64,000 bases of DNA from Chloroflexota bacterium. GTDB lineage: Bacteria; Chloroflexota; Anaerolineae; Anaerolineales; JBFLVL01. Positions within the stretch are counted from its first letter, which is position 1; every line of letters begins with the position of its first letter. The DNA is taken from positions 17,161 to 81,160 of the forward strand of contig JBFLVL010000014.1 of the NCBI GenBank assembly GCA_040758495.1. The letters run 5' to 3'. The position numbers and the translations under genes were made by a program. Of the stretch, positions 1 to 64,000 are shown in pieces. The notes below the pieces were generated by a model. That model had not been told where the DNA came from and did not search any database. It worked only from the letters and a program-made list of their open reading frames with translations.

Positions 1-212
1 TCCGCCGTTTCCTGCTGGGCAGTCTATTACCCCAGAATTATGATGTGGTCATAGACGGTCAAAGGGTTGCAGATCTTCGGCAGCGGTTTCACCTTTTTGG
101 TTATGTATTGGACATAGATTTCAGCATGGATACCGCTCGACGACTGGACCACCGATTAGGAATCGCTGCAGCTATCTTACTGGGAACTATTGAGGGTAAA
201 CAGAGATCATAA
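1..212 (+). CDS. 3' end of an unidentified ORF entering the window (partial)
   Basis: Frame is open from position 3 to TAA at 210-212, ending 2 nt before the next ATG. No recognisable motif. Confidence 0.3.
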   Translation, partial: RRFLLGSLLPQNYDVVIDGQRVADLRQRFHLFGYVLDIDFSMDTARRLDHRLGIAAAILLGTIEGKQRS

Positions 213-214
213 AG

Positions 215-805
215 ATGTATGAGAGAAAAATCTACCACGGTGATATAACCCCCAACGAAATTGCCCGTGCTTTGGTAGCCGAATTCAACCACGGTAACCT
301 GCAGGCACAACAACTTGGCCGCGAAGATCAGGTAATTGTACAGATAGCCTCGAGGCTGGGGGCAACTTCTGGGGGACAGACTGCCTTGACAGTGACGCTC
401 CAGGAAATTGAAGACGGGGTTTCAGTACAGATAGGCAAACAGGCCTGGTTTGGCGTGGCCGCCAGTTTAGGGGTTACCGCTTTAGCGGCGTTACGCAACC
501 CGTTTACGCTAATCCATCGGCTAGACGATTTGGCTCAGGATATTGAACATCTAGGATTAACTGACCGCGTCTGCCAGGTTATTGAGGAGACCGTACATGC
601 TTCAGGGGCAGGGCTAGAACTCTCGGAGCGTCTACAACGCGTGGTTTGTGAATACTGCCGTACAGCCAATCAACTGGGTGAAGACCGGTGTATCGCCTGT
701 GGCGCACCGCTTGGAGATGCCCACCCAACCACCTGCCCATCTTGCGGTTTCGTCATCGTGGCCAATGAGGATGCCTGTCCCAATTGTGGGAAGAATATTG
801 GGTAG
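215..805 (+). CDS. hypothetical protein with C-terminal double zinc ribbon
   Basis: 196-aa ORF. The C-terminus carries CxxC...CxxC twice (CEYCRT..CIACG, CPSCG..CPNCG). Tightly coupled to the upstream ORF. Confidence 0.5.
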   Translation: MYERKIYHGDITPNEIARALVAEFNHGNLQAQQLGREDQVIVQIASRLGATSGGQTALTVTLQEIEDGVSVQIGKQAWFGVAASLGVTALAALRNPFTLIHRLDDLAQDIEHLGLTDRVCQVIEETVHASGAGLELSERLQRVVCEYCRTANQLGEDRCIACGAPLGDAHPTTCPSCGFVIVANEDACPNCGKNIG

Positions 806-821
806 AGTGTTCTTGAGATGA

Positions 822-1151
822 TTACTCGTAGCGGTCGCGACCACCACCTGGCCTGCGCCTGCCCCCCCTGCGACGATCACCTCCCCATCTATCGTCACGT
901 TCTTTGCGGGGCCTGGCAATGCTTACCTTTAACGCTCGCTCCTCTATTTCTTTGCCGTTAAACATGCTGATGGCTTTTTGGGCTTCTTCCTGGGTCTCCA
1001 TTTCTATAAACGCAAAACCCTTCGAGCGTCCCGTGTCTCGATCTTTGATGATCTGAACCGATTTCACGGTACCCGCCTGCTCAAACAGAGCCTGCAAATC
1101 AGCATCACTAACGTTGTACGACAAGTTTCCTACATAAAGTTTGTTTTCCAT
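822..1151 (-). CDS. RRM-type RNA-binding protein with RGG-rich tail
   Basis: MENKLYVGNLSY (RNP2) and KGFAFIEM (RNP1) motifs. GGAGGAG lies upstream of the ATG at 1151. The longer ORF-track start at 1238 lacks an RBS. Confidence 0.85.
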   Translation of the reverse strand: MENKLYVGNLSYNVSDADLQALFEQAGTVKSVQIIKDRDTGRSKGFAFIEMETQEEAQKAISMFNGKEIEERALKVSIARPRKERDDRWGGDRRRGGRRRPGGGRDRYE

Positions 1152-1297
1152 CTCTCCTCCTGGAGAAGGCAATACCAGTGATAGCCTGTATTGCCAAACT
1201 GATCGTCTGTCCGGTGGGTATAGTGTATGGACAGACAATATTTTATCCTAAAGAACAAGTAACCAACAATTTATAACTAACAACAAGATGACCTTTA

Positions 1298-1987
1298 TTA
1301 AGAAGCTCTGAGCAATCGGAGGACCCCCTGTATTTCTGGAAGCAGGACAGCCTCTTCATCCGGGTCTGCTACAGGAGCAAAAGGCATTTTTCGTTGACCA
1401 CTGAGGCGTGATTGCAAACGTATGAGCAACCGTTCTAAGGCAGGGATGGCATCCAGGTAGCCTACTTCCCCCAGAAAATGCACCGCTTGTCTACGGATGG
1501 ATAACGGCAATGTACGATCAGCGAGGATGGAGGCTAAGGAGTTGCCAGCGAACGGACAGAGATTTAACAACCGAACCACATGCTCTTCCGCCTCTGCATG
1601 GGTAACCGCAACCTCCAGCAGGGCAAAAATCGAACGACGGCGCATACGACTTAACTGCGCTGAAAGGTGGCGGCGCACATCCGGATGAGAGGTATACCCC
1701 TCCTTGTCGGGGACGAGAATCTCGCCCAGGATGCGAACCACGCTGAAACGTACCTGAAGGTCAGGATCAGTCAGCCGAGTGGCTATCATATAGGCAACCA
1801 GAGGCGATACCCGTGGGGCATTCATCGCTGAGAGGCGTTCTAGTGAATCTAAACGCATCGCGGCTTCAGGGGCCGAGAGCCTTTCGGTTACCCGCCACAC
1901 TGCAGGAAACAACTCAATTTGAGCGGGTTTTATCTCTTCGACTTCAAATAAGGTTTGTTGGGTGAGAGAGGTTGTCTGGATGTCCAT
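1298..1987 (-). CDS. hypothetical protein, HEAT/ARM-like helical repeats
   Basis: ORF; start chosen at MDIQTT. Repeated Leu-rich helices (PDLQVRFSVVRILGEI, LSIRRQAVHFLGEVG). No catalytic motif. Confidence 0.4.
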   Translation of the reverse strand: MDIQTTSLTQQTLFEVEEIKPAQIELFPAVWRVTERLSAPEAAMRLDSLERLSAMNAPRVSPLVAYMIATRLTDPDLQVRFSVVRILGEILVPDKEGYTSHPDVRRHLSAQLSRMRRRSIFALLEVAVTHAEAEEHVVRLLNLCPFAGNSLASILADRTLPLSIRRQAVHFLGEVGYLDAIPALERLLIRLQSRLSGQRKMPFAPVADPDEEAVLLPEIQGVLRLLRAS

Positions 1988-2041
1988 GCATGAATCCCGG
2001 TGGGAATTTCGCCAATAGTATAGCACAAAGTTAAAATAAGC

Positions 2042-3184
2042 TCACATTCTTAAGGTTTGCTTTCGACGATTTTCTATGCTGGCAATCAGGCTGTCAAACG
2101 CAGAGGCAAAAGCCTCCACTCCTTCCTGCTCTAGTTCCTTGGTGATCTGGTTTGGGGATACACCAATGGACTCAAATTGATCGAGCACCTGTTGAGCGGC
2201 TTCCACGTTTTCTGTAATGCTTAGGCGCGCTCGACCGTGATGGCGAAAAGCCTCCAGCGTGTGAGGTGGTACGGTGTTAATCGTTCCCGGGCCGATGAGG
2301 TCTTCGACATATTTAACATCAGAGTAGGCCGGATTCTTAGTGCTGGTTGAAGCCCATAATGGCCGCTGGATACACCCTCCGCGGGATTGCAACTTCTTGA
2401 ACCGAGAGCCCTCAAACACCCGTATAAAACGCTGGTACGCCAGCCTGGCGCTTGAAACCGCAATCTTACCGACTAGGTCGGAGGCCACGCTGGCCCGCGA
2501 ATGTCCTGAGCAGATAACCTCCCCGAGTCTGGCATCGGCTTTGGTGTCTATACGGGATACAAAGAACGAAGCTACCGAGGTAACAGATTGTAGCGACTTG
2601 GCAACTTCCAACCGCTGTTCTAAGCCTGTGAGATAAGCGTCCATCACTTCAGAGTAACGCTCCAGCGAAAAAAGCAAGGTAACGTTGATATTAATCCCCT
2701 GTACAATGGAGGCGGTGATCGCCGGTAGGCCAGTTGTAGTTGCCGGGATTTTTATCATCAGGTTCGGTCGGTCTACCAAGTCCCACAAGCGTTGTGCTTC
2801 TATAACCGTACCCTGCGTATCGTACGCCAGGTGCGGGTTGACCTCCAGGCTGACATACCCATCCACAGCATTCGTCCTGGCATACAAGGGATGGAAAAGG
2901 TCTGCCGCTGCTTGAACATCTTCGACAGTCAAATGTTCGTAGATTTCCTCAGCAGTGTATCCCTCGTTTGCCAGATGGCTGATATCCAGGTCGTATTCGT
3001 TGGTTTGAGAGATCGCTTTTTCGAATATGCTGGGATTAGAGGTCATGCCGCGTATTTCATCCCGCTGGATCATGGCTTCCAGTGTACCATCACGCAGCAA
3101 GCTCCTTTGGATGTTGTCGTACCAGAGCGATTGACCCAAACTATGAAGCGCAGATATTGGATTGGATGCAGCCTCTTTGCTCAT
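2042..3184 (-). CDS. tal: transaldolase
   Basis: N-terminus LGQSLWYDNIQRSLL...RGMTSNPSIFEKAI and IKIPAT motifs are typical of long-form transaldolases. Confidence 0.8.
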   Translation of the reverse strand: MSKEAASNPISALHSLGQSLWYDNIQRSLLRDGTLEAMIQRDEIRGMTSNPSIFEKAISQTNEYDLDISHLANEGYTAEEIYEHLTVEDVQAAADLFHPLYARTNAVDGYVSLEVNPHLAYDTQGTVIEAQRLWDLVDRPNLMIKIPATTTGLPAITASIVQGININVTLLFSLERYSEVMDAYLTGLEQRLEVAKSLQSVTSVASFFVSRIDTKADARLGEVICSGHSRASVASDLVGKIAVSSARLAYQRFIRVFEGSRFKKLQSRGGCIQRPLWASTSTKNPAYSDVKYVEDLIGPGTINTVPPHTLEAFRHHGRARLSITENVEAAQQVLDQFESIGVSPNQITKELEQEGVEAFASAFDSLIASIENRRKQTLRM

Positions 3185-3753
3185 TGGGGCGAGTCAGGCG
3201 GTGGTTGAGGGGCAGCCTGTGTATCGGGGGTTCCTGGGGGGATGAAGAGGCTGACGCCGCAATACGGACATTTGATGACACCTTTACCAACAAACTCTCG
3301 TATCCCGCCACAATTCGGGCATTTATTACTGGCTATCTTGGGAGCGTCTTGTGAGTAAAAGGTCATGGAATCCCAATCAATGTAGCCAGTAAACAAGCCC
3401 AGGTTGACCAGGTCATAAATGGCAGTGCTCACCTCTTCACGGGATAAACCCATCTCTACCATGATGGAACTCAGCGAAACCTGACCCTGTGCCTGAATCA
3501 TGCCTAATATACGTTCCTTCTTCTTCACCTGTTCAAGCTGGCGTGCCTCCGTCCCTCCCTTGATGATGAGATAGACACCCGCACCAACCGTAAGTAGCAG
3601 TGGCATGGCTCCGAACAAGCTGATACCTAAAATTGCACCTGAAAGGCTGGTGCTTCTGGTGACATAACCCGATCCAATGAACAGGGTTGCCAAAACGCAT
3701 ATTCCTACACCTATAAAAATAACGATATATCCGACGGTTTTACCCTGGCTCAT
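3181..3753 (-). CDS. membrane protein with winged-helix-like segment and C-terminal zinc ribbon
   Basis: Two N-terminal TM helices and CPNCGG..CPYCG. The stop overlaps the tal start (ATGA). Confidence 0.5.
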   Translation of the reverse strand: MSQGKTVGYIVIFIGVGICVLATLFIGSGYVTRSTSLSGAILGISLFGAMPLLLTVGAGVYLIIKGGTEARQLEQVKKKERILGMIQAQGQVSLSSIMVEMGLSREEVSTAIYDLVNLGLFTGYIDWDSMTFYSQDAPKIASNKCPNCGGIREFVGKGVIKCPYCGVSLFIPPGTPDTQAAPQPPPDSPQ

Positions 3754-3812
3754 CTCAAGCTCATCCTCCTGATCAAATTAGGAAAAGGGACTCTCTTATT
3801 GGATTCGTGAGT

Positions 3813-5660
3813 TTATCCGAACCCACTGCCACCACCCCCGCCTCCCCCACCTCCTCCCCCTCCCCCAGAGAAGCCTCCGCTGCCTGAGCTGGAAGGCATG
3901 CTGGTCAGCGTGCTGGCCGCGCTGTTTAACATGGAGAAGAAGCCATCACTGATGCTGGACAGGCTGGATAATGTCCCTTTCGAGAGACTATCAAGAGAAG
4001 GTCTGCTCCCAGTTGAACCAGTTCCGGCTCTGCTCATGGTCCCTCTCGAGCCTGAACGCGAAGGGGTGGTCATGGGGATCATCTGATACCAAATGGGAGC
4101 AGGTGTATCCACAACTTCAAAACGTTTCACCCAGGATTTCTCCAATCCGAAGGCAATAGCGTATGGCAGATACTTCTCAAACAGTTCTTTTGCCCCCTCC
4201 ACGCTGGTATAGCGCTCCAGGTTTTGCAAGTAGCGTTTGAATGCCCGCCACTTGGCCGCCTCTTCTGACCCCCGGCGAGTCTTGCGAGGCATAAAAATTC
4301 CCAATATTACAAATCCAATGGCGACCATTTCAAGAGCCACAAACGGCGCCCACGCTAGTGGCAAGGAAGAACCCATGGCTAAAAACAGGAAACAACCCGC
4401 GGGTGCCGCTATCAATAAGACAGAGAGGGCAATGAACGAACTGCGGACTTTATCCGGTCTTTTTGAAAAGAAACCGTTCTTTACGACCTCTTTATACAAT
4501 TCTTCCTTTAGCTTAGGGATTTCCTCATAGAATTTATTCCGTAAATCCGCTAGACGTTTTTCCCGTCCAATCCCAAAAAGACGGTTCAAAAAGAGGCTTT
4601 CATAATCCAACAAAGGTGAACCATCTCCTTGCTGGCGAAAGAAGCTTACCCGTGGGCTGGTGTATCGCCTGCCGCTCCTCGTTAACTGTTCTTCAATTTG
4701 CAGATACCCGCGCCTGGCCAGATCAATCATGGTAGCCAGGATATCCTTGATGTCTGCTTTTTCGTCCAACAACGTACCTACAATGGCAGGTTGAAGTTCG
4801 GCTGGTGGGCGGGGATAATATTCCGGTTCCGGTACTCCCATGGGAACATCTCGCCCATACAAATACCAGACCAGGTAAATCACCACCCCACCGCCAATCA
4901 GGATGAGGAGTGAAAGGGCAAGAAAGCCTAAGATGTATAACGGCTGCCTCTCCTCCTGCACCTGCCAATCTGGAGCCAAATCTGGCACAACACCATGGGG
5001 GAATTGCACTCTGATCTCCCATTCTATGCCAGGGCCAAAAGAGCTGCCTCTAAACTGAAGCGTTGAACCATCTAAAATGACCGAAGCGCCAGATTCCTGA
5101 GAGCCATTTCGGTACGTGGCCATCTTCAATTGGTCGGTCGCAAAATTCGCCGGGAGGTTCACGATCACATCGGCTGATTGGATTGTATAGGCGCGATCTT
5201 CTTCGATGAACTTCCAAAAGAACTGATCGCCACCTTCTTCAATACGCAACGCTCCTATCAGGGTATAGGAAAGGATGAAAGTTCGCGTGCTGTTGGTTGT
5301 CGGTGAAAAGTACCAGGTGATTTTCCGTGAATCCGCACCTGATTCTATGTAAAAGGTGCCTGCATTTTGCGAGCTGGAGCGAGAATACTGGTGATCACCC
5401 TCCCACACATTCCAATCAGTAATGTCCTCTACGCGATTCAGGGGGATATCACGATAAGCATAGGTGAAAGGGCCGCCTGAGAACTGTACCTCCCAAACTT
5501 CCTCCATGTGCACCTTTCCGTTGGTAAGGATAGTGATGGTCGCGTCCCGACGAACGACGGTGACGGACTTGGTTTGTGCCTGGGTGCTGGAAAAGACAAG
5601 GGGAATTAGAAGAAGCCCAACAAGCAGAATGAGCGGAATAGAGATATAGCGTTTGTTCAT
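3813..5660 (-). CDS. DUF2207-like membrane protein with poly-Gly C-terminus
   Basis: Signal peptide from MNKRYISIPLILLV, central TM helices and a C-terminal run of about a dozen Gly. The architecture recalls DUF2207. Confidence 0.55.
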   Translation of the reverse strand: MNKRYISIPLILLVGLLLIPLVFSSTQAQTKSVTVVRRDATITILTNGKVHMEEVWEVQFSGGPFTYAYRDIPLNRVEDITDWNVWEGDHQYSRSSSQNAGTFYIESGADSRKITWYFSPTTNSTRTFILSYTLIGALRIEEGGDQFFWKFIEEDRAYTIQSADVIVNLPANFATDQLKMATYRNGSQESGASVILDGSTLQFRGSSFGPGIEWEIRVQFPHGVVPDLAPDWQVQEERQPLYILGFLALSLLILIGGGVVIYLVWYLYGRDVPMGVPEPEYYPRPPAELQPAIVGTLLDEKADIKDILATMIDLARRGYLQIEEQLTRSGRRYTSPRVSFFRQQGDGSPLLDYESLFLNRLFGIGREKRLADLRNKFYEEIPKLKEELYKEVVKNGFFSKRPDKVRSSFIALSVLLIAAPAGCFLFLAMGSSLPLAWAPFVALEMVAIGFVILGIFMPRKTRRGSEEAAKWRAFKRYLQNLERYTSVEGAKELFEKYLPYAIAFGLEKSWVKRFEVVDTPAPIWYQMIPMTTPSRSGSRGTMSRAGTGSTGSRPSLDSLSKGTLSSLSSISDGFFSMLNSAASTLTSMPSSSGSGGFSGGGGGGGGGGGGGSGFG

Positions 5661-5882
5661 GTTTACTGTACCCTCGCAGAATCTTGATCCTAGCAATCCC
5701 TTCAAAGTGTACGCTATTTTCTCAGTTCAAGCAATATCATATTTTTACCATCCTTCGACTTGGGCATAGAGAAACTGTCCTTCTCCATCAAAAAAACACC
5801 CCGGAGGCAATGCTCCCGGGGCTTAAAATTCTGATCAACCCTGTAGGTTTACGAAAGGTTCCTACATGTGGTTACCCACGTT

Positions 5883-6200
5883 TCAGGAAGCTGTATGCAT
5901 AGTCGAGGGTTGCACAGATTGCTCCTTCACCTGCTTCTTCACCTGCTGCAACAAACCCAAAGCTGCCAACAATGCCACCACCGCTCGTAATCCATTGATG
6001 ATCAGCAAGGTGCCACTGGCAATCCCCACCAGGATTAAAACGGCTTTCTTTATCCCCTCCATGCTGATGACAGGAATCTGCCAGCGAGTCGTTCCAGGGG
6101 CAGAACCAACTAAAATTTCTCTGAGACCACGCACAAATTCCGGGCGCGGTTTTACAGGATGGAGAGCAGATCCAAGGTGTTGCTCAATATCTATGTCCAT
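5883..6200 (-). CDS. small membrane protein
   Basis: 105-aa ORF with a hydrophobic core (AVLILVGIASGTLLIINGLRAVVALLAALGLL). Lies 4 nt downstream of degV. Confidence 0.35.
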   Translation of the reverse strand: MDIDIEQHLGSALHPVKPRPEFVRGLREILVGSAPGTTRWQIPVISMEGIKKAVLILVGIASGTLLIINGLRAVVALLAALGLLQQVKKQVKEQSVQPSTMHTAS

Positions 6201-6204
6201 ATCA

Positions 6205-7047
6205 TCACTCCACGGGGTAAGCCACTAGGCCTACGGTTCCCGGTCCTAAATTTGCCGCTACGGCAATAGAAAGATCCGTCATAATTATATGACGATAGTT
6301 GAACAATCCACGAACACGTTCCAGAAGCTGTTCGCCAACTTTCAGGTCACGAGCATGCACAACCGCGATATTCACGAGGCGATCAGCAAATTGGGCGCGC
6401 AACTTTTCCAAGATGTGAACGATGGATTTGCTGCGCGTTCTCACACGACCGACTATATCCAACATCCCTTCCTGTAACTCGATGATGGGTTTTACGTTAA
6501 GTAGAGAAGCCAGGGCCGCTTGAATAGCCTGTACACGGCCACTCATTCGGGCATAATCCAAAGAGTCCAGGGTCAACACGATACGGATATTCCGACGTAT
6601 ATAGTCCATACGCTCCAGGATTTTCTCCAGAGAAAAGTTCGCCCGCTCCATCTCGCGAGCCTCCCGGCACATGTAGGCCAACCCGGCAGAACCGTTGCCT
6701 GAATCAAAGGGGATTATCTTAAATTCACCTTCAAGCTCCCGGGCAGCCATCTCTGCGGATGCATACGTGCCAGAAAGTTTACCAGTAATATGCATCGAGA
6801 GGATGGTATCTCCACGCTTAGCGATCTGACGATAAAATTCAATAAATTGATGCGGAGATGGTTGAGCTGTCTTAGGGATTACACCCGTTTCGTCTACGAT
6901 TTTATAGAAGTCCTCATCGCTCAAATCTACGCCTTGAAGGTAGATTTTATCTCCAAAATGGATATTAATAGGGATGACTTGAAAGTCGAATACTTCTAAC
7001 CAATCGGGTGGAAAATCTCCAGCACCATCTGTAACGATCCTTAACAT
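6205..7047 (-). CDS. DegV family fatty-acid-binding protein
   Basis: IVTDGAGDFP...TAQPSP...SMHITGKLSGTY is the typical DegV signature. Confidence 0.85.
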   Translation of the reverse strand: MLRIVTDGAGDFPPDWLEVFDFQVIPINIHFGDKIYLQGVDLSDEDFYKIVDETGVIPKTAQPSPHQFIEFYRQIAKRGDTILSMHITGKLSGTYASAEMAARELEGEFKIIPFDSGNGSAGLAYMCREAREMERANFSLEKILERMDYIRRNIRIVLTLDSLDYARMSGRVQAIQAALASLLNVKPIIELQEGMLDIVGRVRTRSKSIVHILEKLRAQFADRLVNIAVVHARDLKVGEQLLERVRGLFNYRHIIMTDLSIAVAANLGPGTVGLVAYPVE

Positions 7048-7061
7048 ACCTGTACTCCTGA

Positions 7062-7646
7062 TTATCGGTGATGTTTTTTCTTCTCTTTCCTGCTTTCTTT
7101 TTTCAGATCTTCCCTTAAGGCAATCAGCGTACGATGATATAAACTTTTGATGGCTCCTTCAGTCCGTCCCATCACATAACCGATTTCGGCATTTGTCAGG
7201 TAGGCAGTGAACTTCAGGATGAGAAGTTGTTGGCGGTCTTCCGACAATCGCTGCACAGCCCTCAACAATTTTTCCTGCTCCTCGATTTCCATTACCTCCA
7301 ATTCAGGGTGTTCGCTGTGCCACTGGGTCGAGATGATCTCCTCTAAGGGTATCATTTGCCATCGGTTGTTATCGCGGTGCCAGTTGGCTACCAGGTTATG
7401 TGCTATGCAATACAACCAGGCAGAAAACGGGACGCCTCGGTCTTCGTAGTTTTCGATATGGCGTAATGCCCGGAAAAATACCCGCGCAGTTAAATCCTCC
7501 GCATCGAACTGATTGCCCGTCCGATAATATATATAGTTGTAAATACGTTCTACATATCGTTCGTACAGCAGTCCAAAAGCTTTCTTGTCCCCTTGAACGG
7601 CTTGGGAGAGAGGGATATTATCAACTTGATCTACCAACAGACTCAC
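7062..7646 (-). CDS. RNA polymerase sigma-70 family (ECF-type) sigma factor
   Basis: Region 2 (FGLLYERYVERIYNY..AEDLTARVF) and a region 4 HTH (LTNAEIGYVMGRTEGAIKSLYHRTL). Confidence 0.8.
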   Translation of the reverse strand: MSLLVDQVDNIPLSQAVQGDKKAFGLLYERYVERIYNYIYYRTGNQFDAEDLTARVFFRALRHIENYEDRGVPFSAWLYCIAHNLVANWHRDNNRWQMIPLEEIISTQWHSEHPELEVMEIEEQEKLLRAVQRLSEDRQQLLILKFTAYLTNAEIGYVMGRTEGAIKSLYHRTLIALREDLKKESRKEKKKHHR

Positions 7647-7863
7647 CCTTCGCCGACAGGGTTTTTAAGGATAACCCCGCCAAATAGTAATAGTTACTTA
7701 TTGCAACTACCGATGGATTGAATATAAAAACTGAGAAAAATGTTTTCACTATGTTCAAGTTGAGAAAGCCGAAAAAACAATTTGGTTTGAGCCTCGTGAG
7801 TATATCACGAAGGTCACAGAAGTGTACAATTTTAGACTAAGATTTGGTATAATAAGAACGCCT

Positions 7864-8242
7864 GGGGATGAACGGTTTCGACGGGTGAGATTGGCCTTGG
7901 ATTGCGAGCCGAGAGGCGCCGACCTCGTAAAATCAGCGCAACCAATAAGTGCCAACCGCACAAATTATGCCGCTCTTCCTCTCGCTGCATAAGCGAACTG
8001 AAGAGCAAGACCCCCAAGGGGTCACGTCCACCTGCACCGCTCTTTGACCGGTCGTAGGATCGGGCGAGACAAAGTCAAAGTGCTGTACGGGATGTCACTC
8101 ACTGTACAAAAGAAAAAGTGACTGGTTACATGATCCCCTTTGTCGTTTGAGAGTCATGTAACGAGAAGAGCAAACGACTAGGCTCGTAGAAATCGAAGGT
8201 ACGTCTCATTCGGACGCGGGTTCGAATCCCGCCATCTCCACC
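7864..8242 (+). ncRNA. ssrA: tmRNA (SsrA)
   Basis: 5' GGGGATGAACGGTTTCGACG and 3' GGACGCGGGTTCGAATCCCGCCATCTCCACC (tRNA-like T-arm and acceptor). The tag frame at 7951-7992 encodes ANRTNYAALPLAA*. Confidence 0.9.
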
Positions 8243-8250
8243 TCTAAAAA

Positions 8251-8271
8251 AGCGCCCCCGGGCGCTTTTTT
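8251..8271 (+). terminator. rho-independent terminator after ssrA
   Basis: AGCGCCC-CC-GGGCGCT stem followed by TTTTTT. Confidence 0.7.
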
Positions 8272-8439
8272 ATTGCATAACCTTTACCACAACCCAAAAA
8301 TCAAGGAATGGTTTCCTTGACAGGGAACCAGGAGTACAATACGATAATCCTCTATAAACCTCAACTAAGACAACTTCACTCAGGATATTTATCCCATCAT
8401 TTTCTGAAGAACCCAACATCCATTATTTTGGAGATTACC

Positions 8440-9015
8440 ATGAACAAACCCTTCTACCGCGTCACCCTGCTATTGGCCTTGATATCGTCAATGCTGATAT
8501 CTGCAGTTCCAGCCAAATCCGATCTGGTACGACTGACCATTATCAACAACAGCAACCGCCATATATCATTGAAACTGGTCGGAGATAACTTTTATTACTT
8601 AACCGTAGAACCAGGAGATACCCAAATTTTCACCCCTATGAGAGGAATATACACAGCGACCTTGTATTCCTGCGGGATCTCTGTCTCCCAAGCATTCGAC
8701 CTGACCAAACGACAAACCCTGATAGTGCCCACCTGTGGTACCAAAGCTTTGAAAAGCTCCCCCAAACCTGGAATGATTGATGGTGGTGAACTGCTTAAGC
8801 TGGTCAAGGTTACTTTCAAGAACAAGACCTTTGGCTATATGACGTTGATATTCAAAGGCCCCCAGACCTATGTTTTTTCCTTTGCCAAAGGGGATGTAAA
8901 ATCCTTCACCATACCCAAGGGGAAGTACACGTACTGGTTATACGGTTGCGGAACAATTCTCACCGCGTCGTTTCACGCGGAGGCAAACAAAGTAAAGGAA
9001 TTCTCTTGCCCTTAG
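8440..9015 (+). CDS. secreted protein with two tandem homologous domains
   Basis: ATG at 8440 gives a signal peptide (MNKPFYRVTLLLALISSMLISAVPA). There are two ~80-aa repeats, each with Y..CG and a terminal C. Confidence 0.55.
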   Translation: MNKPFYRVTLLLALISSMLISAVPAKSDLVRLTIINNSNRHISLKLVGDNFYYLTVEPGDTQIFTPMRGIYTATLYSCGISVSQAFDLTKRQTLIVPTCGTKALKSSPKPGMIDGGELLKLVKVTFKNKTFGYMTLIFKGPQTYVFSFAKGDVKSFTIPKGKYTYWLYGCGTILTASFHAEANKVKEFSCP

Positions 9016-9092
9016 CCCATAAATGCAGGTTCGTAATATCTAACAGAAAAAGGGGTGGCTAACCACCCCTTTGTCATTTCTTACCACCCCAA

Positions 9093-12000
9093 TCAAACGC
9101 CAACCTTTTCTTCCTCGATATCTTCCATATTCAGACTGATAACTTGACTACTCGAATCTCGTCCCATCGAAACACCATAGATGAGATCAGCACCCCTTAA
9201 TGTGTTGCGGTTATGGGTTATGATCACAATCTGGGTGTTGTTACTCAACTCCAACAGCAGTTCCCGAAAACGACCGATGTTGGCATCGTCTAACATCGCA
9301 TCCACTTCGTCCAATATACAAAAAGGGGTAGGAGCAAAACGGAGAAGGGCAAAGACCAGAGCGATAGCAGACAAACTCCGCTCTCCACCCGAAAGTACGG
9401 AGAGGTCTTGGGGACGGCGATTTGGCAGACGCACCTCAATTTCGATCCCTGTTGAGGTCAAGTCATCAGGATTGGTTAGCAATAATTGTGCCGCGCCACC
9501 ACCAAAGAGGCGTTTGAAAATACTGCTGAACTCCCCCGCTACGGCCTCAAAGGTGCTCAGAAACTCCCGTTCCATGAGCATATCTAACTCGCGAATAACA
9601 TCTTTGACATCCGCTTCGGCTCGCTCCAGATCAGTTAGCTGTTCTGTCAGGAAGTTGAAACGCTGCTTGACCTGCTCATACTCGGATTGAGCGTCCGGAT
9701 ATATGGCCCCCATGCGGTGCAACTGAGCCCGTTTTTGTCTTAACGATCGCTCTAGATCAGGAGTGATCGTCTCTACGTGCGGTAATTGCTCAACCATTCC
9801 TTCCAGGGGTAACGGCTTCGGCCCAACTACCTCGTCCGCATACTCAAATTCCACCAAACCAAAGTCATCTTCTATCCTCTGGCGGAGGTGATCCAAATCT
9901 GCCTTGCGTTTATCTAAAGCGATGCGTACCTGGGTATATTGCCTCTCGGATGCCTCTAACGATCTGCGTGCGTTCCTCTCCCTTTCAATCAACTCGTCCT
10001 GCTGTGCCTCGGCTTGCGATAACAACTCCTCATGAGCCGCTATCTGTCCTTGAAGTTTTTCAACTTCTTCAACCATCGAATCTGTTTCTACCCCCAATTG
10101 TTCTTTTCGCTCCGTTAATCCCTGAATATCTGATGAAATGCTTTCTGAACGCGCCACCCATGCCTCGAGCGTTTCGTCATCCAAACGAACTGTAGCGCGT
10201 AAATCTTCCAGTTGTTCCTGAGCATTCCGTACGGCTTGCTCCATAACAGCCGCGCGCGTTTCCCAATCCGATACTTCTTCCCCCAAGGTTTGGTCGGTCA
10301 ACTCATTCAGGAGGATTTCCTTCTCCTCAAGCCCTTTCCGGTACTGGCGGTTATCCTCTTCCACTTCTTCAAGGGCTTTCTCTAATTGGTAGATCTCTTG
10401 GTCACAACGGGCAAAATCCTGGGCAAATTGATCTTTCTGACCATTCAACAGCCCCAATTGCTGCCTGGCGGTTTCAGCTGATAATACAGCTTCCTGGTAA
10501 GAGGTCTCCGCATCCCTGTATGCTTCCTGTGCGTCCGTATTCTCATGGCGCACCTTCCAAAGAGCTTTCTGCTTATCATCACGTTCGTTTTTGGTTTCAG
10601 TCAATGTCTGTACAATTTTCTCCAGGTCATCAGCTACAGCCTTTACCTTAGTTTTTATTGAACGCTGTTCCCTTCCTCTACTTAACTTGCTTGACTGCAC
10701 ATCACTTCCAGTCAATACCGGTCCAGCCGCATCTATTACCTCACCTCGCAACGTGACTGCCCAAATAGGAGCCTCTGCTTTTTTCAACACCCTTAGAGCA
10801 GCACGTTTATCCCGTACCACCAGTACCCGGTTTAACAACAAATCCACTGCCGGGCGTAATTCCTGTGTCACTGATACCAATTCAGCCGCAACACCAATAC
10901 AGTCAGGATCATCGGGGGCTTTTACCCGTCGTTGAACGACCAGATCTTCTAAGGGAATTATCGCCACCCGACCAGAATCCGTTTGCAGTAAATCCAGCAC
11001 TTCTTCAACTTGTTTTCTTGAACGCAGCACAACTGCATCCAGATAAACCCCTAACGCAGAAGAGATGGCCAGCTCCAATTCCTCCGGCACCTCTAATCGC
11101 GACCCCAACAAACCCACTACACCGGATATTTTTGCCTGCTCGGTGACCTCAAGCAGATGTATTGCCCCTTGAGAATATCCTGCTAAAGTATCTTCGGCTT
11201 GATCGAGCACTTCCAACTGTGCGCCCAATCTGGTTAATTCCGCCTGAAGCCCCATCCGATCAACTTCAACCTGCCGGATATCTTCTTCAATTTTTATAAG
11301 CTCCTGCTCGAGGCTCCTAACGGTTGCCTCTGTTCGTTCCAGATGGCTTCGCCTCTGTTGTAAGCTCTTGCTTTCATGTAGCAGCGTATCCTCAGCCTGC
11401 TGAAGCATTGCCCTGGTCTGCTCTATTGCATTACTGTTGGTCTGATCGGCGATATGGAGTTGTCTTTGACGATTGTGTACTTCTTCTAATTGGGCACGCA
11501 ACCGTTCACGGCGGGTAAGAGTTTCCTCCTGTCCAGCATGGATTTTCTCTAGTTCCTCTTGTAGCCTGCTGCGCTCTTCTTGTCTCTTTTCATATTCCCG
11601 CTGTACTTCTGCTAATCTTGATGAAGCTTCATCCAGGTCACTTTGTAAAGCTTGCTTTGACTGTTCAGCCTTCTCGACACGATCATGTCGAATCGCTAAC
11701 TTTTCCCTCAGGCGCGTGATTTCCACTTCCATGTTCTGTCTACGTTCGAGCAAAGCACGATGACGCTCTTCAGTTACTGCGAACTCTCGCTTATGAGATT
11801 CCTGTTGCTGTTGTAACGTCGTTACTCGCGCCAAATACTCCCTCAACTCCAAGCGCAGTGCTTTGTTTTGTTCCCGTCCCAAAAGGATTTGATCTTCTAA
11901 CTCCCGCTGATTTTTACGGGTTTCATCAAATATCGCTCTCTGTTTGGCAGCCATCTTGCGCGTGGCCATAAATTCCTCTTGAGAACGATGCCAGTGATAA

Positions 12001-12698
12001 CCATACCATTCAAGCAACAATAATCGCAGGTCATCCTGTATCTGTTTATAGTCTTTGGCTTTCTGGGCATGTTTTTCCAGGCTGTTCAGTCGGGGTTGTA
12101 ATTCTGAAAGGATATCCCGCACGCGGTCCAGATTGCGGCGCGTGGTGTCCAGCCTGCGCAGGGCTTCTTCCTTCCGGTTGCGATAAAGTCCAATCCCTGC
12201 GGCTTCCTCAAAAAGCCTCCTCCTCTCATCAGCCTTTAGCCCCAAAGCCATGTCCACCAAGCCCTGGTTAACGATCGTGTAAGTCCGCTGTTCTAATCCC
12301 GCACTGGCCAACAATTCTTTAATATCAAACAGACGTACTTTTTGACCATTCAGCAGATACTCATTTTGTCCGTCACGGTATGCACGTCGGACAATGTTCA
12401 CCTCAGAGAAATCCACCGGTAGCCAACCCTCAGAATTGTCAAAGGTGATGTTCACCGCCGCCATGCCAGAACGAGCGCGCAGTTCAGACCCGGAAAAGAT
12501 CAAATCAATTGTCTTTCTAGCCCGCAAGACGCTAAATGACTGCTCCCCCAACACCCAGCGTATGGCATCCACAATGTTGGACTTACCTGAGCCATTTGGC
12601 CCTACAACTGCCGTTATTCCATTCGCAAACTCAAAAACTGTTTGGCTGGCGTAGGTTTTGTAACCCTGAAGTTCTAAAGTTTTTAATCGAATTACCAT
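9093..12698 (-). CDS. smc: chromosome segregation protein SMC
   Basis: Walker A GPNGSGKSN, long coiled coils, a hinge, the LSGGE signature and Walker B FCILDEVDAMLD. Confidence 0.95.
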   Translation of the reverse strand: MVIRLKTLELQGYKTYASQTVFEFANGITAVVGPNGSGKSNIVDAIRWVLGEQSFSVLRARKTIDLIFSGSELRARSGMAAVNITFDNSEGWLPVDFSEVNIVRRAYRDGQNEYLLNGQKVRLFDIKELLASAGLEQRTYTIVNQGLVDMALGLKADERRRLFEEAAGIGLYRNRKEEALRRLDTTRRNLDRVRDILSELQPRLNSLEKHAQKAKDYKQIQDDLRLLLLEWYGYHWHRSQEEFMATRKMAAKQRAIFDETRKNQRELEDQILLGREQNKALRLELREYLARVTTLQQQQESHKREFAVTEERHRALLERRQNMEVEITRLREKLAIRHDRVEKAEQSKQALQSDLDEASSRLAEVQREYEKRQEERSRLQEELEKIHAGQEETLTRRERLRAQLEEVHNRQRQLHIADQTNSNAIEQTRAMLQQAEDTLLHESKSLQQRRSHLERTEATVRSLEQELIKIEEDIRQVEVDRMGLQAELTRLGAQLEVLDQAEDTLAGYSQGAIHLLEVTEQAKISGVVGLLGSRLEVPEELELAISSALGVYLDAVVLRSRKQVEEVLDLLQTDSGRVAIIPLEDLVVQRRVKAPDDPDCIGVAAELVSVTQELRPAVDLLLNRVLVVRDKRAALRVLKKAEAPIWAVTLRGEVIDAAGPVLTGSDVQSSKLSRGREQRSIKTKVKAVADDLEKIVQTLTETKNERDDKQKALWKVRHENTDAQEAYRDAETSYQEAVLSAETARQQLGLLNGQKDQFAQDFARCDQEIYQLEKALEEVEEDNRQYRKGLEEKEILLNELTDQTLGEEVSDWETRAAVMEQAVRNAQEQLEDLRATVRLDDETLEAWVARSESISSDIQGLTERKEQLGVETDSMVEEVEKLQGQIAAHEELLSQAEAQQDELIERERNARRSLEASERQYTQVRIALDKRKADLDHLRQRIEDDFGLVEFEYADEVVGPKPLPLEGMVEQLPHVETITPDLERSLRQKRAQLHRMGAIYPDAQSEYEQVKQRFNFLTEQLTDLERAEADVKDVIRELDMLMEREFLSTFEAVAGEFSSIFKRLFGGGAAQLLLTNPDDLTSTGIEIEVRLPNRRPQDLSVLSGGERSLSAIALVFALLRFAPTPFCILDEVDAMLDDANIGRFRELLLELSNNTQIVIITHNRNTLRGADLIYGVSMGRDSSSQVISLNMEDIEEEKVGV

Positions 12699-12703
12699 AT
12701 TCC

Positions 12704-13414
12704 TTAAATCAACCCACGTTCACTAAGTACATTTTTGGCCGCGTCTTTAGATGCTGAACGTTTGTTTGGACCTTTCCCTCTTCCCCATACCTCGCCATCC
12801 ACGATTACCTCCACTTCAAATTCCTTCTCGTGGTCAGGACCTGAAGTGGCAATTACGCGATATTCTGGAGGAGGGTAATGCCAACCTTGAACCAGCTCTT
12901 GTAAATGACTCTTGGGGTCTTTGTCCGTTACAAACAACTCATCGGATGTGTCTACTAATAAATTTTCAACAAATTGGATGACTGCGGGTAAACCGCAATC
13001 TAAAAACAGTGCTCCTACCACAGCCTCCATGGTAGCACTGAGCAATGAAGTACGTTGCCGCCCTCCAGCAGCTTCCTCACCTTTCCCCAATCGTAGCGCC
13101 TTATCCAACGATAAGCGGCGAGCAAATGCTGCCAGTTGTTTATTCCATATCAGCGCCGCACGTAAGCGAGTCAGACCACCCTCGGGCATTTCCGGGAAAT
13201 GGTTGTATAGCCAAACGCTGACAACCAGTTCAAGAACTGCGTCTCCTAAAAATTCTAAACGTTCGTTGTCTTCCAATACTTCAGGATGTTCGTTTAGATA
13301 AGACCGGTGGGTAAAGGCACGGTTTATCAGTGAGATATCCGTGATGGGTAAATTCAGTCTGTTTACCAACTCTTGGGGAGTTACCAGTTGAACTGATCCC
13401 TGTGGTTTTCCCAT
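12704..13414 (-). CDS. rnc: ribonuclease III
   Basis: NERLEFLGDAVLELVV catalytic motif and a C-terminal dsRBD. AAGGAG sits 5 nt upstream of the ATG at 13414 (the ORF track extends to 13486). Confidence 0.9.
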   Translation of the reverse strand: MGKPQGSVQLVTPQELVNRLNLPITDISLINRAFTHRSYLNEHPEVLEDNERLEFLGDAVLELVVSVWLYNHFPEMPEGGLTRLRAALIWNKQLAAFARRLSLDKALRLGKGEEAAGGRQRTSLLSATMEAVVGALFLDCGLPAVIQFVENLLVDTSDELFVTDKDPKSHLQELVQGWHYPPPEYRVIATSGPDHEKEFEVEVIVDGEVWGRGKGPNKRSASKDAAKNVLSERGLI

Positions 13415-13571
13415 AACAACTCCTTGGAACCCAGGGAACGTTAGTTGCCCATCAGATGTTGGGCAACTGGCGTTCCATAAGTTCACTCTAAAGACTCATT
13501 TGCTAAGGTGGTGGTTACTGGTGCTATTATACTCGCAGGTTCATCATCAACCATAGGGATTAATTTAAACT

Positions 13572-14672
13572 TTACGTACCTCCCCACTTAAACCCTGAGC
13601 CCGTCAGTACCACTACCACTGGTTCTGGCAACTCCCTTAGCAAATCCAATAACACCGGCCACACAATCGCTGAGGTAGGTTCTACATAAAAACCACGCCA
13701 GGCCAGTGAATCGCGGGAGGGCAGTATATCTCTTTCTTCTACTGCCACTATCTTGCCTCGACAAGAAGCCAGCAACCGCAGCACTGCCTCCACCCTTAAT
13801 GGATGGCAAATCCGTACGCCCTCAGCCAGGGTTTCTCCTTCAGTAACGTGTTCTAATTTGTTGGCTCCCTGAGCAAACGCCATCCATAAAGGAGCACAGG
13901 CCTGCGCCTGGACACCAACCAATTGAGGTGGCTCAGAAAGTATACCTGCCTGTTGCAGAGCCCTGAATCCCAGACCAATTCCTAATAACAGACTACCCTG
14001 TCCAGCCGGAGCGATAACACTCCCTGGAGCCATCCCTATCTGAGCGACCAACTCATAGGCAATGGTCGCCATGCCCACCCATCCGAAGGGCAAATATGCA
14101 TGGCTGGCGTATACCCGACCTCCATTGGCAACCTTTCGCACTGCCTCTGCTACATCTGAGCGCTTCCCCTCCACAGGTACTATCTCTGCACCATAGGCAC
14201 TGATCTGTTTTAGTTTCGGTCCCGAAGCATAAGCTGGGACAAAAACCTTGACGCAAATATGAGATCGGGCAGCATAAGCAGCCAAGGAAGCCCCCGCATT
14301 GCCAGATGAATCTTCAACCACAGACCGTACCTGACGGGATTTAAGTAAGCTCACCAGGGGAGCTGTACCACGATCTTTAAACGAACCCGTGGGGTTCAAA
14401 TATTCCAGCTTGAACACTACTTTCTTACCTTGTATGGATTCCCAAACAACAGGTGTCAGCCCCTCTCCCAGAGAAACCACCGGGGCGGTCACAGGCAAAC
14501 CAAAGGTATGACGATAACGCCACATCCCTGGCAGCTCGGTTTCAACTTTAGTAGGGTCAAATGGAGGCAGCTCAACAACATCATATACCCCACCACAGGA
14601 GACGCAGCGATACGGAACTCCCTCTGCAGGGTATGGTCGGTCACAACTGGAACAACGAAAACACTCCATCAT
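13572..14672 (-). CDS. threonine-synthase-like PLP-dependent enzyme with N-terminal zinc ribbon
   Basis: CFRCSSC..CVSCGG ribbon and the PLP-lysine motif NPTGSFKDRG. Start chosen at MMECF after AGGAGG. Confidence 0.75.
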   Translation of the reverse strand: MMECFRCSSCDRPYPAEGVPYRCVSCGGVYDVVELPPFDPTKVETELPGMWRYRHTFGLPVTAPVVSLGEGLTPVVWESIQGKKVVFKLEYLNPTGSFKDRGTAPLVSLLKSRQVRSVVEDSSGNAGASLAAYAARSHICVKVFVPAYASGPKLKQISAYGAEIVPVEGKRSDVAEAVRKVANGGRVYASHAYLPFGWVGMATIAYELVAQIGMAPGSVIAPAGQGSLLLGIGLGFRALQQAGILSEPPQLVGVQAQACAPLWMAFAQGANKLEHVTEGETLAEGVRICHPLRVEAVLRLLASCRGKIVAVEERDILPSRDSLAWRGFYVEPTSAIVWPVLLDLLRELPEPVVVVLTGSGFKWGGT

Positions 14673-14706
14673 AAAAACGGTTACCCTCCTAGAAAAACCC
14701 CTTCCC

Positions 14707-15426
14707 TTAGTCTCCCGGCCTGGGAATATATTCCCCCTCAACCCACCTCTGGCCTTGTGGTGAGATTTCTTGTTTCCAGACAGGTACGATCTCTTTCAGC
14801 CTGTCTATGCCATATCGAGCGGCTTCAAAAATACTATCGTCACGATGGGCAGCCGAACAAGCAACCATAACGGTAGGTGTACCGGGTTTCAGGTGTCCTA
14901 CACGCTGTACAATCGCAATCCCCTCCACATCTGGCCATCTGATACGGATTTCCTCTGCTATCTGACGCATCTTTATATCGGCCATCGGTGGGTACGCCTC
15001 GTAGTTTATGTAGGAAGTTTCTTCAAATTCCTCTCGTTTCGTTATAGCGCGGACCACACCAGTAAAAATGCATATAGCTCCAACTGTCGGTGTTGTAATT
15101 TTTCCCACAATCCCGTCAAAGTCAATTTCCCCCTCCATTATGGCGATTACCACGGGAAAATCCGATCCCTTTCCCCCACTAACCGGTGGGAACATTGCCA
15201 CCTCCGCACCATCCGGGACCTCATCCTCGTCCAAGGCGAACTCCCGGTTGATGGCTACTAAAACCGAAGGAATGGCATCCGCTATACTTGGATATGCCTC
15301 GACCACTTTCGTTTTCAGGTCTTTCACGGTTGCATGCTTCGGGAGTACCAGCTCAGCACGCGTAATTCCAGCGCGATCCCGGACAGTGGCGAAAAACAAC
15401 AAGGTCACTACCACCTGATCACTCAT
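14707..15426 (-). CDS. fused molybdopterin synthase MoaD-MoaE
   Basis: aa 1-85 are ThiS/MoaD-like and end in ...FPPVSGG (GG codons at 15172-15177). A MoaE domain follows directly (FTGVVR..., HRDDSFEAARY...VPVWK). Confidence 0.85.
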
Positions 15427-15901
15427 TGATCACCTCTCCGCTGGTACCTCCACGTTTTTCCACCAAAGTTATATTGGCTATGCGCACTGTCCTTTCGATG
15501 GACTTTACCATGTCGTATATCGTCAAGGCTGCCACAGAAACCGCCGTCAAGGCCTCCATCTCTACACCCGTTTTTGCCTCCGTGAGCACACTCGCCCGTA
15601 TCTGCACACCCGGTAAACCCTCATCCAATTCCAGCTCCACGTCAATGTGTCCCAGTGGGATGGGATGGCAAAGCGGGATCAGGTCCGCGGTGCGTTTAGC
15701 CCCCATCACACCCGCTATTTGAGCCACGGTTAACACATCCCCTTTTTTCATCACCCCCTTTCGAAGCTGCTCGAACGTCTCGAACTTCATAATTACCTCT
15801 CCCCTGGCAATTGCGAGCCGCTCACTGACAGGCTTAGGCCCAACATCCACCATGCGTACACGTCCACGTTCGTCTGTATGAGATAAGTCTTTTTTAACCA
15901 T
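15419..15901 (-). CDS. moaC: cyclic pyranopterin monophosphate synthase MoaC
   Basis: RMVDVG.K..., [11 protein letters not shown] and [18 protein letters not shown] motifs. Alternative starts at 15916, 15940 and 15961. Confidence 0.9.
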
Positions 15902-16013
15902 GATGAAATTATACATGCAAACTGATGCTGTCCTTATCATAATCTCCCCTTTGACAGGCACCTTCTTTCTGGTATTCCAGCTTGGTTCTTTGCCCGTGAT
16001 ATAATCTCAACCC

Positions 16014-16925
16014 GTGACAAGCAAATTCGAAAAGTGGAAGACCGCTCTGGCCAAAACCAGCAAAGCCCAGTTCGGACGCATTGCTAACTTATTAGGAACA
16101 ACACAGATCACCAAAGAAACCTGGGATAACCTCGAAGCATTGCTCATCCAATGCGATCTGGGTATTGACACCACCCAACAAATCATCACCTCCCTCCAAA
16201 AAAGAGTACACCAAGAGGGATTGACTCAGGCATCTGAGCTCAAAAAAGCCCTTCGTGATGAATTGCTTCATCGGCTGGATAGCCCTCCCGCTTTTGATTT
16301 CCCCTCCAAACCAAGTGTAGTACTCATCGTAGGCGTTAACGGATCAGGCAAAACAACCAGTGTGGCAAAATTAGGCAAACGGTACAGCAACGAGGGCAAA
16401 CGTATACTCCTGGTAACCACAGATACCTATCGGGCTGCGGCCATCGAACAATTGCAAATATTAGGACAGCGGTTAAGCCTGCCCGTGCACCATGGTCACC
16501 CCGGTGGTGATCCCGGTGCAGTTGCATACGACGCCTTGCAATCTGCTCAAAAAAGAGGCATAGACCTGGTATTGATAGATACAGCCGGTCGTTTACACAC
16601 CCGTTTCAACCTGCTCGAAGAACTTAAAAAGGTTCATCGCGTTGTGGGTAAGGCACTACCTGGAGCCCCACAGGCTATCTGGTTGGTTTTAGATGCCACA
16701 ACGGGTCAAAATGCCTTTCGCCAAGCCCAAGCCTTCAAAGAAGCCGTCCAGGTAAACGGTATCATCCTAGCGAAGTTAGATACCTCCGCGCGAGGGGGTA
16801 TGACATTTGCCATTCAACAGGAGCTTGGCATCCCGGTTATTTTTGCCGGATTGGGCGAAAAATTGGACGATCTACATCCTTTTGATCCAGAAGCATTTGT
16901 AACCAGCGTTATGAAAGATTTTTAA
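16014..16925 (+). CDS. ftsY: signal recognition particle receptor FtsY (short form)
   Basis: GVNGSGKTTS, DTAGR and LAKLD GTPase motifs. GTG start at 16014. Confidence 0.9.
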   Translation: MTSKFEKWKTALAKTSKAQFGRIANLLGTTQITKETWDNLEALLIQCDLGIDTTQQIITSLQKRVHQEGLTQASELKKALRDELLHRLDSPPAFDFPSKPSVVLIVGVNGSGKTTSVAKLGKRYSNEGKRILLVTTDTYRAAAIEQLQILGQRLSLPVHHGHPGGDPGAVAYDALQSAQKRGIDLVLIDTAGRLHTRFNLLEELKKVHRVVGKALPGAPQAIWLVLDATTGQNAFRQAQAFKEAVQVNGIILAKLDTSARGGMTFAIQQELGIPVIFAGLGEKLDDLHPFDPEAFVTSVMKDF

Positions 16926-17020
16926 CCATCCCATCAGACAAAAATGGGAGAAAAATACTTTTTGTCTTCTCGCTCCCTTTGTGGTTAAATTAGCTCTAAC
17001 ACGGAAAAATAGGAGTAAAC

Positions 17021-18107
17021 ATGCAAGACCTAATTGATCGCTTATTGGTATGTGAAGAAAAAATCCAAAGCCTTCTGGTGCGTCTTTGACTTAGCAGATA
17101 AAGAAGCTCAACTTAAAGCGTTACAGAAACAATCCGAAGACCCTTCCTTTTGGAATCAGCCAGCCTCTGCTCAGAAGATTATGAAGCAAATCGCCTCTCT
17201 TAGCGAAGAGCTTGAGAGCTGGAAGGCGCTGCAACAACGCATTAGCGATACCCTTGAATTGGCCAGACTTGAGGATGAGGGGTTATTTGCTGAGCTGGCA
17301 AAAGAAGTTACGAAAATAGAGCAGGAAGTTGACAAGCGTGAATTTAACACATTACTCGCTGGTGAATATGACCTCAATGATGCTTATTTAGCCATCCATG
17401 CTGGAGCCGGGGGCACAGATTCCCAGGATTGGGCAGAAATGCTCTTACGCATGTACTTACGTTGGGCTGAAGCGCACGACTATAAGACAGAAATCTTGGA
17501 TACCACACCCGGTGAAGAGGCGGGCATCAAGAGTGTGACCGTAGCCGTAGATGGACGCTATGCATATGGCTACCTGAAAACAGAAAAGGGAGTCCACCGC
17601 CTCATACGGCTCTCCCCCTTTGATGCCGCTCATCGCCGGCATACTTCCTTCGCCCTGGTAGAAGTGCTTCCCCAGGTCGAGGACGATACGGACATTGAAA
17701 TAGACTTCAACGACCTGCGGATTGACACATTTCGCTCAGCAGGTGCTGGTGGACAAAATGTCCAAAAAAACGACACTGCTGTGCGCATCACTCACTACCC
17801 TACCGGTATAGTGGTCACCTGCCAGAATGAACGCTCTCAGTTACAGAACCGCGAGAACGCTATGCGTGTACTCCGCTCCCGCTTGTTGGAGCTTAAACAG
17901 CTTGAGCATGAACAACAGATGTCTGAGTTGCGAGGGGAATACCGGAAGGCCGAATGGGGCAGCCAGATCCGCTCTTATGTTTTACATCCCTACCAGTTGG
18001 TCAAAGACCACCGTACGGATTACGAGGTGGGCAATGCTCAATCCGTGCTAAATGGCAACCTGGATGGGTTCATCGAAGCACAGCTTCGATCAGAGGTTGG
18101 AGAGTAA
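17021..18107 (+). CDS. prfB: peptide chain release factor 2 (needs a +1 frameshift; join 17021..17086,17088..18107)
   Basis: AGGAG at 17011-15 and ATG at 17021. After 22 codons comes CTT TGA C. The +1 frame continues DLADKEAQ... with SPF and GGQ motifs. Confidence 0.9.
17084..17090 (+). promoter_or_regulatory. programmed +1 ribosomal frameshift site CUU UGA C
   Basis: In-frame TGA at 17087-17089, preceded by CTT and followed by C, exactly the classical prfB recoding heptamer. Confidence 0.85.
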
Positions 18108-18122
18108 GAAAGAAACGTCACA

Positions 18123-18938
18123 ATGATCATCGAATGGTTTACCCACCTCAACCCGATAGGACAGGCTCTGCTGGGCACAGGTTTTACCTGGTTGCTTACT
18201 GCTCTTGGATCTGCCATGGTCTTCATCTTCAAGAGCATGAACCGAAAGGTTCTGAATGGCATGCTGGGGTTTGCCTCCGGGGTTATGATTGCTGCCAGCT
18301 ATTGGTCACTTCTAGCTCCCGCTATCGAATTAGCGCAAGAATCTGATATACCCTCCTGGATTCCAGCATCAGTCGGCTTCCTGTTAGGGGGTGTATTCCT
18401 TTGGGGTGTAGACAAAGTCCTGCCTCACCTGCATTCGGGATTTCCAATAGAAGAAGCGGAAGGTATAAAGACCAGGTGGCGCAGAAGTTTATTACTGGTA
18501 TTGGCAATCACCCTGCACAACATACCGGAGGGCATGGCAGTGGGAGTCGCCTTCGGAGCGGTCAGTGTCGGTTTACCAGCCGCCTCCATGGCTGGAGCCG
18601 TCGCACTGGCATTGGGTATTGGAATTCAGAATTTCCCTGAAGGAGCGGCTGTATCTATCCCCTTACGCAGAGAAGGCATGTCTCGCCTGAAAAGTTTCTG
18701 GTACGGACAACTGTCTGGCCTCGTAGAACCCTTGTCCGGATTGTTGGGAGCAGCCGCGGTAGTGTTTATCCGACCGATTTTGCCCTATGCCCTGGCATTC
18801 GCTGCGGGTGCCATGATCTACGTCGTAGTAGAAGAGTTGATCCCCGAATCCCAATTGGAACGTCATGCCCACATTGCCACGGCAGGGGCCATGCTAGGTT
18901 TTGCACTCATGATGATACTGGATGTCGCCCTGGGTTAA
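18123..18938 (+). CDS. ZIP family metal (Zn/Fe) transporter
   Basis: [13 protein letters not shown] and [10 protein letters not shown] motifs in a multi-TM protein. Confidence 0.85.
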
Positions 18939-18972
18939 ATAGCCCCAGCGAATCATCCTTTACCGTTATCAA

Positions 18973-19852
18973 ATGACCCACAAACACGACAACTCATCTG
19001 ATCCAAACGTCAGTATCAAAACCGCGTTCTTGCTCAATCTAGGCTTCACGGTTTTAGAAATTTTCGGTGGGCTTTGGACAAATAGCCTGGCGATCCTCTC
19101 GGATGCTGTGCACGATCTGGGGGACAGCCTATCGTTATCCCTGGCCTGGTTTCTCGACCGCTACTCCCAACGCGTATCGAGATCAGCGCTTCTCTTACGG
19201 TTATCGTAGATTTTCACTCCTGGGAGCATTGATCAATACCATTATTCTTATTGTTGGTTCTATCCTGGTCCTGTCAAAAGCTGTACCACGGTTGATCCAT
19301 CCCGAACACTCCAACGCCCAAGGAATGGTTGCCTTCGCCATAATTGGGATTCTTATCAATGGCGCAGCGGTCTTGCGCCTCCGAGGGAGCAAATCGCTGA
19401 ACGCCCGGGTTATTGCATGGCATTTGTTGGAAGATGTATTAGGATGGGTGGCCGTCCTGATCGTCGCCATCACCCTAATCTTTACCGACCTCCATATTCT
19501 TGACCCCCTGCTTTCGATTTTGATATCTTGTTACGTGCTCTATAATGTGGGTAAAAAACTACGAGAAACCCTCACCCTTTTTTTACAGGGCGTTCCCAGG
19601 GATATTGATATTGCTTCCCTTGAGGACGAGATAGCCGACGTGAAGAACGTGAAGTCCACTCACCACACGCACATCTGGTCATTAGATGGTGAACATCACG
19701 TCTTGACCACACACGTTGTCGTCAATGGATTTTTACAAAAAGATCAGGTCATCTGTGTCAAAGAGGACATAAAACGACTGTTGAAAAAGTATGACCTGGC
19801 GCACGTCACCATCGAAATCGAACACAACGATACGGACTGCGCAATGGTTTGA
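18973..19852 (+). pseudogene. cation diffusion facilitator (CzcD/ZitB-like) transporter, frameshifted
   Basis: TM1-2 (LSDAVHDLGDSL) are in frame 1 and stop at 19209. The rest (RFSYGYRRFSLLGALIN...HHTHIWSLDG) is in frame 2. The junction is near 19171-19176. Confidence 0.75.
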
Positions 19853-19874
19853 AATATAGGGGCACAGAGAACCC

Positions 19875-21320
19875 TTACCCTGCCTTTCGCTTCACCCCCA
19901 CTAAAGCTACAGCAGAAAGCAGGAACAGCACCCCATAAATCCCAAACAACATTACATAACCCAATCCTGGCACTTCTGGCACGTGTACGGTGAAAAAGTC
20001 AGCGATTGGACCGCCGATGTAGGACCCCACCGCGCCCGCGCCTGCCCCTGCCAGATTGGAGATACCCAGGTAGCGCCCGGCTTCCTCCTTGGGCACAATT
20101 TCTGTCCCTAGAGCCCAGTTTGCTGTAAAGAACACGCCTGTGGCTAAACCAATCATACATCCGCCGATGTAAATAACCACCATGTCTGGAACCAGGATAG
20201 CAACCAGGGTCCCCAGAGCCGCAAGTAAACCGCTAACCGCAGCCAGGCGTTTCGACCCAAAACGATCTGCCAGCCAGCCACTGGGCAGAGTAGACAGCAG
20301 AATAAAAACACCCACGACCATCATTAACCTCGCGGCTGGTGCAGCCGCCTCTTCCCTTACATACCCTAAACGACCTTGCAGAAAATACACCGCAAACGTA
20401 GAGAGGTTGGTCGTACCGACAAAGAATGCCAGGCGGTTAACAACCCACCAGGTAAATGAGGGATATTTTTGGGAATCTGCACCCAGACTGATGCGGACAC
20501 TGCTCCACACTCCAATGGCCACAGTGATAGCTATGGCAACGATTCCTGAAAGCCCCAAAAGTAGTATTAACCCCGTTACCGAAGTTATGTCCTGTGAAAT
20601 AAAACCAACATACTTAATAACCCGACCAACTCCCAGGATAATAACGGTGAATAAACCGGTCATCCCCAGCAGCCGAAGAAAGGGGTCCCAATTTAACTCT
20701 GATAGCCGCTCTTCCAATGGCTTTTCAGGCACAAACATGGCCAACAACATGACCACCACAAGCACACCCATGGCCAGCAGCAAGCCTCCCCACATGTTCC
20801 CCTTGCTGATCAGGGGGGCAATGAGGAAAGAGACCATGATCAGGGGAAGAGGCACTTCTAATAAGGCTTTCACACCAGAAAACCGGCCGCGCTTTTCCTC
20901 CGGTACGATATCAGGGATCAACCCTTGCAAAGCCCCGTGGGCGGTGTTGGAGGAAATTTGAAGCAAGATAGCGACGATGAACAAAAACCAATAACCAGAC
21001 ATGCCTTCCATGCCGGCTGAAAAGCCAATCATGGTGATGAAGATAAGATCAATCAGGGTACCGATTAGGATGAAAGGCCTGCGGCGCCCCCAACGAGACC
21101 TGCAATGATCCGAGAGCATCCCCATTCCGGCCTGTGATAGCAAGGCAACCATCAAAGACCACAATCGCAAGGTGCCAAAAAATGTACCCTTGCCTCCCTC
21201 CCCTACATACTGTTGCACCAACAGGGGAAACACTAACCCAAGCGTCTGGGATAAAGTTGTCAAACCTAACCAATAGCTATTGACGGTTATGTAATCGTAC
21301 CAGCGGATTTTTTTACTCAT
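19875..21320 (-). CDS. MFS transporter
   Basis: 481 aa with ~12-14 TM segments and an MFS loop motif (SDHCRSRWGRRRPF). Confidence 0.8.
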   Translation of the reverse strand: MSKKIRWYDYITVNSYWLGLTTLSQTLGLVFPLLVQQYVGEGGKGTFFGTLRLWSLMVALLSQAGMGMLSDHCRSRWGRRRPFILIGTLIDLIFITMIGFSAGMEGMSGYWFLFIVAILLQISSNTAHGALQGLIPDIVPEEKRGRFSGVKALLEVPLPLIMVSFLIAPLISKGNMWGGLLLAMGVLVVVMLLAMFVPEKPLEERLSELNWDPFLRLLGMTGLFTVIILGVGRVIKYVGFISQDITSVTGLILLLGLSGIVAIAITVAIGVWSSVRISLGADSQKYPSFTWWVVNRLAFFVGTTNLSTFAVYFLQGRLGYVREEAAAPAARLMMVVGVFILLSTLPSGWLADRFGSKRLAAVSGLLAALGTLVAILVPDMVVIYIGGCMIGLATGVFFTANWALGTEIVPKEEAGRYLGISNLAGAGAGAVGSYIGGPIADFFTVHVPEVPGLGYVMLFGIYGVLFLLSAVALVGVKRKAG

Positions 21321-21333
21321 GTTCTGTTCTCCT

Positions 21334-21852
21334 CTATGAGTGTTGGATTTTTGTGTTGGCTAAATTTTTTATCGAAACCAGCTCTTGCCAATTCAACTGT
21401 TGGGCTGTTTTCCACAACCTGTGATCATCCTCCACCGCTCTAAACTCTAGATTCTTAAACACCTTTCTGGCAAAAAGATGCACTTCCTCCAGGGGGATGA
21501 GAACATCCTGGGTTCCGTGAATCAGGACAACGGGAATTGCTATAGGTTCAGGTAATCTCTCAGAAAATGACGAGCAGGCAAAATATGGCGCCAAGAGGAT
21601 CAATTTCTTTACCCCGTCAGGGTGAGCACAAGCATACAATGTCCCCATCAACCCTCCAAAGCTAGATCCAATAATAATCCAATCATCCCCTTTGTCTAAA
21701 ATCGTCTCCAGCCTCGCCATGCGTTCCTCTAACGTCCCCTGAAAATCAGGCACCAGGATGCCAGGAAATATTTGACGCAATAGACGTGCCTTGTGTCCCT
21801 GACTGCTGCTTTCTAACCCATGGATGAAAATCAAATTCGCGAATTTCTGCAT
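21334..21852 (-). CDS. alpha/beta hydrolase (YqiA-like esterase)
   Basis: IFIHGLESS and a nucleophile elbow GSSFGG. Start chosen at MQKFANL (ORF track: 22044). Confidence 0.6.
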   Translation of the reverse strand: MQKFANLIFIHGLESSSQGHKARLLRQIFPGILVPDFQGTLEERMARLETILDKGDDWIIIGSSFGGLMGTLYACAHPDGVKKLILLAPYFACSSFSERLPEPIAIPVVLIHGTQDVLIPLEEVHLFARKVFKNLEFRAVEDDHRLWKTAQQLNWQELVSIKNLANTKIQHS

Positions 21853-22012
21853 GCTTCCGTGTTTTATAGATTGTACAACATCCTGACAATCCCCATTAAC
21901 GGATTCCTGATTTGGCTTGACAGCCAGACCCCATCTACATATAATCTGCCTGCCTCTAAGGCAGGCATTATACTGAAATACCCCCGAACCATCGGGAATT
22001 AGGAGGACAATT

Positions 22013-22195
22013 ATGCCCCCTTTACCAAAAAGAAAACACTCCAAGGGGCGAACACGCCGACGAAGAGCTCACGACGCGCTGAAACTCCGCAATCTGGTCT
22101 TTTGTGCCAATTGTGGTCATATGCGCTTGCCTCATTCTGTCTGCTCCCATTGTGGATTTTTCAAAGGGCGCGAAGTTATCAGCGTTGAGGAGTAA
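22013..22195 (+). CDS. rpmF: 50S ribosomal protein L32
   Basis: MP.LPKRKHSKGRTRRRRAH and CxxC..CxxC. Confidence 0.9.
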   Translation: MPPLPKRKHSKGRTRRRRAHDALKLRNLVFCANCGHMRLPHSVCSHCGFFKGREVISVEE

Positions 22196-22245
22196 AAACT
22201 GAACGGGTCGTCCAGATAACAACCCGTTTTTTGGTTAACCACCCG

Positions 22246-23196
22246 ATGACATTGCCTTTTTCCCCCTCTACAACAGCTTATCTCTTCCCTGGGCAGGGCT
22301 CCCAAAAAGTGGGGATGGGTCAACGTTTAGCCCAGAAATATCCTACTGCACGTAGCACATTTGAGGCAGCAGACGAACTCCTCGGCTTTGATCTCTCTCG
22401 TCTCGCCTGGGAAGGCCCCTCGACGGAACTTGATGATACGATCAACACACAACCAGCCCTGTTCGTCCATTCCATCGCCGTGCTCAGGGTGTTCCGCGAA
22501 CAATATAGTCCGTTCAAGCCCAGTTTCGTAGCCGGTCACTCCATGGGAGAATTGAGCGCCCTGGTCGCCGCAGAAGCGCTGTCATTTGAGGATGGGCTGC
22601 GTTTGGTCCGCCGCCGGGGGGAGTTAATGAAACGTGCGGGAGAAGAAAATCCTGGGGGTATGGCGGCCGTCCTTGGCCTGGACATAGCGGAGGTAGAGAA
22701 CATATGCCACCAAGCCAGTTGTGATATAGAAACCGTACAAATTGCTAACGACAATTGTCCAGGACAAACCGTAATATCTGGCACAATCACAGCACTTGGT
22801 AAAGCCATCGAGCTTGCCTCAGCGAAGGGAGCCCGTCGGGTTATACGTTTGGATGTGAGCATTGCCTCCCATTCTCATTTAATGGCCGCATGCCAGTCGA
22901 CCTTCGCCCAAGTTTTAGCACAAACAACTTTCCAGGACCCGGGGATTCCTGTTATCAGTAATGTGACCGCTCTTCCCCTCACCACGGCCAGCCAGATTCG
23001 TGCGGATCTACTTGCCCAACTTACCTCGCGGGTTAAATGGTCAGACTCTATGAAATTCCTGCTCTCACAGGGTGTCCACACGTTCATGGAGCTTGGCAGC
23101 GGCAACGTGCTTTGTGGGTTGTTGCACCGAATCGATCGTACGGCTATGTGCTTTCCGCTCGATTCTCCTGAAGATTTCGATAAGCTGGCTTTATAA
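22246..23196 (+). CDS. fabD: malonyl-CoA:ACP transacylase
   Basis: FPGQGSQKVGMG and GHSMGELSALV motifs. Confidence 0.9.
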   Translation: MTLPFSPSTTAYLFPGQGSQKVGMGQRLAQKYPTARSTFEAADELLGFDLSRLAWEGPSTELDDTINTQPALFVHSIAVLRVFREQYSPFKPSFVAGHSMGELSALVAAEALSFEDGLRLVRRRGELMKRAGEENPGGMAAVLGLDIAEVENICHQASCDIETVQIANDNCPGQTVISGTITALGKAIELASAKGARRVIRLDVSIASHSHLMAACQSTFAQVLAQTTFQDPGIPVISNVTALPLTTASQIRADLLAQLTSRVKWSDSMKFLLSQGVHTFMELGSGNVLCGLLHRIDRTAMCFPLDSPEDFDKLAL

Positions 23197-23358
23197 ACCT
23201 CACCCCTCGCTTACCCCTACGGGGCACTCCACTGTAATGTAAAACATGGTAATCAGGTGGGGGACGAAGTCAACAACCTGGGTAGCTGATCCCACATGCT
23301 GTTCATACGTTTCCCCTCTGTACGGTATAATTACGCCGATAGATTCACAGATGGAGCC

Positions 23359-24123
23359 ATGTCTACACCTTCTGATTTGGAACTCAAAGATCGCGTAGCT
23401 ATCGTCACTGGAGCCTCTCGAGGGATTGGCCGGGCTATCGCCCTGGAGTTAGCCAGACAAGGCGCCTCGATTATCGTAAACTATCATCATTCCGCCCAAG
23501 CCGCGGACGAGGTGGTTACCACCATCCGTCAGATGGGTAGAGAGGCGATCGCTCACCAGGCAGATGTATCCAACCCCGAGCAGGCCAAAGGTCTGATCCA
23601 GGCAGCTATAGACCACTATGGCAGATTAGATATCCTGGTCAACAATGCAGGCATTACCCGGGATACACTCATTATGACCATGTCGGAGGAGGATTGGGAC
23701 AGGGTACAAAATGTAAATCTGAAAGGCACCTTCAACTGCTCAAAAGCTGCAGTGCGTTACATGCTACGCCAACGCTACGGCCGTATCATCAATATCACCT
23801 CCGTAGCCGGGCAGATGGGGAATGCCGGGCAAACAAACTACTCAGCTTCAAAAGCAGGGCAGATCGGTTTCACCAAGGCACTAGCCCGTGAAATCGCCCC
23901 ACGAGGCATCACTGTCAACGCCATCTCGGCGGGTTATGTTGATACCGACATCTGGAGAAATGTCCCTCAGGACATAAAACAAGAGATGATGAAGCTGATC
24001 CCTTTGGGTAGAAAAGGGACACCCGAAGAAGTGGCCTTCGCTGCAGCCTTCCTGGCTAATGAACGAGCAGGGTATATTACCGGTCAGGTGCTGGGTGTAG
24101 ATGGCGGAATGGCTATGATGTAA
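23359..24123 (+). CDS. fabG: 3-oxoacyl-ACP reductase (SDR)
   Basis: TGASRGIGRAIA, NNAG and YSASKAG motifs. Lies downstream of fabD. Confidence 0.85.
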   Translation: MSTPSDLELKDRVAIVTGASRGIGRAIALELARQGASIIVNYHHSAQAADEVVTTIRQMGREAIAHQADVSNPEQAKGLIQAAIDHYGRLDILVNNAGITRDTLIMTMSEEDWDRVQNVNLKGTFNCSKAAVRYMLRQRYGRIINITSVAGQMGNAGQTNYSASKAGQIGFTKALAREIAPRGITVNAISAGYVDTDIWRNVPQDIKQEMMKLIPLGRKGTPEEVAFAAAFLANERAGYITGQVLGVDGGMAMM

Positions 24124-24147
24124 CAACAACTTGATGAGAATAAAAAA

Positions 24148-24504
24148 ATGAACAACATTCAACCTCCACCAGGAAAAACCACAATCGCCCCAGAGGTCCT
24201 CATAACGATAGCCCGATTGACGACCCTCACCGTCCCAGGCGTCAGCTATCTCAGTAACGTGCCGGGAGGCTTCAAGGGGTTATTTAAACGAGGTGAAAAC
24301 GACGGCGTCCGCGTTAATGTAGATAATGACATCGTCACCGTAGATTTACATGTGGTTCTGAAACATGATGCGAATATCCGCGATGTCTGTCATGATATCC
24401 AAGAGGAAGTCGCCCGGGCAATATCCGAAACAGTTGGGATGACGGTGGGGTTCATCAACGTCCACGTTGAGGATATTGATTTTTCCATCGAGGAAACTTC
24501 ATAG
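24148..24504 (+). CDS. Asp23/Gls24 family envelope stress protein
   Basis: [22 protein letters not shown] and the overall pattern are typical of Asp23. Confidence 0.8.
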
Positions 24505-24508
24505 CCCC

Positions 24509-24943
24509 ATGAAACCGCGCACCAGAGCACGCAGCGTAGCTCTCCAAGCGCTATACGAAGTTGATATCACCCAACACCCCCCAAACCTGGTATTTGATCA
24601 GCGCATCACTGAAGCAGGTTTAAATGAAAGTTTGGTGGAGTTTGTTCGCCAGATCGTTTTTGGGGTAATCAACATGACGCATTTACTGGATACTTTCATC
24701 GCCGAGCACGCCCCAGAGTGGCCTCTCGAACAGGTCGCGGTTATTGACCGCAACATTTTGCGTATTGCCCTATGGGAATTCATCGCTGGAGGCACGCCGA
24801 TTAAAGTAGCCATAAATGAAGCCGTTGAACTGGCAAAAATTTACGGTTCCGATAGCGCTCCTCGCTTTGTAAATGGCGTGTTAGGCAGCCTGGTCTTAAG
24901 ACGTAACGAAATTCTGCAAGCATTGAAAGACAATAAGCAATAG
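24509..24943 (+). CDS. nusB: transcription antitermination factor NusB
   Basis: [16 protein letters not shown]...[11 protein letters not shown]...INEAVELAK. Confidence 0.85.
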
Positions 24944-24946
24944 GCA

Positions 24947-25336
24947 ATGGATGTTCTAGGCATTGGACCTCTCGAGCTGATCACCATATTCATCATCATA
25001 CTCATCATCCTTGGTCCAAATGAAATGGTTAAAGCTGGAAAGTCCCTTGGGCAATTTTTGCGTAATATCGTGACCTCTGAAGGATGGAAAGCAACCCAGA
25101 GGATATGGCGAGAAATTCGATATTTTCCCAACAAGCTCATGCGCGAGGCGGGTCCGGATATTAGACAAAATGAGCTAGAGGCATTTAATGCGGAAATTAA
25201 TAAAACCAAAGATGCTCTGAGAGCATGGATTACTCCACCAAGCAGTGATTGGGCAGATAGAGTACCAACCCAACCGGGAAACAAATCCATTGAGGTTGCA
25301 GAAACATCTAAAGAGGCTTCCCCTTCCAAATCTTGA
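24947..25336 (+). CDS. twin-arginine translocase TatA/TatB family protein
   Basis: N-terminal TM helix plus hinge: GPLELITIFIIILIILGPNEMVKAGKSLG. Confidence 0.75.
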   Translation: MDVLGIGPLELITIFIIILIILGPNEMVKAGKSLGQFLRNIVTSEGWKATQRIWREIRYFPNKLMREAGPDIRQNELEAFNAEINKTKDALRAWITPPSSDWADRVPTQPGNKSIEVAETSKEASPSKS

Positions 25337-25369
25337 CACCGGATTCCACGTACCCACTTTGACAGTAGC

Positions 25370-26260
25370 ATGCGAAAAGTATTCACCAGTATCTGGTCTA
25401 CCATCACTGCCCCTATATGGTTTCTTGGGAGGCTCTTCCGCACCTTACTTCAGTGGCTAAAAAATACCTTTAGAAATATCACTTTATTTTTCACGCAAGA
25501 ACCGGTTGACAGCGACTTCTCAGAGGTGATTTCCAAAACAATCACAAATCCCAGCGAGGTACTGACTCACCTGTATGCCCTGCGCAAGCACCTGCTACGT
25601 GGTTTCATCGCCTTGATCCTGACCACTACCCTATCATTCCTTTACACCCCTAAATTTATCAACTACCTTGCCCAACCGATTGGGGGGATTGAACATCTGC
25701 AAGCCATTGAGGTTACCGAGCCTATCTCCGTATATATGCGCGTGGCTTTATTGGTTGGATTTACAATTGCCCTACCTTACATCGCATTGGAACTTTTATT
25801 GTTCGCGGCTCCGGGTCTAAAACGTAAGGCTCGGATTTTAGGACTGGTAGCCATCCCCGTCGCCCTCGTCTTCTTTGTCGGTGGTATGGCTTTTGCCTAT
25901 TACGTTATGCTGCCGGCCGCGCTGCCCTTCCTGCTCAGCATACTGAATATCTCCGTAGCCCTTCGTCCCTCATCATTTTTCCGCTTTGTCACCAGTTTAT
26001 TATTTTGGGTAGGAATATCCTTTGAGTTCCCCTTGGTCATCTATGTACTGGCGGCCATGAAAGTAATAAAAGCGAAGTCGTTAGCCTCTAACTGGAGGCT
26101 GGCAGTCGTCATCATGGCCATACTTGCTGCGGCTATAACACCAACCATTGACCCAATAAACATGTTGTTGGTTTTAGGCCCCATGATTCTGCTATACTTT
26201 ATGAGCATTGGACTGGCTTACTTGGCTCAAGAAAAACCCGTCAAGGAACCCATAAAGTAA
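25370..26260 (+). CDS. tatC: twin-arginine translocase subunit TatC
   Basis: 6-TM protein with HL.ALRKHL and FL.PGL TatC-like motifs, next to tatA. Confidence 0.85.
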   Translation: MRKVFTSIWSTITAPIWFLGRLFRTLLQWLKNTFRNITLFFTQEPVDSDFSEVISKTITNPSEVLTHLYALRKHLLRGFIALILTTTLSFLYTPKFINYLAQPIGGIEHLQAIEVTEPISVYMRVALLVGFTIALPYIALELLLFAAPGLKRKARILGLVAIPVALVFFVGGMAFAYYVMLPAALPFLLSILNISVALRPSSFFRFVTSLLFWVGISFEFPLVIYVLAAMKVIKAKSLASNWRLAVVIMAILAAAITPTIDPINMLLVLGPMILLYFMSIGLAYLAQEKPVKEPIK

Positions 26261-26288
26261 TTCAAACCACAAACTCAGGAGGCAATAC

Positions 26289-27440
26289 ATGAATGAACGC
26301 GTCGCAATTGTTGGTGTCGGTTGGATAGGTTTTCGTCCAACCACTCCAGAGCTATCCTACAAGGAATTAATGTATGAAGCGGCTGTGAGAGCTTACAACG
26401 ATGCCGGCGTTGATCCGCGCCGAGACATTGACAGCTTCGTCACTGTAGCCGAGGATTTTAACGAAGGCACCAGCATCTTCGACGAATATGTGCCCGACCA
26501 ACTCGGAGGGGTCCTGAAACCTGTACACACCATACCCGGAGATGGATTGCATGGCCTCATCTCTGCATATATGCTAATAAGGACAGGCCTATGCGATGTT
26601 ATCACCCTCGAGGCTCACAGCAAAGCTTCAAACCTGCTCACCCACTCGGAAGTTACCGCTTATGCCCAGGACCCGGTTATCAACCGCCCGTTGCGTTTGA
26701 ACACTCACTTTGTTGCTGGCTTAGAAATGAACCGCTATCTGCATGAGACAGGCACAACCCGGGAACAATGTGCCATTGTGGTGACCAAGAATAAATATAA
26801 CGCTCTCGATAACCCCTCGGCCGCTTATGCTGCTGATCTCACCGTTGAAGATGTGCTTTCTGGCCCCTCGCTATCCTGGCCTTTGGGCATGCGGGAAGCC
26901 AGCAAACCCGCCGATGGTGCCGTTGTCATGGTTCTGGCTTCCGAGAAAAAAGCAACCTATCTAGGCGATAAACCCATCTGGATATTGGGTGTGGGTTGGT
27001 GTAACGATTCGCCTTCCCTGGAAAGCCGCGACTGGGCACAGGCTGTATACGCTCAAAAAGCTTCTCAGATGGCTTACCGTCAGGTGGGGATTGCCAGTCC
27101 CAATCAGGTAATTGACTTTGTAGAAATAGATGACACGTATGCCTACAAAGAGCTGCAAGCACTTGAAGCCCTGGGCTTCTGCCTCCCTGGAGAAGCAGGC
27201 GTTCTTACCGAGGAAGGATACACAACCCCTGACGGTGATTTACCTGTCAATGCCTCCGGCGGCAGCCTGGGTATGGGACACTTACTGGATGCCACTGGAT
27301 TATCCCGGGCTTTGGAAGTTGTCCTGCAACTGCGTGGTGAAGCCGGAAGGCGTCAATTGAAAGACGTAAACGTTGGACTTGCACAATCTTGGCGCGGTGT
27401 CCCAACCACCAGTGGGGCTGTCGCCGTGCTGAGCAATTAA
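26289..27440 (+). CDS. thiolase-fold (SCP-x type) protein, paralog 1
   Basis: VAIVGVG N-terminus and a C-terminal PVNASGGSLGMGHLLDATG...LQLRGEAGRRQ. No Cys at the expected nucleophile position (manual alignment). Confidence 0.75.
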   Translation: MNERVAIVGVGWIGFRPTTPELSYKELMYEAAVRAYNDAGVDPRRDIDSFVTVAEDFNEGTSIFDEYVPDQLGGVLKPVHTIPGDGLHGLISAYMLIRTGLCDVITLEAHSKASNLLTHSEVTAYAQDPVINRPLRLNTHFVAGLEMNRYLHETGTTREQCAIVVTKNKYNALDNPSAAYAADLTVEDVLSGPSLSWPLGMREASKPADGAVVMVLASEKKATYLGDKPIWILGVGWCNDSPSLESRDWAQAVYAQKASQMAYRQVGIASPNQVIDFVEIDDTYAYKELQALEALGFCLPGEAGVLTEEGYTTPDGDLPVNASGGSLGMGHLLDATGLSRALEVVLQLRGEAGRRQLKDVNVGLAQSWRGVPTTSGAVAVLSN

Positions 27441-27454
27441 CTTAGGAGATTAAC

Positions 27455-28621
27455 ATGGGTATGAGAAAAGTTGCTGTCGTTGGTGCGGGGATGACCAAAT
27501 TCGTCCGCCGGGCTCAGGAAACCCCCAAAGAGTTAAGCTGGCAGGCGACTCACCTGGCTCTGGAATCGTGTGAGATGACCATGGATGACATAGATGCTGT
27601 TTGCATGGGTACCGCCCCTGACGCATTTGATGGCATTCACATGAAAGGTGAATATTTGAGCAATGGTGCTGGAGCCTGGCGCAAACCCTACATCCGCTCT
27701 TACGTTGGAGGGGGTACGGGTGTCTTTGTTCCTATTCAGGGTTGGTATCACATCGCTTCCGGTCTGTTTGACGTTGTGCTTGTCGTAGCGGAAGAGAAAA
27801 TGTCCAGCTATTACCCTCACGCCCAGGGCGCCTTCCTGACCATCTTCGACCACACCACCGAACGTCCACTGAAACCTAACCTGCTGTGGATCTTCGCCAT
27901 GGAGATGAACCGCTACATGACCACCTACGGTATCTCCAAAGAAGACATCGCTCCTGTATCTGTACTGCACAAGCGCAACGCTGCCGACCATCCATGTGCC
28001 CTGCTGGCAGACCCAGACATCACAGTCGAAGATGTGCTCAATTCCGAAGTGTTGGCCTGGCCCGTCCAACGGTTGGACGTCAGTCCGGTCACCGATGGAG
28101 CAGTTACCATTGTTCTCGCTGCTGAGCATGTCGCCAAACGTGTCACCGATAAACCTGTCTGGATCGAGGGCGTGGGGTGGAATCTGGACACAGCCTATTG
28201 GACAAACCGGGATCTGGCATATCCCCGTTACGTAGAATACGCGGCTCGTCAGGCCTATGAAATGGCGGAGATAAAAGAACCTCGCAAGGAAATCCACATC
28301 GTAGAACCCTACGATCCCTTCGACTACAAGGCGCTACATCACCTGGAAGGCTTGCAGTTAGCAGATCGTGGCACGGCTCCCCGGTTGTACGCCGATGGAA
28401 CCGCTGCCCGAAATGGCAACATGCCCGTCTGCCCCTCAGGTGGTTTGTTGGGCGTGGGCAATCCTATCGCGGCTGCCGGTTTGATGAAAGTCGCTGAGCT
28501 GTTCTGGCAACTGCGCGGCGAAGCCGGGGATCGGCAGGTGCCCGGCCAGCCCAGGCGTGGCCTGGCTCAAGCCTGGGGTGACTTGATGCAAGTCGGTACA
28601 GTAGTAATTATGGGACGGTAG
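27455..28621 (+). CDS. thiolase-fold (SCP-x type) protein, paralog 2
   Basis: VAVVGAGMTKF, VVAEEKMS and PSGGLLGVGNPIAAAG...QLRGEAGDRQV. The nucleophile position reads GGGTG. Confidence 0.75.
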   Translation: MGMRKVAVVGAGMTKFVRRAQETPKELSWQATHLALESCEMTMDDIDAVCMGTAPDAFDGIHMKGEYLSNGAGAWRKPYIRSYVGGGTGVFVPIQGWYHIASGLFDVVLVVAEEKMSSYYPHAQGAFLTIFDHTTERPLKPNLLWIFAMEMNRYMTTYGISKEDIAPVSVLHKRNAADHPCALLADPDITVEDVLNSEVLAWPVQRLDVSPVTDGAVTIVLAAEHVAKRVTDKPVWIEGVGWNLDTAYWTNRDLAYPRYVEYAARQAYEMAEIKEPRKEIHIVEPYDPFDYKALHHLEGLQLADRGTAPRLYADGTAARNGNMPVCPSGGLLGVGNPIAAAGLMKVAELFWQLRGEAGDRQVPGQPRRGLAQAWGDLMQVGTVVIMGR

Positions 28622-28640
28622 TGACGAAAGGAAACAAACC

Positions 28641-29159
28641 ATGACCATCAACATCAAACACTTCCCTGGAACCCCGCTAAGTGAAAAAGATTTCTCCACT
28701 GGGAAAATTCTCTTTAACTATGACGAACTAAGAGGTGATTTTGCCTGGGATACCGGCATTGCCATAGGTCGCTACCTTTCGGGATTAAAAGCAGGGGTCC
28801 TGGTAGGAACACGCTGCCCAACCTGTCGGAAGGTTGTCATCCCACCCCGAACTGTCTGCGAGTGGTGTTTCCGCCCTATGGACGAATACGTTGAACTTAA
28901 AGATACAGGAACGGTGAATACATTCTCCTTGTGTTACGTCACCTGGGATGTACAACGTATATCAGAACCTGAGCTCCCAGCAGTCATCGAGATTGACGGC
29001 GCCTCCCCCCTGCATGGCATAATGCATGTTTTAGGTGAGGTAGACCCCCAGCAGGTGCATGTTGGCATGCGAGTAAAAGCCGTTTGGAAACTAGCCGAAG
29101 AACGCCAGGGGGCCATCACCGACATCCGTTACTTCAAACCCTTTCAGGTTACTGATTGA
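28641..29159 (+). CDS. Zn-ribbon/OB-fold protein (DUF35 family)
   Basis: CPTCRKV..P.R..CEWC rubredoxin-like ribbon followed by an OB-fold-like beta region. Confidence 0.8.
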   Translation: MTINIKHFPGTPLSEKDFSTGKILFNYDELRGDFAWDTGIAIGRYLSGLKAGVLVGTRCPTCRKVVIPPRTVCEWCFRPMDEYVELKDTGTVNTFSLCYVTWDVQRISEPELPAVIEIDGASPLHGIMHVLGEVDPQQVHVGMRVKAVWKLAEERQGAITDIRYFKPFQVTD

Positions 29160-29172
29160 TTGGAGGTCAAAC

Positions 29173-29634
29173 ATGTCTCTTTTGGAACCCAATCCCAACG
29201 CTCCTGCCGCATGGCATGGCAACCTCCCCATCACCAGCCGCTACACGTATGGATTGGCCGGTGAACGCTTCTTCCAGGCGATAAAAGAAGAAGGCCGCAT
29301 CCTGGGCAGCCAATGCCAGAAATGCAACCACATCTATGTGCCAGCCACTATCTTTTGTGAACGTTGCATGGGCGAAACGGAAGAATGGGTAGATGTGGGA
29401 ACTGTAGGCAAAGTTCACACCTTTACACTCTTGCACGAAAATTATGATGGGTCTTACCGTGAAACCCCGGAGATAGTAGCCTTTATCGCCATGGGTGATG
29501 GAGGCCTGGTTCACCGCCTGGGTGAAGTACAACCAGAGGATGTCTATATCGAAATGGAAGTAGAAGCAGTTTTCAAAGCAAAAAAGGAGCGAGAGGCATC
29601 CATTCTCGACATCCTGTATTTCAAGCCCGCTTAG
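29173..29634 (+). CDS. Zn-ribbon/OB-fold protein (DUF35 family), second copy
   Basis: CQKCNHIYVPATIFCERC ribbon plus an OB-fold-like C-terminus. Confidence 0.8.
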   Translation: MSLLEPNPNAPAAWHGNLPITSRYTYGLAGERFFQAIKEEGRILGSQCQKCNHIYVPATIFCERCMGETEEWVDVGTVGKVHTFTLLHENYDGSYRETPEIVAFIAMGDGGLVHRLGEVQPEDVYIEMEVEAVFKAKKEREASILDILYFKPA

Positions 29635-29677
29635 GTCGAGAGGTTATAAGTAGACTTCGGAAAGTCCTTAATTATTT

Positions 29678-29721
29678 GTCATTGCGAACCCCTGAGACTG
29701 CCACGCTGCGCTTGCAGTGAC
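29678..29721. repeat. GC-rich palindromic element / possible terminator
   Basis: GTCATTGC...GCAGTGAC arms flank a 28-nt loop directly after the operon. Confidence 0.4.
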
Positions 29722-29785
29722 AGGATTATTACATACTATCCGACAAATACTTATCATCTATAAATCCCAAACATAACACACTGCC

Positions 29786-30532
29786 ATGCGATTGGGCTCC
29801 CTGATCAAGAAATTTCATGGAAGGCAAATAACCCGGTTAGACGTGCTCACTCTCCTCCTGCCAGGCATGTTGGGGGTGTTAACTCCTCTGGGATATGGTG
29901 TATGGCGAGTCAATTACGCCTATACACATTATGGTCCTGTTGCCGCCAAAGCCTGGGGACAAACCTGGTTCCTTATTTCCTGTCTAGCTGCCCTGATCTT
30001 CCTGCTGCTCAGCCTGTACCGCCTGCGACTTGCTCACCAGTTCGTTGCCATCTACCAAAACGGTCTACACATCCAGCCCAAACCAGGTCGCAAGCATGTT
30101 TTGGGCTGGAAACATATCAAAGGCCTGATTATCTCCGGCACCCAGGAACGTTTCCTGGGGATTACCTGGCGGGTGCGCGAAAAAGCAACCCTGCAGTTGA
30201 TTGACGATAAAAAAATTACCCTCCCCTCCCTTCCTGGCAAAAGCGAAATGCTCGAATCCATCAAAGAAAAGCTTTATCCACACCTTCTCGAAAGCATGCA
30301 GATGGAATACCGTGCCGGAAACACCCTCTCATTTGGACAATTGACTTTTGACCAACATGGTTTACACTTACCCCACTGTTCTATGTACTGGAAAAACATC
30401 CAACAGATGCACCTAGAAAATGGAGCCCTCGTGATAAAATTGAACAACGGAAAGCAAAAATCTATTCCTGCCTCCCAGATTCCTAACCTGGAACTTCTCC
30501 TTCAACTAGTCAAACAGGGGGTATACGCGTGA
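29786..30532 (+). CDS. hypothetical membrane protein
   Basis: 248-aa ORF with two N-terminal TM helices and no known motif. Confidence 0.45.
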   Translation: MRLGSLIKKFHGRQITRLDVLTLLLPGMLGVLTPLGYGVWRVNYAYTHYGPVAAKAWGQTWFLISCLAALIFLLLSLYRLRLAHQFVAIYQNGLHIQPKPGRKHVLGWKHIKGLIISGTQERFLGITWRVREKATLQLIDDKKITLPSLPGKSEMLESIKEKLYPHLLESMQMEYRAGNTLSFGQLTFDQHGLHLPHCSMYWKNIQQMHLENGALVIKLNNGKQKSIPASQIPNLELLLQLVKQGVYA

Positions 30533-33063
30533 ACAAGACTTTTTTTCTAATATCTTCACGAACCTCAAACCGGAAATTACGCCTGCTACTGATCATCATC
30601 ACTCTCCCAGCCCTGATCAGTGTATCCTGCACCCTTTCCTTCCTTGAACTTCCCACCTCCATACCAGGGCTTTCAGTACCAACAGCCACCCAACCCCTAC
30701 CCCCCACTGCCACCCCCCTTCCCCACGCCGAAATCACCTTCCAGGTTGAAATTCCCGAAGACACACCTGCTGGATATGCCATCACGCTGGATGTCTTAGA
30801 TGAAGTTACTGGGTTGGCGATCAACCCCACCCGGTTTTCCATGGAAGCCATAGACCCACGGCATTACGCCATCGTGATCCCATTTCCCGTTAACGGTGTT
30901 GTGAAGTATCGCTACACCCGACAGGGGGCCAACCCCGCTCAAGAATACACAGCCTTGGGAGCACCCGTCAGGTATAGACTCTACTATGTTGACGGCGTAG
31001 GGGAAGTTCACGATAAGATATCCCGGTGGAGCGACACATCTTATCAGGGTTCTACCGGCAGTATCTTTGGTCAGGTCAGTGACAGCCTGACGGGGCAGCC
31101 TCTGAACAATGTCCTGGTTGTAGCGGATGGCATACAAACCTTTTCTTCCTCCGAGGGGTACTTCCAATTAAAAGGGATTTCCCCGGGTACGCACACCATC
31201 GTTGCTTACACACTGGACGGAAGTTATAAACCTTTCCGACAAGAAGCCATCGTCGCTTCAGGTGCTGCGACTCCAGCCACACTCCGTATGCAGGCGGCTC
31301 CTTTGGTCAACATCGTCTTCACTGTTCAAATCCCCTCCGGTACCACCCCCGGAGTTCCCATTCGCATGGCGGGTAACCTCTACCAATTGGGCAACACCTT
31401 TGCGGACCTCAACGGGGGATTGTCCACTATTGCCTCACGCATGCCCGTACTCTCCCCTCTCCCTGACGGACGCTACACAATTACATTGGCCTTGTACGCT
31501 GGAACCCATCTCCGCTACAAATATACGTTGGGTGATGGGCTGTGGAATTCCGAACATTCCAAAGAAGGTATGTTTAAATTGCGCGAGCTGGTCGTACCAG
31601 AAGCGAACACCCTCATCGAAGATTACATCGAGTCCTGGCAGGCAGGCGACTCTGCTCCCATCTGGTTCGACCTCACCGTGCCGGATAACACGCCCTCCAC
31701 CGATTTCATATCCATCCAATTCCGCCCTGGGGCCTGGACGGAGCCATTGCCCATGTGGCCCGCAGGTGCAAACCGCTGGTTATACCAGTTGCTCAGTCCC
31801 TTAGATATGCTGGGCACTTTTGGTTACCGCTACTGCCGAAATGACCAGTGCGGTGTGGCTGACGATGTGGTTACCCGTGACCCGAATACAACCGGTCGTC
31901 CGGTAGCTAGCAGTATCATCCTGCAAACACTGGATGATGAAATCAGTGAGTGGTTTTTATACACACCCAGCGGTGCACAAACCACCATCCAGGCAGGAAA
32001 CATCATCACCCGCGACTCGTTTATAGCAGGCATAGAGCTGCAACCGTATTACCACCCCTCCTGGCTGAACCGTATGCCATTGATTTTAAACACCCTGCGC
32101 AACCAGGGAGCGAATCAAATCATACTCACCCCCACGTGGACCTACACTAACCAAAACCCGTTAACCTTTCAGCTACAACCCACCCATGATCCATTAGCTG
32201 CTGACCTGGTATACATCATCTCTCGCAGTCAAGCGGTTGGATTGCAAACCACCCTTTTCCCTCAAGCCTATTTTCCAGCGGATATGGGTTCCTGGTGGCA
32301 AACCTCTCCCCGGGATGCTGCCTGGTGGGATGAATGGTTTGCCAGCTATCGCACGTTTATCATCCATTTTGCCAACATTGCCGCCAAGCAAAACGTAGGC
32401 TCCCTGATTCTTGGTGGGGATTGGTTAGCACCCGCTCTCCCGGGTGGCACCTTACAAGATGGCAGCCCTTCTGGCGTCCCGGCTGATGCCGCCAACCGCT
32501 GGAGCCAGATCATACAAGAGGTGCGGACACGGTTCAACGGAACGCTGTCCTGGGCATTATCCTATCCCGAAGACATCGAACAGCCCTTGCCCTTCCTTGA
32601 CAAAATAGATGAGATTTATCTCCTGTGGTCAGCACGCCTGGCTTCGAATACGAATGCCACCATCGGGGAGATGACCGAGGAGGCAGGGCGCCTGCTGGAT
32701 AGTGACGTACTACCTTTTCTATCTCAGGTGAACAAACCTCTGGTGTTAGCAATTGCCTACCCTTCTGCCGATGGCGGGATAACCGGCTGTCTCCCCTCGC
32801 CTTTTGGTCCATGTCTGAATTTAGAAATGCTCAGCCCTCCCAATCCAGACATCCCCAACATCCACCTGGACCTACAAGAACAGGCAGAGGCATACAACGC
32901 AATGCTTATGGCAGTAAACAGCCGGGATTGGATTCGAGGTTTTATCTCCCGTGGCTATTATCCCCCCGCTATCCTGCAAGATAAATCTACCTCCATTCAC
33001 GGAAAACCGGCCGCAGAGGTGATCAGCTACTGGTATCCTCGCATCCTGGGCACCGTTCCTTAA
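30529..33063 (+). CDS. large secreted multidomain protein (carbohydrate-binding-like beta domains + C-terminal TIM-barrel-like region)
   Basis: N-terminal TM/signal segment, a CarboxypepD_reg-like segment (GSIFGQV.D..TGQPL..V.V) and CBM20-like segments. The hydrolase assignment is tentative. Confidence 0.5.
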   Translation: MNKTFFLISSRTSNRKLRLLLIIITLPALISVSCTLSFLELPTSIPGLSVPTATQPLPPTATPLPHAEITFQVEIPEDTPAGYAITLDVLDEVTGLAINPTRFSMEAIDPRHYAIVIPFPVNGVVKYRYTRQGANPAQEYTALGAPVRYRLYYVDGVGEVHDKISRWSDTSYQGSTGSIFGQVSDSLTGQPLNNVLVVADGIQTFSSSEGYFQLKGISPGTHTIVAYTLDGSYKPFRQEAIVASGAATPATLRMQAAPLVNIVFTVQIPSGTTPGVPIRMAGNLYQLGNTFADLNGGLSTIASRMPVLSPLPDGRYTITLALYAGTHLRYKYTLGDGLWNSEHSKEGMFKLRELVVPEANTLIEDYIESWQAGDSAPIWFDLTVPDNTPSTDFISIQFRPGAWTEPLPMWPAGANRWLYQLLSPLDMLGTFGYRYCRNDQCGVADDVVTRDPNTTGRPVASSIILQTLDDEISEWFLYTPSGAQTTIQAGNIITRDSFIAGIELQPYYHPSWLNRMPLILNTLRNQGANQIILTPTWTYTNQNPLTFQLQPTHDPLAADLVYIISRSQAVGLQTTLFPQAYFPADMGSWWQTSPRDAAWWDEWFASYRTFIIHFANIAAKQNVGSLILGGDWLAPALPGGTLQDGSPSGVPADAANRWSQIIQEVRTRFNGTLSWALSYPEDIEQPLPFLDKIDEIYLLWSARLASNTNATIGEMTEEAGRLLDSDVLPFLSQVNKPLVLAIAYPSADGGITGCLPSPFGPCLNLEMLSPPNPDIPNIHLDLQEQAEAYNAMLMAVNSRDWIRGFISRGYYPPAILQDKSTSIHGKPAAEVISYWYPRILGTVP

Positions 33064-33098
33064 CCAAACACGAGTCAACATGTTATAATACCAAAACC

Positions 33099-33548
33099 AT
33101 GAACACCCTGGCTTCACAACACCCCGCACCCGAAGGTGCACCCTCTGTACCTTCACCCCAGGAAGTGAAAAAGCAACGACAGGTCATCGCGGGAATTGTG
33201 CTTGGTTGCCTGATCCTCATCGCTATCGTGGTGGTCAGTGTCATCTTTTTACTTCAGGACGCCGCCCGAACAGAAAAAATACGCGATATCTTCATCATCT
33301 TTATGGCACTAGAATCGTTGTTGATTGGTCTAAGTCTGGTTGTTCTAATGGTGCAAATTGCCCGATTGATTAACCTGCTGCAGAATGAAGTCACCCCCAT
33401 CCTGGAATCCACTCAAGAAGCTGTCAACACCCTGCGCGGGACGGGTGAATTCCTGAGCAACACGTTGGTAGAACCTGTCATTAAACTCAATGAATATCTG
33501 GCTGTACTCCAACGACTATTAACCTTCATCAAGATAATCAAAAAGTAA
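33099..33548 (+). CDS. DUF948-like membrane/coiled-coil protein
   Basis: Single TM helix plus a helical C-terminus, paired with a YtxH-like gene as in Firmicutes. Confidence 0.5.
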   Translation: MNTLASQHPAPEGAPSVPSPQEVKKQRQVIAGIVLGCLILIAIVVVSVIFLLQDAARTEKIRDIFIIFMALESLLIGLSLVVLMVQIARLINLLQNEVTPILESTQEAVNTLRGTGEFLSNTLVEPVIKLNEYLAVLQRLLTFIKIIKK

Positions 33549-33580
33549 AACCTCACTATTCGAGGCAAGGAGAGTGTAAC

Positions 33581-33940
33581 ATGTCTGAAAAAGGAAGTGA
33601 ATTTGGTGCATTTCTGACCGGTTTTCTAATCGGTGGATTGGTTGGAGCCGCGGTGGGTTTGCTCCTGGCTCCCCAATCGGGAGAGGAAACACGAGCACTC
33701 ATCAAAGAAAAAGGCATAGAACTGAAAGATAAAGCCGTGGAGACGGCTGAGGAAGCTCGTGCCCGAGCCGAGGAATTCACCAGACAGGCCCGTGAGCAGG
33801 CAATTGAACTGCAAAAGCGTGGTCAGGCTGCCTTCGAGGAAAAAAAGGGTCAGCTTGAAAAAGCGATAAAAGATACCAAGGAAACAGTCAAGAAGAAGAC
33901 CAAAAAAGCCGCACCCCCCACCGAAGAAGCTGCAGCCTGA
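33581..33940 (+). CDS. YtxH domain protein
   Basis: GFLIGGLVGAAVGLLLAPQSGEETR is the hallmark YtxH N-terminus. Confidence 0.75.
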   Translation: MSEKGSEFGAFLTGFLIGGLVGAAVGLLLAPQSGEETRALIKEKGIELKDKAVETAEEARARAEEFTRQAREQAIELQKRGQAAFEEKKGQLEKAIKDTKETVKKKTKKAAPPTEEAAA

Positions 33941-34055
33941 AAAAAACACCTCAAGTTGATATGTAGATATAAGCTCTCGGGCTTTAACTGAACTCTTTAC
34001 AAAACCTGCTTGAGTTTGAGGTTCTATTTCATATTAGGTATCATCAAGAGGCAAA

Positions 34056-34991
34056 ATGGCGGGAAACGCACCTAAGATAAAGAATGCGAAGAAATCGAGG
34101 AAGAAAAAGGACGAGCTAACTCAAATTAATGAGCAGATAGAGAGCCTAATCAAGAAATGGATTGAGGTGCGCGACGGTATTCCCTGCTTGTCTCTTCTTA
34201 TTGACCCGCGCTTAATTGACGCAACCCTGATTGATGACGTATACGATGAATTACGAGAAAATTTCACAGAAGATGATGGAAGATTGGATGTCATAGTACA
34301 TTCCGGCGGCGGCGACATAGATGCGGCGTATAATTTGGCTCAACTGCTACGGCGTTATGGAAGCAAGCATTTAGCATTCATTGTGCCAAGATGGGCAAAG
34401 AGTGCCGCCACAATGTTGGTTTGTGCTGGAGACAAGATATTGATGACGCCGGTGGCAGAGTTGGGCCCTCTCGACCCTCAGATAACAGAGATGAACCCCC
34501 TCGAGGGTAGATTGGAACGATTTTCTCCATTACATATTGACTCTACACTGCAGCTAATTCGAGATGAGTATTCCAGCGGCAATGCCAAATTAGCTGAGGG
34601 TTTATTGCAACGATTACAATTTCCGTTAACGCTTGGCAAATATCGATGGGCAATTAAAATCGGTAGAGAGTATATTACAAAGCTTCTTTCTTCTAGAATG
34701 CTCAAGAACAAGAAGGATGTGGTCGAGGATATTGCCCAAAACTTGACGACCGGTTTTGCTGACCATGCTTACTGTATTGGCCTTGAAGAAGCGCAAAAAT
34801 TGGGCTTGGCTGCAGAAGAATTGACCAAAGAACAAACTGATATAATATGGAAGCTTTACAGATTAGCAGAGCGGAGACACGAACTGATTAAGAAAAAACG
34901 TGAGGAAAAAACTAGAAAAAGATTGAGGGATTTACCCCCAGAAATAAGAGAGTTGATTCCTGACCTGATTGACCAAAGGAAAAAAGAATAG
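34056..34991 (+). CDS. ClpP/SppA-fold serine protease (SDH-type)
   Basis: DVIVHSGGGDIDAAYNLAQLLR...PRWAKSAATMLVCAGDKILMTPVAELGPLDPQ, with a Lys-rich N-terminus. Visibly AT-rich compared with its flanks. Confidence 0.7.
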   Translation: MAGNAPKIKNAKKSRKKKDELTQINEQIESLIKKWIEVRDGIPCLSLLIDPRLIDATLIDDVYDELRENFTEDDGRLDVIVHSGGGDIDAAYNLAQLLRRYGSKHLAFIVPRWAKSAATMLVCAGDKILMTPVAELGPLDPQITEMNPLEGRLERFSPLHIDSTLQLIRDEYSSGNAKLAEGLLQRLQFPLTLGKYRWAIKIGREYITKLLSSRMLKNKKDVVEDIAQNLTTGFADHAYCIGLEEAQKLGLAAEELTKEQTDIIWKLYRLAERRHELIKKKREEKTRKRLRDLPPEIRELIPDLIDQRKKE

Positions 34992-35003
34992 CAGGAGAGA
35001 AAT

Positions 35004-35231
35004 ATGACTGGTCAAAACAAAGCGATTCTAGGTATGGCAGCTGCTCTTCTCTTGAAGGATGGCAAGTTGTCTGTTCGCGACATTGAGACACTCCCACTCG
35101 TTGATAGTGAGGAGTTGGCTTGGGCAGTCGCGTTAAGTTTATATAATCGCTTTGATTTGGAATTGGATCAAGATGTGCTTCGCCTGAAAACCGAGACGCT
35201 CATTCCAAAAAGGGCTATAAAGTCCATGTAA
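35004..35231 (+). CDS. hypothetical 75-aa protein
   Basis: ORF 12 nt downstream of the protease gene, followed by a strong terminator. No motif. Confidence 0.4.
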   Translation: MTGQNKAILGMAAALLLKDGKLSVRDIETLPLVDSEELAWAVALSLYNRFDLELDQDVLRLKTETLIPKRAIKSM

Positions 35232-35252
35232 TGTTACATCAGCATAAAAAAA

Positions 35253-35276
35253 CCCTCTTTGAGAGGGCTTTTTTTA
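35253..35276 (+). terminator. rho-independent (bidirectional-looking) terminator
   Basis: A-run, CCCTCT-TTG-AGAGGG stem, then CTTTTTTT. Confidence 0.7.
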
Positions 35277-35280
35277 TTGA

Positions 35281-35640
35281 CAGGGGTTTCGATACGATCC
35301 TCGCCTCCGGCTCGCTCCCCATTCGGGGGACAGGCCCCCATGGGGGCAGGGATCACTCGACCCGCGATGTCCTGTTGGTCGAGTGTGCCCGAAGAGCCCC
35401 GCAGGGGCACGAAGGGCATGTATCGAGACCCTTGGGTCGAGTAGCGCAGCGTATCGAGACCAACCACGGATAGGGCTTCGGTCTCGCTTGCCCTCCTTGC
35501 GAGGGCAGGCCAAACCGCAAGGGCAGGTGATACGTCCTTCGACTACGGCGCTGCGCGCCTCCGCTCAGGATGAATAACATTGCTGTCTCGGGTTCCCTTG
35601 CTACAGAGGCAGGGGACACTCGACCCGCTGGTTTCTTTCG
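35281..35640. repeat. GC-rich mini-hairpin repeat tract (non-coding)
   Basis: Many 4-9-bp GC stems (GCCCCC-atg-GGGGC, GCCCC-gca-GGGGC, GCCCTC-cttgc-GAGGGC, CACTCGACC..GGTCGAGTG). Internal direct repeats: GTATCGAGACC x2 and CACTCGACCCGC x2. Confidence 0.5.
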
Positions 35641-35662
35641 CCAGGTGCATAACTCCCAAAGC

Positions 35663-37276
35663 TTAGCCCAATTCGCTCATCACTTCGACTACGGCCTCCA
35701 ACACATCTCCCGCCAACACGGAGGCGGTGTTGCCAAACAGCTCCGCAGCTCGCAGGCCGGCTTGCGCATGTATCCAGGCTCCAGCCACAGCCGCCGGATA
35801 TGCCTCCACACCCTGGGCGCGCAAACCGAGGATCAATCCCGCCAGAACATCACCTGTGCCAGCTCGCGCCAGGGCAGGTGTGGCTACCGGCACTACCGTG
35901 CTTTCACCTTCCGGTGAAGCGATAACCGTGAAGGCTCCCTTGAGCAAGACGACATGCCCCCATTGTCGGGCAAAGTGCTCAGCAACCTCTATCCGTTGAG
36001 CTTGTATTTCCTCAACGGGAAGACCTGTCAATACCGACATCTCTCCTGGATGAGGGGTGAGCACAGCGGGCTTAGGGAGGCCATCCACCCATTTGGTTAT
36101 TCGGGCCAGCAATTTCAACCCATCCGCATCTACAACCAACGGAGGGAGCTCAAGGCCCTCGGCAGACCTGACCCTCTCCTGCGATGAAGTAAAACCGATG
36201 CCATGACCGGGTTCCACGCCGATCATCCGGGCGAGAAATTTTCGGGTGGCATCCTCCAGCCCCAGCCCCGGACCCACCAGCATGGCCGTCACTCGCTCCA
36301 GGTTTTCATGCACCAGGGGAACGGCTTCTTCGGCGATTACTCCCATCTCATGAGGTAACAATAGCCAGGTCGCCTCTGGAAAGCTGCCCGCCAGGGCGGC
36401 GTGCAACGGCGTAGGGACAGCCAATGTCACCCAGCCAGCACCCACACGAAAGGCTGCCTCCCCAGCCAAATGGGCTGCTCCGGTAAAGTTCACCGAACCG
36501 GCCACGACCATGGCCCGGCCAAATGTACCCTTGTGCGCATCCAGCGGTCGTTCAGGCAAGCTGTCCATGACTCCCTCAGCATCGGCTACAAAGCGGTTAA
36601 TTGCCTGCCAGGGTTTTAGCTCGGCATCCAGACCAATGTCCACCACGCGCAGTTCTCCCAGGTAGCGGTAAGCCGGAAGTTTAAGCATGCCACGTTTGAC
36701 GGCTGCCATGCTTACGGTCAGGTCAGCAGGGATCGTTTCGGGGGCCACCTCACCCGAATCGCAATCCATCCCCGAGGGGCAGTCCACTGCAACCACTAGC
36801 GGTGGCTCCTCCATGGCAAACAAGGTCCTGCCTACCGCTTCGAGAATAACCGCCACCTCGTCCTTTAGAGGCAGTTGGATGCCCGTACCCAACACACCAT
36901 CCAGGAGCACAGCCGGACTTTGAACCGAAGCGATCAAACGTTTTAAATTTTTATCCTCCATGATGGAGAGCAATACACCCCCAGCTTTTTCCAACCGTTT
37001 CAGTAAGGGGTCATCCGCGGGACGTGAACGAACCACATAGGCGGTCGCTGGCCAGCCATCTTCGGCCAGATAGCTCAACGCTACCAGTGTGTCTCCTCCA
37101 TTATTTCCGGACCCTACCAAGGCAAGTATGCCTCCCTTTTTCAGATGTCCGAATTCTTCCTGGATTACCTCAGCCAGCCCGCGTCCGGCGTTCTCCATCA
37201 TGGCCGCGTAGGTCAAGCCGGACTTATCCGCAGCTCGTTCGATTTCCAACATCTCAGATACAGATACAAGTTTCAT
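35663..37276 (-). CDS. nnr: bifunctional NAD(P)H-hydrate repair enzyme (epimerase/dehydratase)
   Basis: YjeF_N (GSGNNGGD) and a C-terminal carbohydrate-kinase domain (GTGDVLAG). Alternative start at 37288. Confidence 0.85.
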   Translation of the reverse strand: MKLVSVSEMLEIERAADKSGLTYAAMMENAGRGLAEVIQEEFGHLKKGGILALVGSGNNGGDTLVALSYLAEDGWPATAYVVRSRPADDPLLKRLEKAGGVLLSIMEDKNLKRLIASVQSPAVLLDGVLGTGIQLPLKDEVAVILEAVGRTLFAMEEPPLVVAVDCPSGMDCDSGEVAPETIPADLTVSMAAVKRGMLKLPAYRYLGELRVVDIGLDAELKPWQAINRFVADAEGVMDSLPERPLDAHKGTFGRAMVVAGSVNFTGAAHLAGEAAFRVGAGWVTLAVPTPLHAALAGSFPEATWLLLPHEMGVIAEEAVPLVHENLERVTAMLVGPGLGLEDATRKFLARMIGVEPGHGIGFTSSQERVRSAEGLELPPLVVDADGLKLLARITKWVDGLPKPAVLTPHPGEMSVLTGLPVEEIQAQRIEVAEHFARQWGHVVLLKGAFTVIASPEGESTVVPVATPALARAGTGDVLAGLILGLRAQGVEAYPAAVAGAWIHAQAGLRAAELFGNTASVLAGDVLEAVVEVMSELG

Positions 37277-37395
37277 ATGGATTTCCATTAAGGGGTCGGG
37301 GTTTTAGCATGCTCGACCCATTGGAAAGGCTTTCCCAACGTTTTCCCCTTCGATCCAAAAGGTGAGGGACGAGAAACTGTAAAAATCACCTTACT

Positions 37396-38361
37396 TTACA
37401 ACCTGCGCTCTACAATATAATCCGTAAGTTCAACGAGCGCTTGGCGTTCTCTTACTGCGGGCATACGCGCCAGATATTCCTGACCCCGGCGGACAAAACC
37501 TCTCGCTTCCTCAATCACCCTTTCTATGGCTCCGCTTTGGCAAATGTTTGTGACCAGAATCCCTATGCGTTCTTCCTCCAGCTTTTCTCCAGCGAGCAGA
37601 GCACGAACCTCAAGATCGTCTTGATGATCTTCGTAGTAGTATAGCGTGGGTAAGGTGACGATGGACTGGCGCAGATCGCTCCCCACCGGTTTGCCAACCT
37701 GACCCTGGTCACCAATAAAGTCAAGGACATCATCTACGATCTGAAAGGCCATGCCAATTTGGTAACCATAACCTTTCATGTCGGTGGCTGTCTGTTCGGC
37801 CAGGGGGCTGAGCATGGCTACAGCTTCGGTTGACATCTCAAACAACGAAGCCGTCTTGGCATATATGCGTTGATAATAGCTCTCCTGATCACGGACGATG
37901 CGCGCATTGAACAACTGAGTGATCTCTCCATCAACGATGGTCGCCAGCGTACGGGCAAAACTGTGCATGAGGGGGACATGGTTGATGTTGGCAGCCACCG
38001 AAGCGGCGCGCGAAAAGATGTAATCACCGGTAAGCACGGTCGCCGCGGAAGACCATTTGGAGTTCAGTGTAGGAATGCCCCGACGGAACATGGCCCCATC
38101 AATCAGATCATCATGCACCAGGGTAGCCGTATGCAGAAGTTCAATGGAGGCCGCCAGGTTGATGAGCTGTTCGTCACCTACACCCAGCATCCGCCCGCTG
38201 AGCAAGGTAACCGCGGGCCGAATACGCTTCCCTCCAGATGACAAGAGATGTTTCAGGGCGGCGTTTAATTCAGGGTGGTATCCATCCCCTTCAGCCAGCA
38301 TGCGCTTCTCAACCTGCTGAAGCAGGGATTCAATGGGAGCGAAAAATCGTACTGTGTTCAA
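37396..38361 (-). CDS. polyprenyl diphosphate synthase
   Basis: First and second Asp-rich motifs: LVHDDLID and FQIVDDVLD. Confidence 0.85.
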   Translation of the reverse strand: MNTVRFFAPIESLLQQVEKRMLAEGDGYHPELNAALKHLLSSGGKRIRPAVTLLSGRMLGVGDEQLINLAASIELLHTATLVHDDLIDGAMFRRGIPTLNSKWSSAATVLTGDYIFSRAASVAANINHVPLMHSFARTLATIVDGEITQLFNARIVRDQESYYQRIYAKTASLFEMSTEAVAMLSPLAEQTATDMKGYGYQIGMAFQIVDDVLDFIGDQGQVGKPVGSDLRQSIVTLPTLYYYEDHQDDLEVRALLAGEKLEEERIGILVTNICQSGAIERVIEEARGFVRRGQEYLARMPAVRERQALVELTDYIVERRL

Positions 38362-39167
38362 TGGGGTTCTCCCCAGGAGAATAACTCATTTGCGTTTTCG
38401 GTTGTCCTTTGAGCCACTACCTCTAAGGGCTGTCGTTGTAGCTGACTTATTTTATCAGCTATCAGAACCACGTGGGTAGGTTCGTTTCGTTTTCCACGAT
38501 ACGGATGAGGCGTCAGAAAGGGGGCATCCGTTTCGATGAACAATTTATCCAATGGAAGTTGAGCTACCACTTGCTGTAGGTTCCTGGCGTTTGTAAACGT
38601 AACCGGACCGCTGATGCCCAGGAAAAAGCCTAACTCGATGGCCTGATGGGCAAACTCTAGGGTGCCAGAAAAGGAATGCAGTACCCCAGGTCGTCCAGCG
38701 AGGGGTGACCCCTGAGCCTGCAACTCCGCTAGCCATTCCGATAGGATGCCCAATAGTTCTTGAGCGGCCTGGCGGTTGTGGATGATGACCGGCAACTCAC
38801 ATTCCGCGGCAAGCTCTAACTGCTCTCGTAAGACATCCTGTTGGGTCTCTTGGAGAGCACGCTGCCGGTAGTAATCCAAACCGATCTCACCTATGGCCAC
38901 CACTTTAGGGTGTTTAACCAGCGACCGCAAAGTCCGTCCTGTACGGTCGTCCCACGTTTGGCTGCTGTTAGGGTGTACACCCAGGGCGATGAACACGTTG
39001 GGGGAAGAGTCAGCCAGCTCAACCGCGGCGTCAAAGGAGGGCAGATCAATGCCCGGGACGAGGATGCGGTATACACCCACCTGGCAAGCGCGATCCAGTA
39101 CGGCTGCTCGGTCATGGTCAAAGGTGTTAAAGTACAAATGGCAGTGAGTGTCCGTGAGGGGGTACAT
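38358..39167 (-). CDS. TatD family hydrolase
   Basis: DTHCHL N-terminus, GEIGLDY and ETDAPFL. Confidence 0.85.
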   Translation of the reverse strand: MYPLTDTHCHLYFNTFDHDRAAVLDRACQVGVYRILVPGIDLPSFDAAVELADSSPNVFIALGVHPNSSQTWDDRTGRTLRSLVKHPKVVAIGEIGLDYYRQRALQETQQDVLREQLELAAECELPVIIHNRQAAQELLGILSEWLAELQAQGSPLAGRPGVLHSFSGTLEFAHQAIELGFFLGISGPVTFTNARNLQQVVAQLPLDKLFIETDAPFLTPHPYRGKRNEPTHVVLIADKISQLQRQPLEVVAQRTTENANELFSWGEPH

Positions 39168-39172
39168 GCAAC

Positions 39173-40594
39173 TTATTTCAGACCAGCGATCCGCAAACCA
39201 TCCTCGAGAATGGCCTTAACCCGATCGGAGTGGGTGGTCTCCGTGTACACGCGGATCAACGGTTCGGTACCCGAGAAGCGAATCAGCAACCAGCCTCCAT
39301 CTTCCAGGGTAAATTTATATCCATCCAGCGTGTTCAACCCGGTGACGCTCAAACCACCGATCGTTTGAGGGTGGTAGTCCAGGATGTGCTGTTCCCGCAT
39401 TTGACGGTCACCACGAAACGGGGTGTCAATACGGTCGTAATAATGAGCCCCGACTTTGTCGAACAGCAGCTCCAGCAGCCCCTGAGGAGACTTCCCGGTC
39501 TGCGCCATGAAATCCAACATGTACAGGCCTGCCAGGATGCCATCCCGTTCGGGGACGTTGCCGCGGAAGGCATACCCACCGCTCTCTTCGCCACCAACCA
39601 GAGCGTCCACTTCCAACATTTTGGGAGCCACGTATTTGAACCCCACCCCTGTCTCGTAGACCGGGACGTTATATTTCTCGCCCAGCTTGTTGAGCATGGT
39701 GGTGGTGGAAAGGGTCTTGACGATCGGCCCACGCTGACCGCGTACTTCCAGGAAGTAATAGGCCAGCAATCCATAAACCCGAAGCTGGTCTATAAACTGA
39801 CCCCGCTCATCGCCCAGGCCGATGCGGTCGGCGTCACCATCCGTGGCGATGAGCACGTCGCCACCCTGTTCAACGGTAGCCCGTAAACCGGCCTCAATGT
39901 TCGGCGGGATGGGTTCCGGGCGTCCAATGTGGGGGAAAATGGGGTTGCGATGGTTGTGAATCTCGATCACCCGGGTCTTTCCGCCAGATAACAGGCGCGG
40001 GAACCAGCCTGCTCCGTTTCCCCACATGGGGTCAGCCAGCACGGTGAGACCTGCATCTTTGAGGGGCTGCAGCTCCACCAGGGTTTGAAGATGCTGGATA
40101 TACGCGGGAGCCGGATCGAATTGGAGGATCTTCTCCTTACTCTGGCCTATGTTGAAAGGCAGACGTTTTGCCTTTTCTACAGAGTCAGGAATGAGCGCTT
40201 CGATGTGTTTTAGCCCCTGGGGGTCTATGGCCCCTCCGTGTTCGTCGCGCACTTTGAAGCCGTTGTCACTGGGAGGGTTGTGGGAGGCAGTGATGTTGAC
40301 CGCCCCAACAGCCTGCCGGGCGATGACGGAGTAGGATATCACCGGCGTGGGGGTGGCATCCTGGGTCAGATACACCCTCAGCCCATTGGCTGCCAGTACC
40401 TCAGCCACCGCCTGGGCAAAATTTTCGGAGTGAAAGCGTTTGTCGTACCCCACCACGACCCATTCATCCGCATGTCCTTTTTCCAGCAGGTAGTCAGCGA
40501 AACCCTGGGTGCAGCGGCGTACGCTATCGAAGGTATAATCCTCGGCGATGCGCCCGCGCCAGCCATCGGTGCCAAAACTGATTTTGGATGTCAT
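39173..40594 (-). CDS. phosphoglucomutase/phosphomannomutase family protein
   Basis: [14 protein letters not shown] and GDGDADR-type (TDGDADR) motifs. Start at MTSKISF (the ORF-track extension to 40696 is rejected). Confidence 0.85.
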
Positions 40595-40719
40595 AAACAC
40601 TCCCAGCCAGAGAACTTTAACGGGAAGTATTATAACAGAGGTAGAAAAGGGGAAGATGCCTGGGAGCTGGATGTTTATAAAATAGGAGTTACGCATTCTT
40701 CAAGACCGAGAACTGGGGT

Positions 40720-40850
40720 TAGGGTGGTCTCCCTTGCCCCCCATGCGGGGGACAGGCCCCCCTTACGGGGACAGGCCAGACCGCAAGGGCAGGCGATACA
40801 CTCGCTTCGTGCCCCTACGGGGTACTTCGCTCGCGCTCGATCACCGGATA
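40720..40850. repeat. copy of the GC-rich mini-hairpin repeat family
   Basis: CCCCATGCGGGGGACAGGCCCCC and GGCCAGACCGCAAGGGCAGGCGATAC match 35318-35340 and 35506-35535. Contains CCCCTACGGGG. Confidence 0.45.
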
Positions 40851-40927
40851 ACTCGGATAACTCCGCCAGCATGCTATAATCCCAGACCAGATAGGAAAAT
40901 TTCACCAACAGGAGCGTGTGAGACAGG

Positions 40928-42079
40928 ATGGACAGGATTTACCTTGATTACGCGGCGACCACACCAGTTGACCCCCGTGTGCTGGAGGTCATGCTGCCCT
41001 ACTTCCAGCACACCTTCGGCAACCCCTCCTCGGCGCATTTCTTCGGACAGCAAGCCGAAGGTGCCATAGAGGCCGCCCGCGAAACCGTGGCTGGCTGCCT
41101 GAACTGCTCTCCAGGCGAGGTCATTTTCACCGCCTGTGGGACCGAATCCGATAACCTGGCCTTGCGAGGCGCGGCCTTTGCCGCCCGCCAGGCACGGGGC
41201 GCGGATCACATCCTCATCAGCCCGGTCGAACACCACGCCGTCAGCCATACCGCCCAACAACTTGCTGAAGTGCACGGCTTTGAACTGGAATACCTGCCGG
41301 TTGACGAATACGGCAGGGTGCGCCCGGAGGATGTCGCCGCACGCCTGCGCCCAGACACTGCCATCGTTTCGATCATCTACGCCAACAACGAAATCGGGAG
41401 CCTCAACCCCTTGGCGGAAATCGGGGCTGTCTGCAAGCCGCGGGGTATCCCCCTGCACACCGACGCGGTGCAGGCAGGAGCCTACCTGCCCCTGGACGTA
41501 CAGGCTTTACAGGTGGATATGATGTCCCTGGGAGCGCACAAATTTTACGGGCCAAAAGGGGTGGGAGCCTTGTTCGTGCGAAAGGGCATTTCCCTGCTGC
41601 CTCACACGACGGGCGGTGGACAGGAATTTGGCCTGCGTGCTGGAACCCATAACGTGCCCTACGTCCTGGGCATGGCCGAGGCATTGCGCCTGGCCCAGGC
41701 AGAGCGCCAGACTCATGCATCCCACCTGCAAACCCTGCGCGATCGGATAATTGGACATCTCTTGGAGGAAATACCCGATACCCGCCTTACCGGGCACCCC
41801 ACTCAAAGGCTGCCCAACCATGCCAGCTTTGTGTTCAAGGGCGTGGACGGGAACGAGCTGCTCACCCTGCTCGATGTGCAGGGGTTCGCCTGCTCCTCTG
41901 GCTCAGCCTGCAAGACGGGGAGCCCCGAACCCTCCGAAGTGCTCCTCGCCCTGGGGCTACCCCGCGAATGGGCCCTGGGATCCCTGCGGGTGACAGTAGG
42001 AAAGCAAACCACCCCTGAACAAGTGGAAAGCTTTTTAGAAGTGTTACCATCCGTGGTGGGGAGGGTCAGAAAAGCCTAG
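40928..42079 (+). CDS. cysteine desulfurase (NifS/IscS class)
   Basis: YLDYAATTP, a PLP-Lys region (SLGAHKFYGPKG) and the active-site loop SSGSAC. Confidence 0.9.
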   Translation: MDRIYLDYAATTPVDPRVLEVMLPYFQHTFGNPSSAHFFGQQAEGAIEAARETVAGCLNCSPGEVIFTACGTESDNLALRGAAFAARQARGADHILISPVEHHAVSHTAQQLAEVHGFELEYLPVDEYGRVRPEDVAARLRPDTAIVSIIYANNEIGSLNPLAEIGAVCKPRGIPLHTDAVQAGAYLPLDVQALQVDMMSLGAHKFYGPKGVGALFVRKGISLLPHTTGGGQEFGLRAGTHNVPYVLGMAEALRLAQAERQTHASHLQTLRDRIIGHLLEEIPDTRLTGHPTQRLPNHASFVFKGVDGNELLTLLDVQGFACSSGSACKTGSPEPSEVLLALGLPREWALGSLRVTVGKQTTPEQVESFLEVLPSVVGRVRKA

Positions 42080-42238
42080 TCACTTCGGAGTTGCTTTGCA
42101 GGGGATATTTTTTAGTATAATGATTATCGGGGAGGTGGTTTTGTGCTAATCAGCCTAAGTTTTGTGCAACTCGGATGGATGTGGCGGCGCATTGAACTGA
42201 GCTTCCGCATTGGCTCTGCCCGCCACGTCAATCCTTAA

Positions 42239-42367
42239 ACGTTATGGGGTCATATTGATATTCGGACAACAGCAAGGTATACTCGAGTAAGTAAGCGTAC
42301 GTTGTCTGAAGTGCGCAGCCCGTTGGATAGTCCCCCGCTAGCAGGTGGGGAGGGAGAGGAAGGGTAA
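42239..42367 (+). pseudogene. C-terminal remnant of a tyrosine recombinase with an integron-integrase-like ending
   Basis: 42242-42364 translates to LWGHIDIRTTARYTRVSKRTLSEVRSPLDSPP... (Box II GH..TT..YT.V with the catalytic Tyr). An in-frame TAA lies at 42236-38, and no upstream coding remainder exists. Confidence 0.55.
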
Positions 42368-42462
42368 AGAGATAAGGGTGATAGTGAGCAAGTGCAAACT
42401 ATCAGGTGTTATTGCGTCATGAGCACTATCGCTGTGTTGGGCGGCCTGAAATACAGAGTGGT

Positions 42463-43035
42463 ATGAAGATTACAGGAAAGCATGTTGTACTAAGAGATGA
42501 AAAGAAAGAAAACGATAGTGACGATTTCTTCCATTGGCGGAACCTGGGAGAGTGGCAATATTATGATGAACCCGATGAAACATTCGAGAGCATAAGTCGG
42601 GAAAAATATGAGCAGCAGAGAAAAGAACGCAATCAAAAAACAAAGCCACCGATTTTGAATAGTCATACTTGGCAAATTGATACCCTTAAAGGTCAACATG
42701 TCGGTTGGGTAAATTATTATCAGCTTGATGAGCAATTGGGACAAGCGTTTGTAGGAATATGTCTACCAGAGGAAGGAACTTGGAATAAAGGATATGGCAC
42801 AGAAGCCCTAAATCTTCTGATAAATTACTTATTTCGTGAGATAGGATTGAAGAAAGTCAAGACAGCAACTTGGACTGGAAATAAACGAATGGTACGCTGT
42901 GCTGAAAAGTGTGGCTTTGAGAAATATATTCTAATGCCACATCGAGTAGAACACTCTGTTCGAGGTGAGCCGTTAGAAAGGATAGAATTTACTCTTACCT
43001 GTTCGGAGTGGTTATCACGGAAGACGAGAGAATAG
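42463..43035 (+). CDS. GNAT family N-acetyltransferase (RimJ/RimL-like)
   Basis: Acetyl-CoA motif-A-like region WNKGYGTEAL. A GTTGGGC box at 42436-42442 lies 20 nt upstream of the ATG. Confidence 0.8.
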   Translation: MKITGKHVVLRDEKKENDSDDFFHWRNLGEWQYYDEPDETFESISREKYEQQRKERNQKTKPPILNSHTWQIDTLKGQHVGWVNYYQLDEQLGQAFVGICLPEEGTWNKGYGTEALNLLINYLFREIGLKKVKTATWTGNKRMVRCAEKCGFEKYILMPHRVEHSVRGEPLERIEFTLTCSEWLSRKTRE

Positions 43036-43077
43036 CAGAGCAAAATGAGACAGACAAAGTTCAAATGTGAAAAGGCC

Positions 43078-43202
43078 GCCCAACCACACATGCAGGCGAC
43101 CGGGCTGGCGCCCGAGGGTAAGCGGCGCGATTTTAGGCGATTGGTTACGAGCAAAGGATGTCCAGAGCTACAAACGCCCGGCGCCTGATGTAAACGTTAA
43201 TA
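43078..43202 (+). repeat. attC-like site 1
   Basis: GCCCAAC...GTTAATA. Arms are ACAT[G]CAGGCG[A]CCGGGC versus reverse-complement ACAT-CAGGCG-CCGGGC. Ends 4 nt before the next ATG. Confidence 0.75.
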
Positions 43203-43206
43203 AATT

Positions 43207-44277
43207 ATGACAGAAAATGTTATTGATCTTACCGGATTTACTTTGCTTGATGTGTACGGCCTTGAACACATTGATGTCTCAGGTAATTTTTCGGAAGAAA
43301 AATTGGCACAGTTATTCATTGACGAATGGATACCATATTATGAGTGTCATAAATGTAGTCGAGTAGATTATTGCAAATACCCTCAACCAGTTTCGCCTGG
43401 CTCATACCGCATGATGGATATCCAGTGTGGTGTTGTCGTTGCTGGAATAAAAAATTTTGTGCGTTCAATTTTCCCGTTACTGAAGGAATTAGACAAAGTT
43501 GCCCTTCAAGGGATTCTAGATGGTGCTCATTATCTGACAAGATTTCTCTTTGATACTGAAATAAAAATTGGAAGTGCCATGGATTCAGCCTACATTGACT
43601 ATCTTGAAGATTTTGCTCCAGCGTTTTTTGGGCGGATTGCACATCTGCGCGATCATTTGAATAATATGAGTTCAGCTTTTCAGCACGTTCCCATATTGCA
43701 AGCAAAGAGAGGGGTTTTGTTTGTACAAGGGGAATCGGAACAAGCATTTGTCGAAAGATTGAAATTGTCTAGATTGGCATGGTTCTTAAATGTATATGTT
43801 GACTCATACAGAGGGGACGGCAGTCGTCGTTTACCACGAATCGAAATGTTATTAGAGAGATTTAATTCTCAGGGCTATAAGATATTCATACAGGGTGATG
43901 CTGATGGTGGTGAATCATCCATTTTTACAAATTTGATACAACGTGGTCTTGTAGAAGTGGAAAACACTTTCACTTTTGAATATGATTTCGAAACAGCCGT
44001 TCCAGATAAGTTAGCCTATGATGCTCTTAGAGAAATGGAATTGCTTAGCGATGTTTCATTTGAACAATATTTGATTGGGGTTGGACAAAGAGATAAATCA
44101 TTAGCACCGAGGTTGTTTAGTGCATTCGGAATCGATATAAACTCGATAAAGATACAATTCGCGCAAACCGTGGCCGATATAATAAATTGGAGTCAATGGA
44201 CATGGTGGAATGACGATGAATTTACCGAATCGGAATTAGGAAAATTCTTATTTTTTATTCGGAGCGTCAATTATTAG
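43207..44277 (+). CDS. orphan protein with a C-terminal TOPRIM-like (OLD-nuclease-type) region
   Basis: The ORF fills the cassette. VLFVQGESE (aa 170-178) and IQGDADGGES (aa 228-237) resemble the TOPRIM E...DxD. The N-terminus is Cys-rich (CHKC..C..C). Confidence 0.55.
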   Translation: MTENVIDLTGFTLLDVYGLEHIDVSGNFSEEKLAQLFIDEWIPYYECHKCSRVDYCKYPQPVSPGSYRMMDIQCGVVVAGIKNFVRSIFPLLKELDKVALQGILDGAHYLTRFLFDTEIKIGSAMDSAYIDYLEDFAPAFFGRIAHLRDHLNNMSSAFQHVPILQAKRGVLFVQGESEQAFVERLKLSRLAWFLNVYVDSYRGDGSRRLPRIEMLLERFNSQGYKIFIQGDADGGESSIFTNLIQRGLVEVENTFTFEYDFETAVPDKLAYDALREMELLSDVSFEQYLIGVGQRDKSLAPRLFSAFGIDINSIKIQFAQTVADIINWSQWTWWNDDEFTESELGKFLFFIRSVNY

Positions 44278-44288
44278 CTTAGCATTGC

Positions 44289-44414
44289 GCCTAACCCCAA
44301 TTGCACGGGACTCGCCTTCGGCTCTGGTACGCGGCGCAAAAGATGCTAATTTAGGTTACAATTGAATTGGCCGACAATGCAAGAGTCGGCGAGCCCGTGA
44401 ATTACCCGTTGAAA
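44289..44414 (+). repeat. attC-like site 2
   Basis: GCCTAAC...GTTGAAA. Arms are AATT[G]CACGGG[A]CTCGCC versus AATT-CACGGG-CTCGCC. Confidence 0.75.
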
Positions 44415-44587
44415 CTGTCGAAAAAGTAAGAAAAGAGGTCGAAAATAGTGCCGCTCAAGCACAAAATTCAGTGTTCTCGCCATGAATAAGGTATTATTCG
44501 ACAGTCTCGTTGGGCGCAGACGGTAGAATTTGCGCTATAATGGCAATGCACAATCTCCAACAACATGCTTCGTGAAGAAGGTATCTT

Positions 44588-44863
44588 TTGAGCAAGATTG
44601 GGCAAATTCAAGACCTCGTTCGCAATGGCTTATATTACCTCACCGAACACGCTGACGATGAAGCCATCGCAGACGAATTTGATATCTATGATGTGGAGCA
44701 AGGCATTCTTACAGGGAAGATTCGGAGAACATGGACAAAGGAAGGCAAATACGAAGTAGTGGGACTGGCATTGGATGGCCGCCCTATTGGCATCGTTTGC
44801 CGTATTACCCAAACAGGCAAAGTGCGTGTGATTACAGTTTATGAAGACAGACTCAAGCAATGA
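44588..44863 (+). CDS. DUF4258-like putative toxin
   Basis: 91 aa with a TTG start. The C-terminus ...KVRVITVYEDR is typical of DUF4258. Paired with a YgiT-type zinc-finger gene. Confidence 0.6.
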   Translation: MSKIGQIQDLVRNGLYYLTEHADDEAIADEFDIYDVEQGILTGKIRRTWTKEGKYEVVGLALDGRPIGIVCRITQTGKVRVITVYEDRLKQ

Positions 44864-44872
44864 AAGGGAAAA

Positions 44873-45115
44873 ATGATGAGTTTTTGGAAAGGCGAAGCAT
44901 GTGAATATTGCGGCGGGCCCATTGTTGAGAAGCGTGTGACATTGCATCGTAAGGTACACGGGCAATATGTGCTGCTCGAAAATGTGCCAGCAGGTGTATG
45001 TACTCAATGTGGCACACGTTACTATGCGGCGAACGTGCTGAAGACAATCGAAGAAAGTCTACGTGGGCGTCGCCAAGCAGAGCGCGAGGTACTTGTGCCT
45101 GTGTATTCGCTGTAG
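44873..45115 (+). CDS. YgiT-type zinc-finger protein (MqsA-like putative antitoxin)
   Basis: CEYCGG...GVCTQCG ribbon, 80 aa. Confidence 0.7.
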   Translation: MMSFWKGEACEYCGGPIVEKRVTLHRKVHGQYVLLENVPAGVCTQCGTRYYAANVLKTIEESLRGRRQAEREVLVPVYSL

Positions 45116-45127
45116 CTTGTGGAGTGC

Positions 45128-45254
45128 GCCCAACACTGCATGCAGGCGACGGGGCTACCGCCTCCCCCCCAGCGAAGGCTCTGGTCGTTCCGGCAAGTCT
45201 TGCCCGCAAAGGGGTCTTTAGCATCCGCCCCGCGCCTGATGCTTGCCGTTGAAA
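45128..45254 (+). repeat. attC-like site 3
   Basis: GCCCAAC...GTTGAAA. Arms are GCAT[G]CAGGCG[A]CGGGGC versus GCAT-CAGGCG-CGGGGC. Confidence 0.8.
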
Positions 45255-45289
45255 CGCTCTTCTTTAATTGAAAATATTTGGGGTGGGGG

Positions 45290-45318
45290 TTGACGTGTAA
45301 TTAGGTATCATATACAAT
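45290..45318 (+). promoter_or_regulatory. sigma70-like promoter of the PIN/RHH cassette
   Basis: TTGACG (45290-95), a 17-nt spacer, then TACAAT (45313-18). The ATG at 45325 is 7 nt downstream, with no SD sequence. Confidence 0.4.
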
Positions 45319-45324
45319 ACCACC

Positions 45325-45750
45325 ATGCCTGTACACCAAATCGTTGTTGATACTAACGTATTCGTTACTGCTTTGCGTTCCCAGTTTGGCGCATCGTATA
45401 AACTTTTATCGCTTATTGATAAGGGCCTCTACGAATTGAATTTGTCGGTTCCGTTAGTTCTTGAATATGAAGAAGTTGCCAAAAGAATGATTGGCGAAAT
45501 CTCTTTGAGTGAAAGTGAAATTGATGACATCCTTGATTTTGTCATTAGCAGATCAAACCGCTGGCATATCTTTTATCTATGGCGACCACAACTCAAAGAT
45601 CCCAGCGATGATATGGTGTTGGAATTAGCGGTTACAGCTAGCTGCAATTACATCATCACACACAACCTCAATGATTTCAAAGGAAGTGAGAAATTCGGTA
45701 TTAAGGCAATCACACCAAAAGCGTTTTTAGAAATGGTAGGTGAACTATGA
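45325..45750 (+). CDS. PIN-domain toxin
   Basis: VVDTNVFV N-terminus, and an acidic DD segment (KDPSDDMVLELAV) with the ITHN segment. Confidence 0.8.
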   Translation: MPVHQIVVDTNVFVTALRSQFGASYKLLSLIDKGLYELNLSVPLVLEYEEVAKRMIGEISLSESEIDDILDFVISRSNRWHIFYLWRPQLKDPSDDMVLELAVTASCNYIITHNLNDFKGSEKFGIKAITPKAFLEMVGEL

Positions 45751-45983
45751 GCACATTAAGTCTAAGACTTCCTGAGTCTTTACACAAATCTGCTCGTGAG
45801 TTAGCAGAAAAAGAAAATATATCGATCAACCAACTAATCACTCTGGCATTGGCGGAGAAACTTGCTGCATTAGGTGCAGAAGATTATTTAGAAGCGCGTG
45901 CAAAACGAGGAAGCAAGACAAAGTTCCGCAAGGCAATGTCGAAAGTAGCGAAAGTTGAACCTCCAGATTATGATCGATTGTAA
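45747..45983 (+). CDS. ribbon-helix-helix antitoxin
   Basis: LSLRLPESLHKSARELAEKENISINQLITLALAEKL. ATGA overlap with the PIN gene. Confidence 0.7.
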   Translation: MSTLSLRLPESLHKSARELAEKENISINQLITLALAEKLAALGAEDYLEARAKRGSKTKFRKAMSKVAKVEPPDYDRL

Positions 45984-46014
45984 ATAGACAAAGGAGTTTT
46001 ACAATACAAAAGCG

Positions 46015-46144
46015 TGCCAACACAGCGTGCACCGGACTCATGGGATTCGTCCCGCTAAATTGAGTTGGTTCTGGCTTTTGGGTTTACCGCTATAGTAACT
46101 TTATCCAAGTCCCACCCACGAGCCGGTAACGCCAGCCGTTGAAA
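46015..46144 (+). repeat. attC-like site 4
   Basis: tGCCAAC...GTTGAAA. Arms are GCGT[G]CACCGG[A]CTCATGGG versus GCGT-TACCGG-CTCGTGGG. Confidence 0.7.
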
Positions 46145-46236
46145 CTGTCGAAAAAGTGTGAAAAGGGGCAGAAAATAGTGGCGATAATGCCCAAGGTTCT
46201 GTATCCTCTTCGTAAGAATGCAGTATAGAGGCATCG

Positions 46237-46503
46237 ATGGCTAAATACAAACCCTACCGTTATGACCAATTGGTCATGATCCCCATCTCACTCCAAAATC
46301 AGCTCGAACCCGGGACGCTGGAATACACCATCAACGCATTGGTGGAGAACCATCTCGATTTGTCGGTGTTCGAGGAGCGACATCGCCACAGATGTGTACA
46401 TCCTGTGTGGGCTGATCGTGCTGGCCATCGTGATTGCCGGTTTCATCGTCCGACGGAGCGGGGTAGAAAGTTCGAGGTCAGCCTCAAGGGCTTTCTAAAA
46501 TAA
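46237..46503 (+). pseudogene. N-terminal remnant of an IS1182-like (DUF772-type) transposase
   Basis: MAKYKPYRYDQLVMIPISLQNQLEPGTLEYTINALVENHLDLSVFEER matches the N-termini of this transposase type (from memory). Homology is lost after ~48 aa. Confidence 0.55.
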
Positions 46504-46529
46504 GTGAAGCGGAGGAGGTCAGGTCAGAA

Positions 46530-47363
46530 ATGTTTGAGTTGCCAGAGTTTGTAACTTTAGCCAAACAGATAAATGACACCCTGAAAGGAAAGACCATCCT
46601 AAGAGGGCGTCTGGGAAACAGCCCCCACAAATTCGTCTGGTACAACAGGAGCCATGAAGAGTTCGAGCAGTTGACAAAAGGGAAGACAGTCGAAAAAGCG
46701 TGGGCCAAAGGAAAATGGCTCTTCATCCCGCTTGAGCCCGGATATGTGCTGCTGCTAGGTGAATGTGGGGGCAAGGTGCTGTATCATCCTCCAGAGGCTG
46801 AGATTCCGAATAAGTATCATCTGTATATCTCATTCGAAGACGGCTCTTCCCTCACCGCCACCACCCAAATGTGGGGAGCCATGGAACTCTACGAAAAAGG
46901 AGAAGAGCAAAACCGACAGTATGTCAAAGATATGAAAACCACGCCGATAGAGTCCGGGTTCACCTTTGACTATCTCTGTTCCCTCATAGATGGTCTTGTG
47001 GAGGGAGAGAAGCGGAGCGTAAAGTCGTTGTTGACACAAGACCAAATCATACCAGGGCTGGGAAATGCAATTGCTCAAGATATTCTTTTCCAAGCCCGTC
47101 TGCACCCCAAACACCCAATATGCGAACTCACCATGGGGCAGAGGGGAGCATTGTACAACGCAATTTTGAACATCGTTGGAGAGGTCATAGAGAAGGGCGG
47201 CCGACATGACGAATATGACCTGTATAACAACCGAGGGAAATACATCCGCATTATGGACAAGAACGCGGTTGGTCGTCCCTGTCCCGAATGTGGGTGTGAA
47301 ATAGAGAAGATGCAGTATTTGGGAGGAACATGCTATTTGTGTCCAAATTGCCAGCAATGTTGA
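46530..47363 (+). CDS. Fpg/Nei-family DNA glycosylase-like protein with atypical N-terminus
   Basis: MFELPEF N-terminus (Phe where the catalytic Pro2 is expected), H2TH (IPGLGNAIAQDILFQARLHP) and a C-terminal CxxC..CxxC. Strong GGAGGAGG RBS. Confidence 0.75.
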   Translation: MFELPEFVTLAKQINDTLKGKTILRGRLGNSPHKFVWYNRSHEEFEQLTKGKTVEKAWAKGKWLFIPLEPGYVLLLGECGGKVLYHPPEAEIPNKYHLYISFEDGSSLTATTQMWGAMELYEKGEEQNRQYVKDMKTTPIESGFTFDYLCSLIDGLVEGEKRSVKSLLTQDQIIPGLGNAIAQDILFQARLHPKHPICELTMGQRGALYNAILNIVGEVIEKGGRHDEYDLYNNRGKYIRIMDKNAVGRPCPECGCEIEKMQYLGGTCYLCPNCQQC

Positions 47364-47534
47364 CAAGATTGATCATATAAAAGTAACGCCTGGGGGTAAA
47401 ATATTAATGTTTGAAGCTTTTATTGGATTGCACGAATCCATTGAAAATCAAACCTTTTCCATTTTCCCTGCATCACCTCAACTACACAACCATGAATACA
47501 ACCAGCAAGGAAGAACTTGCTTACAGAGGTCACG

Positions 47535-48470
47535 ATGAAAAGTCAAAAGATTATTTTCCCCCTACTGACCCTGCTCCTGGTAGCCCTGGCCTGCAATTTC
47601 CCCTCTTATGACGAGTGGTGTCCCAATCCTTTCAACCCCGTCTGTGCAGCCTTGGAGGATGACACCCCCTCGACGCAACCGCCTCCGGACACAGATGAAA
47701 TAGTTATAGGCGTAGACCAAAAATACGGATACCTGACCAACCTGTACGTAGAACCAGGGACAGGGTACGGCCCGTTCCGAGCCACCCTTCACTACGGCGA
47801 AGGGAAGGAGACCAGTTATGCCACCTGCGCCTATGCCAAAAAAGACGATCTGGCTTTCGTTCCCGTCATCATCGGTGTGCTTACCCTGAACCCGGGCAGC
47901 GGGCTTATGATGGGGTCGCAGACCATGGATTTCAACGAAAAACGACCAGCGCAGTACCTGGCTTATTGCACCAGCGGAGAGCAAAGGCTGGAACAGAGTT
48001 TTGCGGTGGTCTCTCCGTACGTTGGCCAATACGAATGTGAATCCTGCTTTTCCGAGTCCTGGGCAACGGATGTAGATATGGTGGCCGAGGGGCCCCGCTC
48101 AATGGGACGCAACCTGGTGAAAATCACGGTTGATGAGAACGGCAACGTCACCGCAGGGTACATTTTTTATGAGATTTATGGCACACCCCCGAACTATTGC
48201 ACCATCACCTACAATTCTTTCGAGTCCGGGAAAGTCACCGGGGCGGTCAACCACGACACGAAAGAGTTGATCGTTGACTTCCTCGATTGCAAAGCAGTCT
48301 ATGAACGTAGCGGCGGCAGCCAGTGCGATCCTCCTGAGGTAAGCACGGGCGGAGCAACTCGGTTTTTCTTCCAGTTCAATGAGCAGGGTGATCTGATGCT
48401 CTGCAAACCTTTCGAGACCGGACAGAGTTGTATAGAAAATCCAATTGCTGTGTTGTTGAAACGAAAGTAA
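47535..48470 (+). CDS. secreted/lipoprotein-like Cys-rich hypothetical protein
   Basis: Signal peptide MKSQKIIFPLLTLLLVALAC and many Cys. The stop overlaps the next ATG (TAATG). Confidence 0.5.
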   Translation: MKSQKIIFPLLTLLLVALACNFPSYDEWCPNPFNPVCAALEDDTPSTQPPPDTDEIVIGVDQKYGYLTNLYVEPGTGYGPFRATLHYGEGKETSYATCAYAKKDDLAFVPVIIGVLTLNPGSGLMMGSQTMDFNEKRPAQYLAYCTSGEQRLEQSFAVVSPYVGQYECESCFSESWATDVDMVAEGPRSMGRNLVKITVDENGNVTAGYIFYEIYGTPPNYCTITYNSFESGKVTGAVNHDTKELIVDFLDCKAVYERSGGSQCDPPEVSTGGATRFFFQFNEQGDLMLCKPFETGQSCIENPIAVLLKRK

Positions 48471-49366
48471 TGGCTTCATTTGATGATGATCTAACCAGCA
48501 CCATTATAGGGATGGAATGCGCAGCTCTCGATCGCTGGGGCAAGGGTGATCCCTCTGGGTTCCTAGAAATTTGCGCTCCTGACGTCGTGTATTCTGACCC
48601 AAATCTTGAACGGCGGATTGATGGTCGCGATGCTTTAAGCAAATACTATGATGGGATTAGAGGGAAGGTATCCCTCCAACGGTACAAATTATTGGCCGAC
48701 TCGTCAACCGGCTCCTTGTTCGAGGCAGATGTGTATGACCTCGACCTGTTCGATACTGACGCCAGCATGGTCGCCGCGCTTCAGGCACAAGGGTACCGGG
48801 TAATTTGTTACATCTCGGTCGGCTCTTGGGAGGACTGGCGTCCCGACGCCGGGCAGTTCCCACCCGAAGTCATCGGAAATGATTACGAAGGCTGGCCTGG
48901 CGAGAAGTGGCTGGACATCCGCTCCCTCGAAAAACTCGCTCCCATTTTGCGTGCTCGCCTTGACCTGTGCGCGGCCAAAGGCTTCGACGCTGTCGAACCA
49001 GACAACATGGATGGCTTCACCAATGACACCGGCTTTCCGCTCACTGCAGCCGATCAACTCCGATTCAACATATGGCTGGCAGAGGAGGCCCACCAGCGCG
49101 GCCTTTCCATTGGTCTTAAAAATGACCCCGATCAAGCCGCAGAACTGGAGCCTTACTTCGATTGGGCTTTGACAGAAGACTGTTTTGCCGATGGCTGGTG
49201 CGAACAAATGCTGCCCTTCATTGAGGCGGGCAAGGCCGTTCTGGCCGCCGAATACACCGATACCGGAGTCTCACTGGGCGAAATCTGCCCCTTGGCGGCG
49301 CAAATGCAATTCAGCGTTATCCTCAAGAACCGTGATCTCGATGCCTATCGCGCCACGTGTCCATAA
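48470..49366 (+). CDS. GH114-like endo-alpha-1,4-polygalactosaminidase domain fused to an NTF2/SnoaL-like N-terminal fragment
   Basis: VICYISVGSWEDWRPD...GWPGEKWLDIR...GFDAVEPDNMDGF...GLKND is the GH114 pattern. No signal peptide. Confidence 0.7.
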   Translation: MASFDDDLTSTIIGMECAALDRWGKGDPSGFLEICAPDVVYSDPNLERRIDGRDALSKYYDGIRGKVSLQRYKLLADSSTGSLFEADVYDLDLFDTDASMVAALQAQGYRVICYISVGSWEDWRPDAGQFPPEVIGNDYEGWPGEKWLDIRSLEKLAPILRARLDLCAAKGFDAVEPDNMDGFTNDTGFPLTAADQLRFNIWLAEEAHQRGLSIGLKNDPDQAAELEPYFDWALTEDCFADGWCEQMLPFIEAGKAVLAAEYTDTGVSLGEICPLAAQMQFSVILKNRDLDAYRATCP

Positions 49367-49379
49367 ACCAGCGGCCAAA

Positions 49380-51425
49380 ATGAAAAGTTGTTTCCCCTTT
49401 CTAACCCTTCTCATTTTGTTCATTGCCGCCTGCGATCTGTCTGCGCCGGAAAGTGAGACTATTGAGCCGACAGAAGATGCGGCCACGTTGTCGTCCGATG
49501 CCCAGCCTGCTTTTGGCGGCGAAACCCGATCCGATGGCGCCATCCGGCTAACCACCCCGCCTGCCGGGGCCAGCGACCAGAACCCTGCCTTTTCGCCGGA
49601 TGGTTCCCAAATTGTGTTTACCCGCTTTGACAACGGTTATAACGCTGGCCCGGCCGGGTTATTTTTGCTCGACCTTACGACCTTTGCTGTCACTCGCCTG
49701 ACCCCTTCGGAGGATCAGGATAATGTCAATTTACCGGGGTCCGCCTGGAATGGGATCAATGCCCGCATTGTCTTTGCCTCCGACCGGATGGAGGCCGACG
49801 ACCTGTGGTGGGTTGCCCCAGATGGTTCTGATTTCAGCCGCATCACCACCCACAGCGGCCCGCCCTGGTATATTGAACCCTCCTGGGCGCCAGATGGCCA
49901 GTGGATTGTCTTCGAGGCCGACGCCGATCTGCCCGACGACGCGCAGCAGGGTAGTATCTGGAAGGTGCGCGCCGATGGCTCCGGTTTGACCGTACTCACC
50001 GACGGGCCCGGTGGAGGCATGGACGACCGGCAGCCCAACTGGTCCCCCGCAGGCGACCGCATCCTTTTCCAGCGCCGTATCCCCGGCAGTGATGACTGGA
50101 ACCTGTACACCATCAACCCTGACGGCAACGGCCTCCAGCAGGTAACTTTCTCGCCGGCCAGCGATACCGACGCCAGTTGGTCCCCCGATGGCCGCTGGAT
50201 TGTGTACTCGTCTGATCACGGCGGGCTGCCGGTCCCGAACATTTTTATCATCCCGGCGGATGGCGGTGAACCGGTTCGCGCCACTTTCGATGCGACCCAG
50301 GAAGATGGAGCGCCTTCCTGGTCGCCCGATGGAAAATGGATCGCCTTTGAATCGCATCCGGGACAAAACGAAGAGACCCCGTCCGCTTTGTGGCGAATTG
50401 CAGCGCCGGACCTTGGGGCAGTGGAATACTCCGAAACGGCCGCGCCGCCCGAAGGGAGTCTGAATCGCCTGGCGTTCGTGCGCCACTGGCTGTATCTGAT
50501 CGACGTGAATCTTGAGCCGGAGACGGTCACCCTCATCGAAGACTCCGGCTACGATCTGGTGGTGCTCGACTTCATTCCCTCCGAAGTCAACAATACGGAC
50601 TACCCTATGGCCGAGGTGATCGCCCGCCTGCACAACGCGCCGCACTCGAAATTGGTGCTGGCCTATATCGACATCGGCCAGGCCGAGAGTTATCGCACCT
50701 ACTGGCAGCCGGGCTGGGGCATCGGCAACCCCGATTGGATCGCGGGCGCCGACCCCGACGGCTGGGAAGGCAACTTTCCGGTAGCCTACTGGCGCGACGA
50801 GTGGCGGGACATCTGGCTGGGAGCGGACGGCTACCTGCAGGCCACTGTGGACAGCGGCTTCGACGGCGTCTATCTCGACTGGGTGGAAGCCTACTCGGAT
50901 GAGAACGTGATCGCCATCGCGGAGCAGGATGGCGTGGATGCGCAGCGGGAAATGATCCGCTGGGTGGGCGACATCGCCGCGTTCGGGCGCGCCCGCCGTC
51001 CCGGCTTCGTCGTTATCGCCCAGAACGCCGCCGAACTGGCCGGGTTGGATAACTATGTGGCAATCATCGACGCCATCGCTCAGGAACAGGTGTGGTTCGA
51101 CGGCGCGGCCGACAACGACCCCCCCGGCGACTGCCCGTTGCCGCGCACTGAGGCCGAGGTGGACACGCCCGCCTATTACGCGAGCCTCTCCCCGCCGTGC
51201 CGCGTGCAGTACGATCAATACCCCGACAGTACCCTGCATGTGAGCAGCGAAGCCTACTTGCGCGATTTGAAACTAGCGCACAGCAAAGGGCTGATCATCT
51301 TCACGGTGGATTATGCTCTGGAACCGGAGAATGTCGCCTGGGTCTACGAGACATCGCGCGGGCTGGGGTTTGTGCCGTTTGCGGGCAGCCGGGCGCTCGA
51401 TCAGTATGTCGAAGTATTCAAGTAA
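49380..51425 (+). CDS. lipoprotein: PD40/TolB-like beta-propeller + TM1410-type glycosidase-like TIM barrel
   Basis: Lipobox LFIAAC. Five or more FSPDG/WSPDG repeats. C-terminal LAYIDIGQAESYRTYW...GFDGVYLDWVEAY. Confidence 0.7.
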   Translation: MKSCFPFLTLLILFIAACDLSAPESETIEPTEDAATLSSDAQPAFGGETRSDGAIRLTTPPAGASDQNPAFSPDGSQIVFTRFDNGYNAGPAGLFLLDLTTFAVTRLTPSEDQDNVNLPGSAWNGINARIVFASDRMEADDLWWVAPDGSDFSRITTHSGPPWYIEPSWAPDGQWIVFEADADLPDDAQQGSIWKVRADGSGLTVLTDGPGGGMDDRQPNWSPAGDRILFQRRIPGSDDWNLYTINPDGNGLQQVTFSPASDTDASWSPDGRWIVYSSDHGGLPVPNIFIIPADGGEPVRATFDATQEDGAPSWSPDGKWIAFESHPGQNEETPSALWRIAAPDLGAVEYSETAAPPEGSLNRLAFVRHWLYLIDVNLEPETVTLIEDSGYDLVVLDFIPSEVNNTDYPMAEVIARLHNAPHSKLVLAYIDIGQAESYRTYWQPGWGIGNPDWIAGADPDGWEGNFPVAYWRDEWRDIWLGADGYLQATVDSGFDGVYLDWVEAYSDENVIAIAEQDGVDAQREMIRWVGDIAAFGRARRPGFVVIAQNAAELAGLDNYVAIIDAIAQEQVWFDGAADNDPPGDCPLPRTEAEVDTPAYYASLSPPCRVQYDQYPDSTLHVSSEAYLRDLKLAHSKGLIIFTVDYALEPENVAWVYETSRGLGFVPFAGSRALDQYVEVFK

Positions 51426-51441
51426 TACGGTCAATGGGGCG

Positions 51442-52422
51442 ATGAATATGAATAGAAAAACTATAGTGCTCCTGGCAATCATTTTTGTTCAATTCACTGC
51501 AATGATTGCGTGCAATGCTGCTGCTAGGAGGAGTACGCCAACTGCCAGTGATGAGATCATTTACGAACAAATATCAAGGGAAACAAAAATCCCTGTCAAT
51601 GCAGTCAAGATGTTGCCTGAAACGGATGCTCATCCGCCAATTCTGCTGTCCGACGAATTTGAAAACCCCATACCTCTACCTGGCAAGGTAAACACGGCGG
51701 GAGCCGAAGATTCGCCCTTCATTATGCCTGACGGAAACACTTTATATTTCTTCTTCACGCCCGATGTGTCCATTCCGGCTGAAAAGCAATTGTTTGACGG
51801 AGTTACTGGGATTTATGTATCGAACAGAATTGAAGGGGAATGGGCCAATCCGGCAAGGCTATGGCTGCAAGACTCTGGTAAATTGGCATTGGATGGTTGC
51901 GAGTTTGTCTTGGGCGACAGCATGTGGTTTTGTTCAAGCCGAGAAGGCTATACGGGTATCAACTGGTTTACCGCCAAATACCAGGAGGGCACGTGGAAAA
52001 ACTGGAGCAAAGTAGACTTCACTTCTGATTTCAAGGTGGGAGAGTTGCATATCACCAGTGATGGTACTGAGCTATATTTTGGCTCGGATAGACCGGGCGG
52101 GCAGGGAAAGATGGACATCTGGTTGTCGAAGAAGGTCAACGAGGAATGGCAAGAGCCAATAAACGTTGCCAGCGTCAATACGCCGGATGATGAAGGTTGG
52201 CCGGCGATAAGTTTCGATGGGGAGGAGTTGTGGTTCTATAGGAACTATGGTATATGGCGGTCGAAGAAACAGAATGGGGAATGGCAAGAGGCCGAGCAAA
52301 TAGTTTCAACGCTGGCTGGGGAACCTTCGCTTGATAAGGATGGCAATCTCTATTTTGTCCATTATTATTATGTTGATGACCAGATGATTGAAGCGGACAT
52401 TTACGTTTCATATAGGAAGTAG
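51442..52422 (+). CDS. PD40 (WD40-like beta-propeller) repeat protein, secreted
   Basis: Signal/TM segment MNMNRKTIVLLAIIF. Repeats MPDGNTLYF, SDGTELYFGSDRPGG.G..DIW and FDGEELWF. Confidence 0.6.
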   Translation: MNMNRKTIVLLAIIFVQFTAMIACNAAARRSTPTASDEIIYEQISRETKIPVNAVKMLPETDAHPPILLSDEFENPIPLPGKVNTAGAEDSPFIMPDGNTLYFFFTPDVSIPAEKQLFDGVTGIYVSNRIEGEWANPARLWLQDSGKLALDGCEFVLGDSMWFCSSREGYTGINWFTAKYQEGTWKNWSKVDFTSDFKVGELHITSDGTELYFGSDRPGGQGKMDIWLSKKVNEEWQEPINVASVNTPDDEGWPAISFDGEELWFYRNYGIWRSKKQNGEWQEAEQIVSTLAGEPSLDKDGNLYFVHYYYVDDQMIEADIYVSYRK

Positions 52423-52429
52423 AAGGGCA

Positions 52430-52558
52430 GCCCAACCAGCGCATGGGGCCGATTTGGCCTACTGGGGCCCAAAGACGGAGTTGGTTGGCATCATGGGCAC
52501 TCTGGTAGACGACCAAGTCTTCAATAACCCGGCCAAACGGCTCATGCGAACGTTAGGT
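52430..52558 (+). repeat. attC-like site 5
   Basis: GCCCAAC...GTTAGGT. Arms are GCAT[G]GGGCCG[A]TTTGGCC versus GCAT-GAGCCG-TTTGGCC. Starts 8 nt after a stop codon. Confidence 0.8.
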
Positions 52559-52688
52559 GGCTTCCGCTAAACCCAAATACCTCGTCGCGTTTCACGGGCT
52601 AATAGTTCCCCCAATTATGCTCACAGGGAGTCAGCGTGGTAGAATTCGTTATGCTGGCTATCTTGTCACGGAATAAAAGGATTCGGCA

Positions 52689-53483
52689 GTGAACAAACTT
52701 TGCCCGTTTTGCAATACAGAAATCGAAACTTCACTTGTTCGCCATATCAAGGCAGAGCATGGGGAAGAAACGTTGCGCAAGGCCCTTCTGGCGGATAAAC
52801 GCAATGGCACGCCTGACGCGCAAATTAGTGACAAGTACGGTATCTCGTTCAGTTATCTTGAACGAGTTATTACTCAGGAATACGGAACTAATATAAGCAC
52901 CGTCACTCGTAAGAAATCCAAGATAACTCAATGGGAGCCAAAGGGCTTTCAGCCAGAGACAACCACCGTTTGGAGTTTCAAGAATCGGGGCAAGTGGGCA
53001 ACCCACGACGGACGCTATCGGGGGAACTGGTCTCCGTACATTCCACGCAATCTCATCTTGCGATATTCACAACCACAAGAAGTTGTGCTCGACTATAGCG
53101 GTGGGGGAACAACCGCTGTAGAAGCGAAACTCCTAAGCCGCCGTTGTATCGCGCGCGATATTAATCCAGACGCTTTGGCGCTGACGCAGGAAAACCTTGA
53201 TATTCAACCGCCTCAAGATATGTTTTCGGGCAATGGAAAATCCCTCGTGCAACCCGAACTTGTTCTTGGTGACGCACGAGACCTATCTACTATTGACGAT
53301 GAATCCATTGATCTGATATGCGCTCACCCGCCCTACGCTGGGATCATCAATTACAGCGCAAACGCGGTTGATGGCGACCTCTCTACGCTTTCCGTTCCTG
53401 AATTCATAGCCGAAATGCAAAAGGTTGCCCGCGAAAGTTACCGCGTACTCAAGGCAGGGCGGCAGTGCGCAATTTTGTTTTGA
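52689..53483 (+). CDS. N4/N6 DNA methyltransferase, probably C-terminally truncated
   Basis: Motif I variant VLDYSGGGTT, motif IV AHPPY. The ORF ends ...VLKAGRQCAILF* where homologs continue (..IGD..). N-terminal CxxC/HTH extension. Confidence 0.65.
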   Translation: MNKLCPFCNTEIETSLVRHIKAEHGEETLRKALLADKRNGTPDAQISDKYGISFSYLERVITQEYGTNISTVTRKKSKITQWEPKGFQPETTTVWSFKNRGKWATHDGRYRGNWSPYIPRNLILRYSQPQEVVLDYSGGGTTAVEAKLLSRRCIARDINPDALALTQENLDIQPPQDMFSGNGKSLVQPELVLGDARDLSTIDDESIDLICAHPPYAGIINYSANAVDGDLSTLSVPEFIAEMQKVARESYRVLKAGRQCAILF

Positions 53484-53486
53484 GGG

Positions 53487-54344
53487 ATGCCTATGCAAAT
53501 CCAAATGGTAGATAATGTTGAACGCAATACCGCTTCGGTGCTCGTCCCTGCCATTGAGACCGCAAACGACATTCGCATTGCGGTGGCATTTGTATCAAGC
53601 GATGGGCTGTCCCAAATTATGCCTTCTGTCCATATGGCGCTGGAAGCAGGTGCTTATGTCGAATTTCTGGTAGGAATGGATTCGCGCGCCACAGATCCTT
53701 CCGCCATAAGAGACCTTTACACCTTGTTCCAAAAAACCTCCCTGGGTTCTCTCCTGTGTTTCGCATCTCGAAGGACATCTGCGATATACCACCCCAAGAT
53801 GTATTTAGCGAGAGATAGCCAGACTGCAACTGCAATCATTGGCTCGTCGAATTTGACACGACGGGGGCTAGTATCAAACATCGAAGCAAATGTGGTTATC
53901 AAAGAAGATATTCGCGCGGAAATCGTATCAGAGATATACAGCACATATAACAGACTAAAATACCATCCCGACAGAGTCTTACCTGATGATGAGTTCATTG
54001 ACTTGTTCGCGGAACTGTGCCAAAAAGAAAAATCCCGCGAACATAGCTTGGAAAGAGATTCTGAACTTCAAGAACTGAAAGAGACTTTTGTTAGGAAAGC
54101 GAACAAACTTCAGCGCCCAAAGCCAACAAGAGCGGACTTGATCGGTTGGCTTGAATTGGTATACGACGCACTTCCAGAAGGCAGGTTTACAAACCAGGAT
54201 ATTTACGCATACGAAGATGAATTTAGTCGTCACTATCCGCAGAATCTGAACATCAAAGCAAAGATCAGGCAGCAATTGCAGTTTCTGCATAAATTAGGAT
54301 TTATCGAACATCCAAGCAAAGGAGTATGGAAAAAATTGGTTTAA
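53487..54344 (+). CDS. PLD-family (HKD) nuclease with a C-terminal DpnI_C-like winged helix
   Basis: YHPKMYL...GSSNLT HKD motif. The C-terminus YPQNLNIKAKIRQQLQFLHKLGFIE is typical of restriction-enzyme wH domains. Alternative start at 53493. Confidence 0.7.
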   Translation: MPMQIQMVDNVERNTASVLVPAIETANDIRIAVAFVSSDGLSQIMPSVHMALEAGAYVEFLVGMDSRATDPSAIRDLYTLFQKTSLGSLLCFASRRTSAIYHPKMYLARDSQTATAIIGSSNLTRRGLVSNIEANVVIKEDIRAEIVSEIYSTYNRLKYHPDRVLPDDEFIDLFAELCQKEKSREHSLERDSELQELKETFVRKANKLQRPKPTRADLIGWLELVYDALPEGRFTNQDIYAYEDEFSRHYPQNLNIKAKIRQQLQFLHKLGFIEHPSKGVWKKLV

Positions 54345-54345
54345 T

Positions 54346-54552
54346 ATGGGTTACAAAGATGATAGATGGCTTGAAGCCCCTGGCTACTGTGTAGAATGTG
54401 GAAATCTAAGACCACTCAACCAGTCGTGTGTATGCCGCGAGTGCTGGTACGACCTCGAAATGCTAGGCATGGAGTGGGAAGAAGATGAGGATAGAAGTCG
54501 AATCTACTACCAGCGGGTGAGCACGCAATGTGAGTTCAACAAGCGCGCATAG
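54346..54552 (+). CDS. small Cys-rich (zinc-ribbon-like) protein
   Basis: 68 aa, CVECG...CVCRECW. Starts 1 nt after the nuclease gene. Confidence 0.35.
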   Translation: MGYKDDRWLEAPGYCVECGNLRPLNQSCVCRECWYDLEMLGMEWEEDEDRSRIYYQRVSTQCEFNKRA

Positions 54553-54726
54553 CTGCCCGTGAAATTGCCTTAATCAGGTTTCAATTTTTACTGCATTAGG
54601 AGGTAACAATTTCTTCAGCTCAACTACACATCAACCTGCTAAAACAATAATCAAACTGTAAATTTGTTCTTCAAATGGGTATGAAACATTATAATACGGG
54701 GAGATGTACCAAGTGGAGTTTATTCT

Positions 54727-56313
54727 ATGGTAGATGATAAAGAGTTACTAACAATACAAGAAGCCAGCGAATGGGCAAGTAATTATTTGGGCAGGGATGT
54801 ATCAACCTCCAATATTTCTTATTTGGTTCAGTATGGGCGCGTAAAAAGATACAGTAACCATGGTTTGACTCAAGTTGCTAAACAAGATTTGGTTCGGTAT
54901 TACAAATCGCATATTGGCGAGAGAGAACTAGAATGGAAAAATGAACTTGGTGAAGATCTGAATTGGGCTTTATCGTTTGATAATCTAGCAGAAAAAGAAA
55001 GAACGAAACACGTTCACCGATTGCACCCATATAAAGGCAAATTCATTCCCCAATTGGTCGAGTATTTTCTGGATAAGCACACCGATGAATTTAAAAATGA
55101 GATCTTTTTCAAACCAGGCGATATTGTACTTGACCCATTTTGTGGAAGTGGGACAACATTAGTGCAAGCAAATGAGCTTGGCATTCACGCAATTGGAGTG
55201 GATATCTCAGCATTTAACGCCATGATTAGCAATGTGAAAGTTGGTAAACATAATCTATATAAACTACATGACGAGATACGCAGAATTACCATCGCGCTTA
55301 AAGAATCCGTTGCTGGTAAAAAGCATGTCGCTTTTGAAACTGAACTTGCCGAGTCACTTACACAGTTCAATAACTTACATTTTCCCACTCCTGAGTTCAA
55401 ATATCGAGTGAGGCGGGGAGAAATTGACCAGGTACAATATGGCAGAGAAAAAGAGAGTGAATTCCGGAAGGTTTTCGACACGCTTGTGTTGAAATACAAC
55501 TTTACGATTCGTCAAGAAAAGGGAGAATCCTTTCTCGACCAATGGTTTATCAAGCCCGTCCGTGAAGAGATAGAGTTTGTGTTTGAACATATTCAGGGGA
55601 TACAAGATATTGATATCAAGAAAATTTTAGCAGTCATTCTGAGCCGAACCATGCGTTCGTGTAGAGCAACAACCCATGCGGACCTTGCCACTTTAGTAGA
55701 TCCCATTTTTTCAACATATTATTGCAGAAAGCATGGGAAAATTTGCAAACCCCTCTTTTCAATCTTGAGCTGGTGGGAAAGATACAGCAAAGATACCTTG
55801 CAAAGGTTAGCGGAATTTCATCGCTGTAGAACTGCCACTTTTCAACATTGTTTTACTGGTGACTCAAGAACGATTGACATTTTTTCGGAGTTACAACATA
55901 AAGACAAGCCCTTTGCTGATTTTGCAGTAAGACACAAGATAAATGGCATATTTTCCAGTCCTCCGTATGTAGGTCTAATTGATTATCATGAACAACATGC
56001 TTACGCTTATGATCTCTTCAAGTTTGAACGCAGAGACGAGCTCGAAATTGGTCCGCTCTATAAAGGACAAGGCAGAGAAGCCCAAGAGTCATACGTGGAG
56101 GGAATTGCAGAAGTGCTGAGAAACAGCCGTAATTTCCTCGTTGATGACTACAACATATTTCTCGTCGCGAACGATAAATATGATTTATACCCACAAATTG
56201 CTGAAAAAGCTGGCATGGACATTATCAATGAATTCAAGCGACCAGTTTTATGCCGCACAGAAAAGAACAAGATGCCATATTCCGAAAAGATTTTCTTACT
56301 GAAAGGCAAATAA
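54727..56313 (+). CDS. DNA methyltransferase (N4-C/N6-A type) with N-terminal HTH
   Basis: Motif I VLDPFCGSGTT, motif IV SSPPY. AT-rich. Confidence 0.8.
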   Translation: MVDDKELLTIQEASEWASNYLGRDVSTSNISYLVQYGRVKRYSNHGLTQVAKQDLVRYYKSHIGERELEWKNELGEDLNWALSFDNLAEKERTKHVHRLHPYKGKFIPQLVEYFLDKHTDEFKNEIFFKPGDIVLDPFCGSGTTLVQANELGIHAIGVDISAFNAMISNVKVGKHNLYKLHDEIRRITIALKESVAGKKHVAFETELAESLTQFNNLHFPTPEFKYRVRRGEIDQVQYGREKESEFRKVFDTLVLKYNFTIRQEKGESFLDQWFIKPVREEIEFVFEHIQGIQDIDIKKILAVILSRTMRSCRATTHADLATLVDPIFSTYYCRKHGKICKPLFSILSWWERYSKDTLQRLAEFHRCRTATFQHCFTGDSRTIDIFSELQHKDKPFADFAVRHKINGIFSSPPYVGLIDYHEQHAYAYDLFKFERRDELEIGPLYKGQGREAQESYVEGIAEVLRNSRNFLVDDYNIFLVANDKYDLYPQIAEKAGMDIINEFKRPVLCRTEKNKMPYSEKIFLLKGK

Positions 56314-56314
56314 T

Positions 56315-57106
56315 ATGGGGATGACAGAAGAGAAAAAACAACGTGTAAAAGAAACCCTCAAACAAAGCTTACGTAAGAAGTTTCAAAAATATCAACCCGA
56401 ATCAAAACACATGCCGTTTCACTATCGCTTGTTGGGTAAGGACAGAATGGCTTTATTTTCGTTCATCCATTCTATAAATACAACTTTCGGAACATCTGTC
56501 TACGAACCCGTTGCCCTGGAATTAGCCAGAGGAAGATATGCGATCGTAAAAACACAAGCAAAGCCCCACAATGAGATTAGTGTTGTAGCACAACAGGTCA
56601 TACAAAATATTATTGATGAACTTATAAGTGCTACTCGCGAACCCAAGAGGGAAACAGAATTTAACGAAATAAAGCATGTTTGCAGAGTTGCCCCAATTAA
56701 AAAGATAAAACCAAATTTAATAGATGTTTGGCTTGAAGATACAGATGGAAACAAGTACTTGATAGATATGAAAACGGTTAAACCAAATGTGGAGGGTTTC
56801 ATCGGTCACAAACGCAAGCTTCTCGAATGGATTGCCCAGGAATTGGTCAGGAATCCAGATTCGAGAGTACACTCGATGATTGGCATTCCATATAATCCTT
56901 ATGAACCGAAACCTTATAATAGGTGGACAATGAGGGGGATGTTTGACCTCACTAAAGAAGTATTGGTGGCAGATGAGTTGTGGGATTTTATTGGTGGTGA
57001 AGGAACAAATCAGGATTTGTTAGATTGCTTTGAAAAAGCCGGAATCGAGTTACGCCCAGAAATTGATGAACATTTCGCTAAGTTCGAAACAATCCATAAT
57101 ATTTGA
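56315..57106 (+). CDS. type II restriction endonuclease candidate (TdeIII-like by recollection)
   Basis: Starts 1 nt after the methylase stop. PD-(D/E)xK-like IDVWLED...YLIDMK. The N-terminal MPFHYRLLGKDR..SFIHS pattern resembles the RE_TdeIII family. Confidence 0.5.
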   Translation: MGMTEEKKQRVKETLKQSLRKKFQKYQPESKHMPFHYRLLGKDRMALFSFIHSINTTFGTSVYEPVALELARGRYAIVKTQAKPHNEISVVAQQVIQNIIDELISATREPKRETEFNEIKHVCRVAPIKKIKPNLIDVWLEDTDGNKYLIDMKTVKPNVEGFIGHKRKLLEWIAQELVRNPDSRVHSMIGIPYNPYEPKPYNRWTMRGMFDLTKEVLVADELWDFIGGEGTNQDLLDCFEKAGIELRPEIDEHFAKFETIHNI

Positions 57107-57146
57107 AAGTAAACTTTGTACTCACACTTCCCCACTCACCCCTGCA

Positions 57147-57284
57147 GAGCAACAGTTGCCAAGGAGGTGACCTACGGGGAAGCTCCTCTGCGTTCAGCGA
57201 TAATCACCGCGAAAAATCACGATTGGTTATGAGCAAAGTCGTACCAGGGTCAAACCCGGCCCGCCGGTGAAACAAACGTTGGGC
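57147..57284 (+). repeat. attC-like site 6 (degenerate arms)
   Basis: GAGCAAC...GTTGGGC. Carries the central module CCTACGGGGAAGCTCCTCTGCGTTCAGCGATAA shared with sites 7-9. Confidence 0.5.
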
Positions 57285-57361
57285 TGCAGTAAAATGTCTG
57301 GTGTAAGTTTATTGATAAATCCTTAATCATTCCATCTAGTGGACGAAGGAGAGAATCTCTT

Positions 57362-57916
57362 ATGAAAGCTACAGAAATTCTAATGGAAGAACACCGTGTG
57401 ATCGAACGAGTATTAGCTTCTATAGAAACAGCAGCGAGGCGCATTTCGGCAGGTCAAGAAGTTCCCAACGATTTCTTTCTCAGGACGGCTGATTTCATTA
57501 AAGGTTTTGCCGATGGTTGTCATCACAAAAAGGAAGAAGGTGTGCTTTTTGTGGCATTGGTGGAAAATGGTATGTCACCAGAGCAAGGACCAGTTGCTGT
57601 GATGTTAGCGGAACACGAAGAGGGGAGACGCCTAACGCGGGCAATGCAAGAAGGAGCTAAGCGCATGCAGGAAGGCGACCCTACTGCTATTGCACAGGTA
57701 TCTCAAAATGCGCTTGGTTATGTAACCCTGTTACGGCAACACATCCAGAAGGAAGATAACGTACTTTTTCCGATGGCCGACCAGATCATCCCTATTGAGC
57801 AACAAGACCAGTTAGCCGCAGCATTCGATCAGATTGAGCATGAGGAGACCGGCGAGGGTATTCACGAAAAGTATCTTGGGCTGGCCACAGAATTAGAGAA
57901 AGCGGTGGCAGCATAA
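57362..57916 (+). CDS. hemerythrin-domain protein
   Basis: MEEHRVIE, CHHKKEE, LAEHEEG and HIQKEDNVLFP (HHE cation-binding repeats). Confidence 0.8.
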   Translation: MKATEILMEEHRVIERVLASIETAARRISAGQEVPNDFFLRTADFIKGFADGCHHKKEEGVLFVALVENGMSPEQGPVAVMLAEHEEGRRLTRAMQEGAKRMQEGDPTAIAQVSQNALGYVTLLRQHIQKEDNVLFPMADQIIPIEQQDQLAAAFDQIEHEETGEGIHEKYLGLATELEKAVAA

Positions 57917-57943
57917 ACAAGCGGCAACACAAAACGCACGGCT

Positions 57944-58101
57944 GCCCAACACTGAGTGCACCGGAAGGGAGTAACGCCCCGAGGGTGCCCTACGGGGATG
58001 CTCCACTGCGTTACGCGATAAGCAGCGTGAATCGCCAATGTTGGCCTGGGTCGAGCGGCAGTCGGAGCCAAAACGCCCGGCTGCTGAGGTAACCGTTGGG
58101 C
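57944..58101 (+). repeat. attC-like site 7
   Basis: Perfect GCCCAAC...GTTGGGC boxes. The 5' arm GAGT[G]CACCGG[A]AGGG resembles site 4. About 120 bp is nearly identical to 58800-58918. Confidence 0.6.
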
Positions 58102-58114
58102 GGCTTAATACAAA

Positions 58115-58142
58115 TCACCCCTCGCACATCTGAGGGGTGATC
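58115..58142 (-). terminator. hairpin downstream of the inverted cassette genes
   Basis: TCACCCCTC-gcacatc-GAGGGGTGA, followed on the minus strand by a T-rich stretch. Confidence 0.45.
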
Positions 58143-58164
58143 GAGATAAAATGTAAAGTTGAAG

Positions 58165-58542
58165 CTATGCTGCTACAGGAATTGGTGGTTTCTCGATAAA
58201 AGTAATCGGCATTGTTTCGGCGAGATTCGGCGTATAAGCCAATACTTTCAATATTTGGTTCACTGGTGGATTTTTTATGATTTCAAGTACAGTTTCTTGC
58301 CATTCTGGTTCCAAGTCATTCAAACCGGTCAACGGAAAACTGCGAGGGCCTAAATTCGTTAGTTGAATCAGAACCGAAAAATCCATCAGTGTAAGACCAA
58401 TAGCGCGTTTTTCTGCTTTATTAAATCGCAGTAATATATTATCGTTTAGTTCGACGGCAGTGGTAGCTTTTTCACCGGGAGAGAATGAAATATATAAAAC
58501 GTCTACTTCTTTATCGTAAGAATAAACTGGTTCTTGGTTCAT
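58165..58542 (-). CDS. DUF2283-like protein (putative antitoxin-like partner)
   Basis: YDKEVDVLYISFSPGE...AIGLTLMDFS is the DUF2283 pattern. On the opposite strand to the array. Confidence 0.6.
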   Translation of the reverse strand: MNQEPVYSYDKEVDVLYISFSPGEKATTAVELNDNILLRFNKAEKRAIGLTLMDFSVLIQLTNLGPRSFPLTGLNDLEPEWQETVLEIIKNPPVNQILKVLAYTPNLAETMPITFIEKPPIPVAA

Positions 58543-58545
58543 TTC

Positions 58546-58773
58546 TTATCCTTTTAGCTGGATATGTTTGAAAAAGGCTGTAGCAACATAGTTATTGGGT
58601 ATAGTTCGCCCTTCTTCGTCAATATCGTAACCGAACAAGACAATTACAACAATGTGGTTCACGTCGTCTGGCAAATCATCAAAGGTATGATAATAACGAT
58701 ATTTTCGCGGGTTGAGAGGTTCTTGTCGTCTACGACCTTTTTCGTCGGGGTTTACCCCTGCGGGGCACCCCAC
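58546..58773 (-). CDS. small ORF upstream of the DUF2283 gene (start uncertain)
   Basis: Only a GTG at 58773 opens the frame, and it lies inside the attC-like repeat. 3 nt gap to the next gene. No motif. Confidence 0.3.
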   Translation of the reverse strand: MGCPAGVNPDEKGRRRQEPLNPRKYRYYHTFDDLPDDVNHIVVIVLFGYDIDEEGRTIPNNYVATAFFKHIQLKG

Positions 58774-58918
58774 TGCGTGGGACAGGCAGGTTGCCCTGTA
58801 GGTCCCCTACGGGGATGCTCCACTGCGTTCCGCGATAAGCGGAGCGAATTGCCAATGCTGGCCTGGGTCGAGCGGCAGTCGCAGCCAACCCGCCCGGCTG
58901 CTGAGGTAACCGTTGGGC
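58767..58918 (+). repeat. attC-like site 8 (5' box degenerate)
   Basis: The 3' two-thirds are nearly identical to site 7 and end in GTTGGGC (58912-18). The 5' box reads ACCCCAC. Confidence 0.45.
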
Positions 58919-59090
58919 GGCCCAAGCAATCAATCTTCTGTTACAATTGAAATTACGGGACGACCGTGCTGGCCTGCGGCGCAGGCTTCAAACCTGTGAT
59001 GCTACTTCGCCTGTAAAGCAAGTAGATGTGGGTTGGATTCCAAATCCCGTCTCTATATCTACCTACTTCAACACAGCAGGAAGGTGCGAT

Positions 59091-59447
59091 ATGTCCAACG
59101 AATCACCTCTCGCCAATGCAGTCATATTGATAACCAGAGAAGGAATGGGGTCTGCCGATGCGGCGCTACAGCACAAACTCCTTGATATCTACTTGAGGCT
59201 TCTGCTGGAGAGCGACTCATTGCCTGCCGCCATTTGTTTCTATACAGATGGGGTCAAGCTCGTGGTTGAAGGATCGCCGCTTCTGGAGCGACTCTCTCAA
59301 ATCGAGAAACGGGGTGTCCGTCTGATTGTCTGCTCGACGTGTCTCAACTACTTTGAGTTGACGGAAAGGGTATGGGTTGGTATTGTGGGAGGCATGCCAG
59401 ATATTATTGAAGCCCAGACCAGAGCTAGCAAAGTCATCACACTCTGA
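59091..59447 (+). CDS. DsrE/YedF-C-terminal-like sulfur/selenium relay domain protein
   Basis: VILITREGMG..., ICFYTDGVKLVVEGS and CSTCLNYFEL resemble the DsrE-like domain of YedF. AGGAAGG RBS. Confidence 0.65.
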   Translation: MSNESPLANAVILITREGMGSADAALQHKLLDIYLRLLLESDSLPAAICFYTDGVKLVVEGSPLLERLSQIEKRGVRLIVCSTCLNYFELTERVWVGIVGGMPDIIEAQTRASKVITL

Positions 59448-59507
59448 ATGAAAAGGTTATGCTGCGCGCCGATGGCAAATGCAGCCAGTCTGTAGAGAAC
59501 AGAGGCC

Positions 59508-59595
59508 GGCCAACCCACGCTGCGCCCGACCGGGCTGTCGCCCGAGGTCCCCTACGAGGATGCTCGACTGCGTTCCGCGATGCGCGGAGCGAAAA
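59508..59595 (+). repeat. truncated attC-like site 9 (5' arm + central module only)
   Basis: GGCCAAC CCACGCTGCGCCCGACCGGGC... resembles the site 1 arm, followed by CCCCTACGAGGATGCTCGACTGCGTTCCGCGAT. No 3' arm or GTTRRRY box. Confidence 0.4.
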
Positions 59596-59736
59596 ATGGC
59601 AAAAGGTGAAATATTTTGTCTTCGTGAGCATATAGGTATAATTGAAAAGTGGAGGTAGACGGCTCAATTTAAAGGGTTGTATAAACTAAGGGTTGGAGAT
59701 TATCGTGTCGTGTATACAGTCGAAAGTACCGAATAG
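59596..59736 (+). pseudogene. RelE/ParE-like toxin remnant
   Basis: 59659-59733 reads TAQFKGLYKLRVGDYRVVYTVESTE* (the RelE/ParE core is ..yklRvGdYRviY). The upstream part is only readable in other frames. Confidence 0.45.
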
Positions 59737-59847
59737 AAGTTTTTGGATTCGCACAGGCCGCGGTGGTGGGTGGACGCGGCTAAACCTAGCTGTTAGCCGG
59801 CTCGTCTGCTATCAAAGCCTTGTACGTCAAATAGTGGAAGACACCAC

Positions 59848-60543
59848 ATGCGTTACCACGTAGCAATTGAAGACATCGAACCCAACCACTGGGTAGCGTG
59901 GATACTTGACCTTCCCGCTTGCTTTAGTTCGGCACAGACGCAAGCCGACGCTGTCGCTTTGGTACCTGAGCATATATCGGCGTACTATTCATGGCTCTTA
60001 GGTCACGATAGCTCATTGCCAGTTGTCACCGAAGCAATTCAGGTGGAAGTGGAAATCATTGAGACCTTTCACTCGTTCCCGAGCATCCAAGACCCAGAGT
60101 ATGTCGTCAATGCTTTCTTTGAAGACGACCGCCGCGTGCCAAATTACTGGGATGTTGAACTGGCACTTCGGCTGTTACAGTGGACGCGCCAAGATCTACT
60201 GGCAGTCCTACAGTCCGTCACACAAGAGCAATTAAGTGAGCCAATTCCTGGCCAAGTGAGCCGCTCAATTGCTGGAATTATCAAACATATCGCAGGGGCA
60301 GAAAACTGGTACCTCGACCAATTGGATTTGGCACTTGACCAAGCACAACTACCTGACGACCCACTTGATATGCTCAAAGCCGTGCGCGCAAACATGCGGG
60401 CACAACTCGTGAAATTGATTGGTAATGGGCGTATAACCCAAAATTGTGGCGAGTTCTGGTCAGCACGCAAAGTAATTCGACGCACACTCTGGCACGAACG
60501 TGATCACACGCAGCACATAGCTCACCTGCTCGCATACTTGTGA
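59848..60543 (+). CDS. HicB-like N-terminal domain fused to a DinB-family domain
   Basis: MRYHVAIEDIEPNHWVAWILDLPACFS is UPF0150/HicB-like. The C-terminus IKHIAGAENWY...WHERDHTQHIAHL is a DinB_2-like His triad. Confidence 0.6.
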   Translation: MRYHVAIEDIEPNHWVAWILDLPACFSSAQTQADAVALVPEHISAYYSWLLGHDSSLPVVTEAIQVEVEIIETFHSFPSIQDPEYVVNAFFEDDRRVPNYWDVELALRLLQWTRQDLLAVLQSVTQEQLSEPIPGQVSRSIAGIIKHIAGAENWYLDQLDLALDQAQLPDDPLDMLKAVRANMRAQLVKLIGNGRITQNCGEFWSARKVIRRTLWHERDHTQHIAHLLAYL

Positions 60544-60576
60544 ACAACCGACGGACACAGACTGAGGATTCGCGTT

Positions 60577-60610
60577 TGCCAACACGCCATGCGGACCGTA
60601 CCACGTAGGC
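60577..60610 (+). repeat. orphan attC-like 5' arm
   Basis: TGCCAAC ACGCCAT[G]CGGACC... has the same layout as the 5' arms of sites 3-5. No matching 3' arm downstream. Confidence 0.3.
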
Positions 60611-60668
60611 GACTTTACGGGGCAGGTTCGAGGGGTCAAAAAAGGTATCCTTTGACCAAGAGAAGTTC

Positions 60669-60806
60669 ATGATGCGGTTTACTCCACGCCGCAGGGGAAG
60701 TGCATGGTCAGAAGGGAACAAGCCCCTCGCTGAAAAGATGCTTTATGAAGGAAAAATGACCGAAGCAGGTATGACAGTATTGCCGGATGAGATACTTGGG
60801 GTATGA
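60669..60806 (+). pseudogene. YdeI/OmpD-associated-family gene fragment
   Basis: MMRFTPRRRGSAWSEGNKPLAEKMLYEGKMTEAGM resembles the ftpRr.gS.WS..N...v..L..eG.M..aG core. Only 45 codons. Confidence 0.35.
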
Positions 60807-60931
60807 AACGAACAGGGGAGCAGCACTCCGAGGGCACTTCGCCCAACAGCGGGTTCAACGAAAGGACCGCGTTTGACAATGAGTTGAAAATCGTCCATAA
60901 TAACAAAGCTGCTTAGAGAAAGGAGACAAAG

Positions 60932-61942
60932 ATGAAGACGTTATCTCGTGTGGTCATAATAATGATTACTCTATCCCTGGTGGCCTGCGGTAAAACCGTT
61001 CAACCAGTGACGGATACGCCACAACCACTAAAGTTGACAGACACGCCGCAACCCGTAGAGCCGACAGATACACCCCTGCCTACAGAGTCACCAACGCCCA
61101 CTACGATGCCCAGCCCCACATGGGTACCCGGACAGCGTATAGTGTTCGTGTCCAACCGTGGCGAGGACCCTCAAAAACGTGATCTCTTTATCCTGGACCT
61201 GGATACGATGGTCATCACCCCTCTTAACACCGGCTTCGACTCTGTCCTATTTCCAAAATGGTCGCCGGATGGGAGCAAAATCCTATTTACTGTCAAAGAT
61301 ATATGGAACATTTATACGATTGACGCCGATGGGACCAATCTGACTCAGATTACAAACTTCAGCAGCAACAACGCCGACTGGTCACCGGATGGGAGACACA
61401 TTGTCTTCCAGTCCGACCACCAGAACGAACCCAAGGACACACCTGACATCTACATGATTGACGCCAATGGCGAAAACCTGACGGAAATCCATGACGACCC
61501 AGCGGTGCTCGACTTCAGCCCGCGCTGGTCACCAGACGGGAACCAGATCATGTATATTTCTGGAAAAACCGGCAACTACGAAATCTTCCTGATGAACGCG
61601 GATGGCTCAAACCCCACTCAATTAACCACATCAACATCCCCGATCATCGGGGCAGCATGGTCGCCCAACGGCAAGCGTATCGTCTACACATTCCTTCAGA
61701 GCGCCAATAATACAGATTTATACACAATTGATGCAGATGGATCAAATGATAGCATCGTGCAGCTCACACGTGGCGCAGTCTATGAAGACGGGCCTGCCTG
61801 GTCATCAGACGGTGAAAAAATCGTATTCTTTTCCGATCGAAGCGGCAACTTAGATTTATGGATAATCAATGCCGATGGTACGAACCTGGTGCAATTGACC
61901 AACGATGCGTTCTATGACGCCTACCCGGATTGGTTGCCATAA
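60932..61942 (+). CDS. PD40/TolB-like beta-propeller lipoprotein
   Basis: Lipobox LSLVAC, a Pro/Thr linker with a TDTPQP repeat, and six or more WSPDG repeats. Confidence 0.7.
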   Translation: MKTLSRVVIIMITLSLVACGKTVQPVTDTPQPLKLTDTPQPVEPTDTPLPTESPTPTTMPSPTWVPGQRIVFVSNRGEDPQKRDLFILDLDTMVITPLNTGFDSVLFPKWSPDGSKILFTVKDIWNIYTIDADGTNLTQITNFSSNNADWSPDGRHIVFQSDHQNEPKDTPDIYMIDANGENLTEIHDDPAVLDFSPRWSPDGNQIMYISGKTGNYEIFLMNADGSNPTQLTTSTSPIIGAAWSPNGKRIVYTFLQSANNTDLYTIDADGSNDSIVQLTRGAVYEDGPAWSSDGEKIVFFSDRSGNLDLWIINADGTNLVQLTNDAFYDAYPDWLP

Positions 61943-61953
61943 GCTAAAGCAGA

Positions 61954-63156
61954 TCACCTCTCTACTGCCATACTCATCCCCAGACCACCGCTGATGCACA
62001 GGGTTGCTAGCCCAAGTTCAACATCGCGATTTTTCATGGCGTGCAACAGTGTTACTACGATCCTGGCCCCTGAACAGCCGGTTGGATGCCCCAGCGCTAC
62101 CGCACCACCGTTAACATTGCGGCGAGCTGTATCCCATTTGAGTTCTCTATCCACGATTAAGACCTGGGCAGCAAAAGCTTCATTTAATTCAATTAACTCA
62201 AAATCGTCCAATGTACATCCGGTTGCCTTAACCAGATGTTGAGTGGCAGGCACCGGCCCCAGCCCCATTCTCTCTGGAGCCACACCCGCGCTGGTAAAAC
62301 CCTTGATAGTCCCTAACGGCTCGATGCCCTCGGATTGAGCGATATCCGCTCGCATCAACACAACCGCCGCGGCCCCATCGGTGATGCCGCTGGCATTGGC
62401 CGCGGTTATCGTGCCACCGTGCTCTTCGTCTCGAAAGACAGGTTTCAATTTGGCGAGCTTCTCAACCGTCGAGTCAGCGCGCGGGCGTTCGTCCCGTTCA
62501 ATGAGGATGGATTCGCCCTTGCGGCCCTTCGTTTCTACAGGCACTACCTCCGATTTGAAAGCTCCGCTTTCCCAGGCAGCTACGGCTTTTTGGTGGCTAG
62601 CCACCGTAAAAATGTCCTGCTCCTCACGCGTGATCTTATACTCCTCTGCCAACCGATCAACGGTTTCACCCATGACCATGTTGGCCAGAGGACACATATA
62701 GCCATCACGATAATTCGAATCCACCAGCACATCATCCCCCAGGCGATACCCCCAACGGGCTTTCATCAAGAGATAGGGGATTTGCGACATTTGTTCGACT
62801 CCTCCGGCCAGCACGATCTGGTTCTCCCCCAGCATGATTGATTGGGCTCCCAGGGTGATGGCTTTCAACCCTGAACCGCAGGCCTTGTTGACCGTGTAGG
62901 CGACCTTTTCCTTAGGCACCTTGCTTCGCCAGGCAATCTGACGGGCGATATTAGGGCCATTGCCGGCCTGTCGAGCGCAGCCGAAAATGGTCTCATCTAC
63001 CCGATCTGGCGTGATGCCTGCTCTCTGGATGGCTTCCCGGGCTACAATTTCACCGAGCTGGACAGCCGAGATATCCATCAGGCTACCTCCAAAGTTGCCG
63101 ATGGGCGTACGCACGGCAGATACGATCACAACTTCGTTCAGGTTTCTACTCTTCAT
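61954..63156 (-). CDS. acetyl-CoA C-acetyltransferase (thiolase II)
   Basis: Nucleophile VNKACGSGLKA, plus GHPTGCSGARI and CISGGLGMSM. Confidence 0.9.
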   Translation of the reverse strand: MKSRNLNEVVIVSAVRTPIGNFGGSLMDISAVQLGEIVAREAIQRAGITPDRVDETIFGCARQAGNGPNIARQIAWRSKVPKEKVAYTVNKACGSGLKAITLGAQSIMLGENQIVLAGGVEQMSQIPYLLMKARWGYRLGDDVLVDSNYRDGYMCPLANMVMGETVDRLAEEYKITREEQDIFTVASHQKAVAAWESGAFKSEVVPVETKGRKGESILIERDERPRADSTVEKLAKLKPVFRDEEHGGTITAANASGITDGAAAVVLMRADIAQSEGIEPLGTIKGFTSAGVAPERMGLGPVPATQHLVKATGCTLDDFELIELNEAFAAQVLIVDRELKWDTARRNVNGGAVALGHPTGCSGARIVVTLLHAMKNRDVELGLATLCISGGLGMSMAVER

Positions 63157-63209
63157 AGTTTCTGCTCCTCGATGTGTCCGTCAACTTGAATTGAAAGTCA
63201 TCTGATTTT

Positions 63210-63977
63210 TTACCTGGAGGTATAAATTCCCTCAGGGTCCAATTCTTCCCGTATAATTCTCAATTCTTCCGGAGATGGTGGTTCTGTCTCAGCAAGGTCA
63301 GGAGAAACCACGAGCGGCCAGCCAACTTCAGCTCGAACTTCCTCGACGATAACCCCCGGATGCACAGACTTCAACCTCATCTCGTTGCCCTCCGCCTTGA
63401 AATCGAAGATGGCCTTATTCGTAATGACCAATTGCGGACCGGCTCCAGGCATGCCCAATAACTTACGCCTAGCTGGATTTCCATCCAGGTGACCAGGACT
63501 GGTGACGAAATCCAACTTTTCCACAAAAGCGCGTTTGCTCAAAGGCATGACGATAAAAATCTTTTTAGCATGGATGGCAATCTCGCAGGCACCTCCACTA
63601 CCGGGCAGGCGCACTTTGGGTTGCTGGTAATCCCCAATGACCGTTGAGTTGAGGTTACCAAAGCGGTCAATTTGCGCTGCCCCCAGGAAAGCCACTTCGA
63701 TTAGCCCTCCTTGAAGATAATTCATAAAGAGATCCGCCATCGAACAGACCGATGTGGATCCACTAATCAATGTCGCATCGCCAATGGAGAGAGGGAGGTG
63801 AGCAGGTCTGGCTCCGAAGACGCCCGATTCGTAGACCAGTTCCAGATCAGGGGCGACAGTACGCCTGGCCAGGTTGCAGGCGATATTTGGTAATCCCACA
63901 CCCACGAAAACCACTCGCTCTCCTGCCAGTGCCCGGGCGGATGAGGTGATCATGATTTCGGATGGTGAGTATTTCAT
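63210..63977 (-). CDS. CoA-transferase beta subunit (3-oxoacid/glutaconate type)
   Basis: ESG.FG..P, GAAQIDRFGN.N and LPGSGGA motifs. A preceding gene (presumably the alpha subunit) ends at 63989-63991, just inside the window edge. Confidence 0.8.
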   Translation of the reverse strand: MKYSPSEIMITSSARALAGERVVFVGVGLPNIACNLARRTVAPDLELVYESGVFGARPAHLPLSIGDATLISGSTSVCSMADLFMNYLQGGLIEVAFLGAAQIDRFGNLNSTVIGDYQQPKVRLPGSGGACEIAIHAKKIFIVMPLSKRAFVEKLDFVTSPGHLDGNPARRKLLGMPGAGPQLVITNKAIFDFKAEGNEMRLKSVHPGVIVEEVRAEVGWPLVVSPDLAETEPPSPEELRIIREELDPEGIYTSR

Positions 63978-64000
63978 TGGGGGACTCCTCAGGCATATAC

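What the first reader, a model, noticed from the sequence alone, without database searches (positions are those of the whole stretch)
42239..60889. An 18.6-kb integron-type cassette array with no functional integrase (decayed sedentary integron / CALIN)
Seen, five well-formed sites: between the cysteine desulfurase gene (ends 42079) and a PD40 lipoprotein gene (starts 60932) the spacers are special. The sites are 43078-43202, 44289-44414, 45128-45254, 46015-46144 and 52430-52558.
- Each is a 125-130-bp imperfect palindrome.
- Each starts with an RYYYAAC-type box (GCCCAAC x3, GCCTAAC, tGCCAAC) 8-43 nt after a stop codon.
- Each ends with a GTTRRRY-type box (GTTAATA, GTTGAAA x3, GTTAGGT) 4-173 nt before the next ORF.

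Seen, further sites: three longer sites (57147-57284, 57944-58101, 58767-58918) end in GTTGGGC. Two half-sites follow (59508-, 60577-). A lone GTTGGGC sits 20 nt before the first ORF (42436-42442).

Seen, cassette content and composition: all sites have the same polarity. The ORFs between them are unrelated to each other and typical cassette cargo (GNAT, TA pairs, R-M, small orphans). Base composition jumps between blocks, from AT-rich at 42.4-47.4 and 52.6-57.1 kb to GC-rich at 48.7-51.4 kb.

Established: this is the defining architecture of integron gene cassettes and attC sites. Arrays without intI (CALINs) and arrays next to intI pseudogenes are known.

Inference: this is a sedentary chromosomal integron whose integrase has decayed, so the array is frozen and eroding.
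Basis: partly seen in the sequence, partly recalled or inferred. Interest (0 to 1): 0.85.

Follow-up and report, generated by a model that had tools for sequence, protein, structure and literature searches.

The report
Integron cassette array, integrase decayed
This stretch of an uncultured Anaerolineales (Chloroflexota) genome is a genuine integron gene-cassette array whose integrase gene is reduced to a 42-codon stump, which is a known kind of element found in a less-studied phylum.

Summary
The core observation holds. On the bottom strand this reads: AAC/GTT R box, unpaired spacer, 3 bp, extrahelical base, 6 bp, extrahelical T, 6 bp, variable loop. A structural descriptor finds only these five in 64 kb, against 0.05 expected by chance. 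Eleven of 15 stem pairs covary. A covariance model built only from these sites picks out bona fide class 1 attC sites as its top hits. Two cassettes recur in other metagenomic arrays that carry the same attC family.

Immediately upstream, on the same strand, lies a 42-codon C-terminal remnant of an integron-type tyrosine recombinase. No other recombinase is present in the window.

The three "longer sites" and the half-site at 59508 are sequence homologues of the attC family, but their arms no longer pair (9/15, the chance level). The 60577 half-site and the lone GTTGGGC are not significant on their own.

Verdict: a degraded chromosomal integron (a CALIN beside an intI pseudogene, in the "inverted" layout). 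It is a new member of a known kind. Whether it is truly frozen cannot be settled, because an integrase elsewhere in the genome could act in trans. Side finding: a sub-threshold tRNA-Sec-like element sits beside a YedF-like cassette gene.

The parts
42239..42367 (+). C-terminal remnant (42 codons) of an integron-type tyrosine recombinase gene (intI pseudogene). It is on the same strand as the cassettes. An in-frame TAA sits at 42236-42238, and nothing recognisable lies upstream.
   Evidence: tblastn with IntI1 residues 300-333 gives 56% identity, E 7e-4, and is the only hit below E=1 in 64 kb. The IntI1 query was verified as 100% identical to real IntI1. The translation is TLWGHIDIRTTARYTRVSKRTLSEVRSPLDSPP. 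The best NCBIfam match is TIGR02249 integron integrase, positions 284-314 of 315, E 5e-5, ranked above XerC/XerD.
42436..42442 (+). GTTGGGC core heptamer, 69 nt after the intI remnant's stop and 20 nt before the first cassette's ATG. It is a candidate attI/first-cassette junction.
   Evidence: Sequence. No complementary arm lies upstream. The assignment rests on position only and is inference.
42437..43196 (+). Cassette 1: GNAT acetyltransferase (42463-43035) plus attC1 (43078-43202).
   Evidence: Pfam PF13302, E 8e-20. attC.
43197..44408 (+). Cassette 2: 356-aa orphan (43207-44277) plus attC2 (44289-44414).
   Evidence: No Pfam, NCBIfam or PADLOC family. A 54%-identical homologue lies in another attC array (L087). 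Others lie in restriction-modification islands.
44409..45248 (+). Cassette 3: DUF4258 toxin-like ORF (44588-44863) plus a small zinc-finger/MqsA-like ORF (44873-45115) plus attC3 (45128-45254).
45249..46138 (+). Cassette 4: PIN toxin (45325-45750) plus HicB/CopG-like antitoxin (45747-45983) plus attC4 (46015-46144).
46139..52552 (+). Compound block 5 (6.4 kb, six ORFs, no internal attC). It holds an 88-aa ORF, Fpg/Nei glycosylase, a 317-aa orphan, GH114, PD40-GH114 and PD40. It ends with attC5 (52430-52558).
   Evidence: No further attC by covariance model, nhmmer or descriptor. G+C rises to 0.64.
52553..57278 (+). Block 6 (4.7 kb): two Type II restriction-modification modules. The first is a methyltransferase plus a PLD/DpnI_C nuclease, the second a methyltransferase plus a TdeIII-type nuclease. 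It ends in decayed site B1 (57147-57284), which keeps only the loop and 3' arm.
   Evidence: B1.
57279..58095 (+). Block 7: hemerythrin-domain protein (57362-57916) plus decayed site B2 (57944-58101). B2 has both R boxes but non-complementary arms.
58096..58912 (.). Block 8: DUF2283 ORF on the minus strand (58165-58542) plus decayed site B3 (58767-58918). B3's loop and 3' arm are 90% identical to B2.
58913..59600 (+). Block 9: tRNA-Sec-like element (58955-59050), a DsrE/YedF-like gene (59091-59447), and the attC 5' half-site B4 (59508-59600).
   Evidence: Rfam RF01852, 31.8 bits, below the gathering score of 47. TIGR03527 YedF, E 6e-29. 85% nucleotide identity to a cassette in L102.
59659..59737 (+). 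3' fragment of a ParE/RelE toxin gene fused to the broken site B4. It is a deletion scar.
   Evidence: Translation AQFKGLYKLRVGDYRVVYTVESTE*. PF05016 positions 54-73 of 89, E 5e-4.
59848..60543 (+). HicB-like/DinB-domain ORF. It is followed by an attC-like 5' box at 60577 that is not statistically supported. The right end of the array is undefined.

Best explanation
The interval from about 42.24 to about 59.7 kb (possibly to 60.6 kb) is a chromosomal integron of an Anaerolineales bacterium that has lost its integrase.

What is shown.
- Five cassettes or cassette blocks next to the former integrase end in structurally intact attC sites.
- On the bottom strand these would fold into the hairpin that IntI recognises and cleaves in the AAC triplet.
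- The integrase gene lay on the same strand as the cassettes (the 'inverted' layout). Only its last 42 codons remain.
- Further from the integrase, four attC-derived sites have lost an arm or carry arms that no longer pair. One of them is fused to a toxin gene fragment.

What is inferred.
- Without a cis integrase the array can no longer capture or shuffle cassettes by itself, so it behaves as a fixed block of accessory genes (acetyltransferase, toxin-antitoxin pairs, two restriction-modification systems, redox and selenium-related genes).
- The broken sites arose by deletions. They may also reflect homologous recombination between the conserved central cores of different attC sites, which would join non-matching arms.
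- The intact-proximal, decayed-distal gradient reflects cassette age.
For: attC structure.
- Common fold of the bottom strands.
- 98.9% of cells are paired, 11 of 15 stem pairs show compensatory changes, 0/500 shuffles reach this, and slid controls give 29-40%.
- The same holds for 10 sites from three contigs.
- The extrahelical bases are 7 positions apart, as in attCaadA7 G16/T23 (PMC5027507).

Specificity.
- The descriptor hits 5 sites against 0.05 expected.
- There are no other hits by the covariance model or nhmmer in the window, nor in 37 relatives' loci.

Cross-validation.
- Model R1, built only from these sites, ranks the class 1 attC sites of blaVIM-2, aac(6')-Ib (twice) and aac(6')-29a as its top four hits in 51 kb, with E 3e-4 to 0.03 and correct strand.
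- The descriptor also recovers the aadA2, aadB, aac(6')-Ib and aac(6')-29a attC sites.

Mobility of the cargo.
- Cassette 2 has a homologue inside another array with three R1 hits (L087).
- The DsrE cassette is 85% identical to one in L102. That cassette is flanked by attC sites scoring 58-62 bits, one of them 77% identical to attC1.

Integrase stump.

Decay.

Known precedent: integrons occur in Chloroflexi, CALINs lie beside intI pseudogenes, and an inverted-integrase group exists (PMC4889954).
Against: - IntegronFinder's own attC model and IntI_Cterm profile could not be run.
- My reciprocal model from class 1 attC sites (R2) found nothing in the window. This is uninformative, because R2 cannot span even the 112-nt aac(6')-29a attC it was trained on.
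- The integrase remnant is short, with E about 1e-4 to 1e-3. It lacks the IntI-specific insertion domain, so its IntI identity rests on the C-terminal tail motif and on its position.
- No attI is known for this lineage.
- attC4 and attC5 are 6.3 kb apart, beyond IntegronFinder's 4-kb clustering default.
- The 6.4-kb and 4.7-kb blocks are unusually large for cassettes.
- There is no synteny on the right flank in relatives, so the ancestral state and the right boundary are unknown.
- The five intact sites show almost no decay, which fits recent integrase loss or continued use in trans better than long neutral erosion.
Confidence: 0.85

Rival explanations
1. The array is a CALIN that is still recombinationally active. 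An intact integron integrase encoded elsewhere in the genome excises and reinserts the five proximal cassettes in trans, so the array is not frozen.
For: The five proximal attC sites keep 72 of 75 Watson-Crick pairs plus both extrahelical bases. Orthologous sites in L102 and L087 differ by compensatory changes, so structure was under selection until recently. Cury et al. report that half of CALINs sit in replicons that also encode IntI.
Against: No second recombinase is present in the 64 kb. The rest of the genome is not available. Distal sites are clearly dead. A single recent deletion of intI explains the intact sites equally well.
Confidence: 0.25
2. The sites are a family of REP/MITE-like intergenic palindromes or terminator hairpins unrelated to integrons, and their clustering here is incidental.
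For: They are intergenic imperfect palindromes of uniform length that share sequence. The descriptor gives occasional hits in unrelated DNA, 6 in 1.22 Mb. One of these, in L035, overlaps a terminator and the start of a gene.
Against: There is no copy in the other 45 kb of the window or in 606 kb of relatives. All five share strand and register with ORF ends. They carry the AAC/GTT boxes, unpaired spacer and two bulged bases at the spacing of true attC sites. The model built from them finds real attC sites. An integron-integrase stump is adjacent. Terminator-like sites are at chance level.
Confidence: 0.02
3. Only the left part (42.2-46.1 kb, four cassettes) is an integron array. The G+C-rich glycoside hydrolase/PD40 block and everything to its right is ordinary chromosome or other islands into which single attC-bearing fragments were inserted at secondary sites.
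For: There is a gap of 6.3 kb without attC, and G+C of 0.58-0.64 like the flanking core genes. A PD40 protein also lies on the right flank (29% identity). The DsrE/YedF-like gene is a conserved chromosomal gene in many Anaerolineales.
Against: attC5 sits directly after the PD40 ORF in the same polarity and register. Four more attC-family remnants follow at cassette-like spacing, all in the same orientation. The DsrE gene is demonstrably a cassette in L102.
Confidence: 0.1

Closest known systems
CALIN elements next to intI pseudogenes (Cury et al. 2016, PMC4889954)
   Same: [quoted passage not shown]
   Different: The remnant here covers far less than 50% of the IntI profile, so it would not have passed that study's pseudogene filter. 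The host is an uncultured Anaerolineales bacterium.
Inverted-integrase chromosomal integrons (Treponema denticola type)
   Same: The integrase gene is on the same strand as the attC sites and cassettes, with its 3' end facing the first cassette (for the group's description).
   Different: The integrase is not intact here, so neither its phylogenetic placement in that (paraphyletic) group nor its attI could be tested.
Sedentary chromosomal integrons of Vibrio and Xanthomonas
   Same: A lineage-specific attC family of uniform length. There are toxin-antitoxin cassettes, including one on the opposite strand, and defence (restriction-modification) cassettes. The location is chromosomal, beside core genes.
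   Different: Only 5 intact plus 4 decayed sites, against tens to hundreds. attC identity is moderate (mean column identity 64%) rather than above 80%. There is no integrase, and there are two multi-gene blocks of 4.7 and 6.4 kb.
attC sites of class 1 mobile integrons (aadA2, aadB, aac(6')-Ib, blaVIM-2, aac(6')-29a)
   Same: Identical arm geometry: 7-nt R box, 4-6-nt unpaired spacer, 3 bp, bulge, 6 bp, bulged T, further stem. They are mutually recognisable by the descriptor and by model R1.
   Different: The sites here are twice as long (125-130 against 60-112 nt). The first bulged base is C in most of them rather than the usual G (blaVIM-2 also has C).

Membership tests
Integron attC recombination site | R''/R' boxes: RYYYAAC at the 5' end and GTTRRRY at the 3' end of the top strand, with the invariant AAC/GTT triplets pairing | tested here: met
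   All five sites. AAC/GTT is invariant in 5/5 here and 10/10 with relatives.
Integron attC recombination site | The bottom strand folds into an imperfect hairpin (L box plus stem) whose pairing is conserved through compensatory change rather than sequence | tested here: met
   98.9% of cells paired, 11/15 pairs compensatory, 0/500 shuffles, slid controls 29-40%.
Integron attC recombination site | Extrahelical bases on the R''-L'' arm only, plus an unpaired central spacer between the R and L boxes | tested here: met
   Two bulges (C or a mismatch pair, then T) lie 7 positions apart on the 3' arm of the bottom strand in all five sites. The spacers are 5-6 and 4-5 nt. The same spacing holds for attCaadA7 G16/T23.
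Integron attC recombination site | Variable terminal structure, with total length in the known range (about 57-141 nt) | tested here: met
   125-130 nt, with loops unalignable between sites.
Integron attC recombination site | Significant hit to IntegronFinder's attC covariance model | not testable with these tools
   The model is not available. Two substitutes were positive: R1 finds true attC sites, and a descriptor derived from class 1 attC geometry finds exactly these five. The substitute model R2 was negative but shown to be length-limited.
Integron attC recombination site | Recombined by an integron integrase as single-stranded bottom strand | not testable with these tools
   Needs a recombination assay.
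Integron attC recombination site (the three 'longer sites' B1-B3) | Complementary arms | tested here: not met
   Best 9/15 pairs in any register, equal to the shuffled expectation. They are homologues of attC by sequence only.
Complete integron | Intact intI with the IntI-specific additional domain, adjacent to the array | tested here: not met
   Only 42 C-terminal codons remain, and there is no other tyrosine recombinase in 64 kb.
Complete integron | attI site and Pc promoter | tested here: inconclusive
   A GTTGGGC core is at 42436 and a promoter-like site at 42255-42283, but promoter-like sites are at chance frequency and attI is unknown for this lineage.
CALIN (cluster of attC sites lacking an integron integrase) | At least two attC sites with no functional intI nearby | tested here: met
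   Five attC sites. Four lie within 3.1 kb and the fifth 6.3 kb further on.
Sedentary chromosomal integron (criteria of Cury et al. 2016) | More than 19 attC sites, or presence in all genomes of the species | tested here: not met
   Five intact plus four decayed sites. Species-wide presence is not testable, and no close relative carries it at this locus.
REP/MITE-type dispersed palindromes | Many copies dispersed between unrelated genes across the genome | tested here: not met
   Zero copies outside 43.0-59.6 kb in the window and zero in 606 kb of relatives. The rest of the genome was not seen.
tRNA-Sec (side observation at 58955-59050) | Rfam RF01852 gathering score, with an 8/5 or 9/4 acceptor/T-stem geometry | tested here: not met
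   31.8 bits against 47. The acceptor has 6 bp, the T stem 3 of 4 bp, and the T loop is UUGGAUU. ARAGORN is negative even when relaxed.

The most novel reading that the evidence does not exclude
Block 9 may be a young cassette caught close to its birth.
- It carries a tRNA-Sec-like gene directly upstream of a YedF/DsrE-like selenium-metabolism gene.
- That protein is 76-91% identical (76-85% at nucleotide level where compared) to copies in many Anaerolineales, some of them in non-cassette chromosomal settings.
- The same gene is a bona fide attC cassette in a second array (L102).
- It is also one unit of a different, integrase-less tandem insertion array that splits comM in other metagenomic contigs (L094-L097).

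If so, this gene family would let one compare pre-cassette, integron-cassette and comM-cassette states of a single gene. That bears on the unsolved question of how integron cassettes and their attC sites are made.
Probability: 0.1. Interest if true: 0.6.

Novelty: new member of a known kind. Interest (0 to 1): 0.3.

Why it matters
It adds a documented integron cassette array with a lineage-specific, roughly 127-nt attC family to Anaerolineales, a phylum in which integrons are known but little described. It also shows one array holding both pristine and visibly broken attC sites beside an integrase stump, which gives a concrete picture of how CALINs arise.

The cargo includes two restriction-modification systems, three or four toxin-antitoxin modules and an orphan that elsewhere sits in defence islands. 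This fits the view of chromosomal integrons as stores of defence genes.

None of this changes what is known about how integrons work.

Tried and rejected
1. Reciprocal covariance model R2 was built from five class 1 attC sites with trimmed loops. One C was accidentally dropped from the aac(6')-Ib row. It gave no hit in the window. I rejected this as a test because R2 also cannot span the 112-nt aac(6')-29a attC it was built from. A full-length alignment of class 1 sites (A5) misaligned the inner stems and arr-3, so no third model was built.
2. Exact look-ups of four window-encoded proteins in the contig index found nothing (three window ORFs; P0001, the collection copy of the cassette-2 orphan). 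The source is only visible as an NCBI MAG protein on an 81,957-bp contig.
3. A metagenome scan for the conserved core of the long sites gave 0 hits.
4. A protein search with the integrase stump gave no candidates.
5. Synteny: TatD-PGM-iscS is conserved on the left in Anaerolineales, but nothing on the right is. The ancestral empty site could not be reconstructed.
6. The equal 817-bp length of blocks 7 and 8 looked like a duplication, but only the last ~130 nt are alike, so it is coincidence.
7. The PD40 genes inside and outside the array are not recent paralogues (29% identity).
8. A descriptor hit right after iscS in L035 is a chance match overlapping a terminator and a gene start.
9. The 49-nt GCCCAAC...GTTGAAA element at 60841-60889 is not significant (E 2.2). 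It overlaps a strong promoter-like site for the PD40 gene.
10. Promoter and terminator scans across the array are at chance level.

Full report
**Context.** The window comes from an uncultured Anaerolineales (Chloroflexota) bacterium.
- The cysteine desulfurase at 40928-42079 is at most 72% identical to those of Anaerolineales MAGs. The TatD-phosphoglucomutase-IscS gene order to its left is conserved in those genomes.
- One cassette protein is 100% identical to an NCBI entry from a 'Chloroflexota bacterium' MAG contig of 81,957 bp.
- Nothing to the right of iscS is syntenic in relatives.

**The five well-formed sites.**
- Read as the bottom strand, each folds into the same structure: RYYYAAC, 5-6 unpaired nt, 3 bp (a fourth pair forms in some sites), one bulged base, 6 bp, a bulged T, at least 6 bp, a 60-75-nt variable loop, then the complementary arm, 4-5 unpaired nt and GTTRRRY.
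- The first bulged base is C in three sites and a C-containing mismatch in two.
- On the MAFFT alignment, 98.9% of cells pair and 11 of the 15 stem pairs show changes on both sides. None of 500 column shuffles reaches this, and sliding the partner by 1-3 columns drops pairing to 29-40%.
- The two bulges are 7 positions apart, as G16 and T23 are in attCaadA7. R boxes, an unpaired central spacer, extrahelical bases on one arm and a variable terminal structure are precisely the described attC anatomy (PMC5027507).

**Chance and dispersal.** I encoded that geometry as a pattern: AAC, 3-7 nt, 3+6+6 bp with at least 13 Watson-Crick pairs, bulges of 1 and 1-2 nt, GTT.
- It hits the five sites and nothing else on either strand of the 64 kb.
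- It hits 0.05 times per dinucleotide-preserving shuffle and 6 times in 1.22 Mb of unrelated loci. The one of those I inspected was a terminator and gene-start artefact.
- A covariance model of the five sites (R1) with filters off finds no sixth copy in the window. It finds none in 606 kb around iscS in 37 relatives.
- An nhmmer profile of all nine attC-like sequences finds nothing outside 43.0-59.6 kb.

**Are they the same thing as real attC sites?** IntegronFinder's model is not available, so I tested in both directions.
- Forward test. R1 knows only the Anaerolineales sites. I ran it on 51 kb from three class 1 integron plasmids fetched with IntI1. Its top four hits are the attC sites of blaVIM-2, aac(6')-Ib (twice) and aac(6')-29a, on the correct strand, at E 3e-4 to 0.03. 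Nothing else scores below E=1.
- Reverse test. The descriptor, whose geometry is that of class 1 attC sites, recovers the aadA2, aadB, aac(6')-Ib and aac(6')-29a sites with no false hit in those loci.
- A small model built from five class 1 sites with trimmed loops (R2) found nothing in the window. It also fails to span the 112-nt aac(6')-29a site that it was built from. That negative says nothing about 125-130-nt sites.

**Related arrays.**
- The 356-aa orphan of cassette 2 has a 54%-identical homologue at the end of a 109-kb metagenomic contig (L087). There it lies in a run of same-strand, unrelated small genes separated by three R1 hits of 129-160 nt.
- The DsrE/YedF-like gene of block 9 is 85% identical at DNA level (59017-59536) to a gene in a 6-kb contig (L102). 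In L102 it lies between attC sites that score 62 and 58 bits with R1. One of these is 77% identical to attC1, and a third, weaker site follows the gene.
- Ten sites from the three contigs keep 98.9% pairing with 11/15 compensatory pairs. That alignment is fitted to the model.
- This is therefore a lineage-specific attC family whose cassettes move between arrays.

**The integrase.**
- tblastn with IntI1 gives one hit below E=1 in the whole window: 42242-42340, plus strand, residues 300-333, 56% identity, E 7e-4. My recalled IntI1 sequence proved 100% identical to real IntI1. XerC gives no hit below E=0.7.
- The frame reads TLWGHIDIRTTARYTRVSKRTLSEVRSPLDSPP...*. A TAA lies immediately upstream, and nothing recognisable lies before it.
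- The stump keeps the LLGH...TT..YT.V motif, and RSPLD follows eight residues later, exactly as in IntI1.
- Its best NCBIfam match is TIGR02249 integron integrase, positions 284-314 of 315, E 5e-5, ranked ahead of XerC/XerD.
- The stump is on the same strand as the cassettes. Its stop lies 69 nt before a GTTGGGC heptamer and 96 nt before the first cassette's ATG.
- This is the 'inverted integron-integrase' layout known from Treponema and others (PMC4889954).
- The evidence is short, and the IntI-specific insertion domain is gone. I therefore rate 'IntI-derived' as likely rather than proven.

**The distal sites.**
- B1-B3 and B4 align with attC1 and share a 59-nt core.
- B1 lacks the 5' arm. 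B2 has a 5' arm like attC4 and a 3' arm like attC1. B3 has a partly deleted 5' arm. B4 lacks everything after the core.
- In no register do the arms of B1-B3 exceed 9/15 pairs, which is the shuffled expectation.
- B4 is followed by the last 24 codons of a ParE/RelE toxin gene, which marks a deletion scar. L102 shows what the full B4 site looked like.
- A chimeric site such as B2 is what homologous recombination between the shared cores of two different attC sites would produce. This is inference.
- The 60577 'half-site' and the 60841-60889 mini-palindrome are not above chance.

**Cargo.**
- GNAT acetyltransferase, only weakly AAC(6')-like and far below cut-offs.
- The 356-aa orphan, whose other homologues sit in restriction-modification and recombinase islands.
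- DUF4258 with a zinc-finger partner.
- PIN with a HicB/CopG-like partner.
- A 6.4-kb block with Fpg/Nei, GH114 and PD40 proteins.
- A 4.7-kb block with two Type II restriction-modification modules.
- A hemerythrin-domain protein.
- A minus-strand DUF2283 ORF.
- The YedF-like gene.
- A HicB-like/DinB ORF.

**How it works, and how sure.**
- Shown: attC anatomy, clustering, polarity, the integrase stump, decayed distal sites, and mobility of two cassettes between arrays.
- Inferred: the integrase was lost by deletion. The array can no longer rearrange on its own. Distal sites are older and have decayed.
- Not settled: whether another IntI in the genome still services the five intact sites. Their near-perfect pairing is compatible with that or with a recent loss.

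**Comparison with the known.**
- Integrons in Chloroflexi, CALINs, CALINs beside intI pseudogenes (15 of 279) and inverted integrases are all described (PMC4889954). Toxin-antitoxin and defence cassettes in chromosomal integrons are described too (titles listed).
- This is a new member of a known kind.
- IntegronFinder with default 4-kb clustering would probably report a four-site CALIN plus a lone attC.

**Side observations.**
- An Rfam scan at relaxed threshold found a tRNA-Sec-like element at 58955-59050 (31.8 bits against a gathering score of 47; E 0.007 over 19 kb).
- It has a 6-bp D stem with a 4-nt loop, a 6-bp anticodon stem, a CUUCAAA loop and a long variable arm. Its acceptor stem is only 6 bp and its T arm is defective. 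ARAGORN does not call it.
- It sits 40 nt upstream of a gene matching the C-terminal DsrE-like half of the selenium-metabolism protein YedF (TIGR03527, E 6e-29). That link makes chance less likely. L102 keeps only its 3' part.
- The same gene is widespread in Anaerolineales at 76-91% protein identity, and the contexts I looked at include non-cassette ones.
- In L094-L097 it is the first of three small integrase-less units, bounded by 56-81-nt direct repeats, inserted in tandem inside comM.

Noticed in passing
window 58955-59050 (+), with 59091-59447: A sub-threshold tRNA-Sec-like element (RF01852, 31.8 bits against 47) with anticodon loop CUUCAAA, a 6-bp D stem, a 6-bp anticodon stem and a long variable arm. 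Its acceptor stem is only 6 bp and its T arm is defective. It lies 40 nt upstream of a YedF/DsrE-like selenium-metabolism gene inside a cassette. It could be a decayed selC or an odd tRNA. L102 keeps only its 3' part.
   Followed up: partly
L094 4961-9504 (also L095-L097): A comM/yifB gene is split after its GAMNP codons by 3.1 kb made of three tandem, integrase-less units. The units carry the DsrE-like gene, a 125-aa ORF, and a 125-aa ORF plus HisKA_7TM. Each is bounded by a 56-81-nt direct repeat resembling the target. No attC sites are present. It looks like a different kind of small-cassette array that carries the same gene as the integron cassette.
   Followed up: partly
window 44406-44478 and 46136-46208: The first ~70 nt of cassettes 3 and 5, starting at the GTTGAAA crossover, are 79% identical although the cassettes are otherwise unrelated. 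This may be a shared leader or promoter-like segment. A third short copy is at 46686-46702.
   Followed up: no
window 43207-44277; L090, L092, L093: The 356-aa orphan of cassette 2 has no family in Pfam, NCBIfam or PADLOC. Its homologues outside arrays lie next to Type I/II restriction-modification genes and tyrosine recombinases, which suggests an undescribed defence-island gene.
   Followed up: partly
L092 5710-6822: A 370-aa tyrosine recombinase that matches IntI1 better than XerC (E 5e-39 against 1e-23) and ends in ...YTHI...VMSPLD. It is on the same strand as the small genes downstream. Neither R1 nor the descriptor found attC sites there.
   Followed up: no
window 57285-58101 and 58102-58918: Two consecutive cassette blocks are each exactly 817 bp long, yet they share only their last ~130 nt (90% identity). 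This is judged coincidental.
   Followed up: yes
window 7864-8243 (+): A tmRNA gene (Rfam 185 bits; ARAGORN tag peptide ANRTNYAALPLAA).
   Followed up: no
window 60841-60901: A 49-nt GCCCAAC...GTTGAAA mini-palindrome (not significant) overlaps the best promoter-like site in the region (TTGACA-17-CATAAT), 31 nt upstream of the PD40 lipoprotein gene.
   Followed up: partly
window 34056-34991: A low-G+C (0.43) kilobase encodes a ClpP-like SDH-type serine protease among otherwise 0.5-0.58 G+C core genes.
   Followed up: no
L102 1-1437 (-): A 479-aa transposase-like ORF abuts the related cassette array.
   Followed up: no

Follow-up and report, generated by a model that had tools for sequence, protein, structure and literature searches.

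A recombinase gene stub at the head of an attC array in a Chloroflexota bacterium, its probable parent family and its likely route of decay

Between a conserved cysteine desulfurase gene and a cluster of attC-like sites lies a short stretch of coding sequence with neither a start codon nor the body of a gene 5' of it. Which gene did this stub belong to, did that gene serve the neighboring array, and how was it lost? We analyzed the whole stretch of 64,000 nucleotides around it, called the window in the following, together with related loci. The features on the side of the stub are the following.

40928-42079, + strand: cysteine desulfurase (IscS/NifS-like), 383-aa ORF, closing the conserved chromosomal part that precedes the variable region
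42164-42247, + strand: 85-nt imperfect hairpin, GTGCAAC-TCG-GATGGATGTGGCGGCGCA...GCCCGCCACGTCAATCC-TTAAAC-GTTATGG, recognized by homology to L163:6373-6459
42236-42238, + strand: in-frame TAA directly 5' of the stub, within the hairpin element
42242-42367, + strand: stub of a putative platform tyrosine recombinase gene, 41 codons and a stop; box II LWGH...RYT with the catalytic Tyr, VRSPLD tail
42255-42283, + strand: promoter-like TTGATA-17-TATACT within the stub, reading toward the cassettes; a consensus match only
42368-42436, + strand: attI-like region from the stub stop to the crossover G, with inverted arms GTGATAGTGAGC (42378-89) and GAGCACTATCGC (42421-32)
42436-42442, + strand: core site GTTGGGC, with the attI x attC crossover G|TT at 42436/42437; cassette 1 starts at 42437

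The stub and its parent family

Translation of 42242-42364 on the + strand gave LWGHIDIRTTARYTRVSKRTLSEVRSPLDSPPLAGGEGEEG, with the stop codon at 42365-67, and the frame of 42242 read ...SLSFVQLGWMWRRIELSFRIGSARHVNP*TLWGHIDIRTTARYTRVSKRTLSEVRSPLDSPPLAGGEGEEG* across 42080-42370. Peptide, stop and the in-frame TAA at 42236-38 were exactly as described in the initial annotation. In NCBIfam the peptide aligned to the extreme C-terminus of tyrosine recombinase models, LWGHIDIRTTARYT falling on the last ~30 positions of TIGR02249, XerC and XerD. TIGR02249, the integron integrase model, was the best of these (positions 286-314 of 315, 23.4 bits, E 3e-5), followed by weaker matches to XerC (15.1 bits, E 0.01) and XerD (12.7 bits). 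The sole PDB match of the stub was VchIntIA (2A3V), residues 292-318, at E 0.7. Pfam gave no match for the 41 residues alone and a word-index protein search with the 42-aa peptide returned no candidates. An exhaustive phmmer search of 1.8 billion representatives with the stub as query yielded six weak matches at E<=6e-4, five of them short C-terminal pieces of recombinases. One match, P0005, was the tail of a frameshifted gene of ~370 aa on contig L002. With the reconstructed L002 protein as query, more than 4000 relatives of 350-380 aa were found, annotated as XerD, site-specific integrase or 'site-specific tyrosine recombinase/integron integrase'.

Among these relatives was P0009 (MEW6717764.1), a 366-aa "site-specific integrase" from a Chloroflexota MAG with the C-terminus ...LLGHIDIRTTARYTQVSKRTLSEVRSPLDSPPLASGEGDEG. 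It was 90% identical to the whole stub, the idiosyncratic tail SPPLA-GEG-EG included. A tblastn comparison of P0009 with the window matched 37 of the 41 stub residues to residues 326-366 (E 6e-18), both ending on the same last residue, and detected no other piece of P0009 in the 64 kb, even at E<=50. The stub was also the sole box II-like motif in the six frames of the 64 kb, and the six-frame motif scan found no intact tyrosine recombinase motif there. Given the extent of the match, the shared end and the lack of any other matching piece, the stub represents the last 41 codons of a P0009-type gene, the first ~325 codons of which are absent. The earlier reading of the stub as the 3' end of a tyrosine recombinase gene, with box II, its catalytic Tyr and the tail, deleted down to the last ~40 codons, was thus borne out. 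Of the catalytic set R, K, HxxR, H/W and Y only the box II part is kept, as in a pseudogene fragment, and since the stub has no start codon it cannot make a recombinase. A further detail of that reading, recombinase similarity upstream in another frame, had to be corrected: the peptide in question, SLSFVQLGWMWRRIEL, lies in the same frame and is the translation of the 85-nt hairpin at 42164-42247, an element linked to the IS91 family as discussed below.

The initial annotation further took the parent gene for an IntI and the V-R-S-P-L-D tail as diagnostic of it. The properties of P0009 do not agree with this. After ~85 residues without a Pfam match, the protein consists of PF13495 (SAM_4) and PF00589 (E 1e-39), and it scored below every NCBIfam cutoff: 131.9 against 435 bits on NF011946, and 181.8 against 265 on TIGR02249, where it aligned in two pieces with model positions 177-233 skipped. 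Five other family members scored 188-219 on TIGR02249. VchIntIA and P0009 likewise aligned in two pieces, residues 177-241 of VchIntIA facing 23 residues of P0009; by this alignment, the segment that P0009 lacks corresponds to the IntI-specific insertion. The spacing from the box I R to HxxR was 89-92 in all 73 measurable loci of a set of 80 genome loci recovered with P0009, which came from Anaerolineae, Clostridia, Spirochaetota, Bacteroidota, Patescibacteria and others. Most of these 80 loci end in ...SPLD..., so that a tail found throughout a large insertion-less recombinase family cannot be diagnostic of IntI. The best PDB match of P0009 was archaeal XerA (5HXY, 133 bits). On NF040815 (XerA_Arch, cutoff 220) the family straddles the cutoff, with P0009 (195.7), P0042 (201.3) and P0007 (207.3) below it and P0064 (228), P0095 (232.4) and P0088 (240.4) above. 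In the comparison with IntI and XerC/D that had been suggested earlier, the stub alone favored integron integrases, its best model being TIGR02249, and the full-length relative did not, being closest to XerA and below the IntI cutoffs. As the parent family lacks the insertion and stays below the curated cutoffs, 'IntI-like' does not hold as a statement of family membership; we infer that the label may hold for how the gene worked. Decay is not confined to the window: L002 carries a stop and a frameshift, the N-terminus is missing from the L163 gene, and L001 has been reduced to a stub of 55 aa.

For the gene upstream of the stub, relatives of IscS with 45-72% identity were found at 80 metagenome loci. 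The genes upstream of iscS (phosphoglucomutase-like, TatD, polyprenyl synthase) were kept at these loci and those downstream were not, the downstream genes of the window being shared by none of the 80. A full-length recombinase gene between iscS and the first cassette, which the initial annotation had suggested looking for in related genomes, was not encountered either: within 10 kb of iscS a P0009-like gene was present at none of the 80 loci. Given that their IscS proteins reach no more than 72% identity, the 80 loci are too remote to decide the matter, and synteny neither supports nor refutes an ancestral gene at this position.

The attC array and the intact relatives

Between the stub stop and the crossover G|TTGGGCGGCC (42436/37) lie 69 nt. 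Reverse-complementing GTTGGGCGGCC (42436-46) gives exactly GGCCGCCCAAC, the sequence at the inverse core of attC1 (43074-84), and such complementarity between a cassette start and the inverse core of its attC site is what insertion of a circular cassette at attI is expected to leave behind. In L002 and L163 the stop codons are followed by a layout like that of the window, GGTGATAAGT...TTATCACGT(A/G)G|TTAG. The features of the array are as follows.

42463-43035, + strand: cassette 1 ORF, GNAT acetyltransferase (PF13302, E 6e-20)
43078-43202, + strand: attC1, R'' GCCCAAC ... R' GTTAATA, based on alignment, folds and covariation, with a self-match of covariance model R1
44289-44414, + strand: attC2, GCCTAAC ... 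GTTGAAA, closing cassette 2, a 356-aa ORF without Pfam match
45128-45254, + strand: attC3, GCCCAAC ... GTTGAAA, closing cassette 3, DUF4258 and zinc-finger proteins
46015-46144, + strand: attC4, TGCCAAC ... GTTGAAA, closing cassette 4, PIN_3 toxin and HicB-like antitoxin
52430-52558, + strand: attC5, GCCCAAC ... GTTAGGT, R1 match of 17.8 bits, E 0.004, on the same strand as attC1-4

Sites attC1-4 showed the properties of attC sites: they are imperfect palindromes with the cores AAC and GTT and a variable loop, carry extrahelical bases on a single arm and are conserved in structure more than in sequence. Their cores are R'' (G/T)(C/G)C(C/T)AAC and R' GTT(G/A)A(A/T)A, they share a 15-bp L box and all four show two bulges in the R''/L'' arm. 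When the bottom strands were aligned, 98.7% of the cells of 19 pairs were paired, and 9 of the 15 L-box pairs showed compensatory changes. None of 500 shuffles reached the observed values, and slid controls were 29-37% paired. Covariance model R1 was built from these four sites alone and needed filters off; with default filters nothing was found in 82 loci, the model being narrow. Its match for attC5 spans 52427-52561, directly 3' of a 369-aa ORF (51313-52422); the site has an ad hoc stem score of 35 and two left-arm bulges as in attC1-3. The array or variable region thus reaches at least to 52430-52558. A weak sixth R1 match lies on the same strand at 60838-60892 (E 0.19), and Rfam contributed no family within 41.9-47.5 kb.

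All cassette ORFs are on the + strand, and the GC content falls from ~0.62 in iscS to 0.38-0.47 in the cassettes. The DUF4258 and zinc-finger pair of cassette 3 resembles a toxin-antitoxin pair. We also considered whether the stub had been kept for a cassette promoter, TTGATA-17-TATACT, and rejected this idea, as the single site compares with 0.8 by chance and the DNA is unconserved in relatives.

With five attC sites (at least two are required) and no intact integrase in 64 kb, the cluster is a CALIN. The 69-nt spacing to the crossover, the complementarity to the attC1 inverse core and the co-directional attC sites together indicate that the stub is the decayed platform gene of this array. 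Its placement at the attI-proximal head of the array, pointing toward the cassettes, which the initial annotation had proposed, was confirmed by the attC sites and the position of the crossover.

Intact relatives of the gene were found in the same setting. P0026, 62% identical to P0009, was found with an unchanged protein sequence on 11 contigs, among which the upstream flank (HlyIII, HU-HIG) was conserved. The DNA of these contigs was identical through ...GATTAACACGTTG|TT (also given as ...GTTAATCCGCGCGCCGATTAACACGTTG|TT), and after G|TT at least three cassette sets followed, all co-directional: RDD; CarboxypepD_reg and HEAT; a 108-aa protein and DUF4190. The cassette start matched the inverse core of the cassette's own attC site in L164 (TTGTGCGGCC and GGCCGCACAAC) as well as in L165 (TTAGCCCGC and GCGGGCTAAC). 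The P0042 loci shared the same DNA to ...ACACCAG|TTGTG and then carried differing cassettes, Rce1-like or WD40. In L005 (47% identical) two attC-like sites follow the gene, and a cassette with a DUF4258/zinc-finger pair is a homologue of cassette 3 of the window. R1 matched downstream of family genes, in the same orientation, at 12412-12541 (E 1e-12) and 12756-12888 (2e-11) of L164, at 5774-5906 of L175 (1e-8) and at 11791-11923 of L163 (7e-7). Since a model trained on the window finds sites behind family genes, the attC type of the window is the type that accompanies this recombinase family. To judge from these contigs, intact genes of the family stand in front of such arrays, at least among its Chloroflexota members, and the gene adjoins attI with cassettes at G|TT in the window and in the intact relatives alike, as expected of an integron integrase gene.

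The wider family (35-45% identity, several phyla) was scanned by ad hoc stem scoring within 2.5 kb. Strong attC-like sites numbered 16 per 103 kb downstream against 10 per 171 kb upstream (Poisson p 5e-4); counted per locus, they were present at 10 of 42 downstream and 8 of 70 upstream (p 0.11). The downstream enrichment across the wider family is modest. Clear tandem arrays in this stem scan were those of L046, with six sites, L063, L056, L072 and L039.

The hairpin and the loss of the gene

The 5' boundary of the stub coincides with the end of the hairpin, ...CCTTAAAC-GTTATGG, in which GTTAT overlaps the stub codons T-L-W. Between the iscS stop and the hairpin, 85 nt are all that is left. 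The window hairpin folds at -16.9 kcal/mol (z -2.2) and was 78.7% identical over 89 nt (E 2.5e-10) to L163:6373-6459, a perfect 21-bp stem (z -9.6) located 256 nt downstream of the C-terminal fragment of an IS91-family transposase. The same flanks (CAACTNGG...CCTTAAT-GTTG) enclose a hairpin in L002, 233 nt after an intact IS91-family transposase gene; the L163 and L002 hairpins each end ...CCTTAA(N)GTT(A/G). In IS91 and ISCR elements, oriIS is located some hundred bases beyond tnpA and borders on a target of the GTTC/CTTG type. The link to IS91 comes from these two reference loci, and as these hairpins lie behind IS91-family transposase genes in both contigs, an IS91-type truncation is likely. 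The element at 42164-42247 probably represents the hairpin end, of the oriIS type, of an IS91-family element. It is attC-like as well, with AAC...GTT cores; attachment-site finders call attC-like sites directly after ISCR28 genes (PMC12772301). No transposase remnant was found in the window.

Taken together, we consider it likely that 42242-42364 is the dead 3' end of a P0009-type recombinase gene which once served this array and was lost through an IS91-linked truncation. The parent would have encoded ~366 residues: ~85 additional residues at the N-terminus, then a core-binding domain of the SAM_4 type and a Xer-like catalytic domain that lacks the IntI-specific insertion. In intact relatives the gene is transcribed toward the array, with the attI-like site 70-140 nt past its stop, and cassettes with a folded attC would be exchanged at G|TT, as in an integron with a co-directional ('inverted') integrase; the recombinase itself would catalyze this exchange. 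In the relatives, cassette replacement is seen at the population level. An IS91-type insertion at GTTA, at or beside the E-L-L codons of box II, would then have cut the gene, and subsequent loss of the IS body and of the first ~325 codons would have left iscS, 85 nt, hairpin, stub, attI and cassettes. We infer this order of insertion and deletion from the present arrangement. As the stub cannot make a recombinase, the array would now be a frozen attC cluster, unless the genome encodes a paralogue at another place that supplies the activity in trans. It speaks against the main reading that the exchange could be the work of a canonical IntI acting in trans from another site in these genomes.

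Other origins of the stub have to be weighed against this one. That the reading frame resembles box II by chance might be argued from the blank Pfam result on 41 residues and the blank first word-index search, but 37 of 41 identities to the C-terminus of a real protein and six library matches at E<=6e-4, five of them C-terminal recombinase pieces, effectively exclude it. The proposal of the initial annotation, a remnant of a canonical IntI with the insertion, from the group with inverted orientation, draws on TIGR02249 as the best NCBIfam model for the 41 residues (23.4 bits against 15.1 for XerC), on VchIntIA as the only solved structure matched, and on a position and orientation that suit an integron platform. 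However, P0009, at 90% identity over the stub, lacks the insertion and stays below the IntI cutoffs, and the tail is common to insertion-less relatives; as the deletion took the defining region with it, IntI status cannot be read from the stub. We regard a canonical IntI as very improbable. Hardly better are the prospects of an origin unrelated to the array, in which debris of a mobile-element or Xer-type recombinase, for example one accompanying IS91, came to lie beside the attC cluster by chance. The IS91-type hairpin does touch the stub, the family is annotated as XerD or site-specific integrase, and in L002 a 289-aa recombinase stands directly upstream of the IS91 transposase. The stub nevertheless fits the 366-aa P0009 type and not the 289-aa IS91-linked type (box II AYLGHSSPRTTAIYTHL), and it follows the hairpin, whereas the recombinase linked to IS91 precedes the transposase. 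From stop to G|TT, distance and architecture are those of intact platforms, and the same attC type stands behind intact family members.

An alternative that we take more seriously, while still considering it unlikely, concerns the route of truncation. The recombinase may have truncated its own gene without IS91, by recombining the attC-like hairpin, as an 'attC0', with a secondary GTT in the gene (GAG-TTA...) so that the 5' part was deleted. The hairpin has AAC...GTT cores with its GTT at the homology boundary, integrase-mediated events at secondary GTT sites are known from work cited in PMC4889954, and in L163 an attC-type site lies upstream of the integrase, too (8627-8757, E 0.027, R1). This fits less well, because the hairpin does not have the two bulges of the attC sites of the array and R1 misses it in the window at E<=10; its L163 homologue (6373-6456) scores just 12.3 bits with R1. 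Moreover, both other copies of the hairpin stand at a fixed distance behind IS91-family transposase genes.

Relation to known systems and meaning

The array shares many features with integrons of the IntI type (IntI1, VchIntIA/PDB 2A3V): a tyrosine recombinase gene beside an attI-like site, attC sites that are imperfect palindromes with R''/R' cores RYYYAAC/GTTRRRY, bulges on one arm and a G|TT crossover, and cassette starts each complementary to their own inverse core. The cassette content is typical (toxin-antitoxin pairs, GNAT, unknowns), and box II and tail are similar. Unlike IntI, the parent family lacks the ~40-60 residue insertion near patch III, does not reach the cutoffs of TIGR02249 and NF011946 and bears an additional N-terminal domain of ~85 aa; unlike in IntI integrons, the gene is co-directional with the cassettes, so that attI follows its stop codon. 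Transcription toward the array with attI downstream of the gene is shared with the inverted-integrase integrons of Treponema spp. and with archaeal integrons (PMC4889954, PMC9668308). Their integrases, compared here by description, reportedly carry the IntI-specific domain (PMC4889954), in contrast to the family described here.

With archaeal XerA (NF040815; PDB 5HXY, 4A8E), the best structural and NCBIfam match of P0009, the family shares a compact catalytic domain without the insertion. XerA resolves chromosome dimers at dif. The present family differs from it by the N-terminal extension and by heading variable cassette arrays, and P0009 remains below the NF040815 cutoff (195.7 against 220). 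The hairpins resemble IS91/ISCR termini in their fixed distance after Y2 transposase genes (L002, L163) and in an end abutting GTT(A/G); in the window, unlike in those elements, there is no transposase, and the hairpin is assigned as a putative oriIS. Finally, the locus is comparable to a CALIN with a nearby intI pseudogene (Cury et al. 2016): five or more attC sites are bordered by a recombinase pseudogene, and the 64 kb contain no intact integrase. Unlike in that case, the pseudogene here would escape the intI_Cterm criterion, because its parent family lacks that region.

As a pseudogene the stub is ordinary; the platform family behind it is non-canonical and integron-like. Integron detection and theory define the integrase as a tyrosine recombinase with an extra domain that grips the flipped-out bases of the folded attC. 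An array that lacks such a gene counts as an orphan CALIN, and why CALINs are so abundant is an open puzzle (PMC4889954). The insertion is treated as a defining and necessary feature of IntI (PMC4889954, PMC9024848, PMC9668308), and Messier & Roy 2001, as cited in PMC4889954 and PMC9668308, is reported to have found it necessary for IntI activity; Smyshlyaev et al. describe it as 'not fully conserved' in their integron-like subgroup. In the literature searched we found no description of insertion-less recombinases that head attC arrays. We tentatively propose, giving it slightly less than an even chance, that a Xer/XerA-like clade without the IntI insertion and with an extra N-terminal domain represents genuine cassette-array recombinases, acting on folded attC sites and on an attI past the stop codon. 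Such a clade would be present in Chloroflexota and possibly in Bacteroidota and Patescibacteria.

From the stub a platform gene can be reconstructed that belongs to an insertion-less family, intact members of which stand before attC arrays of the same type with cassettes swapped at G|TT, and the locus illustrates a probable, concrete death route of such platforms, an IS91-type element targeting GTT. If the proposal is true, the insertion would not be universally required for attC recombination, and many arrays that now pass for CALINs without an integrase would turn out to be integrons of a second kind, co-directional and either complete or, like the present one, recently decayed. This would account for part of the CALIN puzzle, and integron surveys of Chloroflexota and other environmental phyla would undercount. 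The recognition of attC would then have a second structural solution, which is directly testable.

Extent of the cassette array and its sequence features

When the window was searched with R1, the covariance model built from its four obvious attC sites, two further sites were found far past them:

52430-52558, attC-type site (attC5), R1 E 0.004
60838-60892, weak, short attC-type site (attC6), R1 E 0.19

The regular cassette pattern ends just 3' of attC4 (46015-46144, +), at the position of an 88-aa ORF (46237-46503). This ORF (MAKYKPYRYDQLVMIPISLQNQLEPGTLEYTINALVENHLDLSVF...), which resembles the N-terminal fragment of an IS1182/IS5-type transposase, gave no match in Pfam. Since the region from 46.1 to 60.9 kb contains low-GC patches as well as restriction-modification-like genes (52689-57106), the variable region may span some 18 kb in which attC sites have degenerated or been lost.

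A leader of about 85 nt is found directly 3' of the R' core in two different cassettes (44406-44490 and 46136-46220). The two copies are about 79% identical, follow the pattern CCGTTGAAACTGTCGAAAAAGT..GAAAAG.GG..GAAAATAGTG.CG... and had no match in Rfam.

The stub heading the array (42242-42367, +), the last 41 codons and stop of a tyrosine recombinase gene, contains one promoter-like site:

42255-42283, TTGATA-17-TATACT, directed into the cassettes, 10/12 match

This site was not conserved in relatives, and its occurrence was no higher than expected by chance.

Remnants of the recombinase family and IS91-type elements

An independent stub, the second from this recombinase family, was observed on another contig (L001, 287-454; 55 aa, ...EWWGHVDIRTTQRYTLVNKVDLANVRSPLD...). 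It is truncated at nearly the same point as the window stub; a short palindrome, GCCCAACAACG...CGTTGTTGGGT, lies 3' of it (region downstream to 545), and upstream, in divergent orientation, is the N-terminal end of a further recombinase gene. At locus L163, an attC-like left half (GCCCAACCCCGCTAGCACCTGACC..., 5670-5729) is located immediately 5' of an IS91-family transposase fragment (5749-6120), which suggests that IS91-type elements of this kind preferentially target the GTT cores of integron-type sites.

Genomic setting of the recombinase genes

At L031-L082, many genome contigs stop within 100-400 nt past the recombinase stop codon, while upstream 10 kb are available. The pattern fits breaks of the assembly in repeated or variable sequence immediately 3' of these genes. 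At the loci of another family member, P0042 (L172-L179), a large serine recombinase (Resolvase+Recombinase, 521 aa), a 66-aa gene, the Xer-like integrase and a cassette form a unit that recurs in identical form with at least three distinct genomic contexts upstream. It is thus possible that a mobile element, mobilised by the serine recombinase, carries the platform as a whole.

Follow-up and report, generated by a model that had tools for sequence, protein, structure and literature searches.

Five very probable integron attC sites with bottom-strand T and C extrahelical bases in a chromosomal cassette array without an adjoining integrase

The attC sites of integrons have an unpaired central spacer between their R and L boxes and a variable terminal structure, and measure 57-141 bp. 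In sedentary chromosomal integrons, such as that carrying the VCR sites of Vibrio cholerae (~130 nt; with VchIntIA in PDB 2A3V), these sites run from RYYYAAC to GTTRRRY and bear extrahelical bases on the R''/L'' arm, of which the base in L'' is 'usually a G' and the other 'a conserved T', with 6 bp between them (PMC5027507). This 6-bp spacing is needed (PMC7439510). The base identities have been altered in the laboratory: the natural attCdfrA1 site is A-N7-8-C, and its engineered T-N6-C version was excised by IntI1 as well as T-N6-G and by IntI2*179E, IntI3 and SonIntIA better (Larouche and Roy 2011, PMC3053210). Clusters of attC sites without an integron integrase were defined as CALIN by Cury et al. 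2016, and integrons are on record in Chloroflexi (PMC4889954).

Here we describe five sites on the + strand of a 64-kb window (the whole stretch of DNA analysed) from an uncultured bacterium, probably a member of the Chloroflexota to judge by its closest IntI matches. They are very probably integron attC sites, each ending a gene cassette at its 3' side, within a chromosomal array that no integron integrase adjoins. As in sedentary chromosomal sites, we find RYYYAAC ... GTTRRRY boxes, a central spacer that stays unpaired, two extrahelical bases spaced by 6 bp on the R''/L'' arm with a T as the distal bottom-strand base, and a long variable terminal structure, parts of whose loop are conserved among the sites of one genome; the sites likewise stand in tandem behind promoterless ORFs, toxin-antitoxin cassettes are present in the array, and the length of 125-130 nt resembles that of the VCR sites. 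By contrast, the extrahelical base in L'' is a C and not a G, the extrahelical bases number two and not three as in VCR2, the spacers, at 3-4 and 4-5 nt, fall short of the usual 5-6 nt, the L stem has 4 bp rather than 3 bp, no integrase adjoins the array, and the genome's 27 sites show neither the thermodynamic nor the purine bias of the bottom strand. The engineered T-N6-C sites have the same bottom-strand T and C, 6 bp apart, but they are short, derive from a mobile integron and were altered in the laboratory, whereas the sites of the window are natural and long. With CALIN elements (PMC4889954) the array shares the presence of attC sites numbering at least two (here five) with no intI nearby (none in the 64-kb window), an IntI encoded elsewhere in the genome and cassettes that are not resistance genes. 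It differs from them in being headed by the stub of a recombinase pseudogene that is Xer-like rather than a canonical intI.

Layout of the five sites

The five sites follow one layout, in which RYYYAAC is followed by a spacer of 3-4 nt, 4 bp, a bulged G, 6 bp, a bulged A and the stem, and, beyond a loop of ~70 nt, by the return arm, a spacer of 4-5 nt and GTTRRRY. The sequence-only reading had described five attC-like sites with one bulged-stem geometry and differing sequences, a G and an A unpaired exactly 6 bp apart on the + strand and a short unpaired spacer behind the box; all of this holds for each of the five, the two bases lying on the 5' arm and the spacer after RYYYAAC measuring 3-4 nt. 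Spacers, loops and a total length of 125-130 nt are those of attC sites. The AAC and GTT triplets are invariant (5/5 sites). Among the R'' heptamers four of five match RYYYAAC, the misfit being TGCCAAC, and among the R' heptamers only GTTAGGT matches GTTRRRY in full, GTTGAAA (three times) and GTTAATA being off at one or two positions.

Sites were scored with a fixed-geometry scan and with two covariance models, R1 and R2. R1 was seeded with six sites of equal spacers and Infernal aligned the remainder, since a MAFFT alignment of 19 sites misregistered the return arms where spacer lengths differ; R2 was trained solely on 55 attC sites from arrays in four further genomes from the order of the source organism, and three of these arrays adjoin a canonical IntI. 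Bulged bases are given below in brackets with their positions.

Site 1 (43078-43202, 125 nt), which ends a GNAT cassette, consists of R'' GCCCAAC, spacer CAC and the arm ACAT[G43092]CAGGCG[A43099]CCGGGC, and returns through GCCCGG-CGCCTG-ATGT and spacer AAAC to R' GTTAATA, with the crossover G at 43196. The geometric scan counts 0 mismatches in it, both DNA folds give the bulged hairpin, and it scores 37.3 bits with R1, of whose training set it is not a member, and 31.4 bits (E 1e-5) with R2. Site 2 (44289-44414, 126 nt) ends the cassette of a 356-aa unknown protein; R'' GCCTAAC, spacer CCC and the arm AATT[G44303]CACGGG[A44310]CTCGCC are answered by GGCGAG-CCCGTG-AATT, spacer ACCC and R' GTTGAAA (crossover G 44408), and the scores are 40.5 bits with R1, again from outside its training set, and 30.4 bits with R2. 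Site 3 (45128-45254, 127 nt), at the end of a DUF4258 / zinc-ribbon antitoxin-like cassette, has R'' GCCCAAC, spacer ACT, the arm GCAT[G45142]CAGGCG[A45149]CGGGGC, the return GCCCCG-CGCCTG-ATGC, spacer TTGCC and R' GTTGAAA, with the crossover G at 45248; it belongs to the R1 training set and reaches 43.0 bits (E 1.7e-8) with R2. The 15-bp core is free of mismatches in sites 1-3.

Site 4 (46015-46144, 130 nt), ending a PIN / RHH (HicB-like) cassette, is composed of R'' TGCCAAC, spacer ACA and the arm GCGT[G46029]CACCGG[A46036]CTCATGGG, followed on the return by CCCACGAG-CCGGTA-ACGC, spacer CAGCC and R' GTTGAAA (crossover G 46138). The C.A and A.C mismatches of its top strand (scan score 2.0) both become G.T wobbles on the bottom strand, the full hairpin is the minimum-energy fold of the - strand only, and R2 gives it 87.3 bits (E 2.8e-19). 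Its subfamily also holds the sites C8:5267 and C34:1351 and the 35-site array of a relative from the same order, G029. Site 5 (52430-52558, 129 nt), which ends a 6.4-kb composite cassette, carries R'' GCCCAAC, spacer CAGC and the arm GCAT[G52445]GGGCCG[A52452]TTTGGCC, with GGCCAAA-CGGCTC-ATGC, spacer GAAC and R' GTTAGGT on the return and the crossover G at 52552. Its single top-strand G.T wobble (scan score 0.5) turns into a C.A mismatch when the bottom strand folds, the fold shows the first bulge as a GG/T (2x1) internal loop, and the site is the weakest of the five and marginal, with 19.6 bits for R1 and 19.2 bits (E 0.01) for R2.

Pairing, folding and strand

The fixed-geometry scan of both strands of the window at up to 3 mismatch units returned exactly the five sites, and at up to 1.5 units it gave 22 matches in the genome, where three Markov-shuffled genomes yielded 1, 3 and 1. 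With filters off, both covariance models likewise found the five sites alone in the 64 kb, all on the + strand; scoring by covariance model had been proposed as a check, and R2, trained on other genomes, recovers the five with 87.3 to 19.2 bits, on that strand only. No match with the bulges on the opposite arm was obtained from the scan or from either model. Between sites, the arms are identical at 5-14 of 16 stem positions, and nevertheless 97.8% of the stem cells are paired, a share that drops to 25-35% once partners are displaced by 1-3 columns; 12 of the 16 stem pairs have changed on both sides, and the observed values were reached in 0 of 500 shuffles. These covariation counts, together with the models trained elsewhere, back the earlier claim that the sites are under structural selection.

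Hairpins that lie between genes, behind coding sequences, and whose whole-site folding z-scores are modest might also be other intergenic palindromes resembling attC, such as REP-like elements, terminators or MITE ends. We regard this as extremely unlikely: the arms diverge while their pairing is kept, unlike those of a repeat family spread by copying, the bulges are identically placed on one arm only next to the invariant AAC and GTT, no T run follows the hairpins, and R2, built from arrays in other genomes of which three adjoin a canonical IntI, matches the sites on one strand only.

Folding of both strands, which had also been called for, spoke partly for the attC reading. Bulged hairpins were obtained, and the full fold of site 4 appeared on the - strand only; the z-scores of whole sites, on the other hand, were weak (-0.07 to -2.6) and were counted against it. 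The ~70-nt loop dominates these values, which makes them a poor test. Across the 27 sites of the genome, the bottom strand has no folding advantage (mean bottom minus top +0.3 +/- 3.0 kcal/mol), stem wobbles show no G.T excess on it (11 vs 12), and the purine skew reported for attC sites of mobile integrons is not seen. Folding advantage and G.T excess, too, have been reported for mobile-integron sites, and the absence of all three was counted against the attC reading. Since these 27 sites are free of folding and purine bias, the position of the bulges and the asymmetry of the spacers would carry the choice of strand alone.

That the + strand is the top strand, as the sequence-only reading proposed, agrees with the cassette ORFs, which lie on the + strand upstream of the sites, and with the bulges on the 5' (R''/L'') arm. 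The orientation rule itself was examined on 80 loci flanking intI genes of other organisms, where matches of the strand-specific model lay on the strand opposite to intI in 20/20 cases and those of the geometric scan in 36/39.

Cassettes, array head and integrases

Every cassette ORF is on the + strand and upstream of its site, so that the array is tandem and co-oriented, and two of the five cassettes are toxin-antitoxin pairs. Cassette 1 (42437-43196) encodes a GNAT acetyltransferase (Pfam Acetyltransf_3, E 8e-20) whose true start is probably the ATG at 42463; its left edge is a G|TT at 42436/42437, the point at which the upstream platform's four copies cease to agree. Cassette 2 (43197-44408) encodes the 356-aa protein, which has no Pfam match. 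Cassette 3 (44409-45248) holds a conserved leader, of which further copies occur on other contigs, a DUF4258 protein (44588-44863) and an 80-aa zinc-ribbon protein (44873-45115) with weak matches of the YokU/MqsA-antitoxin type, and cassette 4 (45249-46138) a PIN toxin (45325-45750; PIN_3, E 1e-19) with a HicB/RHH antitoxin (45747-45983; HicB, E 3e-8). Cassette 5 (46139-52552) is a composite of 6.4 kb with no internal attC site, R1 and R2 with filters off giving no credible match inside it; it comprises the leader, the N-terminal stump of a transposase, an Fpg/Nei-like gene, a 317-aa ORF without Pfam match, and GH114, PD40+GH114 and PD40 genes. The stump matched no family, and we take it to be IS1182-like. 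GC content, 57-63% in the upstream flank, falls to 41-45% in the cassettes and climbs to 57-64% in the cassette 5 block. Exact-protein look-ups with two cassette proteins found no identical copies elsewhere, and at 41-61 kb Rfam gave nothing relevant and no tRNA genes were found.

No intI was found in the 64-kb window with TIGR02249, a result counted against the integron reading. A complete integron comprises attI, Pc and cassettes as well as an adjoining intI with the IntI-specific domain, and the contig has no TIGR02249 match above the cut-off; because no integron integrase stands next to it, the array is a CALIN. The only integrase trace on the contig is a 31-codon TIGR02249 match (E 5e-4) within a stub of ~41 codons at 42239-42331 that heads the array. 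This stub is what is left of an Xer-like recombinase gene rather than of a canonical intI. The array head, that is, the Xer-like stub with its G|TT junction, is a more unusual object than the attC sites themselves.

Complete intI genes are present on two other contigs of the genome, C35 and C42, at contig ends, with 474 and 457 bits and thus above the TIGR02249 cut-off; the genome as a whole has about 27 attC sites on 10 contigs. The residues by which VchIntIA/IntI1 hold the extrahelical bases (P235, H243, H244, K212, Y213 and W222) are conserved in the C35 IntI, whose K149 and R161 are of the IntI1 type. End overlaps linked neither of the intI contigs to an array: the start of C35 is a repeat common to C27 and C17, and the end of C42 a repeat common to C20. 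The headless array is probably a decayed or split sedentary integron. We infer that its sites undergo recombination or did so until recently, with the complete IntI proteins of C35 and C42 as the likely enzymes.

The absence of an integrase from the window and the destroyed recombinase gene at the array head would also suit fossils, that is, former attC sites of an inert array whose structure survives only because there has been too little time for decay. The multi-gene mosaic of cassette 5 with its IS stump, the weakness of site 5 and four further sites downstream (57147-59600), which have decayed and no longer fold as attC hairpins, point the same way. We nevertheless consider this rather unlikely for the five sites. 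The cores of sites 1-3 are perfect over 15 bp despite arms that share only 8-14/16 positions, so that pairing has apparently been maintained, and the two mismatches in site 4 turn out to be wobbles once the recombined strand is considered. The same genome also holds two intact intI genes, and an IntI can in principle act in trans on CALIN cassettes (PMC4889954).

The origin of the stub raises the question of another enzyme. An intact copy of the Xer-like recombinase gene lies at C17:68900-70000 (366 aa), and the stub (42239-42331) together with the platform is 96% identical to its 3' end. On C17 the intact gene is followed on the same strand by a 647-aa ORF and an attC site, and the four platform copies are alike up to the same G, after which they continue as GTTGGGC, GTTGGGT, ATTGGGC and GTTAGCC, a pattern resembling an attI crossover. 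The sites could then be attC-like substrates of an Xer-like tyrosine recombinase, forming a second kind of integron platform in which the recombinase is co-oriented with the cassettes. Such a platform we judge very unlikely. The Xer-like protein matches TIGR02249 in two pieces (95 and 89 bits) with model positions 177-235 missing, and, judged by eye, has an Xer-type loop in place of the beta-4,5 His-His hairpin; the missing elements are those that hold the extrahelical bases in VchIntIA. In 40 relatives no close homologue of it was found (best 39% identity), although 41 genomes of the order (own genome included) contain the attC family in 17 cases and a canonical IntI in 19. In G029 the same attC subfamily, with the C bulge, adjoins a canonical and divergent IntI, and the G|TT junction is equally well explained as a secondary site used repeatedly by canonical IntIs. 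The homologues in relatives (35-39% identity) have attC sites near one of four loci, in divergent placement, which proves nothing. It is very improbable, too, that assembly of the array took place at an Xer-like recombinase without the IntI-specific alpha-I2 / beta-4,5 elements and that this enzyme uses, or once used, the C-bulge sites; if true, an integron-like platform would exist whose recombinase lacks the domain to which the reading of extrahelical bases is attributed.

The C bulge and its bearing on recombination

With the + strand as the top strand, the bottom-strand bulges of the attC sites are a T (distal) and a C (in L''), that is, T-N6-C. The distal T is present in 5/5 sites, and the L'' base is a C, not a G, in 5/5. 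The suggestion that one of the two might depart from the canonical G matches the literature wording of 'usually a G' and 'a conserved T' (PMC5027507). The novelty it implied does not stand, as T-N6-C was built and tested in 2011 (PMC3053210) and the C type is common in nature: near canonical intI genes of several phyla, it and the G type occur about equally often. Given the 'usually' attached to the G and the function of T-N6-C, bulge identity is typical of attC sites and not defining. The finding is correct yet ordinary, since the C-for-G bulge is a natural variant already tested, functional and frequent.

A special integrase pocket for the C bulge was considered and rejected: the C35 IntI has IntI1-type residues at all contact positions, and in several phyla C-type sites are found alongside canonical IntIs.

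From characterised systems, the following course of recombination may be proposed. When the DNA becomes single-stranded, the bottom (-) copy of each site would fold into a hairpin in which the AAC/GTT boxes and the L boxes pair, leaving two bases of the R''/L'' arm without partners, the C in L'' and, six base pairs further up, the T. A tetramer of IntI would bind this hairpin, and the flipped-out bases, opposite the cleaved AAC, would mark the bottom strand as substrate and so fix the orientation of the cassettes. The cut would separate A from C in the bottom-strand R' box, that is, at G|TT on the top strand, and attC x attC events would then excise cassettes, while attI x attC events would insert them.

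The array of G029 is among the closest known parallels. There, 35 attC sites stand behind a divergent IntI, and all 35 found show G..A on the top strand; they belong to the subfamily of site 4 (GCGT[G]CACCTG[A]C ... CAGGTA-ACGC), share the C-type L'' bulge and have the same length. Unlike the array of the window, which is short, heterogeneous and headless, that of G029 is a complete classical integron headed by its IntI. The L'' base is a C in 35/35 sites of G029 and a G in 14/15 of another relative, G026. As a milder variant of the recombinase argument, IntI lineages of the order may have co-evolved with an array-wide C or G at this position.

Taken alone, these sites are of low importance, for attC hairpins that vary in sequence and conserve their structure, with two bulges 6 bp apart, are textbook knowledge. 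Their modest value lies in showing, cleanly and with good support, that T-N6-C attC sites occur naturally outside Proteobacteria, and the uniformly C-type or G-type arrays that relatives carry beside canonical integrases could serve to test the co-adaptation of integrases to the L'' base.

Architecture and covariation of the attC sites

The sequence-only reading had placed five attC-like sites on the + strand, and all five were found there at the same positions. Site 1 lies at 43078-43202 (unpaired bases G43092 and A43099), site 2 at 44289-44414 (G44303 and A44310), site 3 at 45128-45254 (G45142 and A45149), site 4 at 46015-46144 (G46029 and A46036) and site 5 at 52430-52558 (G52445 and A52452). 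Every site opens with RYYYAAC and a spacer of 3-4 nt, after which come stems of 4, 6 and 5-8 bp, the first two separated by the unpaired G and the last two by the unpaired A. Beyond a loop of about 70 nt the three stems return fully paired, and a spacer of 4-5 nt leads to GTTRRRY. Both spacers (3-4 and 4-5 nt) are shorter than in the textbook attC, from which the 4-bp L stem also differs. The 15-bp core has zero mismatches in sites 1-3. Site 5 has a single top-strand G.T, and folding gave a GG/T internal loop as an alternative drawing of its first bulge. In site 4, the top-strand mismatches C.A and A.C become G.T wobbles on the complementary strand, and for this reason its full hairpin is the minimum-energy DNA fold on the - strand only. 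From one site to another the arms agree at just 5-14 of 16 stem positions, and the earlier description of one geometry carried by different sequences was therefore right.

A geometric scanner, in which the site geometry was fixed and the bulge bases were left free, had the five sites as its only matches on either strand of the window at up to 3 mismatch units. Applied to the 3.17-Mb genome at up to 1.5 units, it returned 22 matches; three Markov-shuffled versions of the genome gave 1, 3 and 1. A covariance model (R1) seeded with six sites of the same genome, sites 3 and 4 among them, was run with filters off on the 64 kb and yielded the five sites only (40.5, 37.3 and 19.6 bits for the three untrained ones), with no match on the - strand. 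A second model (R2), trained on 55 attC sites from four other genomes and none from this one, returned the same five intervals (87.3, 43.0, 31.4, 30.4 and 19.2 bits); covariance-model scoring, named beforehand as a check, thus recovered the sites with both models and on the + strand only. Among the five sites, 97.8% of the stem cells are paired versus 25-35% with partners slid by 1-3 columns, and changes on both sides occur in 12 of 16 stem pairs, observed values that were reached in 0 of 500 shuffles; the underlying alignment was fitted to the structure and so favours pairing, an advantage that enters neither the controls with slid partners nor the model trained on other genomes. Scans, models and covariation confirm the bulged stems as observed and support their interpretation as structurally selected. 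The five sites are new members of a well-known kind, the integron attC.

Strand assignment and the C bulge

On the + strand, all five sites have their bulges in the arm adjoining the 5' RYYYAAC box, and every cassette ORF is encoded on that strand, upstream of its site. By the published definition, extrahelical bases belong to the R''/L'' arm, the 5' one when the top strand folds and the 3' one in the bottom strand that recombines (PMC5027507). At 80 intI-flanking loci from many phyla, taken as independent material, attC matches fell on the strand opposite intI in 20 of 20 cases with the strand-specific model and in 36 of 39 with the geometric scan. Bulge arm, ORF orientation and the rule checked at these loci therefore bear out the proposal that + is the top strand. 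Read from the sequence, the bottom-strand bulges are a C and a T, as had been predicted: the C is in L'', nearer the R box, and the T lies beyond it at a distance of six base pairs. From characterised systems, the bottom strand of each site would fold and IntI would bind the folded strand; the pair of flipped-out bases, which sit across from the cleaved AAC on the other arm, would mark the substrate and fix the cassette orientation, with crossover between the G and the first T of GTT.

The 27 sites of this genome differ from the attC set of mobile integrons (PMC5027507) in three respects: folding of both strands gave no bottom-strand advantage (mean +0.3 +/- 3.0 kcal/mol), a G.T excess in the stems was absent (11 vs 12), and no purine skew was found. 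In the array of G029, a genome of the same order, one inherited C.A/G.T position favours the bottom strand (48 vs 4).

For the L'' base the wording in the literature is "usually a G", for the distal base "a conserved T", and efficient recombination requires their 6-bp spacing (PMC5027507, PMC7439510). T-N6-C sites were made and assayed in 2011, when IntI1 excised them equally to T-N6-G and IntI2*179E, IntI3 and SonIntIA excised them better; the C is also present in the natural attCdfrA1 (PMC3053210). All 35 sites of G029, and the sites of two further relatives (G025 and G003), are C-type, and 14 of 15 sites of another (G026) are G-type. An unbiased geometric scan of the 80 intI loci gave 18 C-type versus 14 G-type, and model alignment identified C-type neighbours of canonical IntIs in Chloroflexota, cyanobacteria, Gammaproteobacteria, Acidobacteriota and Verrucomicrobiota. 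The suspicion that the C bulge is unusual was thus not borne out: T-N6-C is known, functional and widespread, and the C type is common in nature. In this genome, G dominates the L'' position of the top strand, where C, A and T occur too, and the second bulge is nearly always A.

The IntI encoded on contig C35 keeps the T-holding residues of VchIntIA/IntI1 (P235, H243 and H244) and the IntI1-type residues that hold the L'' base (K149, R161, K212, Y213 and W222). A special integrase pocket for the C bulge was considered; nothing points to one, the contact residues being the VchIntIA/IntI1 set. G029 and G026, both relatives from the same order, each have a classical integron whose canonical IntI is divergent, at G029:C1:1-40000 (C-type, 35/35) and G026:C2:650001-670000 (G-type, 14/15).

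Integrases and the head of the array

No integron integrase was found within the 64-kb window, and by IntegronFinder definitions the array is a CALIN (PMC4889954). The genome carries about 27 attC sites over ten contigs and two complete intI genes (474 and 457 bits, cut-off 265), both at contig ends (C35 and C42); no join between these contigs and the attC arrays was found. The nearest IntI proteins, at about 65-67% identity, are from Chloroflexi/Anaerolineae assemblies and filamentous cyanobacteria, and the assignment of the organism to Chloroflexota was made from these matches only. The site family is linked to canonical IntI: among 41 genomes of the order, this one included, the family is present in 17 and canonical IntI in 19, and G029 carries a classical sedentary integron whose IntI has the family-specific insert and whose 35 attC sites were found on the opposite strand. 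The segment 5' of one intI (C42:18870-19040) is duplicated at C20:1-171 with 99.4% identity. C20 holds only a 50-codon N-terminal intI fragment with a stop codon inside, and because C42 and C20 end at the same point the attI side is unsettled in the assembly.

The array is preceded by an aminotransferase gene, a hairpin repeat (42173-42234), which is the first element of the head, and a recombinase-gene stub (42239-42331) on the cassette strand. In the stub, 31 codons match the IntI model and about 41 are homologous to an intact C17 gene for a 366-aa Xer-like recombinase; over the stub and the next ~100 nt, identity to that gene's 3' end is 96%. The stub's left edge coincides with a GTTAT motif within the intact gene. 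The C17 recombinase matches the IntI model in two pieces only, without the IntI-specific region, and no close homologue was found in 40 relatives. Four copies of this platform (window 42161-42437, C7:60070-60350, C7:64412-64700 and C17:69874-70071) are alike up to G42436 and then diverge into GTTGGGC, GTTGGGT, ATTGGGC and GTTAGCC; this divergence into GTTRRRY-like sequences has the look of an attI crossover. The present data are neutral towards reading this head as pointing to a second integron type; in G029, a canonical IntI serves the same C-type attC subfamily. Contig C22 of another relative (G007) has an attC match at 1677-1804 (28.6 bits) that diverges from a 35%-identical homologue of the Xer-like recombinase and precedes it by about 120 nt; at 2.2 kb this contig is too short for interpretation.

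Cassettes and decay along the array

Sites 1 to 5 close, in order, + strand cassettes encoding a GNAT acetyltransferase; a 356-aa protein with no family match; a DUF4258 protein and a zinc-ribbon protein with weak matches to antitoxin families; a PIN/HicB-RHH toxin-antitoxin pair; and a 6.4-kb composite of a transposase stump, an Fpg/Nei-like gene, an ORF without Pfam match, and GH114 and PD40 genes, in which the models found no internal attC. GC content is 41-45% in cassettes 1-4 versus 57-63% in the upstream housekeeping flank, and climbs to 57-64% in the composite. The N-terminal transposase stump at the start of the composite (46237-46390), which we take to be IS1182-like, has no Pfam match, and the segment spanning it (46163-46384) matches the terminal 222 bases of C3 at 98% identity. 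A leader of about 75-110 bp that starts at the R' box (GTTGAAACTGTCGAAAAAGT...) is present at 44406-44516 and 46131-46208 and at C8:3561-3665, C8:5388-5498, C34:7053-7160, C39:21330-21438 and C41:15286-15393; it opens cassettes on at least 6 contigs with 92-99% identity between copies, and had no match in Rfam.

Site 5 is followed by two restriction-modification gene pairs and then by four decayed attC-like relics (57147-57285, 57944-58103, ~58790-58922 and 59508-59600). RYYYAAC and/or GTTGGGC are retained in these relics, as is homology to the loop of site 1, but their arms have lost their pairing; the fourth consists of a 5' half-site in which CGCT[G]CGCCCG[A]CCGGGC is still legible. A module of about 129 bp is common to three of the four, and part of it is dispersed over many contigs. 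A tRNA-Sec match in Rfam at 58955-59050 is probably due to chance: its 31.8 bits fall below the gathering score of 47, and ARAGORN found no tRNA there.

Intact sites stand near the array head, and weak or decayed ones further off. Such a gradient agrees with cassettes being inserted at the head and decaying at the tail, and equally well with the whole array being a fossil. The analysis itself shows the anatomy of the sites, their covariation and strand asymmetry, the cassette setting and the connection of this site family with canonical IntI, whereas present use of the sites, and the enzyme that would carry it out, are what we infer by analogy.
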